Assembly (NCBI GenBank): GCA_964430875.1
Contig: CAYSHP010000007.1
Span: 1,736 to 65,735, forward strand
DNA from: an uncultured Halanaerobiales bacterium
Lineage (GTDB): Bacteria; Bacillota; Halanaerobiia; Halanaerobiales; M55B127
DNA: 64,000 nucleotides
Direction: 5' to 3'
Shown: piece after piece, positions 1 through 64,000 of the stretch
Position numbering within the stretch: the first letter of the stretch is position 1
How the letters are laid out: every line of letters starts with the position of its first letter
Program-made: the position numbers and the translations under genes
The notes under the pieces: model-generated
Databases searched by the model: none
Told to the model about the DNA's origin: nothing
Seen by the model: the letters and a program-made list of their open reading frames with translations, nothing else

Positions 1-1955
1 TTTGACCACTCTTTTTCAGTAAGTTTCACGGGCTTATTCAATATCTTTTCAGAGATAATAGTTTTCCCTACATCATGCAAAATAGCTAATAGAGATAACC
101 TATCAATTTCTGATTTAGGTAATTTAATTTTATTGCCTAACTTTTTGGCAAGAATACTTAACCTTTCAGCATGTTCCTTCGTCTCAGAACTTTTCTGTTG
201 TAGGGTAACTAAAAGTGTATTTATAATATGACTTTTAATACTCTTTTCTTCAAGTAATTTATCTTTGTACATCATGTCTTCCGCTTCTTTAAATAAAGTT
301 GAAATCTTTTTGCCTTCTTTCCTTTTTATAGAAAAACCTACTGCTAATGACAAAGGCATCTTATCATTATTTTTCACTGTTACTAATATATTTTGTTTTT
401 TAACTTCGGTTACTAACTTTTCAATATTATTTTGTTTAGAATTACTAACCAAGATTATAAATTCATCTCCACCCCATCTTGCTATGATATCTTTTTCATT
501 AAAGATATCTTTTAATATTTCAGCAGTTTTAATTAAAAATTGATCTCCCTTTTCATGACCATAGGCATCGTTAATTAATTTTAAACCATTTAAATCAATC
601 ATTACTAAACCGAGTGGAAATTCTTTTTTTGTATTGAGCCTTTCTAATTCTGACTCAAAAAATGTACGATTAAATGCATCAGTTAAATGATCCCGGTAAC
701 TCAGATGTCTAATTTCATTTTCCTTTTCTTTCTGTTCAGTAATGTCTTCATAAATACCATATACGCCAATGATTTCACCATCGTCCTTTACAGGAACTCC
801 CTTTATTAGGCAATGAATCTTCTTCCCATTTTTATCAAAGCGTATTCCCTCTTTTTTTATATTTTCTCCTCTTAAAACTTTAGCGGTAATATTTTCATTT
901 GCAGAATTACTCTTACTCATATTCATTACATTGTCCATATCTTTACCCTTGATTTCAGGTAAAGTATATTTAAACAACTTCTCAAAGGCTTTGTTAATAT
1001 CAATAACCTTATGATTTTTATCTAATATTGCAATAGCTTCAGTAGAGTTTTTATATAAAGCTTTGAGCCATAAATTTTCTCTTTTCAATTTTTGTTTATA
1101 TTCATATTTTTCACTAACATCACTAAAAACTAAGATAACACCCACTATATTGTTTTCTTGATCTTTAATTGGGGAAGCACTATCTGCTATTTGAATATTT
1201 TCGCCATTTTTTGAAATTAAAGTAGTGTCGTTGGCTAAACCAACAACTCTTTCCTCTTCTAATACCTTTTCTACAGGATTTTTTACTCTTACACCGGTAT
1301 GGGCATTTATAATATTAAATACTTTTTCCAAATCTTGTCCTTTTGCCTCATGGTATTTCCATCCGGTTAATCTTTCAGCTGTAGTGTTCATGCGAATGAT
1401 TTCTCCATCTGGATTAGTTGTAATCACTGCATCTCCAATGGCTTGTAAAGTTATGTCTAATCTTTTTTCTTGTTTTTGTAATATGAGGTTTTTATAAATC
1501 AAACTAAGGTGTAATTCTATTAAATCTCTAAAATTTCTTAAGATATCCTTTGCTTTTTGATTATAAGGATTTTCCTGTTTGTCTAGAACACATAAAGTAC
1601 CAAAAATATCTCCATCAGGCCATTTTATAGGATAACCAAGATAAGATATCATGCCCAATTCAATATCAGGGTTTTCTTTCCAGTCCTCATCTTTTAATGC
1701 ATTTTCAACTAATAAATAATCATCATCTAATATAACAGTCTCACAATATAATCCTGTTAATTCTTCACTATCCCCGACTTTGTAAGGATTATTTTCCGTA
1801 TCACTAGAGCGAAATACTTCTATCATAGGGGGATTTACTCGCATTATCAAAGCGGTAGGTACATCTAGCAGTTTTGTTAAATTATCAACAATTTCTTGCC
1901 ACCTATTGACAATTTCAGTTGGTATGGATAAATCTTTTACTGTTATTTTATTCAT
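1..1955 (-). CDS. Sensor protein GAF-like/PAS/PAS/GGDEF/HD-GYP (bifunctional c-di-GMP turnover), C-terminus cut by window edge
   Basis: Absent from the ORF track because it runs off position 1. The minus frame is open from ATG at 1955 (RBS GGGAGA upstream). Translation starts MNKITVKDLSIP. In-frame motifs are ARWGGDEFIILV (around 460-490) and LSLLAILHDVGKT (around 60-100). Confidence 0.85.
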   Translation of the reverse strand, partial: MNKITVKDLSIPTEIVNRWQEIVDNLTKLLDVPTALIMRVNPPMIEVFRSSDTENNPYKVGDSEELTGLYCETVILDDDYLLVENALKDEDWKENPDIELGMISYLGYPIKWPDGDIFGTLCVLDKQENPYNQKAKDILRNFRDLIELHLSLIYKNLILQKQEKRLDITLQAIGDAVITTNPDGEIIRMNTTAERLTGWKYHEAKGQDLEKVFNIINAHTGVRVKNPVEKVLEEERVVGLANDTTLISKNGENIQIADSASPIKDQENNIVGVILVFSDVSEKYEYKQKLKRENLWLKALYKNSTEAIAILDKNHKVIDINKAFEKLFKYTLPEIKGKDMDNVMNMSKSNSANENITAKVLRGENIKKEGIRFDKNGKKIHCLIKGVPVKDDGEIIGVYGIYEDITEQKEKENEIRHLSYRDHLTDAFNRTFFESELERLNTKKEFPLGLVMIDLNGLKLINDAYGHEKGDQFLIKTAEILKDIFNEKDIIARWGGDEFIILVSNSKQNNIEKLVTEVKKQNILVTVKNNDKMPLSLAVGFSIKRKEGKKISTLFKEAEDMMYKDKLLEEKSIKSHIINTLLVTLQQKSSETKEHAERLSILAKKLGNKIKLPKSEIDRLSLLAILHDVGKTIISEKILNKPVKLTEKEWS

Positions 1956-2145
1956 AGTTTTTTCTCCCTATTATAAATTAAAAATTATTCTGCTAATTTA
2001 TTTTTTAAATTTATATATTTTTACTTTAGTAATGCTTTGTAATCATATATATTTACTTTGAATATTTATATCTTAATTTGTACAACACTTTTTAAAGTCC
2101 TGCTAATATTAAAATATTTAATAAATAAAATATAATTCTCCTGTT

Positions 2146-2358
2146 CTAATCTTTATAACAAATTAACTTTCCCGGAATAAATATCCATATAAAAATATAG
2201 ATTAATATACCGGTTCCATTTATAAATGACAAAAATACAAATATTAATCGAATTAAAGTGACATTAATCTTTAACAAATTTGCAATCGCTATACAGATAC
2301 CTTTTAATATAGGTTTTTTATTAATTTCAATATCTTTTTCAATAATATAAATCACCAC
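2146..2358 (-). CDS. PspC-domain small membrane protein
   Basis: 70 aa. GICIAIANLLKINVTLIRLIFVFLSF..GILIYIFIWIFIP resembles the PspC domain core. It lies 21 nt downstream of the GGDEF gene. Confidence 0.65.
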   Translation of the reverse strand: MVIYIIEKDIEINKKPILKGICIAIANLLKINVTLIRLIFVFLSFINGTGILIYIFIWIFIPGKLICYKD

Positions 2359-2379
2359 TTTTTTATTGCAATTATTATT

Positions 2380-4443
2380 TTATAGTTTCTTATTATTTTT
2401 ATCTTTATACATATTTTTGTCCGCTATTCTTTTGGCTTCAAAGAGTTCCTCATAAGTTTTATTAATTACTTTGTATCCTAAAGAAATACTTAAATCTATT
2501 TTTAAATTGTTTTCTTCAGTGTATGTTCTACATTTATCTTTTATTCTATTACATATCAATTCCGTTTCCTTAGCATCTGTTTCAGGCAGCAAAATGCCAA
2601 ATTCATCTCCTCCAAGACGAGCTACTATATCTTCTTTTCTGGTAATACTTTGTAAAATTTCGGCAACAATTATTATATATTCATCCCCTTTTGCATGTCC
2701 TAAATTATCATTGATAGTTTTTAGACCATCAAGATCTCCAATGACAATAGATATTGGTAATCGTCTTGAATGGTTTAATCTCTCCATCTCTTTTTCAAAA
2801 TATGCTCTGTTGTATAGATCGGTCATTTGGTCATGATATGATAAATATCTCATGAAATCCTCTTCTTTTTTTCTGGTTGTTATATCTCTCATAAATACCA
2901 CATAATAAGGTTCTTCGAGTTCGAGATATAAAGCACTGACCTCGATGTCAATTATCTTACCATCTTTCTTTTTATGCTTTGTTTCAAATTTAGCATATTC
3001 TTCTTTCTGTATTTTTAGCATTCTCTTATCTATATCTTCTTTATCATCAATTATTTCTAACTCAGATATATGCATACCCATTAATTCTCTTTGGGTATAT
3101 CCTACCATATTTGCATAAGATTCATTAACATCTGTAATATAAGCATATTTATTAATCATCCAATAACCATCAGGTGTCTTTTCTAAGATTTTTTCTAGTC
3201 GTTCTTTTGATATCAGTGATTTTTTTAAGTCTTTTTGCATTTTATTAAATGAATCAGCTAATATACCTATTTCATCATTTCTTTTCATGTTTATTTTCTT
3301 ATCAAGGTTACCTTTGCCTAAAGAAGTTGCTATAGAAGCAAGTTCAATTAAAGGCTTAGCTAATTCTTTGCCAAATTTTATAGATAATAAGGATAAAAAT
3401 ATTACTATAATTATACCCGAATATATCAATACTCTTCTAATTTCATAAAAATCACCTAATTTTTCATCTAGATCTGCTGTTATTAATACCTTCCAAGTTT
3501 CATCTTTATTGCCTTTTTTTTGATCAATAGACACAGTGTTGCCCCCAAATTTAATTCTGTTATTACCGTTAGTTATATTTACATTAGCACTACTAAATAT
3601 CTTTTCTTCACCATCAACATTAACAATATAAGAGTTGTTATCATTATCTAATTTATTTAAAACTTTCTGATTAACTTCTGTAGATAAAGGCTCCTTGTCT
3701 TTTTCATAAACAATATATCCGCCGGATCTTACAATTTTTAAATTGCCCACCATATATGAATAACTATAGTTTTCTTCTAAATTAGATAAAAGCCCTTTTA
3801 TATTAACATTACACTTTAAAATGCCTATTATGATATCATCCTTTTTGATAGGAACAACTATTCCTAAAACATAACCTTCAACACTGCTATCATATCCCCT
3901 GTCATCTAGATATATTGTGCCGTAATTCTTATATGAACCCTGCCACCAATATTTATGAGAATGGGCAAGAGTTGTTAACTTACCAGTAGAAGCTACTAAA
4001 ACTCCATATTTATTGGTTAAAAATATTTCCCCAAAAAAATCAGAATCACTCTGATATAAATCACTAAAATAATTTGCCACTTTATTTTTAGTATATCTTT
4101 CTATAAAAGGATGATCATTTTTTTTTAAAAGCATCCATTTTTCATTCAATAAATTTATTATACTTTTTCTAGTTAATTCATTCATGTTTTGATAATTTGC
4201 ATTACTGGTTTCTAAGCTTTCTTTAATAATTGGTGATTTAGAAATAGTCTCAACTCTTGCAATTATTTCTTTTATTTCCTTATCTAGATTTAAAGAATAA
4301 TTGACCGCTAAATTTTTCATATCCTGTTTATTATTTTCGATATATACTTTCTTAAAATGAAAATTATGTATTAACAGCATTAACAAAATAGCTAGAAATC
4401 CCACAACTATAATCCTATAAGTTAACTTTTTCTTTAATTTCAT
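2380..4443 (-). CDS. Membrane sensor diguanylate cyclase (TM, Cache-like extracytoplasmic domain, TM, HAMP, PAS, GGDEF)
   Basis: 687 aa. N-terminal TM, about 300 aa extracytoplasmic region, second TM, HAMP (DEIGILADSFNKM) and PAS. GGDEF is intact (RLGGDEFGILL) with an RxxD I-site (RKED) 5 residues upstream. Confidence 0.9.
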   Translation of the reverse strand: MKLKKKLTYRIIVVGFLAILLMLLIHNFHFKKVYIENNKQDMKNLAVNYSLNLDKEIKEIIARVETISKSPIIKESLETSNANYQNMNELTRKSIINLLNEKWMLLKKNDHPFIERYTKNKVANYFSDLYQSDSDFFGEIFLTNKYGVLVASTGKLTTLAHSHKYWWQGSYKNYGTIYLDDRGYDSSVEGYVLGIVVPIKKDDIIIGILKCNVNIKGLLSNLEENYSYSYMVGNLKIVRSGGYIVYEKDKEPLSTEVNQKVLNKLDNDNNSYIVNVDGEEKIFSSANVNITNGNNRIKFGGNTVSIDQKKGNKDETWKVLITADLDEKLGDFYEIRRVLIYSGIIIVIFLSLLSIKFGKELAKPLIELASIATSLGKGNLDKKINMKRNDEIGILADSFNKMQKDLKKSLISKERLEKILEKTPDGYWMINKYAYITDVNESYANMVGYTQRELMGMHISELEIIDDKEDIDKRMLKIQKEEYAKFETKHKKKDGKIIDIEVSALYLELEEPYYVVFMRDITTRKKEEDFMRYLSYHDQMTDLYNRAYFEKEMERLNHSRRLPISIVIGDLDGLKTINDNLGHAKGDEYIIIVAEILQSITRKEDIVARLGGDEFGILLPETDAKETELICNRIKDKCRTYTEENNLKIDLSISLGYKVINKTYEELFEAKRIADKNMYKDKNNKKL

Positions 4444-4503
4444 AATATCGATCCCTCTATTTTACTTTTTGGTACTTAATCTATAAACTTAGTTATTATT
4501 GAT

Positions 4504-7014
4504 TTATCTTTTTTTAACAAAAGCAAAATCATAAACTGGTTCACCATAATTATCTTTAATTACTCTGACCTTTATATTTACATCTATATATTCTCCATTT
4601 TTCTTAATGTACTTTTTATTCAATTCAAAGTTATCTAGTTCTTTATTAGTTATCTTATCCATATACTCTTTATTTTTTTGATTGTCCTCTTTCTTTGTAA
4701 TATCAAAATGAGTCATTGTTTTTAACTCTTTTTCTGTATAGCCTAGTAATTCACAAAATTTATAATTAACTTCTATTATATTCCCCTTAAAATCAGAAAT
4801 TATAATTGCAATTGGCATTTCATTAAATACAATTCTTTTTTTATTTCTGACTATGCTTAATTTTCTTTTGAAATATTCTTTTTTATTTTGTTTTTTCATC
4901 TCATACATTTTCTCATCTGATATTTTAATTATTTCATTCAAATCCTGTTTATATGACTTTTTGATTGCAATACCGATCGATATGCTGAAATCAATATCTT
5001 TTATATCTATTTTTTTGATATTAATTGCTATTCTATTTTTTATTTTTTTAAGATTATCGTATTTTATTTCAGGCAAGATAATAGAAAATTCATCTCCGCC
5101 TATACGACATATAATGTCTGATTCTCTAACCACATTTCTTAAAACATCAGCTACTCTCTTAATATATTTATCACCTATACTATGACCATACATATCATTT
5201 ACTGATTTTAAATTGTCAATATCAGCAGTAATAACACCTATCGGTAATTTGCGTGATTTATTTATTCTCTTAACTGTATCTGCAAAATATGCCCGATTAT
5301 ATAAACCTGTTAATTGGTCCTGTATTGAAAGATACTTTATTTTATCTTTTTCTTTTTTCCTTTGAGTTATATTTCTTACAAATGCATAAAAGATAGGGCT
5401 AGCTTTTTCATTTATATATGTTTTATTAACCTCTACATCTATTACCTTTCCATTTTTCTTTTTATATTTAGTTTCAAAAAGTTCTTTCTTCTTTTCAATT
5501 ATTTTTTGTAAGCGTGCCTGTAAACCTTTTTTAGTTTCTTTAATATCAATATCTGAAATTTTCATATGCAATAATTCTTTTTCATTATAATCAACCATAT
5601 CTATAAAGGATTTATTAACTCTTATAAATTCACCCTTTTCATTAATTATAAAGAAACCATCTCCAGTTGTTTCAAGTATTTTATCAAGCTTATCTTTTTG
5701 TTCTTGCAATTTTTCATCTTTTATTCTTTTTTCTGTTATATTTTCATGTGCGATTACTGCACTGTATTCACCTTCTCCAACAAATGGAGTTATCCTCATT
5801 TTAAACCATCTTTTTTTATAAGGTGAATGACAAGGATATTCTATAGAAAAAGTGTCTGCCTTACCCTTAATAACTCGTTTTATACCGTCATAAACAATCC
5901 CTGCCTCTTTAGACCATTCACCTTCAGAATTTTTACATACTTCTAAATAATTTGTGCCTACTCCGCTTTCTTCTTCTTTTAAACCATTATTTACAGCAAA
6001 ATTTTCCCAAGCATTATTTACATATTTAATAAATCCTTTTCTATCTAGAACAGCTATATTTGCCGATAAGGAATTTATTAAGGATTGGCTTAATTCTTTT
6101 TCTTTTATTAAATTTTTCTCATATTTTTTCCTTTTAGAAATGTCCCTGGATACACTTAATACCATTTTCTTTTTATCTAAATTCACAATTTTTGAATTAA
6201 TCTCAACAGGTACTTTTTTGCCATTTTTAGTTTTATGAATAGTTTCAAAGATGTGTTCTTTTTTCTCTTCTAATTTTTTTATATTTTCTTTCCGCTTTTC
6301 TATAGTTTCTGATGTTATTACATCTAGTTCTTCGGGGCTAAGTTTTAAAAGTTCATCTTTAGTATATCCTAATTTTTTACAGGTAGCCTCATTAACATCA
6401 ATAAATGGTCCTAATTTATTTTCCTTGCTCTGAGGATAGTATTCATGGAAGAATATCGGGTCATTAATACTATCAAGAATCATTTGGGAATCATGCTTTA
6501 TTTGTTCATAGTCTTTTATTCTTTCATTTAAAATACTATTAAGGTATATATTTTCCAGCTTATATTCAATGATCGTTTTAAATTCTTTCATTAGATCTTT
6601 TTCTTCTTCTTTGAAATTTCTTTCTTTATTATCAAAGACACAAAAAGTCCCAAATGTTTTACCGTCAGGTTTTAAAATCGGTACTCCTAAATATGATTTC
6701 AAATTATATTTTTGGGACTGAGGAAACTCTAAATTATTTTTGTTTTTATAATTACTAATTTCTATTAATCTCTTTTCCTTTAATACTTTTTCACAATAAT
6801 GACCAGCCATTTTATATCTATCATTTTTTTTAAAGGGATTATTATTGGAGTTGTTTGTACTAATGATTACTAAATTATCATTATCGCGTTTTGTAATCAT
6901 AGCAATATTAACTTTTAAAAGGCTGACAATTAAATCTGCTATCTTTTGCCATTCTTCTTCCACTAATAATAGCAACTCATATTTATTTTTATTATTGGGT
7001 CTTCCACTAAACAT
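4504..7014 (-). CDS. Cytoplasmic multi-PAS diguanylate cyclase (GAF-like, PAS x3, GGDEF, C-terminal PAS)
   Basis: The ORF is 4504..7023. I prefer ATG at 7014 (GAGGTG RBS 6 nt upstream) over the GTG at 7023. Carries RIGGDEFSIIL with an RESD I-site. An extra PAS domain follows the GGDEF domain. Confidence 0.88.
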   Translation of the reverse strand: MFSGRPNNKNKYELLLLVEEEWQKIADLIVSLLKVNIAMITKRDNDNLVIISTNNSNNNPFKKNDRYKMAGHYCEKVLKEKRLIEISNYKNKNNLEFPQSQKYNLKSYLGVPILKPDGKTFGTFCVFDNKERNFKEEEKDLMKEFKTIIEYKLENIYLNSILNERIKDYEQIKHDSQMILDSINDPIFFHEYYPQSKENKLGPFIDVNEATCKKLGYTKDELLKLSPEELDVITSETIEKRKENIKKLEEKKEHIFETIHKTKNGKKVPVEINSKIVNLDKKKMVLSVSRDISKRKKYEKNLIKEKELSQSLINSLSANIAVLDRKGFIKYVNNAWENFAVNNGLKEEESGVGTNYLEVCKNSEGEWSKEAGIVYDGIKRVIKGKADTFSIEYPCHSPYKKRWFKMRITPFVGEGEYSAVIAHENITEKRIKDEKLQEQKDKLDKILETTGDGFFIINEKGEFIRVNKSFIDMVDYNEKELLHMKISDIDIKETKKGLQARLQKIIEKKKELFETKYKKKNGKVIDVEVNKTYINEKASPIFYAFVRNITQRKKEKDKIKYLSIQDQLTGLYNRAYFADTVKRINKSRKLPIGVITADIDNLKSVNDMYGHSIGDKYIKRVADVLRNVVRESDIICRIGGDEFSIILPEIKYDNLKKIKNRIAINIKKIDIKDIDFSISIGIAIKKSYKQDLNEIIKISDEKMYEMKKQNKKEYFKRKLSIVRNKKRIVFNEMPIAIIISDFKGNIIEVNYKFCELLGYTEKELKTMTHFDITKKEDNQKNKEYMDKITNKELDNFELNKKYIKKNGEYIDVNIKVRVIKDNYGEPVYDFAFVKKR

Positions 7015-7064
7015 AAAATACACCTCTTTAAACCATATTTCAATTTAATTTTTTCGGTTAAAAA

Positions 7065-9332
7065 TTAAAATATGTCTTTTAAACTAGAATTTATGAATCG
7101 TTCAACAATCTTTGGTGAAAATTGAGTTCCCTTATTAGAAATTAACTCTTCTAAAGCTTCCTTTTTACTTAGATTGTTCCTGTAAGGTCTTTCAGAAGTC
7201 ATGGCATCCCATGCATCTGCTACCGATAATATTTGCGAAATGATCGGTATTTGATCTCCTTTTATACCCTTTGGATAACCATTGCCATCCCATCTTTCAT
7301 GATGATATAAAATATATTCAGCTATTTCCCTTAATTCTATTGAATTCTTCAAAGTTTCATATCCCCAGACCGAATGTTTTTTAATAATAAAATATTCATT
7401 TTCCGATAATTTACCTTTTTTATTCAAAATATTTTTAGGTATTATCATTTTACCTATATCGTGTAAAAGTCCAGCCCAATAAGTCATCTCTATGATTTTT
7501 TGGGAAAGATCCATTTCTCTGGCAATTTCTCTCGAGATATTTGCTACTGTTTCATTATGCCCTTTTGTATAATCATCATGTATTTCGAGTAAATTTGTTA
7601 AAGAAATGATAACCTCATCTGTAAACTCTCTTTGCAATCTATTATAATTTTTTAATGTTAAATACGAAGAAGCCAATCTTTCTATAGAATATAAGGTCCT
7701 CTGGGCATTTTCTGTAAACTCTTCGCTACTATCTTTTTTTATTTCTATAGACATTCGACCAATTATGTTATCATTAACTAATATATTGACTAGTAAAGAA
7801 TTTTTTATTTTTTTTATATTATTTTGGTAATGATCATACAACTTAATAGGTGCTTTATCCTTATCAATAATATTGTTATCTTCAATTTCTTTTATATAAA
7901 ATTTATCATGATTTTTCATATGTATTCTCTTAATATCCAATTTATTTATATTATCAATATTATAACCTACAGCATCAATGAATTTAGCTTTACCATTTTC
8001 AAATAAGTAAATCAACCCATGGTCTGCTTCCGGGATTAATTCCATAGATTTTTTCAAAACTATCGATAAAAACTCTTCTTTATTAGTATCAGTTCCTATT
8101 TTTGAGATTAATTCAATGATATTTTCTAGGTTATAACTCAATATATCTAACTCTTTATAAGTTCTTTCTAAATCTTCATTCATAGCTCTTATTTCTTCAT
8201 TATTTGCCTCAAGCTCCATATATTTTTCTTGTAACTCATCGTTGGCTTCCATTATTTTCTTTTGTTTTTCTTTTCTATCAGAAATATCTCTACTAATAGC
8301 CAATAAATATTTTTTTCCGTTTTCTCTATAAGCATTCAATTTAGTTTCAACCGGTATGCTTTTTTTATTCTTATTAATATGAACTGATTCATAGCTGAAT
8401 TTATTTTCTTTAAATAGTTTTGTAAAAATTTTTTGATGAATTTCTTCAACTATTCTTTCAGGTACTATTTTAGAAGGACTAATTTCTTTAAATTCTTCTC
8501 TAGTATAGCCTAATACTTCACAAGCTTTATCGTTTACTTTTATAAATTTACTGTCTTCATATTTATCTTGAATTTCTAGTAAAAAAACTTCGTCATTAAT
8601 CTTGTTGAATAAAAACTCATATTCATTATTTTTTGACTTTAATTTACGCTTAAATTTACTTTCTCTTTTTTTAAATTCCTGTATGTTTTTAAGCCATGTT
8701 TTAATTTTATACTCAACAATTCTATTGTTTTTAAACCCATCAGGCTCAATATAATAAGGATTTTCATACAGATTGTCCTTCCAAATTATATAATGATGTA
8801 ATTCAAGAATTGATTTAATAATTTCATTATCAAACTTATTCAAATTATATCTACATAAAGCAATTACAGGATAATTATCAAAAATTTCATCATTCAACAA
8901 CCACTCATATTTAATTAGTTCTTCTTTCCCTCTTTTATAGTTTAAGACCCAACTTAGTTCTCCTGTAATACTAAGCCCAGTATAACCATCTTCAATAGCT
9001 TGGGAAGATAAATTTTTCAAAAGTGTTATCATCTTATCTGCTTCAAATTGATCACTTAAAGCATAAGTTTCTTCTTTAGATAAAAATTGTAATTGTCTGG
9101 TTTTTATTAACTGACTAAAATCATCTCGTTCTTTTTGCAGTTCACTATTTATTAACTTTGTATTTGCATCCCCTTGTATATATAAACATATTTCTCCCCG
9201 TTTTAAACTGTTTTTTATAAAAGAAACAACTGGATTTAATGTTTCCTTTTCTTCCTCGTATAATAATACTGAATGGTCGCCCGGTTCTAATTTATCCATG
9301 TTCTCCATTTTTCCAAAATGAACATTCTGCAC
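7065..9332 (-). CDS. MEDS-PAS-GAF-HD-GYP c-di-GMP phosphodiesterase
   Basis: 755 aa. GTG start with an AGGGGG RBS. The N-terminus GDHSVLLYEEE..GEICLYI..LSITGELSW..ALCRYN matches the MEDS pattern. The HD-GYP core is intact (LLHDIGK, HHERWDGNGYP). Confidence 0.88.
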   Translation of the reverse strand: MQNVHFGKMENMDKLEPGDHSVLLYEEEKETLNPVVSFIKNSLKRGEICLYIQGDANTKLINSELQKERDDFSQLIKTRQLQFLSKEETYALSDQFEADKMITLLKNLSSQAIEDGYTGLSITGELSWVLNYKRGKEELIKYEWLLNDEIFDNYPVIALCRYNLNKFDNEIIKSILELHHYIIWKDNLYENPYYIEPDGFKNNRIVEYKIKTWLKNIQEFKKRESKFKRKLKSKNNEYEFLFNKINDEVFLLEIQDKYEDSKFIKVNDKACEVLGYTREEFKEISPSKIVPERIVEEIHQKIFTKLFKENKFSYESVHINKNKKSIPVETKLNAYRENGKKYLLAISRDISDRKEKQKKIMEANDELQEKYMELEANNEEIRAMNEDLERTYKELDILSYNLENIIELISKIGTDTNKEEFLSIVLKKSMELIPEADHGLIYLFENGKAKFIDAVGYNIDNINKLDIKRIHMKNHDKFYIKEIEDNNIIDKDKAPIKLYDHYQNNIKKIKNSLLVNILVNDNIIGRMSIEIKKDSSEEFTENAQRTLYSIERLASSYLTLKNYNRLQREFTDEVIISLTNLLEIHDDYTKGHNETVANISREIAREMDLSQKIIEMTYWAGLLHDIGKMIIPKNILNKKGKLSENEYFIIKKHSVWGYETLKNSIELREIAEYILYHHERWDGNGYPKGIKGDQIPIISQILSVADAWDAMTSERPYRNNLSKKEALEELISNKGTQFSPKIVERFINSSLKDIF

Positions 9333-9614
9333 GATGCACCCCCTATACTTTTACCTATAATTTCTTAATACATTTTTCACAATTTTTAACTTTATCAAGT
9401 GCATCATATACCCTTTCTTATAATTCATTAATAATTTCCTTTTTATTTAACTTTACAGCTTAAAGCTACAGTTATCATCAATATTTCGACTATATTTATA
9501 GTAGTATATTTTCTATAACTATATTTTCAGATTTGTATTAAAGAATAAGTAAGACTTCACTTGTTTCTTTTTATTATATTTTGTAAAATTTACTCATAAG
9601 AATAATATATAGGT

Positions 9615-10073
9615 TTAGTGTAAGTTTTTAATTTCTTTAAGTTCTTTATTCTTTAAAACATTACTGGATTCAATAATTATAATTAATTCATCATTTAAAT
9701 TTGCAATCCCGTTAATATAATTAGCATCGATTTTTTTGGTTATTTCAGGGGCATCATTAATGTCTTTTTGATTTAAACCATTTATTCCAATAACTTCTTC
9801 CACCATAAGACCAACCAATTCATTATCGACAGATATGATAATTATTTTATTGTTATCTATATTAATATTTAAATTAAACTTCTTATCTAAATTAATGATA
9901 GGAATTATCTGTTCCCGCAAATTGATAACTCCCTCCACATAAGAAGGTGCTTCCGGGATAAAAGTTAGTTCCTCAGTCGTAATTATCTCCCGGCTGTCCA
10001 TCACATCAATACCATATTTTTGTCTTCCTAGTGCAAAAATTACATGCTGTCTATTTAGATCTTTTTCAGGCAT
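9615..10073 (-). CDS. cheW: Chemotaxis coupling protein CheW
   Basis: 152 aa with a CheW-like fold (FALGRQKYGIDV..REII). The ATG overlaps the upstream cheW stop. RBS GAGGAGG. Confidence 0.9.
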   Translation of the reverse strand: MPEKDLNRQHVIFALGRQKYGIDVMDSREIITTEELTFIPEAPSYVEGVINLREQIIPIINLDKKFNLNINIDNNKIIIISVDNELVGLMVEEVIGINGLNQKDINDAPEITKKIDANYINGIANLNDELIIIIESSNVLKNKELKEIKNLH

Positions 10074-10572
10074 TTTTTACCTCCTCTGATGGATTATTGT
10101 TATCAAAAAGTATATCTTCTATATTAATAATTACAATCAATTTCCCTTTAGAAGTGAATACACCCTTAATATATTCTTCTTCTAAACTCTGCTTTCCATC
10201 AGTAGTTTTCTCAATATCATCAGAATTAATTGAAAGAACTTCTCTGACATCATCTATATATAATCCTACCATTATTCCATCAATATTTATTATGATTATC
10301 TTATTATTGTCCTTTTTTTTATGATTTTTCACTAATCCTAATTTTTCTTTTAAATCAATTACCGGTGTAACTTTACCTCTGATATTTATAACACCCATTA
10401 CATGTTTAGGTGTATTGGGTACATTTGTTATCTTAGGCGGTTTTATTATCTCTTTCGCTTTTTCTAACTGCAGTCCATAATATTCTTGTTCCAATTTGAA
10501 AGTAAGATACTGGTTTAAACTACCTATATTTGTTTCTTTTTTATCAAGATAAATATCATCTTTTTCTGACAT
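10066..10572 (-). CDS. cheW: Chemotaxis coupling protein CheW (second copy)
   Basis: 168 aa. YLTFKLEQEYYGLQLEKAKEII..GVINIRGKV is typical of CheW. Confidence 0.9.
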   Translation of the reverse strand: MSEKDDIYLDKKETNIGSLNQYLTFKLEQEYYGLQLEKAKEIIKPPKITNVPNTPKHVMGVINIRGKVTPVIDLKEKLGLVKNHKKKDNNKIIIINIDGIMVGLYIDDVREVLSINSDDIEKTTDGKQSLEEEYIKGVFTSKGKLIVIINIEDILFDNNNPSEEVKNA

Positions 10573-10585
10573 TAGAAATCCCCCT

Positions 10586-12580
10586 TTAGGCTATATCACG
10601 AACATCTAATATTAAAGCTACTTCGCCATCCCCAATTATTGTAGCTCCACTTATATTTTTTACATTACCCAGATAATCACTAAGTGATTTAATTACTATC
10701 TCTTGTTGATATAGTAATTCATTAACTATCAATCCCACTTCTTTACCACTAGATTTAACTATTACAACGGACATCTCTTCCTGCTCAGTATAATTATTAT
10801 CTCCCACTTCAATATTTAAACTCTTACGGCTGTCTATAAGGGGTATAGTTTCATTTCTTAAAACTATCACATCATTACCCTTTACCTGTCTGATTTCCTT
10901 AGATTTAATTTTTAAGGTTTCACTTATCGCATTAAGCGGTATTGCAAATACTTCCTCATCTATTTTTACCATAAGGGCATCTTGAATAGCTAATGTTAGA
11001 GGAAGTGATATAACAATCTTAGTACCCTCTTCCTTTTCAGATTTTATGTAAACATCTCCATCTAAGCTTTTTATAGTTCTTTTAACAACATCCATTCCTA
11101 CTCCACGACCAGAAACATTTGAGACCTGGTCAGTAGTGCTTAAGCCCGGTTCAAAGATAAGCTGTAATTTTTTCTCTCTGTCCATTTCTTCAAGTTCTTT
11201 TTGGGTGATCAATTCTTTTTCAACAGCTTTAGCTGTCAATTTATCTATATTAATCCCTGAACCATCATCTTCTACTTCTATAATTATTTCGCTGCCTTTT
11301 TGATAAGCCTTTAACTTTATTTTCCCAGTTTTATCCTTACCCTTTTTAACTCGAGTTTCTGGTTTTTCAATACCGTGATCAACAGCATTTCTCAGTAAAT
11401 GGGTTAAGGGATCTCCCAGTTCATCTATAATAGAACGGTCTAGCTCTGTTTCTTTACCTTTGATTAAAAAATCAATTTCTTTTTGGCTGTCCTTTGATAG
11501 ATCGCGAACCATGCGGGGAAAACGATTAAACATAACTCCGATCGGTTCCATTCTGATCTGCATTACTGTATGATGCAGTTCCATGGTTACCCTATCAAGT
11601 TGAGGCAGTATATCTTTAAATCCTTCCGAATTTATGTTCAGTGCCTCTAAGCGGGTTTTATTAATAAGTAATTCACCAATCATATTCATTAACTTATCTA
11701 ATTTCTTGATTCCCACCCTCACTGTAGAAGATACTGCAAACTTAGAAGAACTACTGTCTTCATTTTTTGCTTTTTGTTTTTCATTATCTGATTTCATATT
11801 CTTATCTGTTGATTCAATATCCATAGCAGTAATATTTATTGCTACTACATCTGTAATATTACTAAGATTATTAACTATATCTTCTCTATTTTCATTTGAA
11901 ATTAATATCATTTTAACTACATCTTCTTCTATTTCTGCTTCATCTACACTTTTTATATCTGGATCTGATTTAAAGATATAGCCCATTTCTTTGGCTTCTT
12001 TCAAAACCATAGAAGCCCTAACTTGTTTAAACTCAGTAACTTTATCTAATTCAGCATTAACAGCATAAACTGTATCTAGCTCTTTTTTGTTTTCTTGAAT
12101 ATTATTTTTTTCAACCTCATTTAAAGTTAGCCTTTTTGAATCAAAGTTATCATTATTATTCTCTATATCTTGATTAGAAGTTTCTTTATGTGCTTTTCCC
12201 TCTTCTATATTATTTTCCAGTTTATGCAAATATACTTCTAAATTAAAATCATCTGTACCCTCATCTTTAATCTGCTTTACTATTTCTTCTATGTAATCTA
12301 TTCCTTCAAATAAAAGGTCTATAATTTCTGTAGTCACATCTATTTTATTATTTCTAACCTTATCCATTAAATTTTCAATTTTATGTGTTAACTCTGTCAA
12401 TACATCAAATCTCATAGTTGCTGACATGCCCTTTAAAGAATGGGCTGCTCTAAATAATGAAGCAACTACTTCTTTATCTTCGGGGTTGTTTTCTAATTTC
12501 AAGATATTATCATTTAATACCATGATGTATTCTTCTGATTCTGCGAAGAACATATCTAAATATTCATTATTATCACTCAA
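10586..12580 (-). CDS. cheA: Chemotaxis histidine kinase CheA
   Basis: 664 aa. Hpt motif AAHSLKGMSATM, HATPase motifs (DDGSGI, GRGVGMDVV) and a C-terminal CheW-like domain. TTG start with a GAGGAGG RBS. Confidence 0.95.
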   Translation of the reverse strand: MSDNNEYLDMFFAESEEYIMVLNDNILKLENNPEDKEVVASLFRAAHSLKGMSATMRFDVLTELTHKIENLMDKVRNNKIDVTTEIIDLLFEGIDYIEEIVKQIKDEGTDDFNLEVYLHKLENNIEEGKAHKETSNQDIENNNDNFDSKRLTLNEVEKNNIQENKKELDTVYAVNAELDKVTEFKQVRASMVLKEAKEMGYIFKSDPDIKSVDEAEIEEDVVKMILISNENREDIVNNLSNITDVVAINITAMDIESTDKNMKSDNEKQKAKNEDSSSSKFAVSSTVRVGIKKLDKLMNMIGELLINKTRLEALNINSEGFKDILPQLDRVTMELHHTVMQIRMEPIGVMFNRFPRMVRDLSKDSQKEIDFLIKGKETELDRSIIDELGDPLTHLLRNAVDHGIEKPETRVKKGKDKTGKIKLKAYQKGSEIIIEVEDDGSGINIDKLTAKAVEKELITQKELEEMDREKKLQLIFEPGLSTTDQVSNVSGRGVGMDVVKRTIKSLDGDVYIKSEKEEGTKIVISLPLTLAIQDALMVKIDEEVFAIPLNAISETLKIKSKEIRQVKGNDVIVLRNETIPLIDSRKSLNIEVGDNNYTEQEEMSVVIVKSSGKEVGLIVNELLYQQEIVIKSLSDYLGNVKNISGATIIGDGEVALILDVRDIA

Positions 12581-12623
12581 TTTCTTTCCTCCTCTATCAT
12601 TATGAACATATCACTTTAACGGC

Positions 12624-12980
12624 TTATATTATTTTATCAATTGCCTCTTTAATTCTCTTTTTGTTAAAAGGTTTCACAATAAAATCTTTAGCCCCAGCTT
12701 CAATTGCTTCTATTACAAGTGATTGTTGACCCATTGCAGAACACATTATTACTTTGGCATCAGAATCAAATTCCATTATTTTTTTTACTGCCTCGATTCC
12801 ATCCATTTCCGGCATGGTTATATCCATTGTTACTAAGTCCGCTCCATGTTTTTGATATGATTCAAAACCTATTTTCCCATTGGCTGCTTCATCTACAATC
12901 TCATGCCCATTATTTTCTAATATGTTTTTTAAATTCATTCGCATAAAAGCTGCATCATCTACTATTAATATTTTTGCCAC
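12624..12980 (-). CDS. cheY: Chemotaxis response regulator CheY
   Basis: 118 aa single REC domain (ILIVDDAAFMR, LVTMDITMPEMDG, KPF). Confidence 0.95.
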   Translation of the reverse strand: MAKILIVDDAAFMRMNLKNILENNGHEIVDEAANGKIGFESYQKHGADLVTMDITMPEMDGIEAVKKIMEFDSDAKVIMCSAMGQQSLVIEAIEAGAKDFIVKPFNKKRIKEAIDKII

Positions 12981-13003
12981 TTTTCATCCGCTCCTTATCA
13001 TTT

Positions 13004-13031
13004 AAAAGAAGAGGCTCTAAGAGCCCCTTCT
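13004..13031 (-). other. Intercistronic stem-loop between mcp and cheY (possible attenuator or mRNA stabiliser)
   Basis: Minus strand AAGAAGGGGCUC-UUA-GAGCCUCUUCUU forms a 12 bp stem with one G-U pair. The following U tract is weak. Confidence 0.4.
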
Positions 13032-13039
13032 TGGTCAAC

Positions 13040-15112
13040 TTATATTTCAAATTGCTCAACTTTACTAGAAAGCTTTTGTGCCATCTCTGAAAGATTTTCT
13101 GATGCTTTAACAATTTCTTCGGTTGAGGCACTTTGTTCTTCACTGGAAGCAGCTACTTCTTCTGCATTACTAGATGCCTGTTCACTAACTGAGGCAACTT
13201 CATCTACAGCTTTTTCTACTTGTGAACTCTTCGCAGCCATATCTTCTGCTGCCTCTGTGATATCTTTAATAAGGCTTCTTAGACTAACTGCTGCAGAATC
13301 AATCTCACCAAAGGAATTCTCAGTTGTTTTAATTGCATCTACGCCATCTTCAACTGCCTCTTCTGCTTTATTCATTTGTTTTATAGTATCTTGAACACCA
13401 TCTTGTATTTCATTGATCAAAGAAGCAATGTTTTCTGTTGCATCAGAAGATTCTTCAGCAAGTTCTCTAATCTCATCTGCAACCACACTAAATCCTCTGC
13501 CAGCTTCTCCTGCTCTAGCTGCCTCTATTGCAGCATTTAAAGCAAGTAGATTGGTCTGGGCCGAAATACCATTAATCAGTTCTACAATATCACCAATTTG
13601 TTCTGATAATTTGCCCAAGTCATCTATCCTATTTGATACAGCCTGTGATTGATTTTTAACTTCTCTGACTTGGTCGATTGAATTATTTATTGAGGTATTA
13701 CCTTCTTTAATATTATCCATAACATTACCAGCTTTTTCATCCATTTCTCCAGACTTTTCTCCCACATTATCAATTCTACCGGCTAAATCTTCAACATTCC
13801 CTTTTGTTTCTTCAATCTGAGCAGTCTGCTCTTCAGCCCCGGAAGCAACTTCTTGAATAGCAGTTCCTACCTGTTCAGCGGAGGCTGAAATCTCTTCACT
13901 GGAAGCTGAAAGCTCTTCACTAGAAGAAGAAAGGTCACTAGCGATTTCTGCCACATCTTCAATTACACCTCGTAAATTATCCTGCATTTTATTTAATGCA
14001 TTTGCTAAAGTCCCTATTTCATCCTCTGAATTAACATCAATTTTTTTAGCTCTCAAATTACCTTGAGCAATCTCTTTAGCAAACTCTACTCCGAGATTAA
14101 CAGGTTTAGTAATACTTCTAGTTATTATAAATGCGATAAGGGCTCCAATTATTAAAGCAACAATTAAAGCTATAATTAAATTTCTAATTGCCGCTGTTTG
14201 CCCCTCTTCCATTTCGGCAAGTTGTAAGTCCTGTAATTCATTTGCACTAGCCAAAAATTCATCAGCTTTAGTTTCCATAGTTGCTTTATTTTGATCTTTG
14301 GTTAGTTCTATTTCATGAATTTGTTGGAATACATTTTCTGTATTATTCAATTGATTTAATATACCCTCTGCTGTTTTAATATCTTTTTCCTCATTAAAGG
14401 AATTTTTAAGTTCCGTTGCTGTTTCTTTAGCAGTTTGGAAAGCAGCTAAAGTACTGTTTGCATATCTTTCCTGCCCTTCTGCATCAGCAAGGTTAATTAT
14501 GTAATTTCTCTCCTGTCTTCCTATATTATCAACATTTTGAACCAACTGATTAGCAAGTAATAAAGTTTGAAGTTTTTGTTCGATATCCCTTATTTCTACA
14601 TTTCCCATTCCACTATTCATATCAGCTATTAGTTCGTCATATTCTTCCTTTTGGGCTTTTTCTAAACTCTCTATTTGACTTTTTAGTTCTTCTTCTACAG
14701 CCACAAATTCAGTTCTAAGTTCATTTTGCTGAAAAAGAGAGTCCGCATAAGAAATAGCGGCTGTTTTATATTGATTAGCAAGAGACTGCATGTTATCAAT
14801 CCTTTTTTTATCAGCCTCTTCTTGCATTAGTTCTTTGGTTTTATCACCGCTTGCCACCATAGAACTTACCATCTGGTCTATATTATCAATATATATTTGT
14901 TCTTCTTGTAACATGAAATTTTTCTCATTTTGTCTAATTTCCAATGTCGTTTCAGCAAAACCAGCTGCATCATTAGAAATCTGAACGTCATGATCGACAT
15001 TATTTAAACCCTGATAACCCACTAATGCCATAATACCAGCTATCAAAATTAAAATTGCAAATCCTCCACCAATTTTAAACCCTAAATTTAAATTCTTAAA
15101 AAATTTTAACAA
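13040..15112 (-). CDS. Methyl-accepting chemotaxis protein (4HB-type sensor, HAMP, MA domain)
   Basis: 690 aa with two TM segments, HAMP and the conserved signalling tip ([33 protein letters not shown]). TTG start with a GGAGGAG RBS. Confidence 0.95.
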
Positions 15113-15410
15113 TATTACTCCTCCTTTTAATTATTAGATCATTTATTATTTATCCCAATTTAATTAATTGGGTTTACAACCAATATATTTATATGTTTTG
15201 AAAATTGTGAAATTGAAAACAATTATTAATATTTGTAATATTTATTTCGTAATATATATTAGATCTATTAAATGTGCTGAATGGCTTTTTAGACAATTAT
15301 TCTCCTCTATGATAGTTATAGCTCTTAAATACTTCATTTAAGTATAAATATTAATTAATTTATATATTTATTATTTTCCTGATTATGTTGATAATATTAC
15401 TTAAGTTTGT

Positions 15411-15527
15411 AAATAAAAAAATATGGCCCTTCTTTTTGGCCATAGTATCTATGGTAACCTGGCAGTCTATTTAAAATAGACCCATAGCTTTGCGTCCTTT
15501 TCTTACGAAAAGTTTGCCTTTTTCATC
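15411..15527 (-). promoter_or_regulatory. c-di-GMP-I (GEMM-I) riboswitch aptamer plus intrinsic terminator expression platform
   Basis: The minus-strand RNA carries GGCAAAC-hairpin(GUAA)-GGACGCAAAGCUAUGGGUC...GACUGCCAGGUUACCAUAG. This is followed by UAUGGCC-N9-GGCCAUA and U7. It matches the class I c-di-GMP aptamer core as I remember it (Vc2). Confidence 0.85.
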
Positions 15528-15788
15528 ATATTATTTGATTTTATTATTTTTTATATGGTATTATAATAACATCTATTATAATAAATAACTTATTTTTCCC
15601 TATAAACTTCCTAACTCTTAAAAATTCTTTCATATTATATCACTTTATCTATATTTATTTTATAACAAATATTATAAAATTTCAGTAAAAAATTATAAAA
15701 ATATGTTCTTTATAGTAACTTTTTGTAAAATATTATCAATTTTTAGTGGTTTTGTGTATAATGATATACAATCTGGGGGTTTTTACTT

Positions 15789-16943
15789 TTGGAATATTTT
15801 TCTTCAAGATTAAAGTTATTAAGGAAAGAAAATAATCTTACTCAAAATAAACTCGCAAATATTTTAGGTTATTCAAGATCAACAATAGCTAAATATGAAG
15901 CAGGTCAGATGATCCCCTCGGGCAGTTTTTTATATGATGTTGCAGAATATTTCGAAGTTTCATTAGACTATCTATTAGGCCGAACTAATATCCATGAAAG
16001 TTTTGGTGACTATATTTTATCAAAAGCACCTAGTATATTATTATTTGTAGACCCTAAAGATGGAAAAATAATAGACCACAGTCCCTCTGCTCTCGATTTT
16101 TACGGATATAAAAGACATGAACTTCTTAAAAAAACCATATATGAACTAAATACCCTACCAAAAGATGAAGTTAAAAAATTAATGAAAAAAGCTATTGAAG
16201 CAAAACATAAAACATATTTTTTTAAACATAAACTGTCTAATGATAAAATAAAAGAAGTAAAAGTAACAACTACAAAAGTTACCATCAATAATAGAAAGGT
16301 AATTGGTTCTTTAATTCAAGACCTTAGTATTAGTAATAATAAGAAAGAAGATAATAAACTATCTAAAAATTTATTTCAATCAATTAATAATATAGCTTTA
16401 CAAAATATTCATCATAAAGACCAACATATTTATAATGTCACTAAACTTGCTGCTGATATTGGTAAACATCTCTTTTTATCCACAAAAGATCTAGAAAATC
16501 TAACATTTGCTAGTCAGCTTCAAAATATTGGAGAAGTTAATATACCCCACCATATTATTAATAAGCCAAACATATTAAATGAAAATGAATATTCAATAAT
16601 AAAAAGCCATCCTGTTTTTAGTCTGCAATTACTTAAAAATACTTCTATTAATAAAAAAATAAAAAAAATTATATTACAACATCATGAAAGATTAGATGGT
16701 TCTGGATACCCGAATAATTTAACGAAAAATGAAATTTTAATAGAAGCACAAATTATCGGAGTAGCTGATGTAATAATTGCTATGATATCTAAAAGGCCTT
16801 ACAGAAAATCATTTGATTTAGAAGATGCTTTAAAAGAAATTAATAAAAATAAAGGTATAAAATATAATAAAGAAATAGTAAATATTTGTAATCATATCTT
16901 AAAAAATACTAAATATAAACCTGAATTTAAAGCCAACTATTAA
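15789..16943 (+). CDS. XRE-family HTH / PAS / degenerate HD-GYP protein (candidate c-di-GMP-binding regulator)
   Basis: 384 aa. TTG start with a GGGGG RBS. XRE HTH (LTQNKLANILGYSRSTIAKYEAG) and PAS. The HD-GYP domain has QLQNIGE in place of LHDIGK but retains HHERLDGSGYP. Confidence 0.85.
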   Translation: MEYFSSRLKLLRKENNLTQNKLANILGYSRSTIAKYEAGQMIPSGSFLYDVAEYFEVSLDYLLGRTNIHESFGDYILSKAPSILLFVDPKDGKIIDHSPSALDFYGYKRHELLKKTIYELNTLPKDEVKKLMKKAIEAKHKTYFFKHKLSNDKIKEVKVTTTKVTINNRKVIGSLIQDLSISNNKKEDNKLSKNLFQSINNIALQNIHHKDQHIYNVTKLAADIGKHLFLSTKDLENLTFASQLQNIGEVNIPHHIINKPNILNENEYSIIKSHPVFSLQLLKNTSINKKIKKIILQHHERLDGSGYPNNLTKNEILIEAQIIGVADVIIAMISKRPYRKSFDLEDALKEINKNKGIKYNKEIVNICNHILKNTKYKPEFKANY

Positions 16944-17091
16944 AATCAATAATATAAATTATTATAATAATTGTTTTAGTGAATAAATAATATTGATAAA
17001 CTATTATTTATATCTTTTTTAAAATTTTATTTTAAAGAAAACATAATTTTATAATTGATAAGCTGTTTAATTGAAAAATATTATAAAAATA

Positions 17092-17120
17092 TAAAATCCC
17101 GGTTAACCCGGGATTTTTGT
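17092..17120. terminator. Bidirectional intrinsic terminator between the convergent HTH-HD-GYP gene and hsp20
   Basis: AAAATCCCGG-TTAAC-CCGGGATTTTT: a 7 bp GC-rich stem flanked by A and T tracts. Confidence 0.7.
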
Positions 17121-17131
17121 GGTTCTATTAT

Positions 17132-17575
17132 TTATTTAATATCTATTGTTTTCTTCTTACTTACAGTTTCTTCTTTTTTAGGAAGTTTAATTTCTAATAT
17201 ACCATCGTTGTATTCTGCTTCTATTTCATCTTCTTTGATGTTTTCAATATAGAAACTTCTGCAATAGCTACCTCTTCTTCTTTCTTTTCTAATATATCCT
17301 TCATCTTCTTCTTCAGTGTATTCTTCATTGTTTGCAGAGATGGTTAAATAATTATCATCCATTTCAACCTCAATATCTTCTTTTTTCATACCAGGTAGTT
17401 CAGCATCTATAACATACTTATCATCCTTTTCTTTAACATCAGTTCTGAAACCTAATTTGGAACGGTCCATCACATTGTTAAAGAAACTATCCCAAAGAGC
17501 GTCAAACGGATCTTCACTTCTTTCAGTCATTTCATTTTGACTTCTACGGTTACGACGTGGAATTAAATCAAACAT
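17132..17575 (-). CDS. Small heat-shock protein, Hsp20/alpha-crystallin family
   Basis: The ORF is 17132..17653. The start is moved to ATG at 17575 (RBS AGGAGGTG), giving MFDLIPRR. The alpha-crystallin core is DVKEKDDKYVIDAELPGMKKEDIEVE..DGILEIKLPK. Confidence 0.9.
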   Translation of the reverse strand: MFDLIPRRNRRSQNEMTERSEDPFDALWDSFFNNVMDRSKLGFRTDVKEKDDKYVIDAELPGMKKEDIEVEMDDNYLTISANNEEYTEEEDEGYIRKERRRGSYCRSFYIENIKEDEIEAEYNDGILEIKLPKKEETVSKKKTIDIK

Positions 17576-17596
17576 ACAGACACCTCCTGAAATTTT

Positions 17597-17631
17597 TTTG
17601 ACTTTATCTGTCTTTCTGACCTTTATTGACT
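17597..17631 (-). promoter_or_regulatory. CtsR-like operator (RGTCAAA heptad repeats) overlapping the hsp20 transcription start
   Basis: The minus strand reads AGTCAAT-AAA-GGTCAGA (17631..17615), against the CtsR consensus RGTCAAA-NAN-RGTCAAA. A third perfect AGTCAAA heptad lies at 17603..17597. Confidence 0.5.
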
Positions 17632-17642
17632 TTCTACTTATT

Positions 17643-17670
17643 ATTATAATCATAATATGGAAAATTTCAA
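17643..17670 (-). promoter_or_regulatory. SigA-type promoter of hsp20
   Basis: -35 TTGAAA (17670..17665), 16-nt spacer, -10 TATAAT (17648..17643). Confidence 0.6.
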
Positions 17671-17673
17671 ATA

Positions 17674-17708
17674 TGAAAAATCGGCAATAATTTTACTTAT
17701 TGCCGATT
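17674..17708 (-). terminator. Intrinsic terminator downstream of the PHP gene
   Basis: Minus strand AUCGGCAAUAA-GUAAAA-UUAUUGCCGAU followed by UUUUUC. Confidence 0.7.
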
Positions 17709-17749
17709 AATTAAAATTATCTCAATATATCTTAAATATACTCAATTTT

Positions 17750-18469
17750 TCATTTTTTACTATTCAAAAAATTTAGTACTTTATTAACTGATGAATTTAT
17801 TATATTTTCGTTTGTAATAAGTCCATCATTGATGATTGGGTCTAAATTACTTAAATCCCCAACCATGTCCCGATAATGAGCATCACTATTTAATGCCAAA
17901 TGGTTCCCATTTTCTAATGATAATTTTACTAATTTTCTGGTTAACTTTTTATCTCCTCTACCTTTCATTTCACTTTTATGAGAACTTGCATTAACTTCTA
18001 AAATTACATCAAATTCTTTAGCAGTTTTTACTATTTCTTCTAAATCTACCATATTAGAAAGGTTAATGGGATGGGTAACCATATCTACTAAGGGATTTTT
18101 CATTGCTGCTATAGTTGCTTTTGTATGCTCTTTAACCGTTGTATTGGTATAACCTGTATTCATGTGAATTCCACAGGCTACGAAATCAAGATGCCTAAAA
18201 TATCTTTTTTCTAAATCAAGTGAACCATCATTTAAGATATTAGCTTCAATTCCCTTGAGTATTTTGACTCCTTTGATCTTATCAGGTAGAACCTTTAAAT
18301 TATTAAAATAATTGAAATGAGTTCCACCTGGTAAGGCAGGACCATGGTCAGTTAGAGCAATTAATTTCAATCCTTTATTTTTAGCTTCTTCTGCTATTTC
18401 ATCAATAGTTGAATAAGCATGTCCACTAAATATAGAGTGGACATGCAGGTCTGCTTCAATTTTTATCAA
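17750..18469 (-). CDS. PHP-domain metal-dependent phosphoesterase
   Basis: The ORF is 17750..18478 (GTG). I prefer TTG at 18469 (GGAG 8 nt upstream), giving MIKIEADLHVHS. PHP motifs present: DLHVHS, TDHGP, GIHMN, SDAH. Confidence 0.8.
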   Translation of the reverse strand: MIKIEADLHVHSIFSGHAYSTIDEIAEEAKNKGLKLIALTDHGPALPGGTHFNYFNNLKVLPDKIKGVKILKGIEANILNDGSLDLEKRYFRHLDFVACGIHMNTGYTNTTVKEHTKATIAAMKNPLVDMVTHPINLSNMVDLEEIVKTAKEFDVILEVNASSHKSEMKGRGDKKLTRKLVKLSLENGNHLALNSDAHYRDMVGDLSNLDPIINDGLITNENIINSSVNKVLNFLNSKK

Positions 18470-18577
18470 TTTATTCACTCCTGTATATTACAATTTAACC
18501 TATTATTATTTGAATAATAATTTTTATCAAATAATAGGTAGCTTTTTTGATTTCATCTTTGTCGATAGTAACTCAAT

Positions 18578-20968
18578 TTACTCATTCTTATTTTTTCCTT
18601 TGAACTCTGCTGCTTTAGCTGCTTTTTCTTCCATAACCTCTTTTACTTTTTGGTGAACTTCGTCCGCTGGTCTATCAAACATTAATTCAATTGCTTCATC
18701 AATATTACTTATTGAATAAAGTTGAAACTTGTCATCTTTTATAGCATTAATAACTTCTTCTTCTAGCATGAGATTATCTTTATTTTGTTCAGGTATTATT
18801 ACACCCTGAGTACCTGTTATTTCTTTATTTTTACAGACTTTATAGAAACCTTCTATTTTCTCATTTACTCCCCCGATAGGCTGTATTTTCCCCTTCTGGT
18901 TCATAGAACCAGTAATTGCTAAATCCTGTCTGATTGGATATTCAGATATTGAAGAAAGAATTGCAATTAATTCAGCTGCTGTTGCAGAATCTCCTTCAAT
19001 TCCACCATAGCTTTGTTCAAATGCTAAAGATACATTTAAACTTAAGGGAGTATCTTTTGCATATTTATTTCCTAAATATCCAGAGAAGATTAAGACAGCT
19101 TTGTTGTGGATCTTACCACTCATATCAGCTTCACGTTCAATATTGATAACTCCTTCTTGACCCATAAAGGTCTGAGCTGTAATTCTAGTCGGGCGTCCGA
19201 AAGAATACTGACCAGTTTGATATACAGATAAACCATTAATCTGACCGGACTCGTCTCCATCTACATCAACTAGAATATGCTCATCTTCAATTTTTTCCTG
19301 GATTTTTTCTTCAATAAGATTCGATCTTCTGATCTTTTCATCTATAGCTTTTTTAACATCTTCTCTTTCTACTAAGTCATGACTATTAACATCTGATAAA
19401 GCATCTGCTTCATAGATCAATTCTAATATTTGGTTAAATTTAGCTGTCATCTTATCCTTGTCTTCTGACATCCTGCTTCCATATTCAATTACTTTTGAAA
19501 CAGCTTCTGGCTTAAAGTGATTTAAACCTTCTTTTCTACAGATAGAAGCTATAAAGGAAGCAAAGTTTTTCATATTTTCTTCATTTCTTTTCATTTCATA
19601 ATCAAATGCTGCTCTAATTTTAAATAGTTTTTTGAATTCTTCATCATAATGGTAAAGTAACTGATAGATATATGGGTTACCTATTAATATTACTTTAACA
19701 TCTATAGGTACTCCCTCTGGTTTTAGACCACTAATTGGAATACTTCTGTATTGTTCACCTATATTTTCAACCACTATCTCCTGGTTTATGAGGATCCTTT
19801 TTAATGTTTCCCAGGCAAAAGGCTTAGTTAAAAGGTCTTTTACCTTCATAATGAGGTATCCGCCGCTTGCCTCATGAATAGCCCCACTTTTTATCATTGT
19901 GAAATCAGTTGTTAAAGTACCAAACTGACTTTTAGCCTCTATCTTACCAAATAGATTATAATAGGTTGGGTTTTGTTCAAAGATAACAGGTGCTCCATCA
20001 AGTTCTTTATTATCTACTATTAAGTTTACTTTATATCTTACGAAAAAGGAATCATCATTTTGCTGCTGTTGGAATAATTTCGAAAGGCTCTGATTTTGGC
20101 TATCCTGATCCCCATCTTTAAACTTATCTAGATGTTGTGTTATATCATGTTTTACTCTCTCTAAATACTGCTTTATTTCTTCAATATCATCATATTTTTC
20201 TTTTAAGTTTTCTATCCTGGGTTCTATTACATTAAGACTTAATTTTTTTTCCATTTCTTTCAACTTTTCCTGTGCTTCTGACTTTATATCTCTGATCCGC
20301 CTCATCATTTTTTCCATATCATTTTGAATTTCTTGACTTTTTTCGCGTAATTTACTTTTCTTTTCTTCATCTAATTTTTGAAATTCGTCTTGTTTGATTA
20401 CATTACCTTCTTCATCTATAGGTACAGGAACTGTACCTCTAGCTGTATTTTGCAAAGTAAATCCTTCTTTTCTAATTTCTTTATTAAATTCTTCCATGAT
20501 TTCATTTGACTTTTCCTGGTACTGTTTCATGATCTTATCACGGGCTTCATCATACTCTTCACCCTGGAAAACTTCTGGAATCTCTTCTTTAAGATCCTTT
20601 ATAATATTTTCCATATCACTTTCTAATCTTAAACCAGTACCCGGAGGTAATTTCATTGCTTTTGGTTTTTCAGGATTACCAAAATTAAACACATATACTA
20701 CATCTTCGGGAACTTCTTTTTTAGCAGCTTTTTTATCTGCTATTGTTTTGGCATAAGTTGAACGTCCAGAACCACTTACACCAGATATATAGATGTTGTA
20801 TCCTTCGTGTTCAATACGCATTCCAGTTTCTATTGCATCTACGGCTCTCTGTTGTCCTATTATTCCGTCTTCAAATGGTTCTAATTCAGCTGTGGATTCA
20901 AACGAGAAAATATCAGGATTACATGCACACTTAAGTTCATCTACAGGAATATTGTAACCTTTTTCCAT
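18578..20968 (-). CDS. Lon-like protease (AAA_32/LonC type) with coiled-coil insertion and C-terminal S16 Ser-Lys protease domain
   Basis: 796 aa. The P-loop reads GVSGSGRST (Arg in place of the Walker A Lys). A long charged helical insert spans about residues 130-310. The protease domain carries GDSATAAE and GGVNEKIEG. Confidence 0.88.
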   Translation of the reverse strand: MEKGYNIPVDELKCACNPDIFSFESTAELEPFEDGIIGQQRAVDAIETGMRIEHEGYNIYISGVSGSGRSTYAKTIADKKAAKKEVPEDVVYVFNFGNPEKPKAMKLPPGTGLRLESDMENIIKDLKEEIPEVFQGEEYDEARDKIMKQYQEKSNEIMEEFNKEIRKEGFTLQNTARGTVPVPIDEEGNVIKQDEFQKLDEEKKSKLREKSQEIQNDMEKMMRRIRDIKSEAQEKLKEMEKKLSLNVIEPRIENLKEKYDDIEEIKQYLERVKHDITQHLDKFKDGDQDSQNQSLSKLFQQQQNDDSFFVRYKVNLIVDNKELDGAPVIFEQNPTYYNLFGKIEAKSQFGTLTTDFTMIKSGAIHEASGGYLIMKVKDLLTKPFAWETLKRILINQEIVVENIGEQYRSIPISGLKPEGVPIDVKVILIGNPYIYQLLYHYDEEFKKLFKIRAAFDYEMKRNEENMKNFASFIASICRKEGLNHFKPEAVSKVIEYGSRMSEDKDKMTAKFNQILELIYEADALSDVNSHDLVEREDVKKAIDEKIRRSNLIEEKIQEKIEDEHILVDVDGDESGQINGLSVYQTGQYSFGRPTRITAQTFMGQEGVINIEREADMSGKIHNKAVLIFSGYLGNKYAKDTPLSLNVSLAFEQSYGGIEGDSATAAELIAILSSISEYPIRQDLAITGSMNQKGKIQPIGGVNEKIEGFYKVCKNKEITGTQGVIIPEQNKDNLMLEEEVINAIKDDKFQLYSISNIDEAIELMFDRPADEVHQKVKEVMEEKAAKAAEFKGKNKNE

Positions 20969-20997
20969 TGATTACCACCTCCGAAATTGTTAATTAA

Positions 20998-21006
20998 ATT
21001 ATACCA
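20998..21006 (-). promoter_or_regulatory. Extended -10 element (TGGTATAAT) upstream of the Lon-like gene
   Basis: The minus strand reads TGGTATAAT about 30 nt upstream of the GGAGGTGG RBS. No good -35 element. Confidence 0.4.
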
Positions 21007-21079
21007 TAGTCACGAAGGTAAATAAAAGTCTAGAGAAGAATTATTAACATTCTAATCTTCATAAAAACTTTACTACAAA

Positions 21080-21111
21080 TTAAAAAACCCTATCTGAGAT
21101 AACAGATAGGG
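21080..21111 (-). terminator. Intrinsic terminator (hydantoinase 3' region / candidate sRNA 3' end)
   Basis: Minus strand CCCUAUCUG-UUAUCU-CAGAUAGGG followed by UUUUUU. Confidence 0.8.
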
Positions 21112-21198
21112 AAGGGGTGTCATAAAATTTATTTAACTTTTGCTTGTTAATTTATAAGCAATTAAAATGTTTTAAAAAGTTTCTTATTTATCGATTTC
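21082..21198 (-). ncRNA. Candidate small RNA (about 115 nt) bounded by its own promoter and the terminator above
   Basis: A near-consensus promoter at 21205..21233 fires into a non-coding 180-nt gap. The predicted transcript has an internal hairpin UUGCUU-N10-AAGCAA, a single-stranded CACCCCUUCCC tract and a terminator. No plausible ORF with an RBS. Confidence 0.35.
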
Positions 21199-21204
21199 AA
21201 AGAT

Positions 21205-21233
21205 AGTATAACATAATTAATTACTTTGTGCAA
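21205..21233 (-). promoter_or_regulatory. SigA-type promoter inside the hydantoinase-Lon intergenic region
   Basis: -35 TTGCAC (21233..21228), 17-nt spacer ending in TGT, -10 TATACT (21210..21205). Confidence 0.55.
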
Positions 21234-21291
21234 GGTTTCACAATAATTTTTTTAATTTTTTTTCTCCTCTCTTATTTCTAAGCTAATTAAC

Positions 21292-22680
21292 TTAATATAA
21301 AGAACTTTTATCGGCCTTAATAAACTGTCCATCTCCCCTATTTCCACGATAAGCACCTTGATTTACAACTAGATTACCGCGGCTAATAGTAGTTACTGGA
21401 TAACCTGATACTTCAATATGGTTATATGGACTATAGCCGGCATTAGAATGCATAAACATAGCTTCTAATTTTCTTGATTTGGCAGGGTCAAAAATAACTA
21501 AGTCAGCATCTGTATTTTCTTTTAGACTACCTTTTTGTGGATAAAGTCCAAATATTTTAGCGGGATTAGTAGATAATTTATTTATTATATCTACTAAATC
21601 CATACCTTTTTTAGTACCAAAATGATGAATTAAAGGTAAAAGAGTTTCTGAACCAGGTATTCCCGGTAAAGTATTAAAAACATCATCACCCATTTTCTTT
21701 TGAGCAATATCAAAGGAACAATGATCAGTTGCTACTACATCAATATTATTTTGTAATAAACCATCCCATAATTTTTTATTATCCTCTTCGGTTCTAAGAG
21801 GAGGAGTCATAAAATAAAGATAACTATCTTCTCTATTAAGAAATCCTCTATTTAAAAGCAAATAATGTGGTGCTGTTTCTGCCTTTAAATTTATGCCTTT
21901 CGCTTGATTTTTTCTTAATACTTCTAAACCTTCTTTTGACGATAAATGTACAATATAGCCTGGCATGTTAAACATTTTTATCAATTCAGCTATATTATCC
22001 ACTGCTTTTGCTTCTGCTTGTCCGGTTCTAATATCTGGATGGTATTTAAGATCTGTCTTACCCTCTTTTTTATATTTTTCTTCATTTTTTTCAATAATTT
22101 CATTATCTTCAGCATGTACAATAGGTAAAAGTTCCATTTGTTTTAAAGTTTTAAATAGCTCATAAAGTTTATCTTCTTCAATTAAATAACCTGCTCTGCG
22201 GTAAGTTGTAAATATCTTAATTGAACTTATTCCTTCATCTTTTACTTTTCTTAATTGCTGAGGACTTAATTCATCAAAATGAGTAACTGTTTGATGAAAG
22301 GTATAGTCTACAACTGCATCCCGGGCCTCCTTTTTCCTATTATCTAAAGAGTCCTTAAAAGTCCGGTCTCTTTCATGTTCATCATCAATGAAATCTATAA
22401 AAGTTGTTACTCCGCCAAAGGCAGAAGCAATCGAACCACTGTAAAAATCATCAGCTGTAACCGTGTTACGTGATTTTAAAAGATAATGGGTGTGGGCATC
22501 AATGATACCCGGAAAAACATATGAACCTTCTGCATCTATTACATTACTTTCTCTAACTTCAGATTCATTAAAATCTTCTGGTTTAGCAACTTTTTTTATA
22601 TACTCATCCTCAATTAAAATATTCATTTGCTCTATAGTATTTTCTTTAACTACTTGACCGTTTTTTATATAAATACTCAT
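21292..22680 (-). CDS. Cyclic amidohydrolase: D-hydantoinase/dihydropyrimidinase family, HyuA (YgeZ)-like
   Basis: ATG at 22680 (RBS AAGGAGGT). Motifs: DAHTHY, SIKIFTTY (carbamylated-Lys region), IVHLSS, PPLR..LW, DVVATDHCSF, FGLYPQKGSL. From memory these resemble E. coli HyuA. Confidence 0.88.
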   Translation of the reverse strand: MSIYIKNGQVVKENTIEQMNILIEDEYIKKVAKPEDFNESEVRESNVIDAEGSYVFPGIIDAHTHYLLKSRNTVTADDFYSGSIASAFGGVTTFIDFIDDEHERDRTFKDSLDNRKKEARDAVVDYTFHQTVTHFDELSPQQLRKVKDEGISSIKIFTTYRRAGYLIEEDKLYELFKTLKQMELLPIVHAEDNEIIEKNEEKYKKEGKTDLKYHPDIRTGQAEAKAVDNIAELIKMFNMPGYIVHLSSKEGLEVLRKNQAKGINLKAETAPHYLLLNRGFLNREDSYLYFMTPPLRTEEDNKKLWDGLLQNNIDVVATDHCSFDIAQKKMGDDVFNTLPGIPGSETLLPLIHHFGTKKGMDLVDIINKLSTNPAKIFGLYPQKGSLKENTDADLVIFDPAKSRKLEAMFMHSNAGYSPYNHIEVSGYPVTTISRGNLVVNQGAYRGNRGDGQFIKADKSSLY

Positions 22681-22699
22681 CAAATACCTCCTTTTTAAG

Positions 22700-22737
22700 A
22701 TAAAAAGAAAAGCCTATCTAAATTGAAGATAGGCTCT
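22700..22737 (-). terminator. Intrinsic terminator/attenuator after phoU, immediately upstream of the hydantoinase RBS
   Basis: Minus strand AGCCUAUCU-UCAAUUU-AGAUAGGCU followed by UUUCUUUUU. Confidence 0.7.
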
Positions 22738-22763
22738 TTAATAAATATATTATTTAATACTTC

Positions 22764-23417
22764 TTAATATTTTGTTCTCTTTTTAGTTAAGATGAATATT
22801 GTTTCTTCTCCAATATTAGTAGCATGGTCTCCAATTCTTTCTAATGATTTAGCAACCTTTGTAAATCTAAAAACCTGATTAATATTTTGTAGGTCTTCTT
22901 TATCACTTGCAAGTTTCAAGTTTTTATTATAGATCTGTTCATATATGTTGTCCACTCTTTCATCCTGTCTACAAGCAGCTTCTGCAAGATCAGCATTTTT
23001 AGTAATAAATGCTTCAAGTACAACATCAAGCATATCCTTTACTATGCTTGCTAATTCAGGAATCATAACTAAAGATTGTAAATATTCTTCATTTTTTAAT
23101 TCAAGAACAATCTCTGCTATGTTTGTAGCATGGTCGGCAATTCTTTCTAAGTCACTGGAAATCTTAACAAGAGCGATACAGTATTGAGTATCACTCAAGA
23201 GGGGTTTGTCGAGCGATAATAATCGGGTAACTTCTTCTTCAATCGTAACCTGGTAGCTGTCCATGACATCATCTCGATTTATAACGTCTCTGGCTAGATC
23301 TGCATCTTTTTCATCGAGCGCTTTAATAGCGTTTTGTAGCATCTCTTCAGCAACTTCACTCATGTTACTTAGATCATCAAGTAGTTGTTTTCTTCTCTCC
23401 TCATAAACCTGTTCCAT
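22764..23417 (-). CDS. phoU: PhoU-family phosphate signalling protein
   Basis: 217 aa with two PhoU repeats, each ending in ERIADHATNIAE / ERIGDHATNIGE. Confidence 0.9.
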   Translation of the reverse strand: MEQVYEERRKQLLDDLSNMSEVAEEMLQNAIKALDEKDADLARDVINRDDVMDSYQVTIEEEVTRLLSLDKPLLSDTQYCIALVKISSDLERIADHATNIAEIVLELKNEEYLQSLVMIPELASIVKDMLDVVLEAFITKNADLAEAACRQDERVDNIYEQIYNKNLKLASDKEDLQNINQVFRFTKVAKSLERIGDHATNIGEETIFILTKKRTKY

Positions 23418-23514
23418 ATAGACACTTCAGCCCCTTCTTTAAAAATAATTATCCTTTTATCATATATTCTCTATTAGGGTGTAAAATCCTCCCTTATTTC
23501 TTGACTATATTAGT

Positions 23515-24180
23515 TTACTTTTGTCTAATTTCTAAACCTTCTTTTAATACAGCAATAAATTCATCTAAGATATCTTCTAACTCCTGGTCAGGAATAGGCA
23601 TTTTATTTATATTATTTTCAATTAACTCTCGATAAGAAAAATCATATTGTTCGGTTACATAATCGAGAAGTGACATTGAAATACGGCTTACTAAAAAAGA
23701 TAAAAACTGACTATCGATATCTGAACGTAATTTCCCATTTTTTTGAGCCTCTATTATATAATCTTCAAAATACTGATCAGACCTTTTTTTAAGCTCGACT
23801 CCTATATTTCCTAACTCATCTATTAAACTCTCATTCATTGCATTCAATATTAATTTTGAATACTTTGGATGAGTGAGGTCAAAACGAGCTCCTTCTAAAT
23901 GCATGGTTTTTAGCATTACAAAAAAGTCTTTTTTAGTTTTAGAAATGTTTTCACTTATGAAATTTAGTTTTTTTTCACCAGCTTGGTCTAATAAATAAAG
24001 GTATAGGTCTTTTTTATTATCAAAGTACTGATACATACTCCCTTTTGAGATCCCGGCTTCTTTCACAATATGATTTATAGAAGCAGAATTATAATCATTA
24101 ACCGCAAATTCTTTTAAAGCCACCTTAAATATCTTATTTCTTTTTTCATCATTCAAATTAAAAAAGGTTTCCTTTGGCAT
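23515..24180 (-). CDS. TetR/AcrR-family transcriptional regulator
   Basis: The ORF is 23515..24204. The start is moved to ATG at 24180 (RBS AAGGAG), giving MPKETFFNL. HTH: SINHIVKEAGISKGSMYQYF. Confidence 0.9.
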   Translation of the reverse strand: MPKETFFNLNDEKRNKIFKVALKEFAVNDYNSASINHIVKEAGISKGSMYQYFDNKKDLYLYLLDQAGEKKLNFISENISKTKKDFFVMLKTMHLEGARFDLTHPKYSKLILNAMNESLIDELGNIGVELKKRSDQYFEDYIIEAQKNGKLRSDIDSQFLSFLVSRISMSLLDYVTEQYDFSYRELIENNINKMPIPDQELEDILDEFIAVLKEGLEIRQK

Positions 24181-24198
24181 AAATCCATCTCCTTTAAC

Positions 24199-24340
24199 GA
24201 CCATCTGGTCATAATTATAATATAAAATTAGCAGGCTGTCAAAGTTTTTATGACCAAGTGGTCTTTTTTTCTAATATTCTCTTGACAAGGGTTTGAGGGT
24301 GTGTTAATATATGACCAAGTGGTCGTATGACCGGGTAGTC
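24199..24340. promoter_or_regulatory. Divergent promoter region with four copies of a TATGACCnnnTGGTC-like operator
   Basis: GACC-N4-GGTC palindromes at 24199-24210, 24252-24263, 24313-24324 and 24329-24340. Two copies are identical 15-mers (TATGACCAAGTGGTC). The minus promoter is TTGACA(24242..24237)-17-TATAAT(24219..24214). The plus promoter is TTGACA(24282..24287)-17-TAATAT(24305..24310). Confidence 0.65.
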
Positions 24341-24358
24341 TTTTTTAGGAGGTGAAAC

Positions 24359-24988
24359 ATGCCCTTAAGTACATTTTATAATTTAGACCCCAAAAAACAA
24401 GAAAAAATTGTCGATATATCTATCAAAGAATTTGCTAAATATGGATATAAAAATACCACTGTTAGCAGTATAGCTAAAAAGGCAAAAATATCAAAGGGAA
24501 GTATGTATCAATATTTTAAAAGCAAGGAAGAACTATATATCTATATATTTGATATATCATATAGAGATAAAAAAAGACACATTAAAAATGCAATTAATAT
24601 AAATGAACTTGAAGATTTCTTCAGCTTATTAGAAACATTATTTATGGAAGCTTATCTCTTCTCTTTAAAACATCCTAATCTTCAGAAGATCTATTTTGAT
24701 TTATTGAAAAACACTAATCGAAAATTGAAAAATAAAGTTTTAAATAGATACAAAACTGATTTAGAAAATGATAATTTCAATTACCTACATTATTTGAAAC
24801 AAGAAATTGATAAAAAAAAGATTAAAAGTGGTGTAGATAAAAAGTTAGCAGCTTTTATAGTTTCTTCTTTTTTAGAAAATTTTTCATTACTGCTTATTGA
24901 AAAAGATATTTTAACTAAAAATATGGAGATTCAAAAATATATAAAAAACTTTATAAAGATTTTAAAAAATGGTATTAAAAAAGATTAA
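24359..24988 (+). CDS. TetR/AcrR-family transcriptional regulator (second, divergent)
   Basis: 209 aa. HTH: TVSSIAKKAKISKGSMYQYF. RBS AGGAGGTG. Confidence 0.9.
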   Translation: MPLSTFYNLDPKKQEKIVDISIKEFAKYGYKNTTVSSIAKKAKISKGSMYQYFKSKEELYIYIFDISYRDKKRHIKNAININELEDFFSLLETLFMEAYLFSLKHPNLQKIYFDLLKNTNRKLKNKVLNRYKTDLENDNFNYLHYLKQEIDKKKIKSGVDKKLAAFIVSSFLENFSLLLIEKDILTKNMEIQKYIKNFIKILKNGIKKD

Positions 24989-25005
24989 TTGAAAGGAGTA
25001 TTAAA

Positions 25006-25404
25006 ATGTTATTTAAAATTATTTGTTATGTGTTGGCATCTACTGCTTTTTTAAAAGGACTTGTTGGTATTTTTGCACACCAATTATTATATGGTTGGGC
25101 TGAGAAACATTATGGTAAAAAAGGTAAATCTTTTACTGTTAATCTACTTTTATTTTATGCATTTACAATATTAATACTAACTTGGTATGCTACTCTTTTT
25201 CAGTATACAGAATATGGATGGATTCTAACAACATTTATTACCTTAATGTCTATAAAAACTGTCGGCTTAACTTTTAAATGGAAAAAAGCATCTCAAAAGT
25301 TTGTTTCTTTCATTAAAAATAGTGGTAAAAAACTCTGGCTTTTAGATGTTGTTGTAATTATTTTAAGTCTTGTCTTTTTTGGACTTGGATACTTTGTCTA
25401 TTAA
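25006..25404 (+). CDS. Hypothetical 4-TM membrane protein
   Basis: 132 aa, hydrophobic, with an RBS (GAAAGGAG). Lies in an operon with the ABC-2 exporter. No family recognised. Confidence 0.6.
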   Translation: MLFKIICYVLASTAFLKGLVGIFAHQLLYGWAEKHYGKKGKSFTVNLLLFYAFTILILTWYATLFQYTEYGWILTTFITLMSIKTVGLTFKWKKASQKFVSFIKNSGKKLWLLDVVVIILSLVFFGLGYFVY

Positions 25405-25422
25405 AATAAGGAGGAATTTAAA

Positions 25423-26277
25423 GTGATAGAAGTTAAAAATTTATTTCATAAGTATGATAATCAATCAGAATATGCCGTCAATGATGTCTCTTTTAAAATA
25501 AATAAAGGCGAGATATTTGGGTTTTTAGGTCCAAGTGGGGCCGGCAAAAGCACTGTACAAAACATTATGACTGGCCTTTTAGAATTACAAAAAGGTGATA
25601 TCTTATATAATAATAGTTCTTTAGATCAAATGGGGCTTGATTTTTTTAATCAAATAGGAGTTTCATTTGAGCACCCTAATCTTTACAGTAAACTCAGTGG
25701 TTATGAAAACCTTAAATACTATGCTGGTCTATTTGATGTACCTACAAAAGAGCCCGAATACCTTTTAAACCAGGTAGGTTTAAAAGAAGCAGCAGATAAA
25801 GAAGCCAAAAGTTACTCTAAAGGCATGAAACAAAGATTAGTATTTGCAAGGGCTTTACTTAATGATCCAAAGATTCTTTTTTTAGATGAACCATTATCCG
25901 GTTTAGACCCTTCTATAGCCAGAGAAATTAAAAATATAATTATTAATAAAAAGAAAAATAAAACTACCATCTTTCTCACCACTCATAATATGTTCGTTGC
26001 AGAAGAATTATGTGATAAGGTCGCCTTTATTAATGAAGGTGAAATAGTAGCTTTAGATACTCCCCGTAATTTAAAATTAAGGTACGGTGAAAAGTCGGTT
26101 AAAGTAGAATACAAACAAGATAATAACCTACAAAAAGAATATCTGTTTCCTGAAAATCAAGCAGATAATTTAAGATTAAAAAAATTAATAGGTAGTAATA
26201 ACATAGAAACAATACATTCTCAGGAGGCCACCTTAGAACAGATTTTTATTAAAATAACCGGTAGGGAGTTGGCATAG
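25423..26277 (+). CDS. ABC transporter ATP-binding protein (ABC-2/drug-exporter type)
   Basis: GTG start after AAGGAGG. Walker A GPSGAGKST, signature YSKGMKQR, Walker B LFLDEP. Confidence 0.9.
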   Translation: MIEVKNLFHKYDNQSEYAVNDVSFKINKGEIFGFLGPSGAGKSTVQNIMTGLLELQKGDILYNNSSLDQMGLDFFNQIGVSFEHPNLYSKLSGYENLKYYAGLFDVPTKEPEYLLNQVGLKEAADKEAKSYSKGMKQRLVFARALLNDPKILFLDEPLSGLDPSIAREIKNIIINKKKNKTTIFLTTHNMFVAEELCDKVAFINEGEIVALDTPRNLKLRYGEKSVKVEYKQDNNLQKEYLFPENQADNLRLKKLIGSNNIETIHSQEATLEQIFIKITGRELA

Positions 26278-27321
26278 ATGCTAAACAAATATTTAAATTT
26301 AACCAAACAAAATCTTACTATTTTAATGAGAAACAATTTTCACTTAATTGTTATTGGATTAGCAGTCATTATGGTAATCTTAGTTAATTTCGTGATACCT
26401 GGCCAAGTAAAAATTACACCTAAAGAGCTCTTTTTTGATAATACTAATAATAATATAGTGCAGGATTATTTATTAAAAAATGATGTACAAAAAGATCGCT
26501 TTGTCGATAGTGAAAAAAAATTATATGAAAGATTAAATCAGAATAGTAATACACTCGGAGTAATAATTGATGGTAATAAAGATAATACTTCCTTTACCAT
26601 TATTGGACAGGGCAATGAAAATGATGAAGCATTTAATCTATTAAGTGCAGCCATGGCAAATTTAATTGACAGAATAAAAAATAATCAAAATGAAAATATT
26701 AATATTCAATATTTAAGGCCTCAACAACCTAATATTCCTTTTAACCAAAAATTAATACCTATAATTATCTTTACAGAAGTTATCTTGTTAGGTTTTCTCT
26801 TGGTCGCAGTTATTGTCTTTCAGGAAAAAGAAGAAGGCGGTATTAAGGCCTTTCGGGTAAGCCCAGCTAATACTATTGTATATATTTTATCTAAAGTTAG
26901 TGCTAATCTAATATTAGCTTATCTATATCTCTTAATTGTACTTTTATTTACATTAGGTTTTAATGTGAATTACTTAAATATATTTGTTTTAACTACTTTA
27001 GGCAGTATATTAATGACGCTTTTAGGTTTGAGTATTAGTGTGTTTTTTAAAAACTTAGAAGAATTTATTTTTGTAGCTTTAATTGTATTATCAATACTTG
27101 CATTACCTATGATGACTTATTTAACTCCATCATTTTCACCAGATTTCTTTAGATTTTTACCTTCTTATTCTGTACTTTTTGGATTAAGAGAATTACTATT
27201 TACCTCTGGCAAAAACTCCATATTATTTAATTTAAATATGTTATTAGTATTAGAAGGTATTGGAATGTTCATTATAGCTACCTGGTCTGTGAATAGAAAA
27301 CTAATGAAGGAGGGTAAATAA
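26278..27321 (+). CDS. ABC-2 family permease
   Basis: 347 aa. N-terminal TM, a large extracytoplasmic loop, then a C-terminal 5-TM bundle. Abuts the ATPase stop. Confidence 0.8.
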   Translation: MLNKYLNLTKQNLTILMRNNFHLIVIGLAVIMVILVNFVIPGQVKITPKELFFDNTNNNIVQDYLLKNDVQKDRFVDSEKKLYERLNQNSNTLGVIIDGNKDNTSFTIIGQGNENDEAFNLLSAAMANLIDRIKNNQNENINIQYLRPQQPNIPFNQKLIPIIIFTEVILLGFLLVAVIVFQEKEEGGIKAFRVSPANTIVYILSKVSANLILAYLYLLIVLLFTLGFNVNYLNIFVLTTLGSILMTLLGLSISVFFKNLEEFIFVALIVLSILALPMMTYLTPSFSPDFFRFLPSYSVLFGLRELLFTSGKNSILFNLNMLLVLEGIGMFIIATWSVNRKLMKEGK

Positions 27322-28319
27322 TGTTTAAAAAAATTAAATACTATTTTAAACAAAATTTAATATTATCTCTAAGAAACAATATGATAATATATATGACAGT
27401 CTTTCCTATCTTATTAGCACTTGGCTTAAGTTTCTTTATGCCGAATGTAACTGAAATTGAAACTACTATAGCAGTAGATAATACTATAGAACAAAATAAG
27501 ATAGATAAATTAGAAGATTATGGTAATGTAATTACTTATAATAATTTAGATGCGCTTAAAGAGAGGGTAAATCAGTGGGATGATGTAGCTGGGATAACAA
27601 AAATGGATGGTAAATATAATATTATTTTAGAAGGAAATGAACCAGAAGAAACTGCCGAAATGAGTGAAGCAGTTCTTGGCTTAATTTTAAATCAAAATAA
27701 TCAGTATTCATTTAACTATGCCAGTTTAGAAAAAGATAATTCTAGTATGGTTGAACTTGCAGGTAGCCTGGTTCTTTTAACCATCATTTTGATCGCCGGA
27801 CTAACTATTGGATTAGGTATTATTGACGAAAAAGAAAATGATGTAATTAATGCTTTGTCAGTTTCACCTATTAGTCTAAAGGAATTTATCTTATCTAAAA
27901 GTATTATCTCAATCTTTTTTGCAGTAGTCTTATCCTTCATTACAGTATTTATTATGGTGGGTAATTCAGTTAATTACTGGCTTGTATTAATAGCAGTTTT
28001 AGCCTCGGTTAAAATAGGAATAATTTGGGGGTTTTTAATTGGAGGTATCGCTGATAATTTAATTGGTGCAATTGGAGTCATTAAAAGTACTGCCCTATTT
28101 TTAATAGCAGTTCCCATGGCTTCAGTATATACTCCTATAAAATTTCACTGGGTATATTATATTTTTCCTAATTACTGGGCATTTAAAAGTTATCAAAATA
28201 TCTTTAATCAAAATCAATGGATCAATTTTAACTATGCCTCAATTATTACCTTTATCTTTAGTTTGGGTTTATTATTAGTCTTAACCCCTTATTTTAAAAG
28301 AAAATTAAATATTAGATAA
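27321..28319 (+). CDS. ABC-2 family permease (second)
   Basis: 332 aa with the same topology. Its ATG overlaps the previous stop. Confidence 0.8.
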   Translation: MFKKIKYYFKQNLILSLRNNMIIYMTVFPILLALGLSFFMPNVTEIETTIAVDNTIEQNKIDKLEDYGNVITYNNLDALKERVNQWDDVAGITKMDGKYNIILEGNEPEETAEMSEAVLGLILNQNNQYSFNYASLEKDNSSMVELAGSLVLLTIILIAGLTIGLGIIDEKENDVINALSVSPISLKEFILSKSIISIFFAVVLSFITVFIMVGNSVNYWLVLIAVLASVKIGIIWGFLIGGIADNLIGAIGVIKSTALFLIAVPMASVYTPIKFHWVYYIFPNYWAFKSYQNIFNQNQWINFNYASIITFIFSLGLLLVLTPYFKRKLNIR

Positions 28320-28371
28320 AAAAATAGGCGGTACTTTTATTATGAAAGTAACCCTCTTACTATTTCAAAAT

Positions 28372-28436
28372 ATATTTAAAACAATACATCTTCACCATTT
28401 AACTTATAATGAACATTATCTAGTTTTTCTATAATA
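28372..28436 (-). pseudogene. Remnant of the 3' end of an aldo/keto-reductase paralogue
   Basis: About 65 nt, roughly 88% identical to 29919..29983, the 3' end of the AKR gene at 29923..31038. It still reads in frame EKLDNVHYKLNGEDVLF*, against EKLDIAHYKLSGEDVLF* in the intact gene. An upstream stop leaves only about 21 codons. Confidence 0.6.
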
Positions 28437-28478
28437 GTTAATTATTGGCTTTTTGATGGTCTTTAACTGAAATTTAAT

Positions 28479-28507
28479 TTGACATTAGGAAATATTAATG
28501 TTATAGA
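28479..28507 (+). promoter_or_regulatory. SigA-type promoter of the MFS gene
   Basis: -35 TTGACA (28479..28484), 17-nt spacer ending in TGT, -10 TATAGA (28502..28507). Confidence 0.6.
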
Positions 28508-28566
28508 TATATAAGTATAGAGTAATAATTTTAATAGTATATTTAAAAATAAGGGTGAATACATAA

Positions 28567-29841
28567 ATGATAAAAGAAGAAATTAATGAACAAAAGCCAA
28601 TAAAATCTCCTTTTTATTATGGCTGGATTGTATTAGTTGTAGCTGCCTTAGGCCTGTTTTTCTCTGGGCCAGGACAAACTTATTCTATTTCAATATTTAT
28701 TAACCACTATATTGATAAATTTGGCTGGAGTCGCTCCTTGATTTCCAGTTTTTATTCAATAGCTACTTTAATTTCAGGTCTTATTCTTACATTTGTAGGT
28801 AGGTATATAGATAAATTAGGGCATAGAAAAATGACTACTATAATTTCTATATTATTTGGATTTGCCTGTATATGGATGAGCCTGATCTTTAATCCACTCA
28901 TGATTTTTATAGGTTTCTTTTTGCTGAGATTATTAGGCCAGGGTTCTATGTCTCTTTTACCACAAACTTTAGTTCCCCACTGGTTTAAACAAAAAAGAGG
29001 GCTTGCCTTGAGCTTATTAGGGATAGGAGGAGTTATAAGTTCTAGCCTGCTACCTCCCCTTAATAATTGGCTTATTAATACATATAGTTTAACCTTTACC
29101 TGGAGATTATGGTCATTTCTGCTCATCTTTTTTATGGCACCAGTCGGATGGATCTTTATTAGAAACAAACCTGAAAATATTGGCCTTAATCCTGATGGTA
29201 TTGACCAAGAGGATAATACTATAGCACCAAAGATTCATATCAGTGAAGATCCTTGGACATTAAATCAATCTATGAAAACTAGGTCTTTTTGGTTTATGAA
29301 TTATTGTGGGGTTGTCTCTGCATTAGTCACTACAGGATTAACCTTTCATATGGTTTCTATTGTAAATAATATTGGTTATTCACCTAGTTTTGCTGCTTTA
29401 ATCTTAAGTATAACTGCCATGATAAAGTTTCCTTTTACATTTGTAGCTGGATGGTTACTAGATCGTTTTAAAGTTAATATTATCAAAGGGATTAATTTTC
29501 TTATTTTATCCGGAGCAATTTTCTTATTATTAAGAGCAGATAGCAAAATCACTTTAATAATATATGCCTTAGTACATGGCACATTTATGGCCTTTGACGC
29601 TGTTAGCACCGGGGTTGTTTGGCCTAATTATTTTGGAAGAGAAAACCTGGGTAGTATTAGAGGGTTTGCTATGACTACAATGGTAATTGGTTCTGCTCTC
29701 GGCCCTTTGCCCTTTGGAGTCGCTTATGATTATTTTGGAGGTTACCATGAAATCATGATTGGAATTTTAATCCTCCCCACCCTAGCTGTTTTTGCTTCAC
29801 TTTTTTCTCCCCCACCTAATTATAAATTCAAAAATAAATAA
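28567..29841 (+). CDS. MFS transporter
   Basis: 424 aa, 12 predicted TM segments, with an MFS loop motif (GRYIDKLGHRKM). Confidence 0.9.
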   Translation: MIKEEINEQKPIKSPFYYGWIVLVVAALGLFFSGPGQTYSISIFINHYIDKFGWSRSLISSFYSIATLISGLILTFVGRYIDKLGHRKMTTIISILFGFACIWMSLIFNPLMIFIGFFLLRLLGQGSMSLLPQTLVPHWFKQKRGLALSLLGIGGVISSSLLPPLNNWLINTYSLTFTWRLWSFLLIFFMAPVGWIFIRNKPENIGLNPDGIDQEDNTIAPKIHISEDPWTLNQSMKTRSFWFMNYCGVVSALVTTGLTFHMVSIVNNIGYSPSFAALILSITAMIKFPFTFVAGWLLDRFKVNIIKGINFLILSGAIFLLLRADSKITLIIYALVHGTFMAFDAVSTGVVWPNYFGRENLGSIRGFAMTTMVIGSALGPLPFGVAYDYFGGYHEIMIGILILPTLAVFASLFSPPPNYKFKNK

Positions 29842-29869
29842 AACTAATATCTTAATATATTTTTTCAAA

Positions 29870-29910
29870 GAAAAGACCGGGAGTGAAATTTCACTCTCGG
29901 TCTTTTCTTT
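29870..29910. terminator. Bidirectional intrinsic terminator between the convergent MFS and AKR genes
   Basis: GACCGGGAGTGA-AATT-TCACTCTCGGTC flanked by an A-rich tract on one side and a T-rich tract on the other. Confidence 0.8.
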
Positions 29911-29922
29911 CTTATTTAATAT

Positions 29923-31038
29923 TTAAAACAATACATCCTCACCACTTAATTTATAATGAGCGATATCTAGTTTTTCTACAATTGGTAAATCATATGGACA
30001 TTGATTGATACATTCTTTACAATTAGTACACTGATTGGCTTTAACATCTAATTCTTGATAAAGTGACCTTGCCTTTTCTTCTCCTTCAAACCAGAATCTT
30101 AATCTATCTCTTAAAGCAAAATCAGCCGGGTTTCTAACTTTACCATCTCTCATCTGACGATCATAATATCCTTCTAATTTAAAGATCTCTTTTATATCTA
30201 TATCTTCAGGACAATCTACACATTCATCACATTGTCTACATACATAATTACCTAATTCAGGTGCATTCATATATAGATCCTGTTTTTCTTCTTCACTCAT
30301 TGGAATATAGTTATTGGCATAGCTAATATCTTCTTTTATCATTTCTTCTGTATTAATACCGGTTACTACTATTGAAACTGGTAAAGAAAAGGCATATCTA
30401 AAGGCAGTTTCTGCTGATCTCCATAAGAAACCATCAGCAAGAGCTTTCATAAGAACAATCCCCACATTTTTGGCTTGAGCCAAAGGTAGTAGTTCATTTT
30501 CTAATTTGGGAAAGTTAAACTTATCGAAGTAATTAAAGGTTGCCATTACCACATCAAATTTATCTTTTTTAAGGGCTTTTATTAAGACATCTGGCTGCCC
30601 GTGCATAGAGATACCTAAATTATTTACTTTGCCTGCTTCTTTTAATTCAAGATAGGCCTCATAGGCTCCACCTTCTGAAAAAATTGTTTCTAATTCCTCA
30701 AAGCTTTTTACGGCATGCATAAATAATATGTCCAGATGGTCTGTTTTAAGATTATCTAAAGTACGATTTACATCTCTTAAAGCTCCTTCTTTAATTCTTG
30801 AACCTGTTTTACTTGCTAATACTACTTCATCTCTGCGCTTTTTAATTACCGGCCCTATCTTTCTTTCTGATTCACCATCTCCATAATCAGCAGCCGTTTC
30901 TATGTAATTGCCACCCATGTCAATATATTTGTTTAATAATTTCTGAGCCCTTTCAGCTGGGATTTCAAGTAAGTGAAAACCACCAAATCCAATTAGACTA
31001 ACTTCTAAACCTGTCTTTCCTAACTTTCTCTTTTCCAT
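29923..31038 (-). CDS. Aldo/keto reductase fused to a C-terminal Fe-S (ferredoxin-like Cys cluster) domain
   Basis: 371 aa. AKR N-terminus (LGKTGLEVSLIGFGG, DTAADYG). C-terminal CRQCDECVDCP and CTNCKECINQCP motifs. Confidence 0.88.
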   Translation of the reverse strand: MEKRKLGKTGLEVSLIGFGGFHLLEIPAERAQKLLNKYIDMGGNYIETAADYGDGESERKIGPVIKKRRDEVVLASKTGSRIKEGALRDVNRTLDNLKTDHLDILFMHAVKSFEELETIFSEGGAYEAYLELKEAGKVNNLGISMHGQPDVLIKALKKDKFDVVMATFNYFDKFNFPKLENELLPLAQAKNVGIVLMKALADGFLWRSAETAFRYAFSLPVSIVVTGINTEEMIKEDISYANNYIPMSEEEKQDLYMNAPELGNYVCRQCDECVDCPEDIDIKEIFKLEGYYDRQMRDGKVRNPADFALRDRLRFWFEGEEKARSLYQELDVKANQCTNCKECINQCPYDLPIVEKLDIAHYKLSGEDVLF

Positions 31039-31041
31039 ATA

Positions 31042-31938
31042 TTACTTTCCCTCCTTTTTATCTGGTCTACCGCCAATCTTATTTACACATTTAAAACCTA
31101 TTTGATTTGCATAATGAGCTGCTTCTTTTAAATTTTTATTTTTTAGATATTTAGCTATAAAAGCAGCTGAAAAAGCATCTCCTGCACCCGTGGTATCTCC
31201 TTCAGCTAACTTTCTTTTCTGTTGAATAAAACAAATTTCATTTTGGTTTCCAATCATACAGCCTTTTTTACCTACTTTTAAAATTACATTTTTATAATAG
31301 TTCAGCAAGTGACTTGTAATTTCTTTTGGCTTATTTTTACCTGTTAGTATCTTGCCTTCTTCTAGATTAGGAAAACAAAGCTCAATACCTTCTGTTTGAT
31401 TTAAGATCTTTTGGATTCCATAATCTTTAAGTCCGGAATAAGAAGAAGGGTCAAATGAAACTGTAATATTTTTTTCTTGCGCCCTCTTTATAGCTTTAAG
31501 AGCAGTATTTTCCATGTTTTTTTCGCCAAAAAAGCTATAACCTCCTAGATGTAGATGGTTTACATCTTCAAAAAATTCTTCTTTTATATCCTCTGGCTTA
31601 ATTTTTACATTTGCACCCCGGTCTGTAATCATTGTCCGGTCTCCATCTTTACTTAATAGAACCACAATTCTGCCGGTTTCTTTTTCTTTACTAATCAGAT
31701 TTTTAAAATCAATATCTGTATTTGCAAATTCTTCTTTTAAATAATCTACTATAAAGTCATCACCTGTTTTAGCAATAAGTCTAACTTTTTGATTTAGATA
31801 ATCCAACCAGTAAGAAAAATTAGCAGCAGAACCACCACCTTTAAAAAATATCTCTGATTGGCTGTCAGTATTAAAGTTTATTGCTTCTCTTAAATTCACG
31901 ATAATATCAAGATTTATATCTCCAATTACTAAAATCAT
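31042..31938 (-). CDS. psuK: PfkB-family carbohydrate kinase, probable pseudouridine kinase
   Basis: 298 aa. PfkB motifs GGGSAANF and DTTGAGDAF. Lies immediately downstream of psuG with a 1-nt gap. Confidence 0.7.
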   Translation of the reverse strand: MILVIGDINLDIIVNLREAINFNTDSQSEIFFKGGGSAANFSYWLDYLNQKVRLIAKTGDDFIVDYLKEEFANTDIDFKNLISKEKETGRIVVLLSKDGDRTMITDRGANVKIKPEDIKEEFFEDVNHLHLGGYSFFGEKNMENTALKAIKRAQEKNITVSFDPSSYSGLKDYGIQKILNQTEGIELCFPNLEEGKILTGKNKPKEITSHLLNYYKNVILKVGKKGCMIGNQNEICFIQQKRKLAEGDTTGAGDAFSAAFIAKYLKNKNLKEAAHYANQIGFKCVNKIGGRPDKKEGK

Positions 31939-31939
31939 T

Positions 31940-32857
31940 TTATCTCATTTCCTTTAATGCTTGCGATATTTTACAACCGGCCTTCAAGTTATTTTTTACC
32001 AGAGATATATTAGCTTTTACACTCGCTCCATCGGTTTCTTCTTTTATTCTTGCTAAAAGATAGGGCGTAATATCCTTACCTCTGATATTTTTATCTTCTA
32101 CTTCCTGTATTAACTCATCAATAATTTTATTAAACTGAGCCCGGTTAAGTTCATCTTCTTTCGGAATAGGTACGGTAACTAATATTCCATTTCTATTTTC
32201 TAAAAGCATATTCTTTACCATTATATCAGCAACTTCTTTACCATTGCTGACCGGGTAATCAACTTCAAGACCACTATCTCTTAAATAAAAAGCAGGAAAT
32301 TTTTCAGTATTATAGCCAAGAATAGGTACTCCTTTTGATTCTAATACTTCCTTGGTTTTTGGTAAATCAAGTACTGATTTAGCTCCAGCACAAACTACGG
32401 TTACTGGAAATTCAGATAATGCTTTTAGGTCAGCTGAAATATCAAAGGTTTTTTCTGCTTTTCTATGTACTCCCCCAATACCACCTGTTACAAAAACATC
32501 AATACCGGCTAAATATGCAATTTGCATAGTTGCTGCGACTGTTGTTGCACCATTTAACTTTTTGGAGACCAAAACTGGTAGATCCCTTAAACTAGCTTTT
32601 TTAATATTATTTGATTGTCCAAGAAATTCTATCTCTTCTTTAGTTAACCCCACCCTCAACTCACCATCAATAATTGCAATTGTCGCTGGAATTACTCCCA
32701 CTTCTCGGGCTTGTTCTTCTAATTCTATGGCCAGCTCAATATTGTCAGGATAAGGAAAACCATGTGCGATTATTGTGGATTCTAAAGCAACAATCGGTTG
32801 ATCTTCTTTAATAGCTTTCCCTACCTCTTTAGAATACCTTAAAAAATTTTCCACCAT
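31940..32857 (-). CDS. psuG: Pseudouridine-5'-phosphate glycosidase
   Basis: 305 aa. VALESTIIAHGFPYP, GATTVAATM, FVTGGIGGVHR and DISADL are characteristic of PsuG/IndA. Confidence 0.9.
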   Translation of the reverse strand: MVENFLRYSKEVGKAIKEDQPIVALESTIIAHGFPYPDNIELAIELEEQAREVGVIPATIAIIDGELRVGLTKEEIEFLGQSNNIKKASLRDLPVLVSKKLNGATTVAATMQIAYLAGIDVFVTGGIGGVHRKAEKTFDISADLKALSEFPVTVVCAGAKSVLDLPKTKEVLESKGVPILGYNTEKFPAFYLRDSGLEVDYPVSNGKEVADIMVKNMLLENRNGILVTVPIPKEDELNRAQFNKIIDELIQEVEDKNIRGKDITPYLLARIKEETDGASVKANISLVKNNLKAGCKISQALKEMR

Positions 32858-33052
32858 TAACTCCCCCCTTTTAGATATATCAAGTAAACTGGTAGCTATT
32901 TTTTTCTTTTAAATATTTTCTATAATTTTGTCTGTTTCTTATATTAATGATTTCAATATCGAACTTGCTTTTCCTTTATCAAGCTATCTAGAAAAAATTA
33001 AACCCCTTTAATTTTTATTTAAGCTTAAAGATTAAGTGAACTTCACAACTTA

Positions 33053-33391
33053 TTAATTACTGTTGTCCTCTGCTTTATAGGTTAATATTTCTACTTTTTC
33101 TACTGTTACTAATCCTTCTTTTACCATCTCTTGTACAGTAGGTATTATATTGTCTATCTTTTCTGACTTATCAACCACCTCAATCATAATAGGAAGATCT
33201 TCAGATAGTTGCCAGATATGAGAATTTTTAATTCTACTGTTTAAACCAAACCCTTCTATTCCGGAAATTGCAGTTGCTCCAGCTAATCCCATTTCTTTAA
33301 ATTTTTTTATCAATGCTCTGTAGAGTGGTTCACCTTCCAACATATCATTTTCGCCAATATATATTTTTAACACTTTACCTTCTCCAACCAT
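33053..33391 (-). CDS. DUF190 (PII-like fold) protein
   Basis: The ORF is 33053..33433. The start is moved to ATG at 33391 (RBS AAGGATGGTGA), which removes the overlap with the antiporter. KIYIGENDMLEGEPLY..GLAGATAISGIEGFG is typical of DUF190. Confidence 0.8.
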   Translation of the reverse strand: MVGEGKVLKIYIGENDMLEGEPLYRALIKKFKEMGLAGATAISGIEGFGLNSRIKNSHIWQLSEDLPIMIEVVDKSEKIDNIIPTVQEMVKEGLVTVEKVEILTYKAEDNSN

Positions 33392-33407
33392 TTTATCACC
33401 ATCCTTT

Positions 33408-34601
33408 TTATTTAAGCCAATTATTACCCGCAAATTTAATACCGACTGCCCCCAAAGGTGCAGTAATCACAATAGCTAACACTGCCATAGCTAAAATTAA
33501 TTCACCCGATTCAACTCCAACTGCTATAGGTACTGCCCCAATTGCTGCTTGAACTGTCGCCTTTGGTGTATAGGCTATCACACAAAAAAATCTTTCTTTT
33601 AAATTTAAAGGGGTATTAGTTACAGAAATTAACACACCTATACTTCTAGCCAAAAGACCAACTGAGATAATTAACAAACCTTTCAAACCAGTTTCAATAG
33701 CCAGATAAACATCCACCTCAGCTCCCACAAGTACAAAAAGCATTATTTCTGCAAAAACCCATATCTTATTAAATTTAGAAGCAAGTCTTGTTCCTACTAA
33801 TTTATAACGTTCCTGAAGTACAAATCCTATTGTCATAACCCCAAGAAGAGAAGCAATTGGCACAATATCTTTTAAATAATCTTCTAAGCCAGTTAATAAT
33901 ATTGCGGATCCTAATATAATTAAAGCTTTTTTTGTATCTCTAAAGTGATATTTCTTAAATAGATAAACCATAAATAAAGCTATAAAAAATCCAAGCAGAA
34001 CTCCTATAATAATGGATAAGGGGACATCCATTATCTTTTTTGTAATATTTATTTGTTTCCCTCCATAAATACCCATGAATGTAGTAAAAATTGTAATAGC
34101 AACTACATCATCAATAGAAGCTCCAGTCAATATTAAAGTGGGTATTCCTTTATTAGTTCCCTTATTTTTATTTATCAAATTTAACATCTGGGGAACTACC
34201 ACAGCCGGTGAAACAGCTGCAATAATAAAAGCTAATATTCCTGCCTCCACGAAAGATAACTCAAAAATATAACTTGCAACTAATAAAATTGAAATCCCTT
34301 CTAAAATACCCGGTATAAAACTTAGTCTAAAAGCAGGAAGACCTACTTTTTTGAGCGTTTCTTTTTCAATACCTAAACCTGCTCTCAACAAAATTACAAT
34401 TAAGGCAATCTTTCTTAAATCGGCTGATATATTTAATATTTCATTACTGATAATACCAAATCCATAAGGACCAATTAAGATTCCCAAAATTAACATCCCC
34501 AGTAAACCCGGTAACTTAATTTTATCAAATAATCTATTAAAACCCAATCCCAATAAAATAATTACTGCTAAACTAAAGGCCATAACAACTTCACACTCCA
34601 T
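33408..34601 (-). CDS. Cation:proton antiporter (Na+/H+ exchanger family)
   Basis: 397 aa polytopic protein with an LPGLLGMLILGILIGPYG N-terminus. The start could instead be ATG at 34583 (MAFSL). Confidence 0.85.
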   Translation of the reverse strand: MECEVVMAFSLAVIILLGLGFNRLFDKIKLPGLLGMLILGILIGPYGFGIISNEILNISADLRKIALIVILLRAGLGIEKETLKKVGLPAFRLSFIPGILEGISILLVASYIFELSFVEAGILAFIIAAVSPAVVVPQMLNLINKNKGTNKGIPTLILTGASIDDVVAITIFTTFMGIYGGKQINITKKIMDVPLSIIIGVLLGFFIALFMVYLFKKYHFRDTKKALIILGSAILLTGLEDYLKDIVPIASLLGVMTIGFVLQERYKLVGTRLASKFNKIWVFAEIMLFVLVGAEVDVYLAIETGLKGLLIISVGLLARSIGVLISVTNTPLNLKERFFCVIAYTPKATVQAAIGAVPIAVGVESGELILAMAVLAIVITAPLGAVGIKFAGNNWLK

Positions 34602-34618
34602 TATAATTTATTTTTGCA

Positions 34619-34710
34619 TAAAAAAATAAGCTCCTATTCAGCCCAATTGTTCTGAATAGGAGCCATCAATTGCAAAATATGCAATAATTAAGGTGAGCTC
34701 CATCACCTAC
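34619..34710 (-). promoter_or_regulatory. Fluoride riboswitch (crcB motif) with terminator expression platform
   Basis: The minus-strand RNA reads AGGUGAUGGAGCUCACCUUAAUUAUUGCAUAUUUUGCAAUUGAUGGCUCCUA. This is followed by the hairpin GCUCCUAUUCAG-N10-CUGAAUAGGAGC and U7. It closely parallels the remembered B. cereus crcB riboswitch (AGGCGAUGGAGUUCGCCAUAAACGCUGCUUAGCUAAUGACUCCUAC plus terminator). Confidence 0.85.
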
Positions 34711-34731
34711 TATATTTTTAATTATATATTA

Positions 34732-35646
34732 TCATTCTCTACTGTATGGTTTACCAAGTGCAGCCGGGAATTCTACTCTTTTTCTGAAAATCCACATTAT
34801 CAATAAGACCGAAATAAAAGGTAACATTAATAAGAACTGATAAGGTATTAAAGAATTTCCCAATTGCTGTTGGAAAGAAAAAACTTCAATTGCAGCAAAT
34901 ATAAAAGCACCAAGTAAAGCTCTTTCCGGCCTCCAACTAGCAAATATAGCAATACCTATCGCCATGAAACCTCTACCATTAGAAATATTGGTAGTATATG
35001 TTCCTGTAACAACAAGCGGTAAATAAGCGCCTGCAAGGCCCATTAATGAGCCACCTATGATAGTAGTTACATATCTTCTTAATTTTACATTTATACCAAC
35101 AACATCTGCAGCCTTGGGATCTTCTCCAATAGCCCTAGTTTCTAATCCTAAACGGGTATGATAAAAAATATAGTAAGCGGCAAAGACTGCTATATAAGCA
35201 AAGTATACCACTATATCCTGATTTAAAAAGGCAGATATTATAGGTATCTGTGAAATACCTGGTATTCTAATATCAGGGACAGGAGGAGCTTCTGGTGCAA
35301 AAAGCTGAACTCCCACAATAGTCTTATATAATAAATCAGATAAGCCTGTCCCTAAAATTACTAGAGTAATCCCTAGTATAAATTGGCTAATCTTTAGCTT
35401 TTCATGGATATATATTAATATCAGTCCAAAAAGAGCTCCCATTAAAGCCCCTACTAAAAAACCCATAAACCAATTTCCAGTTTGATAAGCAGCAATAAAA
35501 CCGGCAGAAGCGGAAGCAAGCATAATACCTTCCCCAGAAATATTAAAAACTCCCGTTCTTCCACCAATCACTATTCCAAGACTGGCCAGGGCATAAACAC
35601 TTGTATAAGAAACTATCTGAGTAAGTATTTCTGTTAGTTGGCCCAC
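34732..35646 (-). CDS. Nucleoside/BMP-type ABC transporter permease
   Basis: 304 aa, about 8 TM segments, ribose/BMP ABC permease family. In an operon with the BMP binding protein. Confidence 0.88.
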   Translation of the reverse strand: MGQLTEILTQIVSYTSVYALASLGIVIGGRTGVFNISGEGIMLASASAGFIAAYQTGNWFMGFLVGALMGALFGLILIYIHEKLKISQFILGITLVILGTGLSDLLYKTIVGVQLFAPEAPPVPDIRIPGISQIPIISAFLNQDIVVYFAYIAVFAAYYIFYHTRLGLETRAIGEDPKAADVVGINVKLRRYVTTIIGGSLMGLAGAYLPLVVTGTYTTNISNGRGFMAIGIAIFASWRPERALLGAFIFAAIEVFSFQQQLGNSLIPYQFLLMLPFISVLLIMWIFRKRVEFPAALGKPYSRE

Positions 35647-35682
35647 AACAACACTTCCTTTCTATAACTAAGTATATGTTTT

Positions 35683-36774
35683 TTATTCAATATATCCACC
35701 GCCAGCTTGACGTCTTAATACTACAATCAATAAAACTATTATTGCTTGAGTTAAGAATACAAGTTCTACAGGTACCTGTAAAGTCCTCTGCATAGCATCT
35801 GCACCTACTAATAAAATTGAGATGAACATTGCTGAAAGAGGTACACCTAAAGGTTTACCCTGACAAATTAAGGCAGTTAATATACCGAAAATACCGTATT
35901 GAGCACCACTAGTTAAGGCAAATCCTTCAATTAGACGGGAATGAACCCCCATAACTTCTATTCCACCACCAAGGCCACCCATGGCCCCAGCAATTAAGAA
36001 AGTAAATATTAAGGTTTTCTTCATCTTTATTCCATAAACAGAAGAAGCATCAGGATTATATCCTGTTGCCTTTATTTCATAACCTAAAACGGTTTTATTC
36101 ATTAGATAATATACAGCAATTATTGCGATTAAAACAACTATAATACCCAAATGAATTTGGCCAAACACCTTAGGAAACAAGGCCGCTTCTGGCAGTTTCA
36201 AAGTCATCGGATGGCCGGTTTGAGGAGCCTTCCAGGGATTCGTTGTCGCTACAAAGTTAACGAAGTAAAAAGCTATAAAGTTTAACATAATAGTTGAAAT
36301 AATTGGATTAATATTATAATAAGCTTTTAAAAATCCAGCTAAAAATGCAAAGGCTGCGCCAGCTACCATTGCTGTTAATATGAGTATCGGTATGAAAATT
36401 ACAGAAGGTATATTAAAACCTGATAATCCAATTCCTACAACTGCTGTAATAGTTCCTCCAAAAAGCATCTGGCCCCAGCCACCGATATTAAAAAATTTAA
36501 TTCTAAAAGGAATAGCAAAGGCATATGTTGCGAAAGTTAAAGGAATAAATTTCTTTAAAGTCTCTATTATACCTCTTCTTGAAGAAAACGAAGTTAAAAT
36601 TAAGGTTTGATACGCTTTCGGTATATTATATCCTAACAAGCCAATAATCACGCCTGAAATTCCAAATGCAATTAATAAAGCTAACACATAAGGCTTAACA
36701 TTATTCCAAATTTCTTGCCCTCTGGAATCTTCTTGAATTACTTGTTCTTGTCCAGCCACTTTACTAACCTCCAA
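35683..36774 (-). CDS. Nucleoside/BMP-type ABC transporter permease
   Basis: 363 aa polytopic protein. Overlaps the ATPase stop. Confidence 0.88.
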   Translation of the reverse strand: MEVSKVAGQEQVIQEDSRGQEIWNNVKPYVLALLIAFGISGVIIGLLGYNIPKAYQTLILTSFSSRRGIIETLKKFIPLTFATYAFAIPFRIKFFNIGGWGQMLFGGTITAVVGIGLSGFNIPSVIFIPILILTAMVAGAAFAFLAGFLKAYYNINPIISTIMLNFIAFYFVNFVATTNPWKAPQTGHPMTLKLPEAALFPKVFGQIHLGIIVVLIAIIAVYYLMNKTVLGYEIKATGYNPDASSVYGIKMKKTLIFTFLIAGAMGGLGGGIEVMGVHSRLIEGFALTSGAQYGIFGILTALICQGKPLGVPLSAMFISILLVGADAMQRTLQVPVELVFLTQAIIVLLIVVLRRQAGGGYIE

Positions 36775-38299
36775 TCATCTTTGCACCAATTTCATATTTA
36801 TCATACTGATCTTGCGTAAATATATCTACAAGTTTTCCTTCATGGATAACTCCAATTCTATCACTTACTTCCATTAGTTCATCTAAATCTTCATTGATAT
36901 ATAATACTGCTGTATTCTTTGACCTCAAATCAACTAATCTATTAAATACAAATTCCACAGAAGCCATATCTAAGCCAGCAGTTGGACTGTGAGTTACCAA
37001 TAAATCCAAATCATTTATCAAAGCTCTTCCAATAACTACTCTTTGTATATTACCGCCTGAAAGCTTGCCAATTTGCTGTTCTTCATCAGGAGTTTTTACT
37101 TCATATTCATCTATTATTTCTTTGGTTTCTTTTTTAACTTTATTCCATTTAACTATACCATTTTGTTGAAATTGATCTTCTCGCTGGTGTCCCAATAAAA
37201 CATTATCTTTTATATCCCCTAGTCCTAAAATAGATTCATTTTTTCTGTCTTCAGGTATATAAAAGACATTTCTTTTAAAAATCTGATTTGTAGTAAGTCC
37301 ATTTACTTTTTTACCTTTTAAAATAATTTCTCCTTCAGTAATGTTATTGGGATCAATTAAAACTTCCGCCAGCTCTTTTTGGCCATTACCGGAAATCCCA
37401 GCTATACCAAGTATTTCACCCCCATAAATATCAAAAGAGATAGAATCTAAATTAGTGCCATCTTTTTCTTTTGATTTAGCCGAAACATTTTTGAGACTTA
37501 AGATAGGTTCTTTAGATTTTTCAACCTCCGGTATATCTATTATGGGAATAGCGCTTTCTGTAATATTTATTTCTTGATTTTGGAACATTAGTTTGACTAA
37601 ATCTTCTTTTGTAACATCTTCAGTATCTACGGTACCCTGCATTACACCACCTGTTAACACACTTGCCCGATCACAGGCCTTTAAAACTTCTTTTATTTTA
37701 TGGGTGATAAAAACAATGGTAACCCCATTTTGCACCATTTTTTTAAGAGAATCTAATAATTGTTCAAATTCCTTTTCTACTAAGGAAGTAGTAGGTTCAT
37801 CTAAAATTAAAATATTAGCTCCTCTATAAATAGCCCGAATTATTTCAACCTTTTTTTGCACTCCAGCTGGTAGTTCTTTTACTTTAGTATCAAGGGGAAA
37901 TTGTAAACCAAAATCCTTTTGTAGTTTTAAGATTTCCTCTTTTGCCTCCCCTAGTTCTAAATTTAATTTACTACCTTCAGTACCTAAAATTAAATTTTCA
38001 AGAGCAGTAAATTCTGGCACTAAAGTAGAGCTTTGATGAATCATTCCAATACCTTTTTTTATAGAATCAATAGGAGAATTAAATTTAACTTTTTCTCCCT
38101 TTATATAAATTTCACCTTCATCTTCATTATAAAGACCATATAATACATTCATTAAAGTAGATTTACCGGCACCATTCTCTCCTAATAAACCATGGATTTC
38201 ACCTTTATTTAGATCAAAATTAACTTTATCTAAAGCCTGAACTGGACCAAAACTTTTACTTATATTTTTAGCTTCTAACACTTTATTTGTATTAGCCAT
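36764..38299 (-). CDS. Nucleoside/sugar ABC transporter ATP-binding protein (tandem ABC domains)
   Basis: 511 aa. Walker A GENGAGKST, LSGGNIQR, and two nucleotide-binding domains. Confidence 0.9.
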   Translation of the reverse strand: MANTNKVLEAKNISKSFGPVQALDKVNFDLNKGEIHGLLGENGAGKSTLMNVLYGLYNEDEGEIYIKGEKVKFNSPIDSIKKGIGMIHQSSTLVPEFTALENLILGTEGSKLNLELGEAKEEILKLQKDFGLQFPLDTKVKELPAGVQKKVEIIRAIYRGANILILDEPTTSLVEKEFEQLLDSLKKMVQNGVTIVFITHKIKEVLKACDRASVLTGGVMQGTVDTEDVTKEDLVKLMFQNQEINITESAIPIIDIPEVEKSKEPILSLKNVSAKSKEKDGTNLDSISFDIYGGEILGIAGISGNGQKELAEVLIDPNNITEGEIILKGKKVNGLTTNQIFKRNVFYIPEDRKNESILGLGDIKDNVLLGHQREDQFQQNGIVKWNKVKKETKEIIDEYEVKTPDEEQQIGKLSGGNIQRVVIGRALINDLDLLVTHSPTAGLDMASVEFVFNRLVDLRSKNTAVLYINEDLDELMEVSDRIGVIHEGKLVDIFTQDQYDKYEIGAKMIGG

Positions 38300-38426
38300 A
38301 TTGCAAACTCACTCTCTTTTTTAAATATTTTTATTTAAAATGTCTCAAGAAAACTCCATCTAAATCTTATTTTTAATTCAGGTGGAGTAATTGACTAATC
38401 TATCAATAATTAAATTAAAATCAAGA

Positions 38427-38453
38427 TTGCTGCCTGATAACCACAGGCAGCAA
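38427..38453 (-). other. Stem-loop after the binding-protein gene (partial terminator or stabiliser typical of ABC operons)
   Basis: Minus strand UUGCUGCCUG-UGGUUAU-CAGGCAGCAA: a 10 bp stem with a weak U tract. Confidence 0.5.
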
Positions 38454-38488
38454 ATTATAAACTATTAATTTGAATATTTTAATAATCT

Positions 38489-39499
38489 TTAGTCTAGATC
38501 TATTTCAGATAAATTTTTCTCTACTTTTATCTCGCCACTTGCTACTTTTTCTGCAATATCTTTAACCCAGTTATTAACTTCATCAGACACATTATCTACA
38601 GGAAGTTTAAGATAACGAGACTTTTCTGGACCATATTCCATGGGAATAAAGTTGCTTGTTTGACCTGATTTAATTTTTTCAATTGCTTCAAAAACAACAG
38701 GATTATATCTAAATAAATCTGAAGTTAGATGATGTTCTGGTGCTTGATTATACTTATTAGTATAAGTGGTTGTTACATATACTTGTCTTTCAGCATTTTC
38801 AACGGCTCTAAATAAACCATAATTTCCTAAGTTAACTCCACTAATAATTACATCTATACCCTGTGAAATCAATGCTTCAGCACTTTGTTTGGTTTTTACA
38901 GGGTCATTAAAGTCTCCTACATAAATATATTTAAACTCAACTTCAGGTTTATAGGTATCAATTGCCTGGTTAATTGCATTAACTTCACCATAAGTAAAGG
39001 GAAGTTCTAATCCACCGATATAACCTATTTTGTTAGTTTCTGTTACTTGAGTAGCTAAAGCTCCTAATACATAAAAGCCTGGATAATAATTACGTTCTAA
39101 AAGAGTAATATTAGGATATTCTTCTTCTAAAGGCATATCGCCTTCAATTATGAAAGCCACTTCTGGAAATTCCGGAGCTACTTCAAATACTGCTTCATTA
39201 AACTGTGCACCATGAGCCCAAATAATACCATAACCGCTAGATGCATATTCACTTAAAACACGAGCAGCATCTGGTACAGCAACTTGCTCAGAATAAGAAA
39301 CTTCTAGCCCTAATTCTTCTTCAACGGCCTCCATTGTCCTATAACCGGTCGCATTATAATCCGCATCCTGGATTGAGCCCGGGAAGATTACAGCAAACTT
39401 ATCCATATCTTGAGCCATTACACTATTACTAATTGAAACAAGACTTAACACCAACATTAAAGTTATTGTTAGAACACTAATAAAGCTAATTTTTTTCAT
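38489..39499 (-). CDS. BMP-family (Med/PnrA-like) nucleoside-binding periplasmic protein
   Basis: The ORF is 38489..39595. The start is moved to ATG at 39499 (RBS AGGAGG), giving MKKISFISVLT. SPase-I type signal (SVMA/QD) with no lipobox Cys. The mature protein is very acidic. Confidence 0.9.
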   Translation of the reverse strand: MKKISFISVLTITLMLVLSLVSISNSVMAQDMDKFAVIFPGSIQDADYNATGYRTMEAVEEELGLEVSYSEQVAVPDAARVLSEYASSGYGIIWAHGAQFNEAVFEVAPEFPEVAFIIEGDMPLEEEYPNITLLERNYYPGFYVLGALATQVTETNKIGYIGGLELPFTYGEVNAINQAIDTYKPEVEFKYIYVGDFNDPVKTKQSAEALISQGIDVIISGVNLGNYGLFRAVENAERQVYVTTTYTNKYNQAPEHHLTSDLFRYNPVVFEAIEKIKSGQTSNFIPMEYGPEKSRYLKLPVDNVSDEVNNWVKDIAEKVASGEIKVEKNLSEIDLD

Positions 39500-39685
39500 T
39501 TTAACTTGCCTCCTATTATTGTTGGAATATTTATTCATAGATACAGTAAATATAAAAGCAAAACCACTCCTTTCTTTCCCTTTTATATTAACCATTATAA
39601 CATATTTTTTAAAAAAATATTATGTTTATAAACATTAATATTAATAATATTTTTTGTAAATTATTACAAATATATTATATTTTAT

Positions 39686-40708
39686 TTATAACTTTCTCTT
39701 AAAGATTTCTGCTGCTTCTAAAATATCCTCTCTATTTACATCTAGATGTGTTACAGCTCTTAGTTTATCATGTAAAACACTAACTCTTAAACCATCTTCT
39801 AATAACTTTTCAGCAAACTGAGCTGAATTTTGCCCTTTTATCTTAAATATAACAATATTTGTATCCACAGTCTCGGGATCAATCTCTACTCTATCTAATT
39901 CAGCTAACTTCTCTGCTAACAGTTTTGCATTTCCATTATCTACCTTTAATCTTTCAAGATTATTTTCAAGAGCATAGATTCCACCGGCTGCAATGATACC
40001 AGCCTGACGCATAGCTCCCCCTAATCTCTGTTTCCAATACCGAGCTTCATTAATAAACTCACTTGATCCCGCCAATACTGAGCCAACAGGTGCTCCTAAT
40101 CCTTTACTTAAATCAAACCAAACCGAATCAAAGTTAGCGGCATATTTTTTTGCAGAAATACCAGTTGCTGCAACTGCATTAAAAAGCCTTGCTCCATCCA
40201 TATGGGTTTTTAAACCCAGTTCATGAGCTCTTTCGGTAAGCTTATTTATTAATTTAAGCGGCCAAACTCTGCCTCCACCTAAATTAGAGGTTTGTTCAAT
40301 TGATAAAACCTTACTCTGTGGGTCATGATAATCTTTAGTCCTAACTGCCTTTTCAAACTGATCTAATTGAAAAATACCTTTTTCACCTTCTAAACCCCGA
40401 ATGGTAGCCCCACTTATGACAGCCGTAGCTCCGCCTTCATAATGAATAGGGTGAGCACTTTGATCCATAATAACCTCATCACCAGGATTACAGTGAACAG
40501 CAAAAGAAATTTGGTTAGCCATCAATCCTGAAGGTAGATAGACTGCTTCTTCTTTACCTAAAAGTTCAGATGCCATTTCTGTTAATTTATTTACACTAGG
40601 ATCTTCAAATAACTGTTCATCACCGACTTCAGCTTCAGCCATGAATTTTCTCATCTCATCTGAGGGTCTTGTACCAGTATCACTAAATAAATCAATCTTT
40701 ATTTCCAT
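39686..40708 (-). CDS. ltaE: Low-specificity L-threonine aldolase (PLP, beta-eliminating lyase fold)
   Basis: The start is moved to ATG at 40708 (GGAGAGG 8 nt upstream). Motifs: DLFSDTGTRP, VYLPSGLMANQ, and a FDLSKGLGAP PLP-Lys region. Confidence 0.82.
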   Translation of the reverse strand: MEIKIDLFSDTGTRPSDEMRKFMAEAEVGDEQLFEDPSVNKLTEMASELLGKEEAVYLPSGLMANQISFAVHCNPGDEVIMDQSAHPIHYEGGATAVISGATIRGLEGEKGIFQLDQFEKAVRTKDYHDPQSKVLSIEQTSNLGGGRVWPLKLINKLTERAHELGLKTHMDGARLFNAVAATGISAKKYAANFDSVWFDLSKGLGAPVGSVLAGSSEFINEARYWKQRLGGAMRQAGIIAAGGIYALENNLERLKVDNGNAKLLAEKLAELDRVEIDPETVDTNIVIFKIKGQNSAQFAEKLLEDGLRVSVLHDKLRAVTHLDVNREDILEAAEIFKRKL

Positions 40709-40722
40709 AAATTTCACCTCTC

Positions 40723-41040
40723 CTAAATTAATGTGAAAATATATAAATATAACATACCTAAAAATACTGTAGTAAAGATGCTCCTTGTAAAATATGCAGT
40801 GATAAAAGTGGGTATTGCAGCTAATAGATAATGATTACTCAAAGATATATCAACTGCTCCTTCTGTAATAAAAAGAGCTGGAGCTAATAATGATGCAAGA
40901 ATAGCTGGACCTACAAACTTTAAAATTCTAACTAAAATATCAGGAATTTTAACCTTTGAAAGAAGAGTTACCGGTAACATTCGAGGAATATATGTTACTA
41001 AAGTCATACCCAATATCATTAATATATATTTAGATTGCAT
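40723..41040 (-). CDS. azlD: AzlD-family branched-chain amino acid transport protein
   Basis: 105 aa, 4 TM segments. Overlaps azlC by 11 nt. Confidence 0.8.
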   Translation of the reverse strand: MQSKYILMILGMTLVTYIPRMLPVTLLSKVKIPDILVRILKFVGPAILASLLAPALFITEGAVDISLSNHYLLAAIPTFITAYFTRSIFTTVFLGMLYLYIFTLI

Positions 41041-41734
41041 TTTCTATTACCACCCCTGCTACTGCTGCAGTTACTGTTGCCACTATTATATTCCAATTTC
41101 CCGGTAAAATAAAGTAAAAAACAATTGATAGTAATGCAGCCATGATGGAAACTACTATATCCATTTTTTCATTGATCTGTAAAATAAGTAAGATTATAAA
41201 CATAGCGGGTAGGACAAATCCAATCACAGGAATTTCAAAGTTTAATATATACCTGCCAATAATCACACCGGCCAGTGAACTAAAAACCCAGCCCAGGTAA
41301 GCACTTAAACCCATTGCTAAAAAGAAAATTCCTTTATTTTCCTCTTCATCTTTTATAAGGGTATTACCTAAAGCATAAGATTCATCAGTTATCACAAAGC
41401 CAATAATAGGAAGCAACTTTTGAGGGGTATTTTTGAAATGTAAACTTAAAGATGCACTCATTAAAATATGCCTAAGATTTACCAAAAAAGTAGTCATAAC
41501 AATTGGGATAAGAGCTGCTTGAGCAGTTAACATATTTACTGCTATAAGTTGAGATGACCCTGCAAAAACAAAAATAGACATACCAACGATAAGGTAAGGA
41601 GATAAGTCAGTCTGCAAAGCCAAAATCCCATAGCTGATTCCAATTGGCATATAACCTAAGATAACTGGTATTGATTTTTTAAAACCAGATATAATACTTT
41701 TTTTGTAGTTCAAAATAAAAAACTCCCTTCCCAT
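41030..41734 (-). CDS. azlC: AzlC-family branched-chain amino acid exporter
   Basis: 234 aa with FAGSSQ and NLRH motifs. Confidence 0.85.
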   Translation of the reverse strand: MGREFFILNYKKSIISGFKKSIPVILGYMPIGISYGILALQTDLSPYLIVGMSIFVFAGSSQLIAVNMLTAQAALIPIVMTTFLVNLRHILMSASLSLHFKNTPQKLLPIIGFVITDESYALGNTLIKDEEENKGIFFLAMGLSAYLGWVFSSLAGVIIGRYILNFEIPVIGFVLPAMFIILLILQINEKMDIVVSIMAALLSIVFYFILPGNWNIIVATVTAAVAGVVIENAI

Positions 41735-41739
41735 TAATA

Positions 41740-42507
41740 TTATATTTCGGGAAGGGCTATCTCAATTCCTCTTGCTTTTTCATTAATTTTTATATCAATT
41801 CCGTAAGCATTACCCAGATTACGGCCAGTCATTATCTCATTGGTATCCCCATCTGCCATTATTGAGCCATCTTTAACAATGATTACTCGGTCACAATACT
41901 TTAAGGCAAGATTAGGATCATGCAAAGCCATAATTACTCCGGTATTACTGTTCCGTGTTAATTTTTTAATTTCTCTCATTAAGAGATTCTTATTTTTAAA
42001 GTCAAGATGGGAAGTAGGTTCATCCATGATTAAATAGCCCGTATCCTGCATAAGGGCTCTAGCAATTAAGATTAGTTGTTTTTCACCACCACTTAGCTGA
42101 TTATACTGTCTATCAGCCAGGTATTCAATATCCAACTTTTTAAGTATCTTAAGAGCTCGCTCATAATGTTTTTGTCCAGGCATCTTTCCAAAACCCAGAT
42201 AGGGGGTTGCGCCCATTGTAACTACATCCAGGACTCTATAGGAAAAAACCACTGAATGCTCCTGGGGTACCATACTAACATATTGAGCAATCTGCCTTTG
42301 ATTTAATTCATCTAAATCAGTTTGATCTATCTTTATTTTTCCTTCGTCTTTTTCTAAAACTCCATTTAAACATTTTAAAATAGTTGTTTTACCAGAACCA
42401 TTAGCACCCAAAAGGCAGGAAAACTCCTGCCTTTTGACCCTGAAGTTTATGTTATTGATGGTTTTAACTTTATTATATGAAAACCCTAAATTTTTAACTT
42501 CTAACAT
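41740..42507 (-). CDS. Type-II ABC importer ATPase (FepC/BtuD/MolC-like)
   Basis: 255 aa. GANGSGKTT, LSGGEKQ, LIMDEP and H-loop HD. Confidence 0.9.
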   Translation of the reverse strand: MLEVKNLGFSYNKVKTINNINFRVKRQEFSCLLGANGSGKTTILKCLNGVLEKDEGKIKIDQTDLDELNQRQIAQYVSMVPQEHSVVFSYRVLDVVTMGATPYLGFGKMPGQKHYERALKILKKLDIEYLADRQYNQLSGGEKQLILIARALMQDTGYLIMDEPTSHLDFKNKNLLMREIKKLTRNSNTGVIMALHDPNLALKYCDRVIIVKDGSIMADGDTNEIMTGRNLGNAYGIDIKINEKARGIEIALPEI

Positions 42508-42524
42508 ATTTACACCTTCTATTT

Positions 42525-43532
42525 CTATAGGTTGCTTCCACCTAATTCTTGATAACTTTGTTCATATAAAGTATTGTAATATTCATTAACTATTTTTTCA
42601 ATATCTAGATCGTCATACATTTCAGGATATAATTTTTCAGCTAACCAGACAATCCCTAGATAAGAAGAAGGACTTGGAAAATCCCAAGGTTCAACTTTAG
42701 AGGGAAATCTATAAATATTCTCATTTTTAACAGCTTTAAGCTGTTGTAATTCTGGTCGGTTTGATAGATCTTCTATAGTACCACTATAATATTGTGAAAC
42801 TACAATTACATCTGGATTCCATTTAATTAATTCTTCTAAAGAGGTTTTTATAAATCCTGTTTTTACTTCTTTAGCAGGATTAATACCCCCTGCTAATTCG
42901 ATCATGCTGGTCTGTAACATATTCTTGCCAACTGTATCAAATAAATCTGAATTTGCAAAGTATACTTCTTTCCTGTCAATAATTTCATTTGTATTATCTA
43001 CTATCTTAAGTATTTTATTATATTGATCTATTACCTCTTCAGCTCTTTTCTCAGCATCTAAAGCTTTTCCTAAAATTCTGGTAGTTTCCTTGATTTGAGC
43101 ATAACTTTCAGGCACTATTATAATTGAAGCTATACCAAATTCTTTTAATTTCTTGGCAACCTTAGGTCCATCATTGTAGGGAAATAAAATTACTAAATCA
43201 GGATCTACTTCAATGATCTGTTCTAAGTTTAAACCATGTCTTTTCGAACCTACATTTGGAAGTTTTTCTCCTTCATATAATTTTTGGAACAAGGAAATCT
43301 TTTCAAAACTTAGATCAGAAGCTACTAATCTATCTTGAGCATTAAGGCAAAATACAAATTGAGTTGCAGAACGATATGTTGTCACTATTCTATTTACTTC
43401 ATCTGGTACTTCAACTTTTCTACCTGTCATATCAGTGACCAGCTTCCCGGCAAAAGCAGATGAAGTGACCATTAAACCTATGACTAATACCATTGTTATG
43501 ATTATTGCAAATTTTCTAGAATAATTTTTCAA
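42525..43532 (-). CDS. Class-III periplasmic binding protein (FecB/BtuF/MolA-like)
   Basis: 335 aa. TTG start after AAGGAGG. SPase-I signal (SSAFA/GK). PDLVI and NPDVIVV motifs of the PF01497-type fold. Confidence 0.85.
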   Translation of the reverse strand: MKNYSRKFAIIITMVLVIGLMVTSSAFAGKLVTDMTGRKVEVPDEVNRIVTTYRSATQFVFCLNAQDRLVASDLSFEKISLFQKLYEGEKLPNVGSKRHGLNLEQIIEVDPDLVILFPYNDGPKVAKKLKEFGIASIIIVPESYAQIKETTRILGKALDAEKRAEEVIDQYNKILKIVDNTNEIIDRKEVYFANSDLFDTVGKNMLQTSMIELAGGINPAKEVKTGFIKTSLEELIKWNPDVIVVSQYYSGTIEDLSNRPELQQLKAVKNENIYRFPSKVEPWDFPSPSSYLGIVWLAEKLYPEMYDDLDIEKIVNEYYNTLYEQSYQELGGSNL

Positions 43533-43555
43533 AGTTAATTCCTCCTTATGTTTTT

Positions 43556-43579
43556 CGTTATTTGTAACCTCATATAACG
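43556..43579. promoter_or_regulatory. ModE-type operator-like inverted repeat
   Basis: CGTTATTTG-N6-CATATAACG (8 of 9 positions symmetric) lies 24-47 nt upstream of the binding-protein start codon. It resembles the remembered E. coli ModE site pattern CGnTATAT-N6-ATATAnCG. An overlapping ATAACGTTAT palindrome lies at 43574-43583. Confidence 0.5.
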
Positions 43580-43596
43580 TTATTAAAAAAATAATT

Positions 43597-43962
43597 TTAC
43601 TCTTTTAATTTATCTTTGAATTTTTGAGTAAAATATTTTGTTTCCAATTTAGACATTTCGCGCCTGGCTTCAGTTCTAAAGTTTAAAAAAGTATCCATAA
43701 TTAATCTACCTTTTTTGGTTAAAGTAGAACCTCCACCTTCAGCTCCACCAACCTGTTTTTCTAATAATTTAAATCCCAGCTTCTTTTCTAATTTGTCGAT
43801 TAATTGCCAGGCTTGGCTATAGGACATATTTATGGCTGCAGCAGCTTTGCTTAAAGAACCCAGTTTATCTACAAGTCTTAATATATCTGCTGGTCCGTCA
43901 CCGAAAAGGCGTTCTCCATCTTCTTCTAACCATAGTTTGTAATTCAACTTCATAAAAATCAT
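43597..43962 (-). CDS. ModE N-terminal-domain-like winged-helix regulator (no Mop domains)
   Basis: 121 aa. GDGPADILRLVDKLGSLSKAAAAINMSYSQAWQLIDKLEKKLGFKLLE..GGAEGGGSTLT matches the ModE/LysR-type HTH. The start could instead be ATG at 43953. Confidence 0.75.
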   Translation of the reverse strand: MIFMKLNYKLWLEEDGERLFGDGPADILRLVDKLGSLSKAAAAINMSYSQAWQLIDKLEKKLGFKLLEKQVGGAEGGGSTLTKKGRLIMDTFLNFRTEARREMSKLETKYFTQKFKDKLKE

Positions 43963-43964
43963 CC

Positions 43965-44567
43965 CTAATCATATTTGTTTTTATAATAAAGGTAATCATC
44001 ATAGTAATCTAAGTCTATGATTACCTTTTGGTTATCAATAGGATAATACTCAACTAAGTCTTTATGTTCTTCAATAAATGGTTTTAATCCCATCGGACCT
44101 TCTAACTTTTTCATTTCAGATAAGTATTTTGTACTAATAATCACCGGATGGCCCGGTTTATCATTATAAATAGGCATTATTATCTCAGAGGATGATTTTT
44201 CAAACTCACTTATAATATTATCAAATATATCTGGTGTAATCAATGGTTGATCTCCCAAAAATATTACCAAGTTTTTTGTGTTATTTGATAAATTATTAAT
44301 ACCCACTTTTAAACTACTGCTCATACCTCTGGTAAAATCAGGATTTTCTTTGATTCTAAAGCGGTTATCATCATAGTAATCTATTTTCTTTTTAACTCTC
44401 TCTGCTTCAGCACCTAAGACCACCCTGATCTCATCATCAATATATTCACTAGCTAATACATTATCAATAACTGTTTCCAGTATTGTCTTATCTTTCCAGG
44501 GTAACAGTTGTTTTAATTTTCCCATTCTATCCGCTTCACCAGCGGCTAATATAATAGCTGTATACAT
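43965..44567 (-). CDS. MobA/MocA-like molybdenum cofactor nucleotidyltransferase
   Basis: The ORF is 43965..44663. The start is moved to ATG at 44567, giving MYTAIILAAGEADRMG..KQLLPW, the NTP_transf_3 signature. This removes the overlap with the permease. Confidence 0.8.
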   Translation of the reverse strand: MYTAIILAAGEADRMGKLKQLLPWKDKTILETVIDNVLASEYIDDEIRVVLGAEAERVKKKIDYYDDNRFRIKENPDFTRGMSSSLKVGINNLSNNTKNLVIFLGDQPLITPDIFDNIISEFEKSSSEIIMPIYNDKPGHPVIISTKYLSEMKKLEGPMGLKPFIEEHKDLVEYYPIDNQKVIIDLDYYDDYLYYKNKYD

Positions 44568-44591
44568 AATAACCATCCTCTTGATTATAAA

Positions 44592-44611
44592 GGGGAGGAA
44601 ATTTCCTCCCC
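44592..44611. other. Perfect 20-nt GC-rich palindrome (intercistronic hairpin)
   Basis: GGGGAGGAAATTTCCTCCCC lies between the permease stop and the MocA start. On the minus strand only UUUAUAAU follows it. Confidence 0.4.
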
Positions 44612-44628
44612 CTTTTATATTTATATCT

Positions 44629-45951
44629 TTATAAAAACAAGAAGTATGCAATAAATACTGCACCTAATACATAAACTAATGTATTTACTTCTTTTCCTCT
44701 ACCAGTAAATAACTTAATTAGAGGGTAAATAATAAAGCCTAAAGCAATTCCATTAGAAATTGAATATGTTAAGGGCATTGCGATCATAGCAATAAAGGCT
44801 GGTAATACTTCAGTGAAATCATCCCAGTCTAAGTCACTTACATTAGTCATCATCATAGTACCTACTATAACTAAAGCAGGGGCAGTAGCTGCACCGGGCA
44901 CTAGACCAATTAATGGTCTAAAGAACAATGCTAAGAAAAATAGGATAGCAGTAACTACACCTGTTAAACCTGTTCTACCACCTTCAGCAACACCGGCAGC
45001 AGACTCAATATATGTTGTAACTGTACTGGTACCAAAGAGCGCACCACCAGTAGTACCAATCGCATCAGCCAAGAGAGCATTACTTGCTTTTGGTAGGTTA
45101 CCATCTTCATCAATATAGCCAGCCTGTTTACTTACTCCTACCAGAGTACCGGCTGTATCAAAAAGGTCAACAAATAAGAATGATAATAAGACTCCTACCA
45201 TACTTAATCTTAAAGCTGAAGCAATATCTAATTGGAATAAAACTTGGTTCCAATCAGCCATCTTAGGCATTGCAAAAATACCATTAAAAGCTGGGGTTAC
45301 ACCATTTGTCCAGCCAAAAGCTGTCGCTATTAAGATACCCCAGAGGAGTGATCCTTTTATTTTAAGGGAATGTAAAATTCCAGTTACTATTAAACCAATC
45401 AGGGCAACTAAAGCAGGCCCTGATAATAATGAACCCATACTTACTAAAGTAGCTTCATCATTAACAACGATTCCAGCATTTTGTAGTCCGATAAAAGCAA
45501 TAAATAAACCTATACCAGCACTAATACCAGTTTTTAGATTCATTGGTATAGAGTTAACTATCTTTTTCCGGACCGGCGTCACACTTAAGACAATAAAGAT
45601 TATACCTTCTATAAATATTATCCCTAAAGCGGTCTGCCAGGATACACCCATACCAATAACTACAGAATAAGCAAAAAATGCATTTAAGCCCATACCTGAA
45701 GCTAGTGCAAATGGATAATTTGTTAAGAAAGCCATCGCCAAAGTACCTAAAATAATACCAGCAATTGTAGCAATAAATACTCCATTAAAAGGCATCCCTG
45801 CTTCACTAAGGATTGATGGGTTTACAAATATAATATAAGCCATGGTTAAAAAGGTTGTAAATCCAGCAATTACCTCAGTCTTAGGATCGGTATTGTTCTC
45901 TTTAAGTTTAAATACCTTTTCCAGGAAGCCTCCGTCATTCATTTCGTTCAT
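44629..45951 (-). CDS. NCS2/AzgA-type adenine-guanine-hypoxanthine permease
   Basis: ATG at 45951 (RBS AAGGAGGG). TEVIAGFTTFLTMAYIIFVNP is the hallmark N-terminus of PbuG/GhxQ-type permeases. Confidence 0.9.
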   Translation of the reverse strand: MNEMNDGGFLEKVFKLKENNTDPKTEVIAGFTTFLTMAYIIFVNPSILSEAGMPFNGVFIATIAGIILGTLAMAFLTNYPFALASGMGLNAFFAYSVVIGMGVSWQTALGIIFIEGIIFIVLSVTPVRKKIVNSIPMNLKTGISAGIGLFIAFIGLQNAGIVVNDEATLVSMGSLLSGPALVALIGLIVTGILHSLKIKGSLLWGILIATAFGWTNGVTPAFNGIFAMPKMADWNQVLFQLDIASALRLSMVGVLLSFLFVDLFDTAGTLVGVSKQAGYIDEDGNLPKASNALLADAIGTTGGALFGTSTVTTYIESAAGVAEGGRTGLTGVVTAILFFLALFFRPLIGLVPGAATAPALVIVGTMMMTNVSDLDWDDFTEVLPAFIAMIAMPLTYSISNGIALGFIIYPLIKLFTGRGKEVNTLVYVLGAVFIAYFLFL

Positions 45952-46043
45952 CAAATTCCCTCCTTATTAATGATAAGTCTTAATTTAGATAAATATTGAA
46001 GATAATCTTACACTTATTTTCCCTTTTAACACCTCCTCTTAAA

Positions 46044-47759
46044 TTAATCGCCTACTCCTAGGGAAACAAATTTATTCTCATCAATATCAAATAAACCTTG
46101 GTCAGTTATTTTTAAAGAAGGAATTACTGGTAAAGCCATGAAAGACAAGGTCATAATGGGACTCTGACGAGTTACCCCCATCGAATATACCTTTTCTTTC
46201 ATCTTCTTTAATTTTTTTGCTACTTCAGGTATTGAATCTTTAGACATCAAACCGGCAATTTCTAAAGAAAGACAGTCTAATAGTTTACCATCTTCAACTA
46301 CAGCAATACCACCCTGTAATTTCTCTATTTCTTTGACTGCTTTATACATATCTTTTGAATTTAAGCCAACCACAATAATATTATGTGAATCATGGCCAAT
46401 AGAAATAGCTATTGCTCCTTTACGGAGTCCAAAACCTTTGAGTAATCCTAAACCAACATTCCCGGTTTTTTTATGTCTTTCAACTACAGCTATTTTTACT
46501 AAGTTATTAGCAACTAAATCATCAATTTTTACTTTCTCATCAAATTTTATAATTTCTTTATCAGTTACTATTTGATCTTTTATTAAGCTCATCACACGAT
46601 ACTCTTTAAAATCGGGTAAATTGAAGTCCTGTTTTTTTAACTTACCAATATTAACTGATTTAAATATTTTTTCCGATTTTCCTTCTTTTATTTCAGGTAA
46701 ATTTACAATTAAGCTCTCATTTTCTGCTACAAGTCGACCATCTTTAAAGACTTTTTCTATATTAAAGTCTTTTAGATTATCAAGAATAACTAAATCTGCT
46801 TTATAGCCAGGCGCAATCGCACCCACATTATTTAAACCCAAAGCCTTAGCAGAATTAATAGTCGCTAATTTGATAGCCCTTAACGGTGAGATACCATTTT
46901 GAATTGCCTTTTTGATCACAAAGTTAATATGACCGTTTTCATATAAGTCTTCAGGGTCCCTGTCATCTGTGGCAAATAAAAATCTAGATAAATTACTATT
47001 ATTTACAGCCGGTAGTAAGTTCACGAGATCTCGTGTTACTGAGCCCTCTCTGATCATAACATACATACCCTTTGTTACTTTTTCAATTGCTTCCTCAGGT
47101 TCAGTACATTCATGATCTGCCATTATACCCCCAAGCAGATAAGCATTAAGTGCTTTGCCGCTGACCCCAGGGGCGTGCCCATCGATGAATTTATCACCAA
47201 TCATATCTATTTTTCCCCAAATGTTTTTATCTCCTTTGATCACTCCAACAAAATCCATTACTTCACCTAAACCAAAGATCCCTTCTTTGTCTTTAAGTTT
47301 AGCTAATTTATCGGCTGTTAACACAGCTCCAGAAGTTTCATTAGAGGTAGCAGGTACACAGGAGGGAAGCATTAAATTAAAGTTCCAGGGTAGCTTTGTC
47401 CCGCGGTCTAGAAAATATTTGATTCCATCTAAACCCGCTACATTAGCAATTTCATGTGGATCTGCAAACACAGTTGTGGTGCCTCTTGGCACTATCCAAG
47501 CTGCAAATTCATCCACTCTAACCATAGCACTTTCAAAATGAAGGTGCCCATCTATAAAACCAGGTGCAATAATATTTTCTTCAAAATCAATCTCCTTTAC
47601 CCCTTCATAATCACCAATACCAATTATCTTACCATCTGCAATTGCAATATCTTCTCTAATTAAGCGTTCATTAAACACATCAACTATTCTTCCGTGCTTT
47701 AAGACTAATTCCGCGGGTATTTCACCCTTAGCCATTTTTAAAATTCTATTGTTAATCAA
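46044..47759 (-). CDS. ade: Adenine deaminase
   Basis: 571 aa. PGFIDGHLHFES, DPHEIANV, DGHAPG and HDSHNIIVVG motifs. Confidence 0.9.
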   Translation of the reverse strand: MINNRILKMAKGEIPAELVLKHGRIVDVFNERLIREDIAIADGKIIGIGDYEGVKEIDFEENIIAPGFIDGHLHFESAMVRVDEFAAWIVPRGTTTVFADPHEIANVAGLDGIKYFLDRGTKLPWNFNLMLPSCVPATSNETSGAVLTADKLAKLKDKEGIFGLGEVMDFVGVIKGDKNIWGKIDMIGDKFIDGHAPGVSGKALNAYLLGGIMADHECTEPEEAIEKVTKGMYVMIREGSVTRDLVNLLPAVNNSNLSRFLFATDDRDPEDLYENGHINFVIKKAIQNGISPLRAIKLATINSAKALGLNNVGAIAPGYKADLVILDNLKDFNIEKVFKDGRLVAENESLIVNLPEIKEGKSEKIFKSVNIGKLKKQDFNLPDFKEYRVMSLIKDQIVTDKEIIKFDEKVKIDDLVANNLVKIAVVERHKKTGNVGLGLLKGFGLRKGAIAISIGHDSHNIIVVGLNSKDMYKAVKEIEKLQGGIAVVEDGKLLDCLSLEIAGLMSKDSIPEVAKKLKKMKEKVYSMGVTRQSPIMTLSFMALPVIPSLKITDQGLFDIDENKFVSLGVGD

Positions 47760-47813
47760 TTTAATCCCTCCCTCCCTTATACTTATTATCTATTATATTC
47801 TTATATGTTTTAA

Positions 47814-48902
47814 TTACTCTAATTTTAATGCACCAAAGTTACAACGGGTGATACATAGTCCACAGCCTGCACATTTATCAGGATCGATGACAATATAGTC
47901 TCTACTTTCATTATATGAAATAGCATCATATACACAACTGGTGATACATAAGCCACAAGTGGTACAGTTTTCTTCAATTACTGTTGGTACAACTGTATTA
48001 AAGTTAGCTTCTTCTTTAACCACCTGAGCAGTTAAACCTTTAATATCATTTACACTTTCATATCCATTTTCATCTAAGAATTTATTTAATTCTTCATTTA
48101 TTTTCTTATAGACACTAGGACCATTTACAATAGCTTCTGTACAAACCTGTACAGCAGATGCTCCAGCCATAAACATCTTGGCAGCTCTTAAGCCGCTATC
48201 AATACCACCTACACCAATAACAGGAATATCAACATTATTGGAGGCTTGGTAAACTGCTCTTAAGGCCAGTGGGAATATAGCTTCACCTGATAGCCAGCCA
48301 AATCCATTGTCACTACCCATTACTGGTTTTCCAGTTTTGGGATCAATATCTAAGGTTGGGCCAAAGGAATTAATCAATACAATACCATCTGCACCAGCTT
48401 CTTCAGCCGCTTTAGCAAATTCTGGTATGTCAATTCCCGGACTTAATTTAACGAAAACTGGAATATCGACTTCATCTTTAGCTGCTTTAATACTTTCTTC
48501 CATGGGAGTTGTGTCATCACCTAAATAGTGAGTAGAAAGTTCTAAAGCATCTGCATACTTTTCTACCTTTTTAGCTAACTCTCTAATTTGATCTTTTGTA
48601 TAACCAATACCTGCTATAACGGGTAAGCCTAATTCTCTAATCACAGGATATTCCTCTTCTAGCCAATGTTCTGGAGTTAGTTCGGACCATAGTTCAGTAT
48701 TTAAGAAACCACCTTTTATTCTAGCCATGTTTGGTCTCGGTACTTTAGCAGCCGTAGTAGAGATAGTCTTTGTAACGATTGCACCAGCCCCACCATTTTT
48801 GGCTCTTTTTGCTGCTTTTGCATCTTTAACTGGCGGACCGGCCGCCGGCATAACGGGATTATCTAATTCAATTCCTGCAAATTCTACTTTTAAATCAGCC
48901 AT
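47814..48902 (-). CDS. DHOD/DPD-like FMN oxidoreductase with C-terminal 2x[4Fe-4S] ferredoxin domain (PreA-like)
   Basis: ATG at 48902 (RBS GAGGAGTG). The TIM-barrel DHOD family N-terminus reads FAGIELDNPVMPAAGP. C-terminal CTTCGLCITSC and CAGCGLCITRC motifs. Confidence 0.85.
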   Translation of the reverse strand: MADLKVEFAGIELDNPVMPAAGPPVKDAKAAKRAKNGGAGAIVTKTISTTAAKVPRPNMARIKGGFLNTELWSELTPEHWLEEEYPVIRELGLPVIAGIGYTKDQIRELAKKVEKYADALELSTHYLGDDTTPMEESIKAAKDEVDIPVFVKLSPGIDIPEFAKAAEEAGADGIVLINSFGPTLDIDPKTGKPVMGSDNGFGWLSGEAIFPLALRAVYQASNNVDIPVIGVGGIDSGLRAAKMFMAGASAVQVCTEAIVNGPSVYKKINEELNKFLDENGYESVNDIKGLTAQVVKEEANFNTVVPTVIEENCTTCGLCITSCVYDAISYNESRDYIVIDPDKCAGCGLCITRCNFGALKLE

Positions 48903-48907
48903 CAATA

Positions 48908-49486
48908 TCACTCCTCATTTTTATTAATTTTCATAATTGTCTTTCTTAATTCTTGATAAATATCTTCAAAAACAGATTCATGGTTTTTTTCTTTAACCCT
49001 ATACATACTTATATCATTTCTGCTTCTTATCTTATCTAAAAACTTGTTATGCTCATCTTTGATTACAGCCAATACTGGTTTTTTACTGTCCATAATTTCA
49101 AACACTTTTTCTTGAAATTTTAAAGCCTTCAGCTCAAACCTCCCAAGTTCATCCATGACTAATATATCTCGAAATTTGCTTCCAATTTCTAAAAACTGAA
49201 CTCCTTTATCATCAAAAACCTCGGGATTAACTTGCCAATCTTGGGAAGGATGGTCTCTTTTCGCAAAAATCTGACATTTCTTTTTAAACCCTGCTGAATC
49301 TTTTCCCTGCCAATGGTAATAGTAATCCAGAGGATCTGTTAGGTAAAAACTTAACCACTGATTTATATTGCCTGTTCGACCTACTACAAATCCTCCGGGT
49401 TTTAGATTCAATTTATCTAAAATTCTTTTTACAATAGTACTTTTACCGACATACTTATCTCCGGTAATCAATATATTGTTTGGCAT
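48908..49486 (-). CDS. P-loop NTPase, THEP1/PF03266-like
   Basis: 192 aa. ILITGDKYVGKST (Walker A) and ILVMDELGRFEL (Walker B region) parallel Aquifex THEP1 (IIITGEPGVGKTT, IIIDEIGKMEL) as I remember it. The start overlaps the Mo-subunit stop. Confidence 0.7.
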   Translation of the reverse strand: MPNNILITGDKYVGKSTIVKRILDKLNLKPGGFVVGRTGNINQWLSFYLTDPLDYYYHWQGKDSAGFKKKCQIFAKRDHPSQDWQVNPEVFDDKGVQFLEIGSKFRDILVMDELGRFELKALKFQEKVFEIMDSKKPVLAVIKDEHNKFLDKIRSRNDISMYRVKEKNHESVFEDIYQELRKTIMKINKNEE

Positions 49487-50475
49487 TAATTATTTTTTTC
49501 CTCTAATGCATCTAATATTTTTTCTGGTGTAATCGGTAGACTTTTAATTCTAACACCGATTGCATCATAAACTGCATTTGCCACGGCAGGACTAGCAGCA
49601 ATTAAAGTAGGTTCACCTACTCCTTTAGAGCCAAAAGGTCCATCAGAATCTTTATTTTCAATTAAGGTACTTTCAAACTCGGGAATATCTTTAATACTGG
49701 GAACCAGGTAATTAGTCATATCGGCATTTAAGGTAATACCATCTTTAATCACTTGATCTTCCATTAAAGCCATACCTAATCCCTGAACTGTACCACCTTC
49801 AATTTGACCGTGTACATTTTGCGGATTAATAGCTTTTCCTACATCTAAAGCCGTATAGACATTCATTACTTCAATAATACCAGTATCGGTATCTACTTCT
49901 ATATCCATCACCTGAGTCATAAAAGTATAGGCTACATAGTTTTTCTCAGTTTGGCCTGTTTTCTTATCAGGGGCATAAGTTTTAGGAAAAAAGCTTGCTT
50001 CAGCACTCAGTTTTTTTCCTTTTTCTTCAATTATGTCTGCTAATTGCCAATAAGTTATCTTTTTATCCTCATCACAAGCGTATAATTCACCCTCCTTAAC
50101 AGTTAATTCTGGATGGTTACTGTTAAAATAAAGGCTGCCATGGTGATAGATTTTACCCATAACTTCTTCGGCCGCTTCTCTTACTGCATTACCGGAAAAG
50201 AAGGTTTGTCTACTAGCAGAAGTAGAACCGGAATTTTTTGCATTGTGAGTATCCTGACCGACAATTTCAATATAGGAAGGATCTATTTTTAAGACTTCCG
50301 CAGCAATCTGAATCATTGTTGTTAAAAAGCCTTGACCCATATCTGCACCAGCTGTTCTTAATTTAATCTTCTTGTCTGGGGTGATTTCTATTTCAGCAAT
50401 GGAATGATCGGGAAAACCCTCACCATATCCAAAGCCGAACATTATTGAGGCCATACCTCTTCCTTTTTTTCTCAT
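49486..50475 (-). CDS. Molybdenum hydroxylase, C-terminal half of the Mo-pterin subunit (NdhM-like)
   Basis: 329 aa. Aligns to residues about 440-765 of the full-length paralogue at 57168..59465 and contains GVGEPTL. It has an ATGA overlap with the N-terminal half and a GGGAGGGGGAG RBS. Confidence 0.9.
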   Translation of the reverse strand: MRKKGRGMASIMFGFGYGEGFPDHSIAEIEITPDKKIKLRTAGADMGQGFLTTMIQIAAEVLKIDPSYIEIVGQDTHNAKNSGSTSASRQTFFSGNAVREAAEEVMGKIYHHGSLYFNSNHPELTVKEGELYACDEDKKITYWQLADIIEEKGKKLSAEASFFPKTYAPDKKTGQTEKNYVAYTFMTQVMDIEVDTDTGIIEVMNVYTALDVGKAINPQNVHGQIEGGTVQGLGMALMEDQVIKDGITLNADMTNYLVPSIKDIPEFESTLIENKDSDGPFGSKGVGEPTLIAASPAVANAVYDAIGVRIKSLPITPEKILDALEEKNN

Positions 50476-51791
50476 TTGTTAATCTCCCCCTCCCATTTCG
50501 ACAGATTAATTGCTTCTTCTATTGTTCTTTTAGTATTTACACTTTTCCCTAACATCTGACCATTGGGAGTAATTGAACCGGTATCATAAGCATTTTGATA
50601 TCTAAATTGAGCAGGATCCATATTTAACTTCTGAGCAATTATATCAATTTGTGATTCATAAGCAAATGCCATCTGGGTTGTACCAAAACCGCGCATAGCA
50701 CCACCATAGGTGTTATTGGTATAAACTGCATAAGAAGTACCACGTACATTGGATACATTATATGGACCTGTACAGTGATACATTCCTTTATGAACTACAG
50801 CCGGGCCACTAGAAGCATAAGCTCCGGTATCTCCGATTACAAATACCTGCCAGGCAGTTAGATATCCATCATTTGTTACACCTGTCTTAGCTCTAATGGT
50901 AAGAGGGTGTCTTTTTGATTGAGAAATCATTGATTCTTCTCTTGTATATTCTAATTTAACCGGTCTATTTACACGCATTGCTGCTAAAGCAAGGTGAATA
51001 TGAACTGAAACATCTTCTTTTTTACCAAAAGCTCCCCCAATTGCAGCATTTATTATTCTAATCTTATCTTTCGACATATTTAAAGATTGAGCAACATCAG
51101 CTTGGGTATCATGTAACCACTGAGAAGCAGTCCAAATCTTTATTTCACCAGATTTTTCATCATAGACTGCATAGCCTGCCTCATTTTGTATAGGAAGTTG
51201 GTCGATATGTTGAGTCTGATAATCGTTTTTTACTATAAAATCAGCTTCTTCAAACCCTTTATCTACATCACCTTTTTCTAGATGATGATCAACTAAGATA
51301 TTTTTGCGGTTTACATCGGGACTTAAATATTCTGTACATAAATCATCTAAATCCTCATGAATGGCAGGAGCGTCTTTTTCGATGGCTCGATGTGCGTTAT
51401 CAATAACTTCTAATTTTTCTACTTCTACTTCGATTTTTTCTCTTGCTTTTAAGGCAGCTTCGGCTGTTTCAGCTACAACTATGGCTAAAGCATCTCCCAT
51501 AAATCTCATTTTTTCACCAATTTTAATTAAAACAGGTTGGTCTTTAATGATTAGACCAAATTTATTGAGATCTGGGTAGTCTGCTTCTGTAATGATATCT
51601 ACGACGCCCTTAACTTTCTTAGCCTTACTAATATCTAAATCTTTTAAAATCGCATGAGGATAAGTTGCTCTTTTGACTTTAACATGTAAATAATCATCAA
51701 ACTTTAAATCAGATGGGTAATTAGCTTGTCCGGTGACTTTATCCTTTGCATCTACTTTTAAGATGTCTTCTCCTACATATCTTTTAGACAT
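50472..51791 (-). CDS. Molybdenum hydroxylase, N-terminal half of the Mo-pterin subunit (NdhL-like)
   Basis: The start is moved to ATG at 51791, giving MSKRYVGEDILKVDAKDKVTG. Contains GGAFGKKE and GGAMRGFG motifs. Confidence 0.9.
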   Translation of the reverse strand: MSKRYVGEDILKVDAKDKVTGQANYPSDLKFDDYLHVKVKRATYPHAILKDLDISKAKKVKGVVDIITEADYPDLNKFGLIIKDQPVLIKIGEKMRFMGDALAIVVAETAEAALKAREKIEVEVEKLEVIDNAHRAIEKDAPAIHEDLDDLCTEYLSPDVNRKNILVDHHLEKGDVDKGFEEADFIVKNDYQTQHIDQLPIQNEAGYAVYDEKSGEIKIWTASQWLHDTQADVAQSLNMSKDKIRIINAAIGGAFGKKEDVSVHIHLALAAMRVNRPVKLEYTREESMISQSKRHPLTIRAKTGVTNDGYLTAWQVFVIGDTGAYASSGPAVVHKGMYHCTGPYNVSNVRGTSYAVYTNNTYGGAMRGFGTTQMAFAYESQIDIIAQKLNMDPAQFRYQNAYDTGSITPNGQMLGKSVNTKRTIEEAINLSKWEGEINK

Positions 51792-52266
51792 TATCTTCAC
51801 CCCCACTTTGCATCTTGTGGGATGCCTCTTTGACAGCATCAACTATCTTGACATATCCGGTACATCTACATATATTACCGGATAAACCTCTTTTGATTTC
51901 TTCATCACCTGGATTTATATTATCATCGAGTAACTTTTTGCTGGACATAATCATTCCGGGTATACAAAAACCACACTGTACTGCCCCGGTTTCAATAAAG
52001 GACTGCTGGATTGGGTGTAACTTCTCTTTATCTCCTAATCCTTCTACAGTCTGTATCTCAGCACCATCAGCCTGGGGAGCTAATACCAGACAAGAAGCTA
52101 CCACTTTATTATTCATGATTACTGTACAAGCACCACATTCACCTTTTCCACAACCTTCTTTAGTTCCTGTTAGTCCAAGATCTTCTCTTAAAAGGTCTAG
52201 TAAGCGGGTATGTGGTTTAACATCTACTTCTCTTTTTTGACCATTAACTGTTAATTTAATTTTCAT
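51784..52266 (-). CDS. Molybdenum hydroxylase [2Fe-2S] subunit
   Basis: 160 aa. CGKGECGACTV and CGFCIPG..CRCTGY. Confidence 0.95.
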   Translation of the reverse strand: MKIKLTVNGQKREVDVKPHTRLLDLLREDLGLTGTKEGCGKGECGACTVIMNNKVVASCLVLAPQADGAEIQTVEGLGDKEKLHPIQQSFIETGAVQCGFCIPGMIMSSKKLLDDNINPGDEEIKRGLSGNICRCTGYVKIVDAVKEASHKMQSGGEDNV

Positions 52267-53168
52267 TGGTTAATCACCTCATTTAGGGCACTTTTAGTTA
52301 TATTAAAAGCGACCTGTCTGCGGTATTTAGCTGTACCTCTAATATCATCAATCGGTGATATTTTATCTGAAACTATCTGTGCTATTTCTTCTATATTTAC
52401 ATTATTAATTTTTTTGGCAAGTAATTCATCTTCTGCTTTTTTAATTCTAAGTGGTGTTGGAGCAGCTGAACCCACACATATTCTACTTTCTTTAATTTTT
52501 TTATCTTCATCAAACACAATATTAAAAGCTAAACTTATTGATGAAATAACGAGGGCTTTTCTTTTACCTACTTTAACCCAGGCCCCTCTGTACATTTCAT
52601 CTCTTAAAGGAAGAATTATTTTTTCAACAATTTCTCCCTTTTTTAATACATTTTTCTTGGGCCCTGTAAAAAATTCATTGGCATCTACAATACGTTCCCC
52701 ATCTTTTGAAATCAGTTTTAATTTAGCATTATAGACTAAAAGGGGTGGTAGTAAATCACCGGCTGGTGATGATGTAACAATATTCCCACCAATAGTACCC
52801 CTACTTCTAATCTGGGGTGAACCGACATCAGCCGCTGCCTGTTGAATGACAGGGAAAAGTTCTTTGATCTTATCTAATTTATAGAGTCTTTCATGAGTGA
52901 CCATAGAACCAATTTCGACCTTATCATCATAAATCTTGATCTCTTTAAATTCACTTACCCAGTTTAAATCGAGCCATCTATCAACTTTATATAGATTATT
53001 ATAATGTTCAACTAAAAGATCAGTACCTCCCGCTATTACGGTAAGGGCATCCTCATAATCTCTCAATACCTGCATTAATCCTTCTTTTGTTTGTGGCCTA
53101 AAGTAACTGTTAAAATCTTCTCCAGAAGTCTTTGGCCTGTTGTTTGCATTTTTTGATTGTTTTTTCAT
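52263..53168 (-). CDS. Molybdenum hydroxylase FAD-binding subunit
   Basis: 301 aa. IAGGTDLLV and TIGGNI motifs. The only in-frame start gives a 59-nt overlap with ssnA. Confidence 0.88.
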   Translation of the reverse strand: MKKQSKNANNRPKTSGEDFNSYFRPQTKEGLMQVLRDYEDALTVIAGGTDLLVEHYNNLYKVDRWLDLNWVSEFKEIKIYDDKVEIGSMVTHERLYKLDKIKELFPVIQQAAADVGSPQIRSRGTIGGNIVTSSPAGDLLPPLLVYNAKLKLISKDGERIVDANEFFTGPKKNVLKKGEIVEKIILPLRDEMYRGAWVKVGKRKALVISSISLAFNIVFDEDKKIKESRICVGSAAPTPLRIKKAEDELLAKKINNVNIEEIAQIVSDKISPIDDIRGTAKYRRQVAFNITKSALNEVINQ

Positions 53169-54447
53169 AATCTAAAACTTTCACCTCCTGGTTTTCCATC
53201 AAAACATGTCCATTTACAATTGTACTATCAACTAAACCCCCATTGAAACCAAATAGGATATGGTAAAAATAATTTTCATCGGTTATCGGAGTCGGAGATT
53301 TATAATCTACAACTATAATATCAGCGGGCACATCTTTTTTAATAATACCTAACTCTTTATCAAAATATTGTTTTGCTATCTTTCGATTATTTTCAAAAGC
53401 AATTTTATTAATATCTTCTCCACCTAGATTAGGATCTAAATTGTTATGCTTTTGTAAAAGATCGGCAACATTGATACTTTCAAACATGTCTGTGGTATAA
53501 CCATCAGTACCAAGTCCTATTGTTAAATCCTTATCTAAAGCTTTTCTTAAGTTAATTGCACCTACTGCATTTCCCATATTGGATTCAGGGTTGTGGATTA
53601 AAAACACATTATTATCCGCAAGTATTTCATATTCACTTTCAGATAAATGTACTCCATGAATTGCCAGTGAATCTTCTCTTAATATATTTAACTTATCAAA
53701 ACGATCTGCTAGATTCTTATAACCGCGTTTTTTACTATCTTCTTCATCTACTTTGCCTTCAGCTGCATGAAAGTGTGTTGGTGTATTGGTGCTTTCAGCA
53801 AGTTCAGCAACCTCTCTTAAAGTTTTATCACTTAAAGTAAAGGAGGCATGTAGACCAATGGCGGGAGTAATAAAATCGCTATTTAGCTTCCTAGCACGCT
53901 TAATAAAACGCTCATTTTCTTTGATTGCCTGTTTTGCTTTTTGTTCACCATGACGGTCAGAAATCTCATAAGATAGACTGGTTCTAAGTTTAGACTTTAC
54001 AACTGCCTCTGAGATTATATCAAGACTGTTTTCGATATATCCATAACTTGCATGGTGGTCAAAAATAGTCGTTGTACCACTTCGTATACTTTCAACTAAA
54101 GCATATATCGTACTGTAATAGATATCTTCACTATTTAGGGTTTCATCTAAACGCCACCATAGTTTTTCTAATATTTCTTCAAAATTTTGTGGTGGTAGCT
54201 CGGTTTTTAAATCCATACCACGTGCAAAAGTACTGTAAAAATGCATATGAGAATTTATCATTCCAGGCATGATTACTTTACCTTTTACATCTTTAAAGTC
54301 TGCTTCCTGATATCTAACCTTTAAATTATCAGTTTTACCATAATCTTTTATAATACCTTCATCAATTAATACAGCACCATCATTAATAACAGGGTCATTT
54401 GAATTTAAGGTGATTAATACACCATTTCCATAAAGTTTCAAGTTCAA
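53110..54447 (-). CDS. ssnA: SsnA-type amidohydrolase (putative aminohydrolase of the purine cluster)
   Basis: 445 aa. SHMHFYS, LWWRLD, FDHHAS, HAAE, GTDG, YKSPTP and a C-terminal FWRRF parallel E. coli SsnA as I remember it. Confidence 0.85.
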   Translation of the reverse strand: MNLKLYGNGVLITLNSNDPVINDGAVLIDEGIIKDYGKTDNLKVRYQEADFKDVKGKVIMPGMINSHMHFYSTFARGMDLKTELPPQNFEEILEKLWWRLDETLNSEDIYYSTIYALVESIRSGTTTIFDHHASYGYIENSLDIISEAVVKSKLRTSLSYEISDRHGEQKAKQAIKENERFIKRARKLNSDFITPAIGLHASFTLSDKTLREVAELAESTNTPTHFHAAEGKVDEEDSKKRGYKNLADRFDKLNILREDSLAIHGVHLSESEYEILADNNVFLIHNPESNMGNAVGAINLRKALDKDLTIGLGTDGYTTDMFESINVADLLQKHNNLDPNLGGEDINKIAFENNRKIAKQYFDKELGIIKKDVPADIIVVDYKSPTPITDENYFYHILFGFNGGLVDSTIVNGHVLMENQEVKVLDYEKTIKKCKQQAKDFWRRF

Positions 54448-54453
54448 CCCTCC

Positions 54454-55821
54454 TTATTTACTTAAAAGATCTTGCGCAATCTGATTGTGTTTCTTTATTA
54501 CATTATATTCTTTAATAGTTGTTAATTCTCCTTTTCGAACTACAACTTTACCGTCCACTATATTGTAATCTACTTCTTGAGTAGTGCCTGTATTTACTAA
54601 TGCTTCAACCGGATCACTTTGCCCACCTGCAAAACCTAACCTATCACTTCTAACCATGAAAAGGTCAGCAGCTTTACCTTCTTCAATACTGCCTATTTCT
54701 GGTTGGTTAAGTACATCTCTACCTCCATTAGTGGCAATAGATAATACATCTTCAGAAGATATACTTTTAATACCATGAATCAATTTATGCAGTAGATAGG
54801 CAAGCTTTAACTCTAAAATCATATTAGAGGCATCATTACTAGCACTACCATCAACTGCTAGACTAACCGGTACATTCTTTTTAAGCATATACGGAATCTT
54901 AGCTGCTCCCGAAGATAACTTCATATTTGAAGCAGGGCAGTGGGAAACACCCGTACCTGTTTCGGCTAGTTTTACTATTTCAAATTCATTAAAATGCACT
55001 CCATGGGCAAACCAGACATCTTTACCAATCCAACCCCATTCTTCCATCAAATCTAAGGGTCTTTTACCAAAGGTATCAACACAGTATTGGTTTTCATCTT
55101 GAGTTTCAGCAAGATGAGTATGGCTTAATACATTGTTTTTTCTAGCCAATTTTATTGATTCAACCATTAGGTCTTCTGAAACAGAAAAAGGTGAACACGG
55201 TGCTAATACTACCCTCTGCATTGCATATTTGCTATCATCATGGAATTTATCAATTACTCTCTGGGAATCATTTAAGATTTCATCTTCACTTTGTACAACC
55301 GAAGCAGGTGGTAATCCACCATCTTCTTCACTTAACGACATACTACCCCTGCTACCATGAAATCTAATACCGATTTCTTTAGCAGCTTTAAACTGATAAT
55401 CCATTAAATTATCAGGTTGGCTTTCGGGAAAGACATAAAAATGATCCACACTGGTAGAACAACCTGTCTTTAAAAGTTCTGCTGATGCTAATAATGTACT
55501 ATAGTATACTGCTTCCGGTGTTAGGTTAGACCAGATTGGATAAAGGAATTTAAGCCAGTTAAACAGCTCAACTCCTTGTGCTTCAGGAATATTGCGGGTT
55601 AAGGTCTGGTAGAAGTGATGGTGGGTATTTATTAAGCCGGGAAAGGCGAAATAGTTCCCGGCTTCAATTATCTCATCAACTTCATCTTCGCCTATATCAA
55701 TATTATCATCAATTGTTTTTATTTTTTTATCTTCAATTAAGATATCAGTGTTTTTATAACGGTTTCTTTTTTCATCCATCGTGATTAACTCTTTAATGTC
55801 TCTAATTAAAATTTTAGACAT
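54454..55821 (-). CDS. COG0402 amidohydrolase, guanine/8-oxoguanine deaminase-like
   Basis: The start is moved to ATG at 55821 (GGAG inside the upstream stop region), giving MSKILIRD. Motifs: NTHHHFYQTLTR, HTHLAE, HGVH, AVDGSASND. Confidence 0.82.
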   Translation of the reverse strand: MSKILIRDIKELITMDEKRNRYKNTDILIEDKKIKTIDDNIDIGEDEVDEIIEAGNYFAFPGLINTHHHFYQTLTRNIPEAQGVELFNWLKFLYPIWSNLTPEAVYYSTLLASAELLKTGCSTSVDHFYVFPESQPDNLMDYQFKAAKEIGIRFHGSRGSMSLSEEDGGLPPASVVQSEDEILNDSQRVIDKFHDDSKYAMQRVVLAPCSPFSVSEDLMVESIKLARKNNVLSHTHLAETQDENQYCVDTFGKRPLDLMEEWGWIGKDVWFAHGVHFNEFEIVKLAETGTGVSHCPASNMKLSSGAAKIPYMLKKNVPVSLAVDGSASNDASNMILELKLAYLLHKLIHGIKSISSEDVLSIATNGGRDVLNQPEIGSIEEGKAADLFMVRSDRLGFAGGQSDPVEALVNTGTTQEVDYNIVDGKVVVRKGELTTIKEYNVIKKHNQIAQDLLSK

Positions 55822-55822
55822 T

Positions 55823-56299
55823 TTATTCACTCCTGTCTTTGTTAACAACACTTTCAATCGCTTCTATGATTTGTTGATAACCGGTACATCTACAGAGATT
55901 ACCCTCTATAGCAGTTTTAATCTCTTCTCTATCAGGATCCGGCTTTTCATTGAGTAATGCCTTTGCCGACATTAACATACCGGGTGTACAAAAACCACAC
56001 TGTACGGCTTGATGGTCGATAAATGCTTCTTGTAAAGGATCTAGCTTACCATCGATCTCTAATCCTTCCACAGTTAAGACTTCACTGCCATCAATCTGGA
56101 AAGTGTAGACCATACAGGAGTTAACCGCTTTGCCATCTAAAACTACTGTACAGGCTCCACATTCACCTATACTACAGCCTTCTTTAACTCCTGTCAGGTG
56201 TAATCTGTCTCTTAAGGTATCAAGTAGTCTTTCATCTGACGGAACTTTTATATTATGTTCTTTGCCATTAACGGTTAAGGTTACATTAACTTCTTCCAT
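55823..56299 (-). CDS. Xanthine dehydrogenase-type [2Fe-2S] subunit
   Basis: 158 aa. CSIGECGACTV and CGFCTPG..CRCTGY. Confidence 0.95.
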   Translation of the reverse strand: MEEVNVTLTVNGKEHNIKVPSDERLLDTLRDRLHLTGVKEGCSIGECGACTVVLDGKAVNSCMVYTFQIDGSEVLTVEGLEIDGKLDPLQEAFIDHQAVQCGFCTPGMLMSAKALLNEKPDPDREEIKTAIEGNLCRCTGYQQIIEAIESVVNKDRSE

Positions 56300-56301
56300 T
56301 A

Positions 56302-57171
56302 TTACTGCACCTCCTTAACTATTGACTGGAGGGCTCTCTTTAATAGATTACCAACAACAGGTCTTTTATAAGGAGTAGACCATCTTTCACCTGTAATACC
56401 GACCATTTCCTCGCTGGTTTTTTCAGCTAATTGTTCATAATCTATGGCTGAGAGGTCAGCTCCTGCAAGTTCTTTTTCAATTTCTTTAAATCTTGTAGCA
56501 GTAGGAGTAGCAGAGCCAAATGCTACCCTAATATCATTAAATTTATTGTCTTTAACTTTGGTAATTACAGCTAAATTAATTCTAGCTATAGCAACAGCCT
56601 GACGTCTTTTTACCTTTTGATAACAATCATAGTATTCGTCCTGTATATATGGTACCTTTACTTCCGTCATTATTTCATCTTCTTTACGGTCAGTACAATA
56701 AGGACCAGTAATAAATTCACTTAAAGGTAGTTCCCTCTTGCCGTGACTGGAATGTAAAACCACCGAAGCATCAAGAGCAATTAGGGCAGTTACTAAATCA
56801 GCTGCGGGTGAAGCATTATTGACATTACCGCCCACCGTTCCTCGATTTCTAATTTGGGTAGAGCCGATAACTTCCGCTGCTTTTTGTAAGATAGGAAACT
56901 TTTCATTTATTAATACGGAGTCCATAATTTCACTGTGAGTAACTAAAGCTCCCAGCCTTAAATACTCTCCGTTATCTTCTATAACATCTAAACCGGAAAT
57001 AGCGCTAATATCTAAAAGATACTTCATCTCTTTTAGATCATCACTTTCATGATGAATCTGTACTAACATATCGGTTCCACCGGCAACCATTTTCACTTCG
57101 TTTTTCTTATCAGCTAGTATATCTATAGCTTCATCTAGACTATTGGCCTTTAACGCTTCAAATTCTATCAT
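56302..57171 (-). CDS. Xanthine dehydrogenase-type FAD-binding subunit
   Basis: 289 aa. VAGGTDMLV and TVGGNV. Confidence 0.9.
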   Translation of the reverse strand: MIEFEALKANSLDEAIDILADKKNEVKMVAGGTDMLVQIHHESDDLKEMKYLLDISAISGLDVIEDNGEYLRLGALVTHSEIMDSVLINEKFPILQKAAEVIGSTQIRNRGTVGGNVNNASPAADLVTALIALDASVVLHSSHGKRELPLSEFITGPYCTDRKEDEIMTEVKVPYIQDEYYDCYQKVKRRQAVAIARINLAVITKVKDNKFNDIRVAFGSATPTATRFKEIEKELAGADLSAIDYEQLAEKTSEEMVGITGERWSTPYKRPVVGNLLKRALQSIVKEVQ

Positions 57172-59465
57172 TTATGATCAACCCCTTTGTGTAAGTCCTT
57201 GCCCACAATGATTTTTTCGAGGTTAAGAGGTAATGATCTAATCCTCTTTTTAGTTGCATTAGCAACAGCATTAGCAATTGCAGCTGCTCCTAATTCAAGG
57301 GTAGGTTCACCAATTGATTTAGCTCCAAAAGGACCGTTTGGATCTGGATTTTCAACAATAATTGGCTCTATATCGGGCATATCTTTGACAGTCGGTATCA
57401 TATATTCATCAAAGTTAGTGTTTTCTATATATCCTTGATCTGTTTCTATTTCTTCCATAACACCATAACCTAAGCCCATGGAAACACCGCCATAGATTTG
57501 TCCTTTAACATTAGCGGGGTTAATAGCGCGTCCTACATCATGGGCAGCTGTCATGTTTAATACATCTATTTCACCGGTGCCAGTATCAACTTCAACTTCA
57601 GCGACCTGACATCCATAGACATAAGTGAAATAGGGGCGACCATGGCCAGTTTCTTCATCCCAAGAAATATCAGGGGATACATACCAACCATAGGTAGTCA
57701 GATAAACACCTTCCATAGCGGCTTTAGAAGCCATTTCATTAATACTCATAATCTCAACATCTTTTTGACCATAAATAGAGCCATCTTTGATATAGATATC
57801 TTCTTTATCTTGGTCATATTTATCTGAAATATATTCTTTTATCTTTTCAATTAAATTATCAGCAGCTTTCTTAACAGCATTACCACCGATTAGAGTTGCC
57901 CGCGAAGCAACTGTTGAACCACTATCCGGTGAAATTAAGGTGTCAACCTGCATAAAGTTAATCTTATCAGTATCTAAACCTAATGCTTCCGCAGCCATCT
58001 GACAGTAGACAGTTTTAAGTCCCTGTCCGTTTTCTGCTAAGCCAGAATAAAGGCTTACACTACCGTCTTTTTTAAGTGATAAGATAATACCAGCTGCATC
58101 GATTGCTTCTGCACCTAAACTACAACCTCTAAAACTAATAGAAAGTCCAATACCTTTTTTCTTATCACCGGGTTGTTCTTTACTATATTCTTTATATTTT
58201 TCAACAAAGTTACTTTTTTCTACTGCCTTTGTTAATACTTCTTCTAAACTAACTTCATGATTATCAAGTTTTTGTCCACTGGCTGTAAATGAGTTATTAT
58301 GGTAGATATTTTTCATCCTCAATTCAACTGGATCCATATCTAACTCATCTGCTAGTTCATCCATCAAGGATTCCTGTGCAAAGATAACCTGTGGAGAACC
58401 ATAACCACGCATCGCACCTGTGTATACATTATTTGTATAGTATCCATAAGTATCTGTTTTAACATTATCTACTTCATAAGGACCTGTGGCCTGTACTACA
58501 GATCTCCAGGTTACAAAAGGAGTCTGGCAGGCATAGGCTCCACTGTCTGCAACAGCTTCAATTTCCATAGCCTGAATCTTGCCATCTTCAGTTGCACCTA
58601 TCTTATACTTCATATGATAGGGATGTCTTTTATAACTTTCTTTAATAGATTCATCTCGACTATTTACAAGTTTTATAGGCCTTTCAGTTTTTAAAGCTAA
58701 AACTGAAGCTCTAGCGGCCATAGATGAAATAACTTCATCCTTACCTCCAAAAGAACCGCCCATATGGTTTTGAACAATTCTTACCTTATTTAAGTCTTCC
58801 TGTAAAACGGTTGCTACTGCATTTTGGGTAGCAAAAGGATTTTGAACTGAACCATAAACGGTGACAGTTGAATTTTCTTGATAAGGAACTGCAACTACCG
58901 CTTCCGGTTCAATATATGACTGTTCAATAAAGGGAGTATCATATTCCCTTTCTATAATTACATCTGAGTTTTCAAAACCTTTTTTCGGATCTCCTTTTCT
59001 CAAAGGGTGATGGATGACTTGATTGTCTTCTAAATCTTCATGTACTAACTGTGCATCTTCTTCTCTTGCCTCTAAAGGGTCATATATACCTTCTAACTCT
59101 TCATATTCCACCTCAATCTTTTCAGCTGCTTTAGCAGCCTGCTTAGCTGTTTCAGCTGCAACTACGGCTATACCATCACCTATATATAATGCTTTTTCTT
59201 TAGCTAGCACTTGTTGATTTTCAATAATTACACCAAATTCATTATTAGGTATATCGGCGGCTGTAATTACTGCTACTACGCCCGGCATTTTTTCCGCGTT
59301 TGTAGTATCTATACTCTTGATCTTCGCATAAGGATATTCAGTATGAAGAACTTTTCCATAAAGCATATCTGGAAATCTCATATCTGCTCCATACTTTGCT
59401 TTACCGGTTACTTTTTCGTAAACATCTACTCTTTTTTCTGATTTGTTTACATGTGCAAACTCCAT
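57168..59465 (-). CDS. Xanthine dehydrogenase-type molybdopterin subunit (full length)
   Basis: 765 aa. GGSFGGKDE, GAMRGYG and SIGEPTL motifs. Confidence 0.95.
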   Translation of the reverse strand: MEFAHVNKSEKRVDVYEKVTGKAKYGADMRFPDMLYGKVLHTEYPYAKIKSIDTTNAEKMPGVVAVITAADIPNNEFGVIIENQQVLAKEKALYIGDGIAVVAAETAKQAAKAAEKIEVEYEELEGIYDPLEAREEDAQLVHEDLEDNQVIHHPLRKGDPKKGFENSDVIIEREYDTPFIEQSYIEPEAVVAVPYQENSTVTVYGSVQNPFATQNAVATVLQEDLNKVRIVQNHMGGSFGGKDEVISSMAARASVLALKTERPIKLVNSRDESIKESYKRHPYHMKYKIGATEDGKIQAMEIEAVADSGAYACQTPFVTWRSVVQATGPYEVDNVKTDTYGYYTNNVYTGAMRGYGSPQVIFAQESLMDELADELDMDPVELRMKNIYHNNSFTASGQKLDNHEVSLEEVLTKAVEKSNFVEKYKEYSKEQPGDKKKGIGLSISFRGCSLGAEAIDAAGIILSLKKDGSVSLYSGLAENGQGLKTVYCQMAAEALGLDTDKINFMQVDTLISPDSGSTVASRATLIGGNAVKKAADNLIEKIKEYISDKYDQDKEDIYIKDGSIYGQKDVEIMSINEMASKAAMEGVYLTTYGWYVSPDISWDEETGHGRPYFTYVYGCQVAEVEVDTGTGEIDVLNMTAAHDVGRAINPANVKGQIYGGVSMGLGYGVMEEIETDQGYIENTNFDEYMIPTVKDMPDIEPIIVENPDPNGPFGAKSIGEPTLELGAAAIANAVANATKKRIRSLPLNLEKIIVGKDLHKGVDHK

Positions 59466-59577
59466 TAAAACACCTCCATTTTTTAATCTTAAACAGAACT
59501 TTCTTATTTCCTGTTTTCTTTTTATATCACTTTTAATTACTAGTTAGTTTATATGTTTAGTCATATATCTCAATTTC

Positions 59578-59586
59578 ATTATATCA
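59578..59586 (-). promoter_or_regulatory. Extended -10 promoter element (TGATATAAT) upstream of the xdh-type operon
   Basis: The minus strand reads GTGTGATATAAT about 110 nt upstream of the Mo-subunit ATG. The -35 element is poor (TTAAAA). Confidence 0.45.
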
Positions 59587-59623
59587 CACTAAAAACAATA
59601 TTTTTAATATTTCCCGTCTTTTC

Positions 59624-60991
59624 TTAACATTCAATACGTTTTTCTTTTCGGGGTAAAAGTAAGTTAAGTAAGATAGCACTTATAGCACCAACAGTTATTC
59701 CAGATGATAAAACTGTAGAAAGTATATTAGGTAACTTACTCACTATATCTGGCCTAAAAGTTACTCCTAAGCCGACACTTAAAGCTATTGAAAGGATAAA
59801 AATCTTACGATCTGTTAAACCACCCCTTACAATTATTTTCATACCAGAAGTAGCTACCATACCGAATAAAGCTATAGTTGCTCCTCCCAGAACAGGTTTA
59901 GGCATCACACTAATTAAAGCACCAATTTTAGGTAAAAGTCCTAAAATTACCAGGATCCCTGCCACTGCATAACCAACTACTCTACTGCCCACCTTGGTCA
60001 TTTGAATAACTCCCACATTTTGACTAAAGGTAGTATTAGGCATTGTGTTAAAGATTGCCGCGATGGCTGAACCTACACCATCAGCCAGGATACCCCCACT
60101 GATTCTTTCTCGATAAAGGTCACCTTCAACAGGTTCTCCAGAAACTTCTGAAATCGCAGTTAAGTCTCCAATTGATTCAATTGATGTAATAATATAAGCT
60201 ATAATCCAGGGCAATAAATGTGATATTCTAAAGGACATTCCAAATTTAAATGGTACAGGAACTGTAAACCAGCCAGCATCAGCGACAGGCTGAAAATCAA
60301 CTATACCTAAAGGTATTGAAACTATATAACCTGCTACTAAACCAATAGCTACTGCTCCTACCTTGATTAAACCATTTCCAAATCTATTTGCAATTACAAT
60401 AATTACTAGAACAAAGGTACCTAATAATAGATTTTGAACACTTCCAAAGTTTTCAGCACCTACTCCTCCACCAAAATCCGTTATACCAACTTCCATTAAA
60501 CCTAAACCAATAAGCATAACCACTACACCTGTTACTACAGGTGGAAAAAGTTTTTTAGTTTGTTTAATAAATCTACTAATTACCATTTCCACAGGAGAAG
60601 CTGCTAAAGCCATCCCTAAGACCAAGGCTAAACCACCAGTATTAACAGCTGAAATAGCCATTGGCACAAAAGTGAAGCTAGTACCATGTACACCTAACAA
60701 ACCAGATCCTACTGGTCCAAATTTACGACATTGAATATAAGAAGCTACCCCTGAAACAATAAGGGCCATATTAACAAAAAAAGCTGATTCAGCTGCATTT
60801 AATCCGGCTGCTCCGGCAATAATTAGAGGTGGTGTAATTATACCTACAAACATAGCTAACATATGTTGAAATCCCAATAGGATAGTTTCACCCGTAGGTG
60901 GTCTATCTTCTAATTCATAATATGCTTCCTCTTCGACCACAGTTTCATATTCCTGTTCTTTTGCTTTTTGGTCCTCTACTTTTTTACTCAT
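59624..60991 (-). CDS. NCS2 uracil/xanthine/uric-acid permease
   Basis: The start is moved to ATG at 60991 (RBS AAAGGAGAG). 12-14 TM segments, with a TFSQNVGV motif typical of xanthine/urate NCS2 carriers. Confidence 0.9.
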   Translation of the reverse strand: MSKKVEDQKAKEQEYETVVEEEAYYELEDRPPTGETILLGFQHMLAMFVGIITPPLIIAGAAGLNAAESAFFVNMALIVSGVASYIQCRKFGPVGSGLLGVHGTSFTFVPMAISAVNTGGLALVLGMALAASPVEMVISRFIKQTKKLFPPVVTGVVVMLIGLGLMEVGITDFGGGVGAENFGSVQNLLLGTFVLVIIVIANRFGNGLIKVGAVAIGLVAGYIVSIPLGIVDFQPVADAGWFTVPVPFKFGMSFRISHLLPWIIAYIITSIESIGDLTAISEVSGEPVEGDLYRERISGGILADGVGSAIAAIFNTMPNTTFSQNVGVIQMTKVGSRVVGYAVAGILVILGLLPKIGALISVMPKPVLGGATIALFGMVATSGMKIIVRGGLTDRKIFILSIALSVGLGVTFRPDIVSKLPNILSTVLSSGITVGAISAILLNLLLPRKEKRIEC

Positions 60992-61033
60992 ATTAACTCT
61001 CCTTTTTATAATATTCAAAAATTTTTTAAATGG

Positions 61034-61060
61034 AGAAAAAACGGAGATGATATCTCCGCT
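61034..61060 (-). terminator. Intrinsic terminator after ygeW, about 45 nt upstream of the permease start
   Basis: Minus strand CGGAGAU-AUC-AUCUCCG followed by UUUUUUCUCC. Confidence 0.8.
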
Positions 61061-61170
61061 TTTATTTGTATGAAATTAATGATAATGGTAAGTAAACTTT
61101 AAGTAGTATTTTTTAGAAGATTATTGCTATTAAAGTAATCTTTTTGTATAGAAAATATTTATATTAACGA

Positions 61171-62154
61171 TTATTTGCCACCCATTGTTAAAGCCATCAC
61201 AGCTTTAGCGGTATGAAGTCTGTTTTCAGCTTCATCATAAACGATAGAGTGGGGTCCATCTATTACAGAGTCTTCTACTTCATTGCCTCTATCTGCAGGC
61301 AGAGCATGCATGTACATAACATCTTCATCTGCCATTGCCATCATCTCTTCTGTACATTTCCAATCTTTATGTGATTCTAGGTTATCATCTATTACCTCAT
61401 CACTTTGATTTGTAACCCAGCTGCCCCAGTTTTTAGGAATAACTATATCGGCATCAGTATAGGCTACTTCCATATCATGAGTAATCTTAAATGAACCACC
61501 ATGTTTTTCAGCATTCGCTCTGGACTGTTCAATTACCCAATCAGGTAAGTCATAACCTTCTGGATAAGCTAAAGTAACATCCATTCCGAATCTTGGGAAG
61601 AGAAGTGATTGAGTTACCGGAACTGAAATCGGTTTCTTATGGCTTGTTGCATAAGCCCAAATGATAGAAATTTTTAAATTTCGGATTTTTTCTCTTTTTT
61701 CCATAATAGTCATTAAATCCGCAATACCCTGCATTGGATGGTAAAGATCATCTTGTAAACTTAATATAGGTACAGGAGCCCATTTAGCTAAACTTGTTAA
61801 ATAATCATTACCAATACCCCAATCACAGTTACGACAGGCTATCATATGACCGTATCTACCTAAGATAATAGCTGTGTCTTTAGCTACTTCACCGTGAGAA
61901 ACCTGCATGGTAGAAGTATCTAAAAAGTTAGCATGTCCACCTAATTGAGCTAAACCAGCTTCCATAGAGTTTCTAGTTCTTGTTGATTGTTCAAAAAACA
62001 TCAACATACCAGTTTTGTTATTTAAATAAGGTGTATCAAGACCCATTGCGAATTTCTTTTTTAAGTCAAAAGAGACTTCTAATAATGTATCAAGTTCTTC
62101 CTTTGACCAATCTTGTAAAGTTATAAAGTCTTTTCCTCTAAATTCAGTTTTCAT
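61171..62154 (-). CDS. ygeW: YgeW-type (knotted) carbamoyltransferase
   Basis: 327 aa. STRTR and HPMQ motifs. WAYATSHKKPISVP..RFGMDVTLAYPEGYDL and KDWKCTEEMM closely parallel E. coli YgeW as I remember it. Confidence 0.82.
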   Translation of the reverse strand: MKTEFRGKDFITLQDWSKEELDTLLEVSFDLKKKFAMGLDTPYLNNKTGMLMFFEQSTRTRNSMEAGLAQLGGHANFLDTSTMQVSHGEVAKDTAIILGRYGHMIACRNCDWGIGNDYLTSLAKWAPVPILSLQDDLYHPMQGIADLMTIMEKREKIRNLKISIIWAYATSHKKPISVPVTQSLLFPRFGMDVTLAYPEGYDLPDWVIEQSRANAEKHGGSFKITHDMEVAYTDADIVIPKNWGSWVTNQSDEVIDDNLESHKDWKCTEEMMAMADEDVMYMHALPADRGNEVEDSVIDGPHSIVYDEAENRLHTAKAVMALTMGGK

Positions 62155-62174
62155 CTTATTATTCCTCCTTGAAA

Positions 62175-63416
62175 TTATTCAACAATATTTTTGGTTATTT
62201 CAGGCATTTTATTAGCATAGTCATTTACATAAATTGATGGTATCAATGCATAGAAAGCGGCTGCTTTTACTAATTCATCTTTCCAGGTTTTTTCATTAGG
62301 AGCATGTGCCTGATCTTCATGCCCAGGTCCAAAACCTATACAAGGAATTCCATGTCTTCCCATAATTGAAACCCCATTAGTAGAAAAAGTCCATTTGTCA
62401 ACTAAGGGTTCATCATCAAATAATTTTTTATAAGAATCAACAAGAGTATCACAAACTGGGTGATCCTCTTCAATTACCCAGGTTGGAAAATAGGATTCAA
62501 TTGGATAACTTAGTCCAGTATAGGAAGGTCTTTCATACTCATACATCTCAACATCAGCCTTGGCTTCTTTAACTGAAGGTAAGTTTCTTATTTGTTGTAG
62601 AGCAAATTCCCAGGTTTCACCGGCTGTTAGTCTTCTATCAATTGAAATTGAACAGCCGTCAGCTACTGCACACCTAGATGGTGAGCTAAAAAATATCTCA
62701 GAAACGGTTAATGTACCTTTGCCTAAAAACTCATCATATTTTAGATTCTCATTTAATGCCTTTAACTCATTAATAATAGGTGCCATCTTATAAATAGCAT
62801 TATCTCCCCGGCTCGGAGCTGATCCATGACAGCTAACACCGTGTGTGGTTACCTTAATTTCCATCCGACCGCGGTGCCCGCGATATATGTTACAAGAAGA
62901 TGGTTCGGTAATAACCACAAATTCAGGTCTAATATCTTCTTCTTCAATCATATAATGCCAGCAGAGACCATCACAATCTTCTTCCTGGACAGTACCGGTT
63001 ACTACTAAAGTATAATCATCTTCTAAGCCTAAATCTTTAATAATCTTTCCAGCATAAACCATAGAAGCCATTCCGCCTTCCTGGTCACTAGCACCTCTAC
63101 CTCCAATTACTTCATCATCTTCATAGCCTTCTAAGGGGTCAAAGTCCCAGAGCTCTTCATCCCCTAAACCAACGGTATCTATATGGGCATCCATAGCAAT
63201 CAGATGATCTCCATGTCCTATGTATCCTAGTACATTCCCCATATCATCAATTTCAACTTTATCAAAACCTACTTTTTCCATTTCTTCTTTTATTCTCAAA
63301 ATAACATCTTTTTCCTGACAGCTTTCACTTGGAATCGCTATCATATCTCTTAAAAATTTTGAAATATCTGGACGATATTTTTCAGCTTGTTTTAAAATTT
63401 CCGAAAAATCTTTCAT
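62175..63416 (-). CDS. ygeY: YgeY-type M20 peptidase/amidohydrolase
   Basis: 413 aa. An M20 metal-ligand pattern ([21 protein letters not shown]) in the YgeY context next to ygeW. Confidence 0.82.
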
Positions 63417-63449
63417 CTTTATATAACCTCCATTATTGATAATTGATAA

Positions 63450-63989
63450 TTAAAAGTTTGGTGGTGTAATAGCTGAAATAAATACAAGATCTTCTTTTCC
63501 AATACTGGTTATTTTATGAGGAAGGTTGGCATTATAATAAATACTGTCACCCTTATCTAACTCATATCTTTCACTACCAATTGTAATTTGCATCTTTCCT
63601 TGAATGACAATACTTACTTCTTCACCATTATGGGATAATGGTTTCTCTAAAGTACTAGCTCCCGGCTCAAGTCTTGCTTCAATCATCTCAATATCGTGGT
63701 CGAGATCAGGTGATATTAGTTCAAAGGTTAAATTAGAACCTGGAAATCTAAGTACTTTTCTATCTTCTTTTCTAACTACTGCATTGTGTTTTTGATCTTC
63801 AATTAAAAAGTAAAATATCGGTACATTTAATGCTTTTGATATCTCCCTTAAAGCTGTTATAGAGGGTTCAGCTAAGCCTCGTTCAACCTGACTTAAATAA
63901 CTAGAGGTTTTGCCAATCTTTTCTGCTAATACCGATAGGCTGAGACCTTGAGTTTTTCTTATATTTCTAATCTTTTCACCCATCTTCAT
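63450..63989 (-). CDS. XRE-HTH / cupin-domain transcriptional regulator
   Basis: 179 aa. N-terminal HTH (LSLSVLAEKIGKTSSYLSQVERG) and a C-terminal cupin (GEEVSIVIQGKM..GDSIYYNANLPHK). Confidence 0.85.
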   Translation of the reverse strand: MKMGEKIRNIRKTQGLSLSVLAEKIGKTSSYLSQVERGLAEPSITALREISKALNVPIFYFLIEDQKHNAVVRKEDRKVLRFPGSNLTFELISPDLDHDIEMIEARLEPGASTLEKPLSHNGEEVSIVIQGKMQITIGSERYELDKGDSIYYNANLPHKITSIGKEDLVFISAITPPNF

Positions 63990-64000
63990 ATTGGCTTCCA

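Follow-up and report, generated by a model that had tools for sequence, protein, structure and literature searches.

A c-di-GMP class I riboswitch ahead of an accessory chemosensory gene module, and its c-di-GMP enzyme neighbours, in a Halanaerobiales bacterium

The first 17 kb of a 64,000-nucleotide stretch of Halanaerobiales DNA (the window) are best explained, with about an even chance of being right, by a c-di-GMP class I OFF switch that heads an accessory chemosensory module, where it would mainly gate the chemoreceptor gene mcp and extend to the che genes through attenuated read-through. The component parts are real and their neighbourhood recurs in relatives; a single self-regulating 13-kb transcript, as proposed in a sequence-only reading of this DNA, is unproven.

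Signalling genes of the window

All tblastn matches to GGDEF, HD-GYP, MCP, CheW, REC and PAS domains fell within 1–17 kb of the window, with none in the remaining 47 kb, and the clustering of signalling genes in the first 17 kb is real. The gene content and coordinates given by the sequence-only reading, comprising three GGDEF proteins (one of them a GGDEF/HD-GYP hybrid), an intact HD-GYP protein and an mcp-cheY-cheA-cheW-cheW set, were borne out by Pfam, translation and motifs. The features are as follows.

1–1955, minus strand: GAF-PAS-PAS-GGDEF-HD-GYP hybrid, C-terminus cut at the window start
2146–2358, minus: PspC-domain small membrane protein (PF04024; called genes of L001)
2380–4443, minus: dCache-HAMP-PAS-GGDEF protein (Pfam; GGDEF motif, I-site RKED)
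4504–7023, minus: GAF-PAS x3-GGDEF-PAS protein (Pfam; GGDEF motif, I-site RESD)
7065–9332, minus: MEDS-PAS-HD-GYP protein (Pfam; HD, HHE and GYP motifs intact)
9333–9614, minus: non-coding gap of 281 nt between cheW and the MEDS-HD-GYP gene (hairpin-plus-U-tract scan, Rfam)
9615–10073, minus: cheW, second of two (Pfam)
10066–10572, minus: cheW, first of two (Pfam)
10586–12580, minus: cheA, full length (P1–P5: Hpt, P2, dimerisation, HATPase, CheW-like; Pfam)
12624–12980, minus: cheY, single-domain response regulator (Pfam; D8, D9, D53 and K103 intact)
13003–13032, minus: terminator-like hairpin between mcp and cheY (hairpin 13027–13011 plus U-tract, from the scan)
13040–15112, minus: mcp, with helical sensor, HAMP and MCP signalling domain (Pfam), first gene after the riboswitch
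15154–15172, no strand assigned: palindrome CCCAAT-N7-ATTGGG, just upstream of the mcp ribosome-binding site
15414–15454, minus: expression platform (P1 3′ strand, switching segment, terminator, U7)
15449–15527, minus: c-di-GMP class I riboswitch aptamer (Rfam; best model the GGC variant RF03167)
15789–16943, plus: HTH(XRE)-PAS-HD-GYP protein (Pfam, motifs), divergent from the riboswitch-mcp unit

The MEDS-PAS-HD-GYP protein is predicted to be an active c-di-GMP phosphodiesterase, and structure prediction gave its MEDS domain a KaiC/RecA-like fold that lacks a P-loop. Both the GAF-PAS x3-GGDEF-PAS and the dCache-HAMP-PAS-GGDEF proteins are predicted diguanylate cyclases with an I-site, the second of them a membrane protein; the former has an orthologue of 51% identity directly 3′ of MEDS-HD-GYP in the related locus L014, and the latter one of 80% identity 3′ of the che genes in L024. 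The hybrid has an intact GGDEF motif and a visible HD motif but has lost its I-site (NEKD); its GYP part lies beyond the window. The divergent HTH-PAS-HD-GYP protein reads LQNIGE where its relatives have LHDIGE, a change from HD to QN that makes it degenerate, as had been claimed, and probably a non-catalytic regulator. No GGDEF or HD-GYP protein of the window carries a receiver domain.

Queries with CheB, CheR, FlgN, FlgK, FlgL and FliW against the whole window matched only the REC domain of cheY, in agreement with the earlier claim that cheB, cheR and flagellar genes are absent. CheY is 71–73% identical to the CheY of relatives' flagellar che clusters, and the orthologous locus in L014 is without cheY. 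CheA carries H47 within AAHSLKG and is 74–95% identical to its counterparts in orthologous loci. The two cheW genes overlap by 8 nt and share 78% and 69% identity with the L014 pair, against no more than about 48% with flagellar-cluster CheWs, which points to a distinct paralogous che module.

The riboswitch and its expression platform

The riboswitch, the only one in the window, scored 71.3 bits, above the gathering score of 59 (E about 1e-15 to 7e-15). Using the pocket numbering of PMC11218506 and PMC4744006 and alignments of the aptamers of the window and its relatives, we found G10 at the position equivalent to G20, the A after GACGC at that of A47 and the C in UUACC at that of C92, with a G20-to-A47 spacing of 27 nt that is the same in Vc2 and Bc1. 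Orthologous aptamers are present in L024 and L019, with three compensatory pairs. The riboswitch is genuine, and its pocket canonical despite the GGC-variant best model. A true GGC-variant aptamer of changed ligand specificity, which would not report c-di-GMP, is highly improbable: RF03167 does score above the canonical model in both the window and L024, but it does so because the P3 hairpin is short, and the aptamers of the window, L024 and L019 all carry A where the two consensus sequences differ (G after GACGC in RF03167, A in RF01051), the L019 aptamer being itself assigned to RF01051. The c-di-GMP riboswitch of the sequence-only reading thus stands, together with a working-looking platform.

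In the platform, the P1 3′ strand (CCAUAG, 15454–15449) is followed by a switching segment (CUAUGG, 15445–15440) and by a terminator (UAUGGCC-N9-GGCCAUA, 15444–15422) with a U7 tract. The terminator (-9.8 kcal/mol) and antiterminator (-5.6 kcal/mol) helices are mutually exclusive, and the same three-segment layout is found in L024 and L019. We infer a terminator-type OFF switch. At high c-di-GMP the ligand would lock P1 and leave CUAUGGCC free to pair with GGCCAUA, so that transcription would stop at the U7 tract, ahead of mcp; at low c-di-GMP the P1 3′ strand CCAUAG would pair with CUAUGG and the polymerase would continue. Even without ligand the terminator is thermodynamically preferred over the antiterminator, which could hold the switch largely in the OFF state, as has been reported for the Bc1 riboswitch (PMC11218506).

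The palindrome in the mcp leader occurs once in the window (chance expectation 0.06) and is kept in L024, although the remainder of the leader is not conserved there. Ahead of it stands a promoter-like TTCACA-18-TATATT (15211–15182), and the two elements (15211–15154), lying 3′ of the riboswitch terminator, could free mcp from riboswitch control.

Possible reach of the riboswitch beyond mcp

In all three riboswitch-bearing loci (window, L024 and L019) the riboswitch is followed by mcp, and the chemoreceptor gene would be its direct, evolutionarily conserved target. The mcp orthologue of L024 is 86% identical, and the signalling domain is 77–79% identical in L014 and L016. The hairpin after mcp has a stem of GGGGCUC-UUA-GAGCCUC, extendable to 12 bp, and at a dG of -9.4 roughly matches the riboswitch terminator in strength and falls inside the range of the evident intergenic terminators of the genome (-9 to -22). 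Its stem bases are changed with pairing kept in L024 (AGGGGCUU/AAGCCCCU plus U5) and in L014 (AGGGGCUC/GAGUCCCU plus U6); strong hairpins also lie 3′ of mcp in L019, L021 and L034, and most related loci end mcp with a terminator-like hairpin. Such conservation and strength, together with a good promoter (TTTACA-17-TATTAT) between the hairpin and cheA in L014, would suit both the preferred explanation and a riboswitch that controls mcp only, with the hairpin as an efficient terminator and the che and enzyme genes transcribed from unrecognised promoters and never riboswitch-responsive. We consider control of mcp only unlikely, as the U-tract of the hairpin is interrupted (UUCUUUUA), cheY starts 31 nt after the hairpin in the window (about 25 nt in L024) and the last 400 nt of mcp hold no promoter-like site; the che genes therefore probably need read-through. 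Instead of a terminator, the hairpin could also be a weak pause site or serve to stabilise the mRNA. Under the preferred explanation it would end or attenuate most transcripts, and cheY-cheA-cheW-cheW, with no space for a promoter of their own, would consequently receive a reduced, riboswitch-dependent supply by read-through.

Terminators were sought with a hairpin-plus-U-tract scan, which recovers evident intergenic terminators elsewhere in the window. It found no terminator-like hairpin in 9333–9614, 7024–7064, 4444–4503 or 2359–2379, matching the sequence-only reading from cheW to PspC, and no terminator-like element outside ORFs on the minus strand from 13011 down to position 1, so that a polymerase passing the post-mcp hairpin could reach the enzyme genes. 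That reading had gone on to propose one riboswitch-gated transcript of ~13 kb, reaching from 15.5 kb at least to the PspC gene, through which c-di-GMP would set the level of its own phosphodiesterase and cyclases. The terminator-free stretch below cheW supports it, but the conserved hairpin at 13027–13011 had been missed. A 29-gene operon with a class I riboswitch is known (PMC11477304), and known GEMM-associated genes include those of c-di-GMP production and degradation (PMC7266159).

The synteny comparison, proposed earlier as a check, bears on this transcript in both directions. In L014 and L022 the genes cheW-[GGDEF]-MEDS-HD-GYP-GGDEF are spaced 9–75 nt apart, a tight packing that suggests that the che and c-di-GMP enzyme genes once formed one operon with ancestral co-transcription. 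Across relatives, however, the riboswitch co-occurs with mcp and not with the enzyme genes, which vary independently of it: the riboswitch and che genes occur in L024 without the MEDS gene, tightly packed che and MEDS genes occur in L014 without the riboswitch, and in L019 the MEDS gene lies on the strand opposite riboswitch-mcp and so cannot be gated by it there. The 281-nt gap between cheW and MEDS and the 190-nt gap between PspC and the hybrid, which are sized like transcription-unit boundaries, likewise argue against a continuous transcript, and any feedback would lack a definite sign because the transcript would carry opposing activities, a phosphodiesterase and cyclases. We therefore rate the 13-kb transcript as rather unlikely; feedback through co-transcription is possible but is not a conserved design.

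Neither a terminator nor an Rfam element was found in the 281-nt gap, and its promoter-like matches are uninformative in such AT-rich DNA (~30% GC). Homology to L022 is confined to its first ~55 and last ~15 nt, leaving a middle of ~215 nt without counterpart; L022 and L014 have a GGDEF gene at this position. The preferred explanation would have the enzyme genes driven mainly from their own starts in the 281-nt and 190-nt gaps, with riboswitch-dependent read-through contributing little at most. These promoters are assumed, since promoter prediction in the window performs about as chance would (125 sites found, 113 expected).

The neighbourhood in relatives and in known systems

IS elements and gene turnover surround L014, L017 and L024, and gene composition 3′ of cheW is different in every relative. 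Such surroundings, and the many MCP, PAS-GGDEF and HD-GYP genes of Halanaerobiales, could reflect abundant signalling paralogues that came together by chance in a rearrangement hot spot, che genes and c-di-GMP enzymes being functionally unlinked. This is quite improbable, because MEDS-HD-GYP adjoins mcp or che genes in 8 of 10 distinct loci (38–76% identity), a GGDEF gene usually comes next after it, and HTH-PAS-HD-GYP (homologues in L032 and L033) adjoins MCP or che genes in all three of its loci. The MEDS-PAS-HD-GYP gene, the two sensor GGDEF genes, the PspC gene and the GGDEF/HD-GYP hybrid would instead be conserved functional neighbours of chemoreceptor and che genes in Halanaerobiales.

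In the Bacillus cereus group, the c-di-GMP-I riboswitch Bc1 precedes MCP genes (PMC11218506). The window riboswitch resembles it in its class I aptamer with G20, A47 and C92 equivalents, its place ahead of the gene for a methyl-accepting chemotaxis protein in a Firmicute, its long aptamer-to-start-codon leader (about 335 nt, against about 220 nt in Bc1) and its probable repression via a terminator. It differs in its GUAA loop, short P3 without recognisable receptor and single terminator, in its Halanaerobiales lineage, and in that its mcp heads a che module among c-di-GMP enzyme genes.

Class I OFF control of motility genes is also known, Cd1 being the class I riboswitch of the 29-gene flgB operon of Clostridioides difficile (PMC11477304). 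Cd1 is likewise a transcriptional OFF switch, by which high c-di-GMP lowers motility-related expression, and illustrates that a single riboswitch can gate a very long operon; in contrast to the window, its target is the flagellar operon itself. To our knowledge the flgB operon contains no chemoreceptor or c-di-GMP enzyme genes, and we know of no internal terminator-like hairpin after its first gene.

For the enzymes, Pch (DipA) of Pseudomonas aeruginosa is a phosphodiesterase coupled to CheA (PMC3861689), and as a c-di-GMP phosphodiesterase functionally tied to the chemotaxis machinery it sets a precedent for receptor arrays at which c-di-GMP is controlled locally. It belongs, however, to the EAL enzymes and is encoded outside the che cluster; its coupling has been shown experimentally and involves no riboswitch, whereas the window enzyme is an HD-GYP protein linked to che by gene neighbourhood, and any coupling at the protein level between the receptor array and the phosphodiesterase-cyclase pair would be putative.

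In Wsp-type chemosensory pathways the output is a response-regulator diguanylate cyclase. The window shares with them the genetic linkage of a che-like module to c-di-GMP synthesis, but its GGDEF and HD-GYP proteins are without receiver domains and cheB and cheR are absent. Because its CheA and CheY share about 70% identity with their counterparts in flagellar che clusters, sequence comparison suggests that the module is a recent duplicate of the motility pathway and not a Wsp/ACF-class system. REC-PAS-GGDEF neighbours were seen in L019 and probably in L020.

Gene content and catalytic motifs

All matches to GGDEF, HD-GYP, MCP, CheW and REC domain queries fell within the first 17 kb of the window, with none in the other 47 kb. 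Pfam searches, translation and motif checks returned exactly the gene list that the sequence-only reading had given for this segment, and the gene cluster it had observed is thereby confirmed.

Genes of the first 17 kb, with the distance to the next gene on the minus strand
15789-16943, plus strand, divergent from mcp: HTH(XRE)-PAS-HD-GYP (Pfam)
13040-15112, minus strand: mcp (Pfam); 59 nt to cheY
12624-12980, minus strand: cheY (Pfam); 43 nt to cheA
10586-12580, minus strand: cheA (Pfam); 13 nt to cheW
10066-10572, minus strand: cheW, first in transcription order (Pfam); -8 nt (overlap) to the second cheW
9615-10073, minus strand: cheW, second in transcription order (Pfam); 281 nt to MEDS-HD-GYP
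7065-9332, minus strand: MEDS-PAS-HD-GYP (Pfam); 41 nt to GAF-GGDEF
4504-7023, minus strand: GAF-PAS x3-GGDEF-PAS (Pfam); 60 nt to dCache-GGDEF
2380-4443, minus strand: dCache-HAMP-PAS-GGDEF (Pfam); 21 nt to PspC
2146-2358, minus strand: PspC; 190 nt to the hybrid gene
1955 to 1, minus strand, truncated by the window edge: GAF-PAS-PAS-GGDEF-HD-GYP hybrid (translation)

The chemotaxis pathway is complete in its Pfam parts (receptor signalling domain, CheW, five-domain CheA and CheY), and the key residues are kept, namely the phospho-His H47 of CheA and D8, D9, D53 (the phospho-Asp) and K103 of CheY. The earlier statement that this che set is without adaptation enzymes also held: CheR and CheB (or CheC, CheD, CheV) were not found within the 64-kb window, where queries for CheB, CheR, FlgN, FlgK, FlgL and FliW matched only the REC domain of cheY. 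The GGDEF active-site motif is intact in all three GGDEF proteins, two of which keep the RxxD I-site (the GGDEF/HD-GYP hybrid has NEKD). MEDS-PAS-HD-GYP, a predicted phosphodiesterase, carries all HD-GYP metal-site motifs (GHNE, LHDIGK, HHERWDGNGYP and ADAWD). In contrast, the HTH-PAS-HD-GYP protein does not have the HD-GYP metal motif, reading LQNIGE where about 25 of 31 aligned relatives read LHDIGE, and is degenerate because HD is replaced by QN. The family to which it belongs is found in Halanaerobiales and comprises about 30 clusters, most of which keep HD and have no acidic residue in the first metal-site motif; the few members without HD, including the window copy, have QN, KN or EN, and one (P0054) keeps the D as QD.

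According to Pfam, the five c-di-GMP proteins of the window all lack a REC domain. The locus is not Wsp-like: no receiver domain is present on any of its enzymes, and both its CheA and its CheY look like flagellar-pathway proteins.

The riboswitch aptamer and its expression platform

A single riboswitch was identified at 15449-15527 on the minus strand (71.3 bits; gathering score 59), with RF03167 (c-di-GMP-I-GGC) as the top Rfam model. It belongs to clan CL00126 (c-di-GMP-I/GEMM-I), and a lower-scoring hit of that clan at overlapping positions was removed by clan competition. No further RNA element turned up in the gaps in a permissive Rfam search. The consensus lines of RF03167 and of RF01051, the canonical c-di-GMP-I model, differ at one pocket column only, the base after GACGC (G versus A), which sits 27 nt past the unpaired G of AAGGC; the same 27 nt separate G20 from A47 in the reference riboswitch Vc2 and G11 from A38 in Bc1 (PMC11218506, PMC4744006). 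From these two consensus lines and the numbering used in other papers, we infer that the name 'GGC' refers to positions 20, 47 and 92. The equivalents of Vc2 G20, A47 and C92 in the window aptamer are G10, A37 and the C of UUACC, and those of G20 and C92 are also kept in L024 and L019, two riboswitch-bearing Halanaerobiales relatives. At the A47-equivalent position, GACGCAAAG is found in the window, L024 and L019, and GACGCGAAG in none of the three. The A, rather than G, at this position argues against a true RF03167 GGC variant; since the A47, G20 and C92 equivalents are all present, we read the aptamer as a predicted canonical c-di-GMP aptamer. Its better score on the variant model is explained by the second helix, a short, simple hairpin in which no receptor for the GUAA (GNRA) aptamer loop is recognisable, and we regard an altered ligand specificity as highly improbable. 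Across only three distinct aptamer sequences, covariation amounted to three pairs with compensatory changes and few broken pairs.

Directly 3′ of the aptamer are three segments: CCAUAG, which is the 3′ strand of P1; CUAUGG; and UAUGGCC-N9-GGCCAUA followed by U7. The CCAUAG/CUAUGG pairing (-5.6 kcal/mol) and the terminator (-9.8 kcal/mol) are mutually exclusive, so that a ligand-locked P1 would favour termination and the platform should act as an OFF switch. L024 and L019 share this three-segment design. Such riboswitch-to-receptor control is of an ordinary kind, and the parts of the locus are real. It is already established that c-di-GMP riboswitches regulate chemoreceptor and motility genes, with class-I elements known upstream of MCP genes (Bc1; PMC11218506) and in OFF control of a 29-gene motility operon (PMC11477304).

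The mcp leader also contains a palindrome, CCCAAT-N7-ATTGGG (15154-15172, about 40 nt upstream of the mcp start), which occurs once in the window against 0.06 expected by chance, is kept in L024 (639-657) despite divergence of the remaining leader and is preceded by a promoter-like TTCACA-18-TATATT. Either an operator or a 5′ stem-loop is conceivable, through which mcp would circumvent riboswitch control or be regulated in addition to it. The leader further includes a 33-codon ORF (about 15195-15296, minus strand; ribosome-binding site GAGGAG), which is not conserved in L024 and is probably due to chance.

Orthologous loci and transcription units

Six contigs that carry the very same cheW match the window at more than 99% identity and hence tell nothing about conservation, and an exact look-up of the MEDS-HD-GYP protein (GTG start) gave no match. 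The closest CheAs in species-representative genomes, about 70% identical, lie in ordinary flagellar clusters (mcp-cheA-cheW-cheW-cheY-cheB-cheR...flgN-flgK-flgL-fliW, with cheB and cheR present) whose CheWs are only about 48% identical to those of the window. These CheAs were rejected as orthologues, being paralogous and found without the riboswitch and without the downstream enzyme genes. True orthologous loci have CheWs 69-96% identical to those of the window.

Gene order in orthologous Halanaerobiales loci
L024: riboswitch-mcp-hairpin-cheY-cheA-cheW-cheW, 1.3 kb of decayed DNA, dCache-GGDEF orthologue; without the MEDS and GAF genes; post-mcp hairpin AGGGGCUU/AAGCCCCU + U5
L022: cheA-cheW-cheW-(75 nt)-dCache-PAS-GGDEF-(34 nt)-MEDS-HD-GYP
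L014/L015/L025: mcp-hairpin-cheA-cheW-cheW-GGDEF-MEDS-HD-GYP-GAF-GGDEF, spacers 9-55 nt; without cheY and riboswitch; post-mcp hairpin in L014 AGGGGCUC/GAGUCCCU + U6
L019: one strand, RF01051 riboswitch-mcp-hairpin-CheA-like (P3-P5 only)-cheW; opposite strand, MEDS-HD-GYP and REC-PAS-GGDEF

No riboswitch was found in the 2.1-kb gene-free stretch upstream of the L014 mcp. From these arrangements, therefore, the riboswitch goes with mcp and not with the enzyme genes; the che and enzyme genes occur together, and the three are not one inherited unit. L024, the closest riboswitch-bearing relative, shows gene turnover in three places: the terminal part of an ISL3-type transposase shortly ahead of the riboswitch (1-160), a cheY frame broken within homopolymer runs (2826-3181; pseudogene or assembly error) and the gene-free decayed DNA after cheW (6190-7490).

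The sequence-only reading had proposed that the riboswitch could gate one transcript of up to about 13 kb through the enzyme genes, which would form a feedback loop on c-di-GMP. A hairpin-plus-U-tract scan that picks up the evident intergenic terminators of this genome (dG -9 to -22; for example after genes ending near 61.1, 38.5, 29.9, 22.7, 21.1, 17.7 and 17.1 kb) found no terminator-like element on the minus strand below 13011 outside ORFs, in agreement with the reported lack of terminators in 9333-9614, 7024-7064 and 4444-4503. At 13027-13011, past the mcp stop codon and ahead of the cheY ribosome-binding site, it recovered a hairpin, GGGGCUC-UUA-GAGCCUC + UUCUUUUA, with a stem extendable to 12 bp and a stability about equal to that of the riboswitch terminator. 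This post-mcp hairpin is kept in orthologous loci with changed stem bases and retained pairing, and strong hairpins also lie 3′ of mcp in L019 and in two further related loci, L021 and L034. The window cheY starts 31 nt past the hairpin and no promoter-like site was found in the 3′ end of mcp, so the che genes probably depend on read-through; in L014, TTTACA-17-TATTAT follows the hairpin ahead of cheA. Sigma-70-type promoter scans performed no better than on shuffled sequence in this AT-rich DNA, and their matches are thus candidates only, unused as evidence either way.

The 281-nt and 190-nt gaps look like transcription-unit borders. Similarity of the 281-nt cheW-MEDS gap to L022 is limited to its two ends, and the GGDEF gene found there in L022 and L014 is missing from the window. 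In favour of a 13-kb transcript, nothing terminator-like lies below 13011 and the genes are packed in operon-like fashion in L014 and L022; however, a conserved hairpin lies inside it, it spans long gaps including that of 281 nt, its riboswitch-enzyme linkage is not conserved, and it would co-regulate opposing enzymes, which leaves the sign of the feedback undefined. We consider it unlikely, and the feedback wiring as proposed is unproven and weakened. Transcriptional feedback on c-di-GMP would in any case be only a modest addition, since GEMM elements are already known to be associated with c-di-GMP production and degradation genes (PMC7266159).

The reading we prefer, at roughly even chances, joins three elements. 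c-di-GMP would shut the receptor gene off through a terminator-type class-I riboswitch; the conserved post-mcp hairpin would attenuate transcription, leaving the che genes a reduced, riboswitch-dependent share; and the enzyme genes would be functionally linked neighbours expressed mainly independently, with minor read-through possible. A riboswitch unit confined to mcp would fit the strength and conservation of the post-mcp hairpin; with cheY so close behind that hairpin, we think such a unit distinctly unlikely.

Chemoreceptor neighbourhoods of HD-GYP proteins in Halanaerobiales

The conserved neighbourhood of receptor or che genes with HD-GYP and GGDEF genes is a more interesting lead than the feedback wiring. 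Homologues of MEDS-HD-GYP (38-76% identity) have mcp or che genes a few genes away in eight of ten distinct loci (the window, L014, L016, L019, L020, L021, L022 and L034, the exceptions being L017 and L035), and a GGDEF gene comes directly after them in at least six of these ten, probably seven. The enrichment near mcp or che genes is a strong impression and not a statistic. The HTH-PAS-HD-GYP gene lies beside MCP or che genes in all three loci examined, namely the window, L032 (7001-8149) and L033 (5633-6781). Given these counts, coincidental clustering appears very improbable.

That chemotaxis machinery and c-di-GMP enzymes communicate is likewise an established idea, a phosphodiesterase (Pch) being coupled to CheA in Pseudomonas (PMC3861689). 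The new element here is an association at the genetic level across the Halanaerobiales, halophilic anaerobes that are uncultured or have been little studied, of chemoreceptor/che genes with two HD-GYP families (MEDS-HD-GYP and HTH-PAS-HD-GYP), accompanied in some species by a receptor-gene riboswitch. Should the proteins be coupled physically, the Pch-CheA link would have a Gram-positive counterpart based on HD-GYP, and the MEDS domain, of which little is understood, would gain a role open to testing.

The MEDS domain (residues 1-230, window 8643-9332, minus strand) is modelled with confidence (pLDDT 86) as a RecA/KaiC/FlaH-like fold and has no Walker A motif, which suggests a KaiC-like pseudo-ATPase. 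Searched by sequence against the PDB, the domain gave no match, only the fold comparison being informative. KaiC-type ATPase genes (PF06745) flank the MEDS-HD-GYP homologues of L034 and L035.

On a broader and rather doubtful reading, Halanaerobiales would share a conserved, undescribed c-di-GMP module linked to a receptor. Its members would be a chemoreceptor, in many cases accompanied by CheW and by CheA (full-length or reduced to P3-P5), together with MEDS-PAS-HD-GYP and PAS-GGDEF. The array would control local c-di-GMP turnover, MEDS may be the KaiC-like pseudo-ATPase part of the phosphodiesterase, and c-di-GMP would shut receptor synthesis off via the riboswitch, possibly also involving the divergent HTH-PAS-HD(QN)-GYP. 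Were this true, chemosensing and the second messenger would be linked in a closed loop.

CheA-like proteins of 376-377 aa in L019 (5831-6964, minus strand) and L021 (5765-6895, plus strand) consist of dimerisation, ATPase and CheW-like domains only, without Hpt and P2, and their genes adjoin mcp, cheW and MEDS-HD-GYP; they may be kinase-dead or phosphotransfer-incompetent array components. In L016 (1234-8290), which comes from a different MAG of the Halanaerobiales, the genes behind MEDS-HD-GYP code for GGDEF, DUF6272, SiaC, HAMP-SpoIIE and a receiver protein, an arrangement reminiscent of SiaABCD in Pseudomonas. In L021, at the edge of the contig and near a Halanaerobium che/HD-GYP cluster, is a group II intron 5′ end (RF02001, 67.3 bits; 12382-12478, plus strand). 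Elsewhere in the window, a fluoride riboswitch (RF01734, 41.9 bits; 34650-34716, minus strand) with a very strong terminator hairpin (34664-34629) sits upstream of the minus-strand ORFs 33408-34601 and 33053-33433.

Follow-up and report, generated by a model that had tools for sequence, protein, structure and literature searches.

A class-I c-di-GMP riboswitch, most likely a transcriptional OFF switch, predicted upstream of an accessory chemosensory cluster in a Halanaerobiales bacterium

Introduction

Does the intergenic region in front of a chemotaxis gene cluster in an uncultured Halanaerobiales bacterium specify an RNA that senses c-di-GMP and, if so, would the ligand turn the downstream genes on or off? 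Examples of class-I riboswitches in front of genes for motility and chemotaxis go back to the discovery of the class. Such switches are known upstream of motility and chemotaxis genes that include MCP genes in the B. cereus group (PMC6366702, PMC11218506), and a class-I switch lies upstream of an MCP gene both in B. anthracis and in the B. cereus group (PMC6366702). The locus studied here lies on the minus strand of a 64,000-nt stretch of DNA, the whole of which we refer to as the window. A first-pass annotation of its letters had proposed a class-I c-di-GMP riboswitch of the OFF type, located about 300 nt upstream of mcp-cheY-cheA-cheW-cheW. Taken as a whole, the analysis described below points, with fair assurance, to a canonical class-I riboswitch whose transcript reads towards MCP-CheY-CheA-CheW-CheW and that is most likely a transcriptional OFF switch.

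Results

A c-di-GMP-I aptamer with canonical ligand-contact positions

The 113-nt RNA quoted in the first-pass annotation is an exact match to positions 15523..15411 of the minus strand, and the blocks that had been named in it (GGCAAAC, a GUAA-capped hairpin, GGACGCAAAGC and GCC.GGUUACC) are all present. A start at 15527 adds GAUG upstream of 15523, and the Rfam match begins at this same base. In particular, cmscan of the 64-kb window with Rfam 15 returned a single match to the c-di-GMP-I clan (CL00126), at 15527..15449 on the minus strand, which scored 71.3 bits with RF03167 against a gathering score of 59 (E=6.8e-15); a local re-scan agreed. The match is far above chance and the element is real. 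Its parts are the following.

15449..15527, minus strand: c-di-GMP-I aptamer (Rfam CL00126 match, positions from the alignment)
15526-15524 with 15453-15451, minus strand: P1, AUG paired with CAU (Rfam alignment)
15506-15503, minus strand: GUAA tetraloop of P1a/P1b (Rfam alignment)
15489 to 15456, minus strand: P2 (Rfam alignment)
g15518, a15491 and c15454, minus strand: equivalents of G20, A47 and C92, respectively (Rfam alignment)
c15494 and g15463, minus strand: equivalents of C44 and G83, respectively (Rfam alignment)

The nucleotides that contact the ligand, G20, A47 and C92 in the numbering of Vc2, are G, A and C in the aptamer and thus all canonical, and the spacing of 27 nt from G20 to A47 agrees with that in Vc2 and Bc1 (PMC4744006, PMC11218506). 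(Note that the roles of G20, A47, C92 and C44/G83 are taken from PMC4744006 and PMC11218506.) The Watson-Crick pair between C44 and G83 is universally conserved in the class (PMC4744006); the candidates for this inter-helix pair are c15494, which lies within GGACGC, and g15463, which lies in a 2-nt bulge of the P2 3' strand. All helix pairs in the Rfam alignment are standard, the outermost excepted. The same alignment depicts P2 as a plain helix, with the 11-nt tetraloop receptor (CUAAG...UAUG) absent from the aptamer. It is type 1 aptamers that combine a GNRA tetraloop with an 11-nt P2 receptor; the feature is not universal. Receptor-less members of c-di-GMP-I proved to be numerous in a metagenome pattern scan, from which 119 were fetched; among these, L240 alone is of a similar style, and the gene that follows it encodes an unrelated secreted acidic protein. 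Judged by its sequence, the element is a receptor-less canonical class-I (GEMM-I) aptamer with a GUAA tetraloop, and we are nearly certain that the c-di-GMP-I aptamer is genuine and its binding site canonical, ligand binding itself being predicted.

We rejected an assignment to the GEMM-Ib aptamers that sense 3',3'-cGAMP, since these need A at position 20 and the aptamer has G there (g15518). (The G20A change is said to have been recognized as the mark of 3',3'-cGAMP-sensing GEMM-Ib in 2015, in the work of Kellenberger and of Nelson.)

Two observations on other riboswitches were made along the way. At gathering thresholds the sole further Rfam match in the window is an unrelated fluoride riboswitch (RF01734; 34650-34716, minus strand; 41.9 bits, gathering score 34, E=3e-8), which lies upstream of a 397-aa multi-pass membrane protein that is cation/proton antiporter-like (33408-34601, minus strand). 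A 126-aa small protein (33053-33433, minus strand) comes next after the antiporter-like gene, and no CrcB-type gene was seen among the listed ORFs of the window. Separately, L209, L147, L136, L153, L163, L186 and similar AT-rich metagenomic c-di-GMP-I aptamers have a P1 3' strand (CCGAC) that is directly followed by U8; at loci of the L209 type, the helix that closes the aptamer may itself serve as terminator stem.

The RF03167 label and position 47

The first-pass annotation had called the element a class-I c-di-GMP riboswitch and named RF01051 as the Rfam model for a check. The clan match (E=7e-15, rounded) and the canonical contacts uphold the class; the family had to be amended in that the top Rfam model is RF03167 (c-di-GMP-I-GGC) and not RF01051. 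One further member of CL00126 exceeded its own gathering score in the cmscan of the window, and two were found at E<=10 in the local re-scan. We are almost certain that the member above its gathering score is RF01051: this score is 35 for RF01051, and canonical aptamers reach 56-87 bits with that model. When the P1 3' strand was removed from the query, RF03167 was still the best model, at 61.1 bits.

In the conserved core, the consensus sequences of RF01051 and RF03167 differ solely in GACGC-A-AAG versus GACGC-G-AAG, that is, at position 47, which lies 27 nt after the unpaired G preceding GGCAAAC, the same spacing as that of G20/A47 in Vc2 and of G11/A38 in Bc1. The GGC variant was reportedly defined in a PNAS paper of 2017, and its name presumably refers to positions 20, 47 and 92; a NAR paper of 2017 makes no mention of the variant. 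At the position in question the RF03167 consensus, GACGCGAAG, has G47, whereas the aptamer, GACGCAAAG, has A47. We ran the pattern GGCAAAC-N14-GGACGC[A/G]AAGC over 120 loci of the genome collection together with L001 and L003, which are copies of the window locus. A47 was present in 124 of the 125 matches to this core pattern, and the single match with G47 is not a riboswitch. Moreover, when Rfam was run on 18 ordinary A47 aptamers from other genomes, RF03167 ranked first for eight (L106, L016, L072, L080, L102, L088, L041 and L065) and RF01051 for ten. Note that the two models cover different structures, namely the closing helix P1 with a short P2 in RF03167 and a longer P2 that includes the tetraloop receptor in RF01051. 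An aptamer that has a clear P1 and lacks the receptor will therefore obtain a higher score with RF03167, regardless of its binding site.

That RF03167 is the best Rfam family (71.3 bits, with a gathering score of 59) might be taken to mean that the aptamer belongs to the c-di-GMP-I-GGC variant and has an altered ligand. We regard this as extremely improbable. The aptamer carries A47 where the variant carries G47, at the one core position that distinguishes them; the same family is ranked first for eight of 18 ordinary A47 aptamers; and the gain in score with RF03167 appears to come from P1 and the short P2 and not from the binding site. We read the RF03167 label of the aptamer as a scoring artefact that is not diagnostic. 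More generally, clan competition in Rfam can mislabel ordinary c-di-GMP-I aptamers as the orphan GGC variant, and automated annotation should check position 47.

Mutually exclusive hairpins downstream of the aptamer

The sequence that begins at the 3' end of the aptamer can form two hairpins.

15411..15444, minus strand: intrinsic terminator, composed of UAUGGCC (15444-15438), loop AAAAAGAAG, GGCCAUA (15428-15422), U7 (15421-15415) and AUUU (sequence, folding energy)
15440..15454, minus strand: putative antiterminator, composed of CCAUAG (15454-15449), loop AUA and CUAUGG (15445-15440) (folding)

The UAUGGCC/GGCCAUA hairpin that had been noted ahead of U7 is present at 15444-15415. It begins 6 nt past P1 and has 7 bp, of which four are G-C pairs, a 9-nt loop and a folding energy of -9.8 kcal/mol. 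A consensus terminator scan of the region made no call; the scan missed this terminator because its loop limit is 8 nt and the loop here is 9 nt. The pairing of CCAUAG with CUAUGG over a 3-nt loop is also real (-5.6 kcal/mol). It covers five of the seven bases of the terminator 5' arm, and the antiterminator and terminator are mutually exclusive hairpins. Only the assignment of CCAUAG to P2 in the first-pass annotation did not hold: according to the Rfam alignment, the segment that closes P2 is CCAGGUU, and CCAUAG combines the C92 equivalent with the P1 3' strand. This correction leaves the logic of an OFF switch unchanged.

To follow the order in which these structures become available, we folded the nascent transcript at increasing lengths, counted from 15530. 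The optimum at 74-78 nt comprises the native aptamer hairpins. At every length from 90 to 102 nt, before the terminator 3' arm exists, the optimum is the aptamer together with the antiterminator, and the terminator is optimal only with its 3' arm present, at 110 nt. P1 alone costs +1.3 kcal/mol and therefore depends on ligand. Without ligand, the terminator state (-26.2) is favoured over the antiterminator state (-22.0) by approximately 4 kcal/mol, so that read-through must be kinetic; the switch may be leaky or mostly off. In the thermodynamic optimum of the full RNA, CCAUAG is paired with an identical CUAUGG in the 5' strand of P2. This alternative pairing is probably incidental, because two of its six pairs are lost in the related locus L249 (see below). 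(A pairing between the A-rich leader and the U-tract in the full-length minimum-free-energy fold was dismissed as a folding artefact.)

Conservation of the element in a related cluster

L249, a locus from a related species that L254 matches exactly across the riboswitch, carries the same MCP-CheY-CheA-CheW-CheW cluster, with a CheA that is 85% identical, and has a riboswitch at L249:231-308 (66.5 bits, the best model again being RF03167). Compared with the window, P1b has a C-G pair changed to U-A and the tetraloop is changed from GUAA to GUGA, and in P2 a G-C pair is changed to A-U and a U-G pair to U-A. The predicted helices P1a/b and P2 are thus supported by two compensatory changes and one wobble-to-Watson-Crick change. 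In a pairwise alignment, the aptamer and platform form an island of approximately 90% identity, and the intergenic flanks have diverged, with the final ~70 nt ahead of the MCP start as the exception. The platform in L249 reads ACCAUA-UUUCC-UAUGG-CUAAAAAU-CCAUA-U8: the three mutually complementary segments are kept, and the loops and stem lengths differ. The equivalent of the antiterminator is CCAUA-UUUCC-UAUGG, the terminator has 5 bp only (-3.1 kcal/mol), and for the whole RNA the antiterminator state stands at -16.4 versus -16.0 for the terminator state. The OFF arrangement that had been claimed, in which the terminator 5' arm and the hairpin at the aptamer 3' end are mutually exclusive, is accordingly present in the window and kept in L249.

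Other relatives were examined as well. Six contigs with an identical CheW are 99.3-99.9% identical to the window and come from the same species; they show one intergenic substitution in the 701 nt compared and give no covariation signal. No riboswitch was found by Rfam or by a core-motif regular expression in three che clusters with a CheA that is 71-74% identical (L250, L251 and L253). Since the riboswitch is absent from these more distant che clusters, its association with the cluster is recent and lineage-specific. Loci with MCP homologues that are ~60% identical (L007-L009) likewise had no riboswitch, and the context there is MCP plus GGDEF; these loci are paralogue-like and uninformative. 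The MCP protein itself gave no match by exact look-up and no relative in the genome-collection scan; P0002 is a 92%-identical homologue of it. The named homologues are indicative of Halanaerobiales.

An accessory chemosensory cluster amid c-di-GMP turnover genes

The genes around the element are the following.

13040..15112, minus strand: MCP with HAMP and MCP signalling domain, 690 aa, first downstream gene (Pfam, ORF list)
12624-12980, minus strand: CheY (Pfam, ORF list)
10586-12580, minus strand: CheA with all five domains (Pfam, ORF list)
10066-10572, minus strand: CheW (Pfam, ORF list)
9615-10073, minus strand: second CheW (Pfam, ORF list)
4504-9332, minus strand: MEDS-PAS-HD-GYP and GAF-PAS-GGDEF, downstream of the che genes (Pfam)
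15789..16943, plus strand: divergent HTH-PAS-HD-GYP gene, putative c-di-GMP phosphodiesterase and regulator (Pfam HTH_3/HTH_19, PAS_9, HD_5, HD)

Pfam confirms the genes mcp-cheY-cheA-cheW-cheW, and the distance of about 300 nt given in the first-pass annotation is accurate: the MCP start codon, TTG at 15112, lies 298 nt past the terminator, and both it and its GGAGG ribosome-binding site are conserved in L249. The further claim, that high c-di-GMP would shut off a complete chemosensory module, was overstated, since the che cluster has neither CheR nor CheB, and shut-off is itself a prediction, the terminator being ~4 kcal/mol ahead without ligand. A fuller che operon, with CheB, CheR, FlgM, FlgN and FlgK, is found on another contig from the same sample. 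The MCP-CheY-CheA-CheW-CheW cluster is an accessory core chemosensory module.

The HTH-PAS-HD-GYP gene shares its intergenic region with the riboswitch, and its translation contains the motif HHERLDGSGYP. (In L249 the C-terminal end of a transposase-like ORF, L249:1-154, replaces this gene; CheY there, at L249:3033-3224, is called as 63 aa only, which may reflect a frameshift or decay.) On the other side, we found no convincing terminator between the last CheW and the HD-GYP gene. At L250 (CheA 74% identical; L250:8039-12010) the che genes are followed by GGDEF, MEDS-HD-GYP and GAF-GGDEF genes with short gaps, that before the first being 55 nt. If the transcript of the riboswitch runs into the HD-GYP and GGDEF genes, then RNA-level control by c-di-GMP would cover both a sensory pathway and the enzymes on which the c-di-GMP concentration itself depends. 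According to reviews, c-di-GMP riboswitches are rarely part of a feedback loop of this kind. We entertain, with considerable doubt, the idea of an accessory pathway without adaptation (MCP-CheY-CheA-2xCheW) that is gated by the riboswitch and linked in the genome to enzymes of c-di-GMP turnover.

Promoters and spacer

The remaining features of the intergenic region are the following.

15553..15588, minus strand: candidate riboswitch promoter with TATAAT at 15565-15560 (read from the sequence)
15642-15634, minus strand: alternative extended -10 element, TGATATAAT (read from the sequence)
15113..15410, minus strand: AT-rich spacer of 298 nt, from the terminator to the MCP start (alignment with L249)
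15182..15211, minus strand: promoter-like TTCACA-18-TATATT (consensus scan, 10/12)
15154..15172, minus strand: conserved hairpin CCCAAUU-AAUUA-AAUUGGG, ~45 nt before the MCP start codon (L249 alignment)

The aptamer of L249 also has a TATAAT, located ~19 nt before it. Note that promoter-like hexamers are common in the AT-rich window, where the consensus scan found 20 versus 9.9 expected. The spacer is ~400 nt long in L249 versus 298 nt in the window and, in the pairwise alignment, is unconserved except for its last ~70 nt. No Rfam family was detected in it, either at gathering thresholds in the scan of the whole window or at E values up to 10 over the part from 15300 to 15410. A 35-aa ORF (15189-15296, minus strand) with a GAGGAG ribosome-binding site was rejected as a gene, since L249 conserves neither of the two. 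The L249 sequence aligned to the promoter-like site at 15182..15211 is TTCAAA-17-AATATT, which scores 8/12. For the hairpin at 15154-15172, which corresponds to L249:~690-710, the stem is kept in L249 and the loop differs. It may be a 5' stabiliser of a proximal transcript or a protein-binding site. The hairpin is followed by AUAAAUAAUAAA, and GGA motifs occur here and in the MCP ribosome-binding site.

Proposed switching and its direction

Competition among aptamer P1, an antiterminator and a terminator is the commonest riboswitch design, and the element can be read in these terms. The two aptamer hairpins would form first during transcription. Without ligand, CCAUAG, which holds C92 and the P1 3' strand, would pair with the next CUAUGG to give the antiterminator, which would hold the terminator 5' arm so that polymerase reads on. 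With c-di-GMP bound, C92 would contact the ligand and CAU would close P1 with AUG; CUAUGG would then be freed, the UAUGGCC/GGCCAUA hairpin could form ahead of U7, and transcription would stop. Because the three-part arrangement is kept in a relative that also has compensatory changes in its aptamer, an OFF switch is the best reading of the locus. We consider it probable that the element is a transcriptional OFF switch, its ligand binding and direction being predicted from sequence. As to how far this control would extend, we judge the chances that the riboswitch is the main control of the che cluster to be about even.

The opposite direction has precedent, in that class-I ON switches exist, such as Bc2 (PMC6366702), in which case c-di-GMP would promote read-through. 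We consider an ON switch very unlikely here: the only complement of the terminator 5' arm is the strand that comprises the aptamer P1 3' side and C92, this strand is sequestered in the ligand-bound fold, leaving the terminator free, and neither the sequence nor the folding revealed an extended P1 or another ligand-stabilised helix able to block the terminator. More weight attaches to the idea that the aptamer binds c-di-GMP and that the platform is a near-constitutive attenuator, in which the terminator wins with or without ligand and there is little response. The terminator is favoured over the antiterminator by ~4 kcal/mol without ligand, the full-length minimum-free-energy fold includes it, and Bc1 is a precedent for a predicted switch without an expression response (PMC11218506). 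Against this, the antiterminator is the first to form and is the optimum at nascent lengths of 90-102 nt, the two hairpins of L249 are almost equal in energy (-16.4 versus -16.0), and the three-part complementarity is conserved, which a plain attenuator would not need. We regard the attenuator as improbable.

A further reading leaves the riboswitch real and has it terminate its own short transcript, the che cluster being driven mainly by a separate spacer promoter (~15211-15182). The che mRNA would in that case begin with the hairpin at 15172-15154, and the riboswitch would only trim upstream read-through or make a stand-alone c-di-GMP-dependent small RNA. The site TTCACA-18-TATATT scores 10/12 and aligns with the partly similar TTCAAA-17-AATATT of L249, the conserved stem-loop comes directly after it, and the rest of the long spacer (298 nt; ~400 nt in L249) shows no conservation. 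Yet promoter-like hexamers are common in AT-rich DNA (20 versus 9.9 expected), and the L249 version of the site is weak (8/12). The riboswitch, moreover, adjoins the same cluster in both species, and long leaders after class-I switches have a precedent in Bc1, where 220 nt separate the aptamer from the start codon (PMC11218506). A separate promoter as the main driver thus seems unlikely to us, although of these three readings it is the one we take most seriously; an OFF switch acting on the transcript that leads to the che genes is the reading we prefer.

Discussion

The element, which comes from a salt-loving anaerobe, is an ordinary one, as neither its RNA class nor the link with chemotaxis genes is new. 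That high c-di-GMP levels repress the genes for motility and chemotaxis is an established rule; the element fits this rule and therefore confirms existing knowledge and does not extend it. What it adds is one predicted c-di-GMP-I OFF switch in Halanaerobiales, from hypersaline samples, that ties the second messenger to an accessory chemosensory cluster. Possible feedback on the neighbouring c-di-GMP turnover genes is the only mildly new angle, and a neighbourhood so dense in GGDEF and HD-GYP genes is a reasonable place to seek riboswitch feedback on c-di-GMP metabolism.

The element can be compared with several known systems. Like Vc2 of Vibrio cholerae, the representative of the RF01051 type, it has a two-hairpin core with a short P1, the GGCAAAC and GGACGCAAAGC blocks, the G20/A47/C92 set, the inter-helix pair C44-G83 and a first hairpin capped by a GNRA loop. 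It departs from Vc2 in its tetraloop, which is GUAA, and in P2, a short uninterrupted helix that lacks the 11-nt GAAA-tetraloop receptor, and RF01051 is therefore out-scored by its sister model RF03167. The c-di-GMP-I-GGC variant that gave RF03167 its name shares with the element P1 and a short receptor-less P2, and differs from it in having G47 where the element has A47.

In C. difficile, each of the seven functional class-I switches works through a terminator and is of the OFF type; Cd1, located before the flgB operon, is one of them (PMC6366702). Cd1 (Cdi-1-3 of Clostridioides difficile) resembles the element in being a Firmicute class-I aptamer with a terminator-based OFF design, which for the element is a prediction, and in linking high c-di-GMP to the shut-down of motility-related genes (PMC6366702). 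The two differ in that Cd1 is experimentally validated and controls flagellar genes, whereas the element is predicted and precedes a chemosensory cluster.

Bc1, the element of the Bacillus cereus group that precedes an MCP gene, binds c-di-GMP and has two terminators and a distance of 220 nt to the start codon, with no measurable change in downstream expression (PMC11218506), and it stands as a warning that a predicted switch may not switch. Like the element studied here, it is a class-I aptamer whose distance to the start codon of the MCP gene is long (220 nt) and which is paired with terminator-based control (PMC11218506). Bc1 has two tandem terminators and translational control, whereas the present element has one terminator and a 298-nt spacer, and the unit downstream of the element, unlike that of Bc1, also includes CheY, CheA and two CheW.

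What the first reader, a model, noticed from the sequence alone, without database searches (positions are those of the whole stretch)
15789..16943. XRE-HTH / PAS protein whose HD-GYP domain has lost the HD dyad: candidate c-di-GMP-sensing transcription factor
I aligned this protein by eye to the intact HD-GYP protein in the same window (7065-9332):
- YWAGLLHDIGKMIIPKNILNKKGKLSENEYFIIKKH aligns with TFASQLQNIGEVNIPHHIINKPNILNENEYSIIKSH. The metal-binding His-Asp is therefore Gln-Asn, and the following Lys is Glu.
- VADAWDAMTSERPYR aligns with VADVIIAMISKRPYR, so a conserved Asp is lost.
- HHERLDGSGYP is retained.

The domain probably cannot hydrolyse c-di-GMP but may still bind it or a related nucleotide. 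It is fused to a DNA-binding XRE HTH and a PAS domain. The gene is transcribed divergently from the c-di-GMP riboswitch/che operon.

Degenerate EAL and GGDEF receptors are well known. I am not aware of a characterised HTH-fused degenerate HD-GYP effector.
Basis: partly seen in the sequence, partly recalled or inferred. Interest (0 to 1): 0.7.

Follow-up and report, generated by a model that had tools for sequence, protein, structure and literature searches.

The report
DNA-binding protein with a dead c-di-GMP-cleaving domain
This gene encodes a DNA-binding regulator whose c-di-GMP-cleaving (HD-GYP) domain has lost its catalytic residues but kept its nucleotide-contact residues, so it most likely senses c-di-GMP and controls the neighbouring chemotaxis and c-di-GMP genes, which would make it the first HD-GYP-based transcription factor if experiments confirm it.

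Summary
ORF 15789-16943 (+) encodes a 384-aa XRE-HTH / PAS / HD-GYP protein. Profile and family alignments put Gln245-Asn246 at the HD dyad, Glu249 at the HDxGK lysine and Ile330 at the second Asp of DxxD. HHE-GYP is intact.

The QN change is the end point of a family-wide trend. About 42 HTH-fused HD-GYP proteins turned up, and every organism named for them is in Halanaerobiales. The catalytic pair D183/K225 (PmGH numbering) survives in 4 of 42 each, against 210 and 214 of the 218 nearest non-HTH relatives. H189 or the HD dyad has been lost several times independently. The nucleotide-contact residues (GYP Tyr, Ile294, RxYR) stay almost invariant.

The closest structural match is DvhD, a degenerate PAS/HD-GYP protein shown in 2026 to bind c-di-GMP without metal or hydrolysis.

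In eight of the nine family loci with enough upstream sequence, the gene sits divergent from a chemoreceptor and/or HD-GYP gene. In this window the partner is a c-di-GMP riboswitch, a che operon, one HD-GYP gene and two GGDEF genes.

Best reading (about 0.55): a non-catalytic, c-di-GMP-sensing one-component regulator, the HD-GYP counterpart of the HTH-EAL protein PdeL. Ligand binding, DNA binding and the operator are all untested. I rate it a new variant of a known kind.

The parts
15789..16943 (+). Gene for the 384-aa XRE-HTH / PAS / degenerate HD-GYP protein (TTG start). It is monocistronic: divergent from the upstream operon and convergent with hsp20 downstream.
   Evidence: An identical protein (P0001) is called on two metagenome contigs.
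15807..15983 (+). XRE/Cro-C1-type helix-turn-helix DNA-binding domain (aa 7-65). The recognition-helix region SRSTIAKYE is nearly invariant in the family.
   Evidence: Pfam HTH_19 E 1.5e-16 and HTH_3 E 1.1e-15. Family alignment. AF2 helices 2-62.
16035..16328 (+). PAS domain (aa 83-180). No cofactor was identified.
   Evidence: Pfam PAS_9, 31.8 bits against a cut-off of 27. AF2 PAS fold with pLDDT around 90. Foldseek PAS/LOV matches.
16326..16397 (+). Long linker ('stalk') helix between PAS and HD-GYP (aa 180-203). It corresponds to the helix that splays apart when DvhD binds c-di-GMP.
   Evidence: AF2 helix H180-203. Top Foldseek match is 9rc0, the DvhD PAS/HD-GYP fragment. PMC13090378.
16392..16907 (+). 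HD-GYP domain (aa 202-373), degenerate at the catalytic and M1 metal site.
   Evidence: Pfam HD_5, 112.6 bits. phmmer to 4mcw, 5z7c and 9rbz. Foldseek 9rbz TM 0.82-0.85.
16521..16535 (+). QNIGE in place of HDxGK: Q245, N246 and E249 replace metal ligands H221 and D222 and catalytic K225.
16407..16427 (+). I207-H213, aligned to the DPYTAGH motif of the nearest non-HTH relatives. D183 is replaced by Ile, the E185 position by His, and metal ligand H189 is kept as H213.
16680..16712 (+). HHERLDGSGYP motif (aa 298-308), intact.
16761..16808 (+). VADVIIAMISKRPYRK (aa 325-340). Metal ligand D305 is kept (D327). D308 is replaced by I330. The c-di-GMP-specificity motif RxY[K/R] is kept (R336, Y338, R339).
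15733..15779 (+). Best promoter-like site for the gene (TTATCA, 18 nt spacer, TATAAT; 15733-15762) and the GGGGG ribosome-binding site (15775-15779).
   Evidence: These are consensus matches only.
15528..15788 (.). Shared divergent promoter region between the riboswitch 5' end and the regulator's start codon. This is the expected location of the operator, which was not identified.
15449..15527 (-). c-di-GMP-I-GGC riboswitch aptamer in the leader of the divergent MCP/che operon.
   Evidence: Rfam RF03167, 71.3 bits against a gathering score of 59. The same arrangement occurs upstream of the KN-variant orthologue in L093.
9615..15112 (-). Probable target operon: MCP (13040-15112), CheY (12624-12980), CheA (10586-12580) and two CheW genes (10066-10572, 9615-10073).
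2380..9332 (-). c-di-GMP turnover genes on the same strand, downstream of the che genes: canonical MEDS-PAS-HD-GYP (7065-9332), GAF-PAS-GGDEF (4504-7023) and dCache-HAMP-PAS-GGDEF (2380-4443).
17093..17117 (.). Palindromic GC-rich hairpin between the convergent regulator and hsp20 genes, probably a bidirectional terminator.

Best explanation
The protein is a cytoplasmic one-component transcription regulator. An XRE-type HTH binds DNA. A PAS domain and a long stalk helix hold the dimer together. [quoted passage not shown]

By analogy with DvhD, c-di-GMP binding in the canonical pocket would pivot the stalk helices. That would change the spacing of the two HTH domains and so their affinity for an operator in the 260-bp divergent promoter region (15528-15788). 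The regulated genes would be the regulator's own gene and the opposing operon: riboswitch, MCP, CheY, CheA and two CheW genes, and possibly the HD-GYP and GGDEF genes behind them. This would close a feedback loop on c-di-GMP and chemosensing, and the PAS domain would add a second input.

What is shown:
- the domain architecture;
- the substitutions;
- family-wide loss of catalytic residues with retention of nucleotide contacts;
- structural similarity to DvhD;
- conserved divergent synteny.

What is inferred:
- c-di-GMP binding;
- lack of hydrolysis;
- DNA binding and the target genes;
- the direction of regulation.
For: **1. Architecture.** HTH, PAS and HD_5 all score above the Pfam cut-offs. 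The AF2 model has mean pLDDT 88 and shows HTH, PAS, a stalk helix and HD-GYP.

**2. Catalytic residues lost.** D183 is Ile, H221 is Gln, D222 is Asn, K225 is Glu and D308 is Ile. In PmGH, alanine at each of these five positions abolishes activity (PMC4159591).

**3. Loss is tied to the HTH fusion.**

| Residue | 218 nearest non-HTH HD-GYPs | 42 HTH-fused proteins |
|---|---|---|
| D183 | 210 | 4 |
| K225 | 214 | 4 |
| H189 | 217 | 30 |
| H221 | 215 | 36 |
| D222 | 218 | 37 |

- Y285 and I294 are kept in all 42 HTH-fused proteins, and R314 in 40.
- Position K317 is Arg in all 42.
- The RxY[K/R] motif is the c-di-GMP-specific form, as opposed to the cGAMP-type RxxQ/N.

**4. Mosaic, repeated loss of M1-site ligands on the NJ tree.** This is the pattern expected once catalysis is dispensable.

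**5. Precedent.**
- DvhD has a PAS-stalk-HD-GYP module with SQ in place of HD.
- It binds c-di-GMP with high affinity, without metal and without hydrolysis, and binding splays the stalk helices.
- It is the top Foldseek hit to the model (9rc0, E 9e-12; 9rbz, TM 0.82-0.85).
- Five of its eight contact residues are identical here (Y307, L263, M332, R336, Y338).

**6. Synteny.**
- In eight of the nine family loci with enough upstream sequence, the gene lies divergent from a chemoreceptor and/or HD-GYP gene. In two of them a PAS-GGDEF-HD-GYP gene lies in the same divergent gene group.
- The ninth locus (L093) shows only a divergent c-di-GMP-I-GGC riboswitch before its contig ends.
- That riboswitch occurs in both HD-less relatives whose upstream DNA is available.

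**7. Functional analogue.** PdeL (HTH-EAL) is a c-di-GMP-sensing transcription factor. Hengge predicted that HD-GYP proteins could play the same role (PMC5052742).
Against: - There is no biochemical evidence of any kind.
- H274, H298, H299, E300 and D327 stay nearly invariant even in the HD-less members. A one-metal site, and some residual chemistry or metal/redox sensing, therefore cannot be excluded. DvhD, by contrast, has also lost its HH pair.
- Gln and Asn can still ligate metals weakly.
- Two DvhD contact residues differ here (K582 aligns to Y268, E668 to K355).
- Glu249 adds a negative charge near the phosphate-binding region.
- No conserved palindromic operator could be found in six orthologous upstream regions or by aligning the three closest ones.
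- The riboswitch is absent next to most orthologues.
- The PAS domain alone could be the real sensor.
Confidence: 0.55

Rival explanations
1. The HD-GYP domain binds no ligand. It serves only as a dimerisation or protein-interaction scaffold, for example contacting GGDEF proteins through the GYP motif as reported for RpfG. The PAS domain would then be the real sensor of this XRE regulator.
For: - Catalytically inactive HD-GYP proteins that act through protein-protein interactions are documented: RpfG and HnoD and PA2572.
- HD-GYP domains dimerise.
- GGDEF proteins are encoded in the divergent gene clusters.
- PAS is conserved in most members.
Against: - Short family members lack PAS altogether but keep HTH and HD-GYP (P0024-27, P0030, P0032, P0034). 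PAS is therefore dispensable and HD-GYP is not.
- The residues that contact the nucleotide, not only GYP, are almost invariant: I316, R336, R339, L263, K259. A pure scaffold does not need this.
Confidence: 0.18
2. The domain senses something other than c-di-GMP. Candidates are a metal or redox/O2/NO signal through the residual His cluster (H274, H298, H299, D327, E300), or another nucleotide such as pGpG or 3'3'-cGAMP.
For: - The M2-type ligands are invariant in all 42 family members, even where HD is lost.
- HD-GYP di-iron sites are redox-sensitive.
- DvhD also accommodates 3'3'-cGAMP and, weakly, pGpG.
- The family-wide K225-to-Glu change could create a new metal ligand.
- The riboswitch is the GGC variant of class I. 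I did not verify its ligand.
Against: - The RxYR motif is the c-di-GMP-type specificity determinant. The cGAMP-specific enzymes carry RxxQ or RxxN.
- The genomic neighbourhood is saturated with GGDEF and HD-GYP genes and c-di-GMP-class riboswitches.
- The nearly invariant guanine and phosphate contacts have no role in pure metal sensing.
Confidence: 0.15
3. The protein is still an active phosphodiesterase, a true 'trigger enzyme' like PdeL. Gln/Asn and the remaining ligands would hold enough metal for slow turnover, and substrate flux would control DNA binding.
For: - Five of the seven binuclear-site ligands remain.
- Basal family members (P0029, P0031, P0034, P0137) carry the full canonical catalytic set, so the ancestral HTH fusion was probably an active trigger enzyme.
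- Essentiality of some conserved His residues has been questioned for RpfG-type proteins.
Against: - Single alanine substitutions at H221, D222, K225, D183 or D308 each abolish PmGH activity. This protein carries non-conservative changes at all five.
- PA2572 (YN-GYP) and DvhD (SQ) have no detectable activity.
Confidence: 0.08

Closest known systems
DvhD of Desulfovibrio vulgaris (PDB 9rbz, 9rc0; Nat Commun 2026, PMC13090378)
   Same: - It has a PAS / stalk helix / HD-GYP module with the HD dyad replaced (SQ there, QN here).
- GYP, the RxY[K/R] motif and the base-clamping Leu, Met and Tyr are retained.
- It is the best structural match to the AF2 model.
- It is an experimentally shown, metal-free, non-hydrolysing c-di-GMP receptor whose stalk helices move on binding.
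   Different: - DvhD is an inner-membrane dCache receptor whose output is periplasmic (LapG-like protease control). This protein is soluble, with an N-terminal DNA-binding HTH.
- DvhD has also lost the HH pair (MN). Here HHE, H274 and D327 are intact.
- Sequence identity is only about 22%.
- Two DvhD contacts (K582, E668) are not conserved here.
PdeL (YahA) of E. coli, an HTH-EAL 'trigger phosphodiesterase' (PMC5052742)
   Same: A single polypeptide joins an N-terminal HTH DNA-binding domain to a c-di-GMP phosphodiesterase-type domain. c-di-GMP occupancy of that domain controls transcription, including feedback on c-di-GMP turnover.
   Different: - PdeL has a LuxR-type HTH and a class I (EAL) domain, and it is catalytically active.
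- This protein has an XRE-type HTH, an added PAS domain and a class II (HD-GYP) domain that is predicted to be inactive.
- The two share no homology; the resemblance is functional only.
PA2572 of P. aeruginosa (REC / YN-GYP)
   Same: - It is an HD-GYP variant with the dyad changed to xN (YN there, QN here) and no detectable c-di-GMP hydrolysis.
- It is encoded next to, and functionally linked with, a methyl-accepting chemotaxis protein (PMC3411652).
   Different: - PA2572 is a response regulator with a REC domain. It has no HTH and no PAS.
- Its link to the MCP runs through a REC-MCP protein contact, not transcription.
Canonical PAS-HD-GYP phosphodiesterases (the nearest non-HTH relatives, e.g. 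P0033, P0048, P0049; structural prototype PmGH 4mcw)
   Same: Same HD-GYP subfamily: the binuclear type with Tyr at position E185, E at position D308 and an RPYR motif. Identity over the domain is 35-45%.
   Different: - They keep DPYTAGH, HDIGK and the full metal set.
- They have no DNA-binding domain.

Membership tests
HD-GYP domain (Pfam HD_5 PF13487 / HD PF01966; ProSite PS51832) | Significant match to the domain profile over its full length | tested here: met
   HD_5 scores 112.6 bits against a cut-off of 27.2, covering profile positions 6-169 of 170. HD scores 47.8 bits against a cut-off of 22. phmmer E 7e-23 to PmGH.
HD-GYP domain (Pfam HD_5 PF13487 / HD PF01966; ProSite PS51832) | Eponymous His-Asp dyad (H221/D222 of PmGH) | tested here: not met
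   Gln245-Asn246 occupy these positions in three independent pairwise alignments and in the family alignment.
HD-GYP domain (Pfam HD_5 PF13487 / HD PF01966; ProSite PS51832) | HHExxDGxGYP motif | tested here: met
   HHERLDGSGYP at residues 298-308.
Active HD-GYP c-di-GMP phosphodiesterase | Complete binuclear metal ligand set (H189, H221, D222, H250, H276, H277, D305) plus the catalytic pair D183/K225 | tested here: not met
   Five of seven ligands are present. H221, D222, D183 and K225 are all replaced. Alanine at each of these positions abolishes PmGH activity.
Active HD-GYP c-di-GMP phosphodiesterase | Hydrolysis of c-di-GMP to pGpG or GMP | not testable with these tools
   This needs an enzyme assay.
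Degenerate HD-GYP c-di-GMP receptor (DvhD type) | Loss of metal ligands with retention of the c-di-GMP contact residues | tested here: met
   - PmGH contacts Y285, I294 and R314 are conserved as Y307, I316 and R336, and K317 is replaced by Arg (R339), the [K/R] alternative of the RxY[K/R] motif.
- Five of eight DvhD contacts are identical.
- The HD dyad is lost.
- The erosion is only partial: the HH pair is kept.
Degenerate HD-GYP c-di-GMP receptor (DvhD type) | PAS / stalk helix / HD-GYP fold | tested here: met
   The AF2 model has 9rc0 and 9rbz as its top Foldseek hits, with TM 0.61 and 0.82-0.85 normalised to the target.
Degenerate HD-GYP c-di-GMP receptor (DvhD type) | Membrane-anchored dCache receptor encoded in a Lap/Dvh adhesin operon | tested here: not met
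   The protein has no transmembrane or Cache domain. Its neighbours are che and c-di-GMP turnover genes, not adhesin, LapG or type I secretion genes.
Degenerate HD-GYP c-di-GMP receptor (DvhD type) | Measured c-di-GMP binding | not testable with these tools
   This needs DRaCALA, ITC or nanoDSF.
XRE (Cro/C1) family transcription regulator | N-terminal HTH_3-type domain above threshold | tested here: met
   HTH_19 scores 60.4 bits (cut-off 30.2) and HTH_3 scores 57.9 bits (cut-off 23). PDB XRE matches include 9iaq, 3op9 and 2p5t.
XRE (Cro/C1) family transcription regulator | Sequence-specific DNA binding to an operator | tested here: inconclusive
   No palindrome is shared by six orthologous upstream regions above the shuffle background. 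The region is 79% A+T (GC 0.21), so chance palindromes abound.
Trigger phosphodiesterase / PdeL-like c-di-GMP-responsive transcription factor | DNA-binding domain and c-di-GMP phosphodiesterase-type domain in one polypeptide | tested here: met
   The match is in architecture only: both the HTH class and the phosphodiesterase class differ from PdeL.
Trigger phosphodiesterase / PdeL-like c-di-GMP-responsive transcription factor | Enzymatically active phosphodiesterase domain | tested here: not met
   Activity is predicted to be absent from the residue changes. A few basal family members (P0029, P0031, P0034, P0137) do carry the full catalytic set.
RpfG / PA2572 family (REC-HD-GYP response regulators) | N-terminal receiver (REC) domain | tested here: not met
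   No Response_reg match was found.

The most novel reading that the evidence does not exclude
The XRE-HTH-(PAS)-HD-GYP proteins found here, with named sources only in Halanaerobiales, would be the first transcription factors that read c-di-GMP through an HD-GYP domain.

The family also preserves the whole evolutionary path in living members:
- catalytically competent 'trigger enzyme' forms (D183, HD and K225 intact in basal members);
- forms that have lost the catalytic pair (most members);
- a fully HD-less receptor (the QN protein of this window).

In this window the protein and a c-di-GMP riboswitch would control the same chemoreceptor/che operon at two levels, initiation and leader. That would be a double c-di-GMP checkpoint feeding back on c-di-GMP turnover genes.
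Probability: 0.4. Interest if true: 0.7.

Novelty: new variant of a known kind. Interest (0 to 1): 0.55.

Why it matters
c-di-GMP effectors built from degenerate GGDEF and EAL domains are textbook material. The first structurally proven degenerate HD-GYP receptor (DvhD) appeared only in 2026, and I found no described HD-GYP-based transcription factor. Hengge raised in 2016 the possibility that HD-GYP proteins could act like the HTH-EAL trigger enzyme PdeL.

This family would fill that gap. It offers a natural series of variants, from canonical to QN, for testing how an enzyme becomes a receptor. It also points to a direct transcriptional link between c-di-GMP and chemoreceptor expression in halophilic anaerobes, including Halanaerobium, for which cultured strains exist.

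The family appears small and confined to one order, and everything beyond sequence is still inference. The wider impact is therefore moderate.

Tried and rejected
**1. Operator search.** None of these approaches produced a credible operator.
- I enumerated inverted repeats (half-sites of 5-7 nt, gaps of 0-14 nt) shared by six orthologous upstream regions. Nothing exceeded the shuffle background.
- Within the window, the region is 79% A+T (GC 0.21), so the many palindromes and the one 23-nt direct repeat (15677-15699 and 15717-15739) cannot be told from chance.
- Aligning the three closest upstream regions (window, L093, L095) showed only the riboswitch conserved, not the spacer.

**2. Is the riboswitch a conserved partner of the regulator?** No.
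- It is absent next to the orthologues in L001, L003 and L006.
- In L008 and L009 it sits elsewhere in the locus.
- It is adjacent only in the window and in L093.

**3. An error of my own, corrected.** I first equated DvhD K582, a phosphate contact, with the HDxGK lysine. That would have made Glu249 evidence against binding. Re-deriving the numbering shows that chain index plus 490 fits M646, R650, Y652 and Y621, so K582 aligns with Y268 instead. I dropped the argument.

**4. A shifted HD dyad.** None exists. The only nearby histidines (H254, H255) are unique to this protein and are not conserved even in the QD and KN relatives.

**5. D308 loss as a family-specific sign of inactivity.** Rejected. 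203 of the 218 nearest non-HTH relatives have Glu at that position.

**6. Genome-collection scan with the N-terminal half of the protein.** Beyond the generic HTH region, it recovered only Halanaerobiales loci.

Full report
**Observation**

The ORF at 15789-16943 (+) is real. It is 384 aa long and starts at TTG, with a GGGGG ribosome-binding site 9 nt upstream. The identical protein is called on two metagenome contigs.

Pfam gives three domains above their curated cut-offs:
- XRE-type HTH (HTH_19/HTH_3) at residues 7-65, E about 1e-16;
- PAS_9 at residues 86-180, 31.8 bits against a cut-off of 27;
- HD_5, the HD-GYP model, at residues 202-362, 112.6 bits against a cut-off of 27.2.

An AlphaFold2 model built on 33 homologues has mean pLDDT 88. 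It shows the HTH (residues 1-62), a short flexible linker, the PAS domain (83-178), one long helix (180-203) and the helical HD-GYP domain (213-373).

**The substitutions**

phmmer alignments to the solved HD-GYP structures (PmGH 4mcw, V-cGAP3 5z7c, DvhD 9rbz) and a family alignment agree on the mapping. PmGH numbering is given first.

| PmGH residue | Role | Here |
|---|---|---|
| D183 | catalytic pair | I207 |
| E185 | third-metal ligand | H209 |
| H189 | metal ligand | H213 |
| H221 / D222 | HD dyad, metal ligands | Q245 / N246 |
| K225 | catalytic pair | E249 |
| H250 | metal ligand | H274 |
| H276 / H277 | metal ligands | H298 / H299 |
| Y285 | GYP, nucleotide contact | Y307 |
| I294 | nucleotide contact | I316 |
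| D305 | metal ligand | D327 |
| D308 | second-shell residue | I330 |
| R314 | nucleotide contact | R336 |
| K317 | nucleotide contact | R339 |

I add two refinements:
- The Asp that is lost is the second-shell D308. The metal ligand D305 is retained.
- D183, the putative general acid, is also lost.

In PmGH, alanine substitution of H221, D222, K225, D183 or D308 abolishes c-di-GMP hydrolysis (PMC4159591). This protein carries non-conservative changes at all five positions.

**The family**

A search of 5.8 billion proteins found about 33 proteins with the same HTH-(PAS)-HD-GYP architecture. Every source organism name among them is in Halanaerobiales: Halocella sp. SP3-1, Halanaerobium species and Halanaerobiales MAGs. 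A full HMMER scan of 1.84 billion cluster representatives added about ten more, which makes roughly 14 full-length and 4 short (PAS-less) clusters at 50% identity. A scan of one genome per species found matches extending beyond the generic HTH region mainly in Halanaerobiales. The few partial extensions in Clostridium and Bacillota contigs (L014, L016, L024) were not examined.

Most members keep the HD dyad. What distinguishes the family is loss of the D183/K225 pair. I compared the 218 nearest HD-GYP relatives without an HTH with the 42 HTH-fused proteins.

| Residue | Conserved in 218 non-HTH relatives | Conserved in 42 HTH-fused proteins |
|---|---|---|
| D183 | 210 | 4 |
| K225 | 214 | 4 (Glu in 29) |
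| H189 | 217 | 30 |
| H221 | 215 | 36 |
| D222 | 218 | 37 |

The residues that contact c-di-GMP in PmGH (Y285, I294, R314 and an Arg at K317) are essentially invariant in both groups. So are H250, H276, H277 and D305.

A neighbour-joining tree of the domain shows:
- Basal HTH members (P0029, P0031, P0034, P0137) have the canonical catalytic set.
- A crown group carries K225-to-Glu.
- Within the crown group, one clade has lost H189 (Phe or Tyr).
- Its sister clade, made up of the window protein (QN), P0002 (QD) and P0003 (KN), has lost H221.
- The dyad has also changed independently in P0023 (KN), P0032 (EN), P0133 (YD) and P0134 (HE).

This mosaic decay of one metal site, with strict retention of the nucleotide pocket, is what is expected when catalysis has become dispensable but ligand binding has not. 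The window protein is the most eroded member.

**Precedent and structural neighbour**

The best Foldseek matches of the model are DvhD PAS/HD-GYP (9rc0, E 9e-12) and c-di-GMP-bound DvhD HD-GYP (9rbz, TM 0.82-0.85, rmsd 2.3-2.9 Å). PmGH and PA4781 follow.

DvhD (Nat Commun 2026, PMC13090378) has these properties:
- It has SQ in place of HD and MN in place of HH.
- It binds c-di-GMP with high affinity, without metal.
- It does not hydrolyse c-di-GMP.
- On binding, its PAS-HD-GYP stalk helices splay by about 10 Å.

The depositors' residue numbers equal the chain index plus 490. Using that mapping, five of the eight canonical-site contacts are identical here: Y621 aligns to Y307, L577 to L263, M646 to M332, R650 to R336 and Y652 to Y338. 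Y523 aligns to H209, which is Tyr in most family members. K582 and E668 differ (Y268 and K355). The RxY[K/R] motif kept here is described as the main determinant of c-di-GMP specificity over cGAMP (Galperin & Chou).

**Genomic context**

In the window the gene is monocistronic. It is divergent from the following series, all on the minus strand:
- c-di-GMP-I-GGC riboswitch, 15449-15527, 71 bits;
- MCP, 13040-15112, with a strong AGGAGG ribosome-binding site;
- CheY, CheA and two CheW genes;
- a canonical MEDS-PAS-HD-GYP;
- two GGDEF proteins.

The two promoter regions share about 260 bp (15528-15788). The best promoter-like site for the regulator is TTATCA, 18 nt, TATAAT at 15733-15762.

The divergent pairing is conserved in other loci:

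| Locus | Member | Divergent neighbours |
|---|---|---|
| L001 | Halocella | Spo0E-like, MCP, HD-GYP |
| L003-L005 | Halanaerobium | CheR, MCP, KaiC-like ATPase, PAS-GGDEF-HD-GYP |
| L006, L007 | orthologue P0012 | MCP, hemerythrin (a full che operon lies downstream) |
| L008 | orthologue P0011 | MCP, rubrerythrin-like, tandem HD-GYP |
| L009, L010 | orthologue P0016 | PAS-GGDEF-HD-GYP, MCP, GAF-PAS-HD-GYP |
| L096 | basal canonical member (P0029) | HDOD/HD_5 protein, Spo0E-like |
| L097 | short form (P0027) | MCP |

The riboswitch is not a general partner. It recurs, almost identical in sequence, upstream of the KN-variant orthologue in L093.

**Mechanism proposed**

I propose a dimeric one-component regulator. 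c-di-GMP occupies the metal-depleted HD-GYP pocket and pivots the stalk helices, as in DvhD. This re-spaces the N-terminal HTH pair and changes occupancy of an operator in the shared promoter region. The result would be control of the chemoreceptor/che operon and, directly or by read-through, of c-di-GMP turnover genes. PAS would add a second input, which I could not identify.

The functional analogue is PdeL, the LuxR-HTH/EAL trigger phosphodiesterase of E. coli. [quoted passage not shown]

The following are shown:
- the domain architecture;
- the substitutions;
- the family statistics;
- the structural similarity to DvhD;
- the conserved synteny.

The following are inferred:
- ligand identity and binding;
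- absence of hydrolysis;
- DNA binding and the target genes;
- the sign of regulation.

**Rival explanations**

- **Ligand-free scaffold, with PAS as the sensor.** The PAS-less short forms and the nearly invariant nucleotide contacts argue against this.
- **A sensor of metal or redox state, or of another nucleotide.** The invariant H274, H298, H299, E300 and D327 cluster and the family-wide Glu249 keep this open. The RxYR motif and the c-di-GMP-rich neighbourhood argue for c-di-GMP.
- **Residual phosphodiesterase activity.** This is unlikely given five inactivating-type changes and the inactive precedents PA2572 (YN-GYP; PMC3411652) and DvhD. The basal family members may nonetheless be true trigger enzymes.

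**What failed**

No operator could be identified. The region is 79% A+T (GC 0.21) and the orthologues are too diverged.

**Novelty**

Degenerate HD-GYP proteins are known: PA2572, HnoD, ECA3548 and DvhD. HTH-fused c-di-GMP enzymes are known too (PdeL). The HD-GYP architecture census does not mention any HTH or DNA-binding fusion, and my literature searches found none. I therefore rate this a new variant of a known kind. It is a small family, seemingly restricted to one order, with a clear and testable prediction. Interest is moderate (0.55).

Noticed in passing
window 15113-15527 (-): The c-di-GMP-I-GGC riboswitch aptamer (15449-15527) lies about 320 nt upstream of the MCP ribosome-binding site and start codon. 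The scan found no intrinsic terminator in between, so the expression platform is unclear. L093 shows a similarly long leader of more than 368 nt. The ligand of the GGC variant class was not verified here.
   Followed up: partly
window 34650-34716 (-): Fluoride riboswitch (crcB motif, RF01734): 41.9 bits against a gathering score of 34.
   Followed up: no
window 7065-9332 (-): A 755-aa protein joins an N-terminal MEDS domain (PF14417, E 3e-40) to PAS, a long coiled region and a canonical HD-GYP domain. A MEDS-to-HD-GYP fusion is an unusual input-output pairing. It is separated from the upstream CheW gene by a 280-nt gap (9333-9614).
   Followed up: no
window 16548-16553 (aa H254-H255): A His-His pair lies just after the QNIGE motif (NIPHHIINKP). 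It is unique to this protein and absent even from the QD and KN relatives.
   Followed up: partly
L006 5192-5431 and L007 7560-7799: A 79-aa ORF matching only a fragment of HD_5 lies directly upstream of the orthologue on the same strand. It looks like a remnant of a duplicated or decayed HD-GYP gene.
   Followed up: no
L001 7537-7707; L096 4792-4965: A small Spo0E-like gene (aspartyl-phosphate phosphatase family) is the first divergent neighbour of the regulator in Halocella and one of the first two in the basal-member locus. This hints at a link to sporulation or phosphorelay control.
   Followed up: no
L003 2022-3476 (also L004, L005): In Halanaerobium, a KaiC/RecA-like double-ATPase gene sits between the MCP gene and a PAS-GGDEF-HD-GYP gene in the divergent operon.
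   Followed up: no
proteins P0121 (1002 aa) and P0138 (703 aa): Two database proteins match the XRE HTH part of the family profile 11 and 8 times. They may be tandem multi-HTH proteins or mis-assembled gene calls.
   Followed up: no
window 17132-20968 (-): Downstream of the regulator and convergent with it lie genes for Hsp20, a PHP-domain phosphoesterase and a LonC/LonB-like AAA protease. This stress/proteostasis cluster is also present on the second metagenome contig, L092.
   Followed up: no
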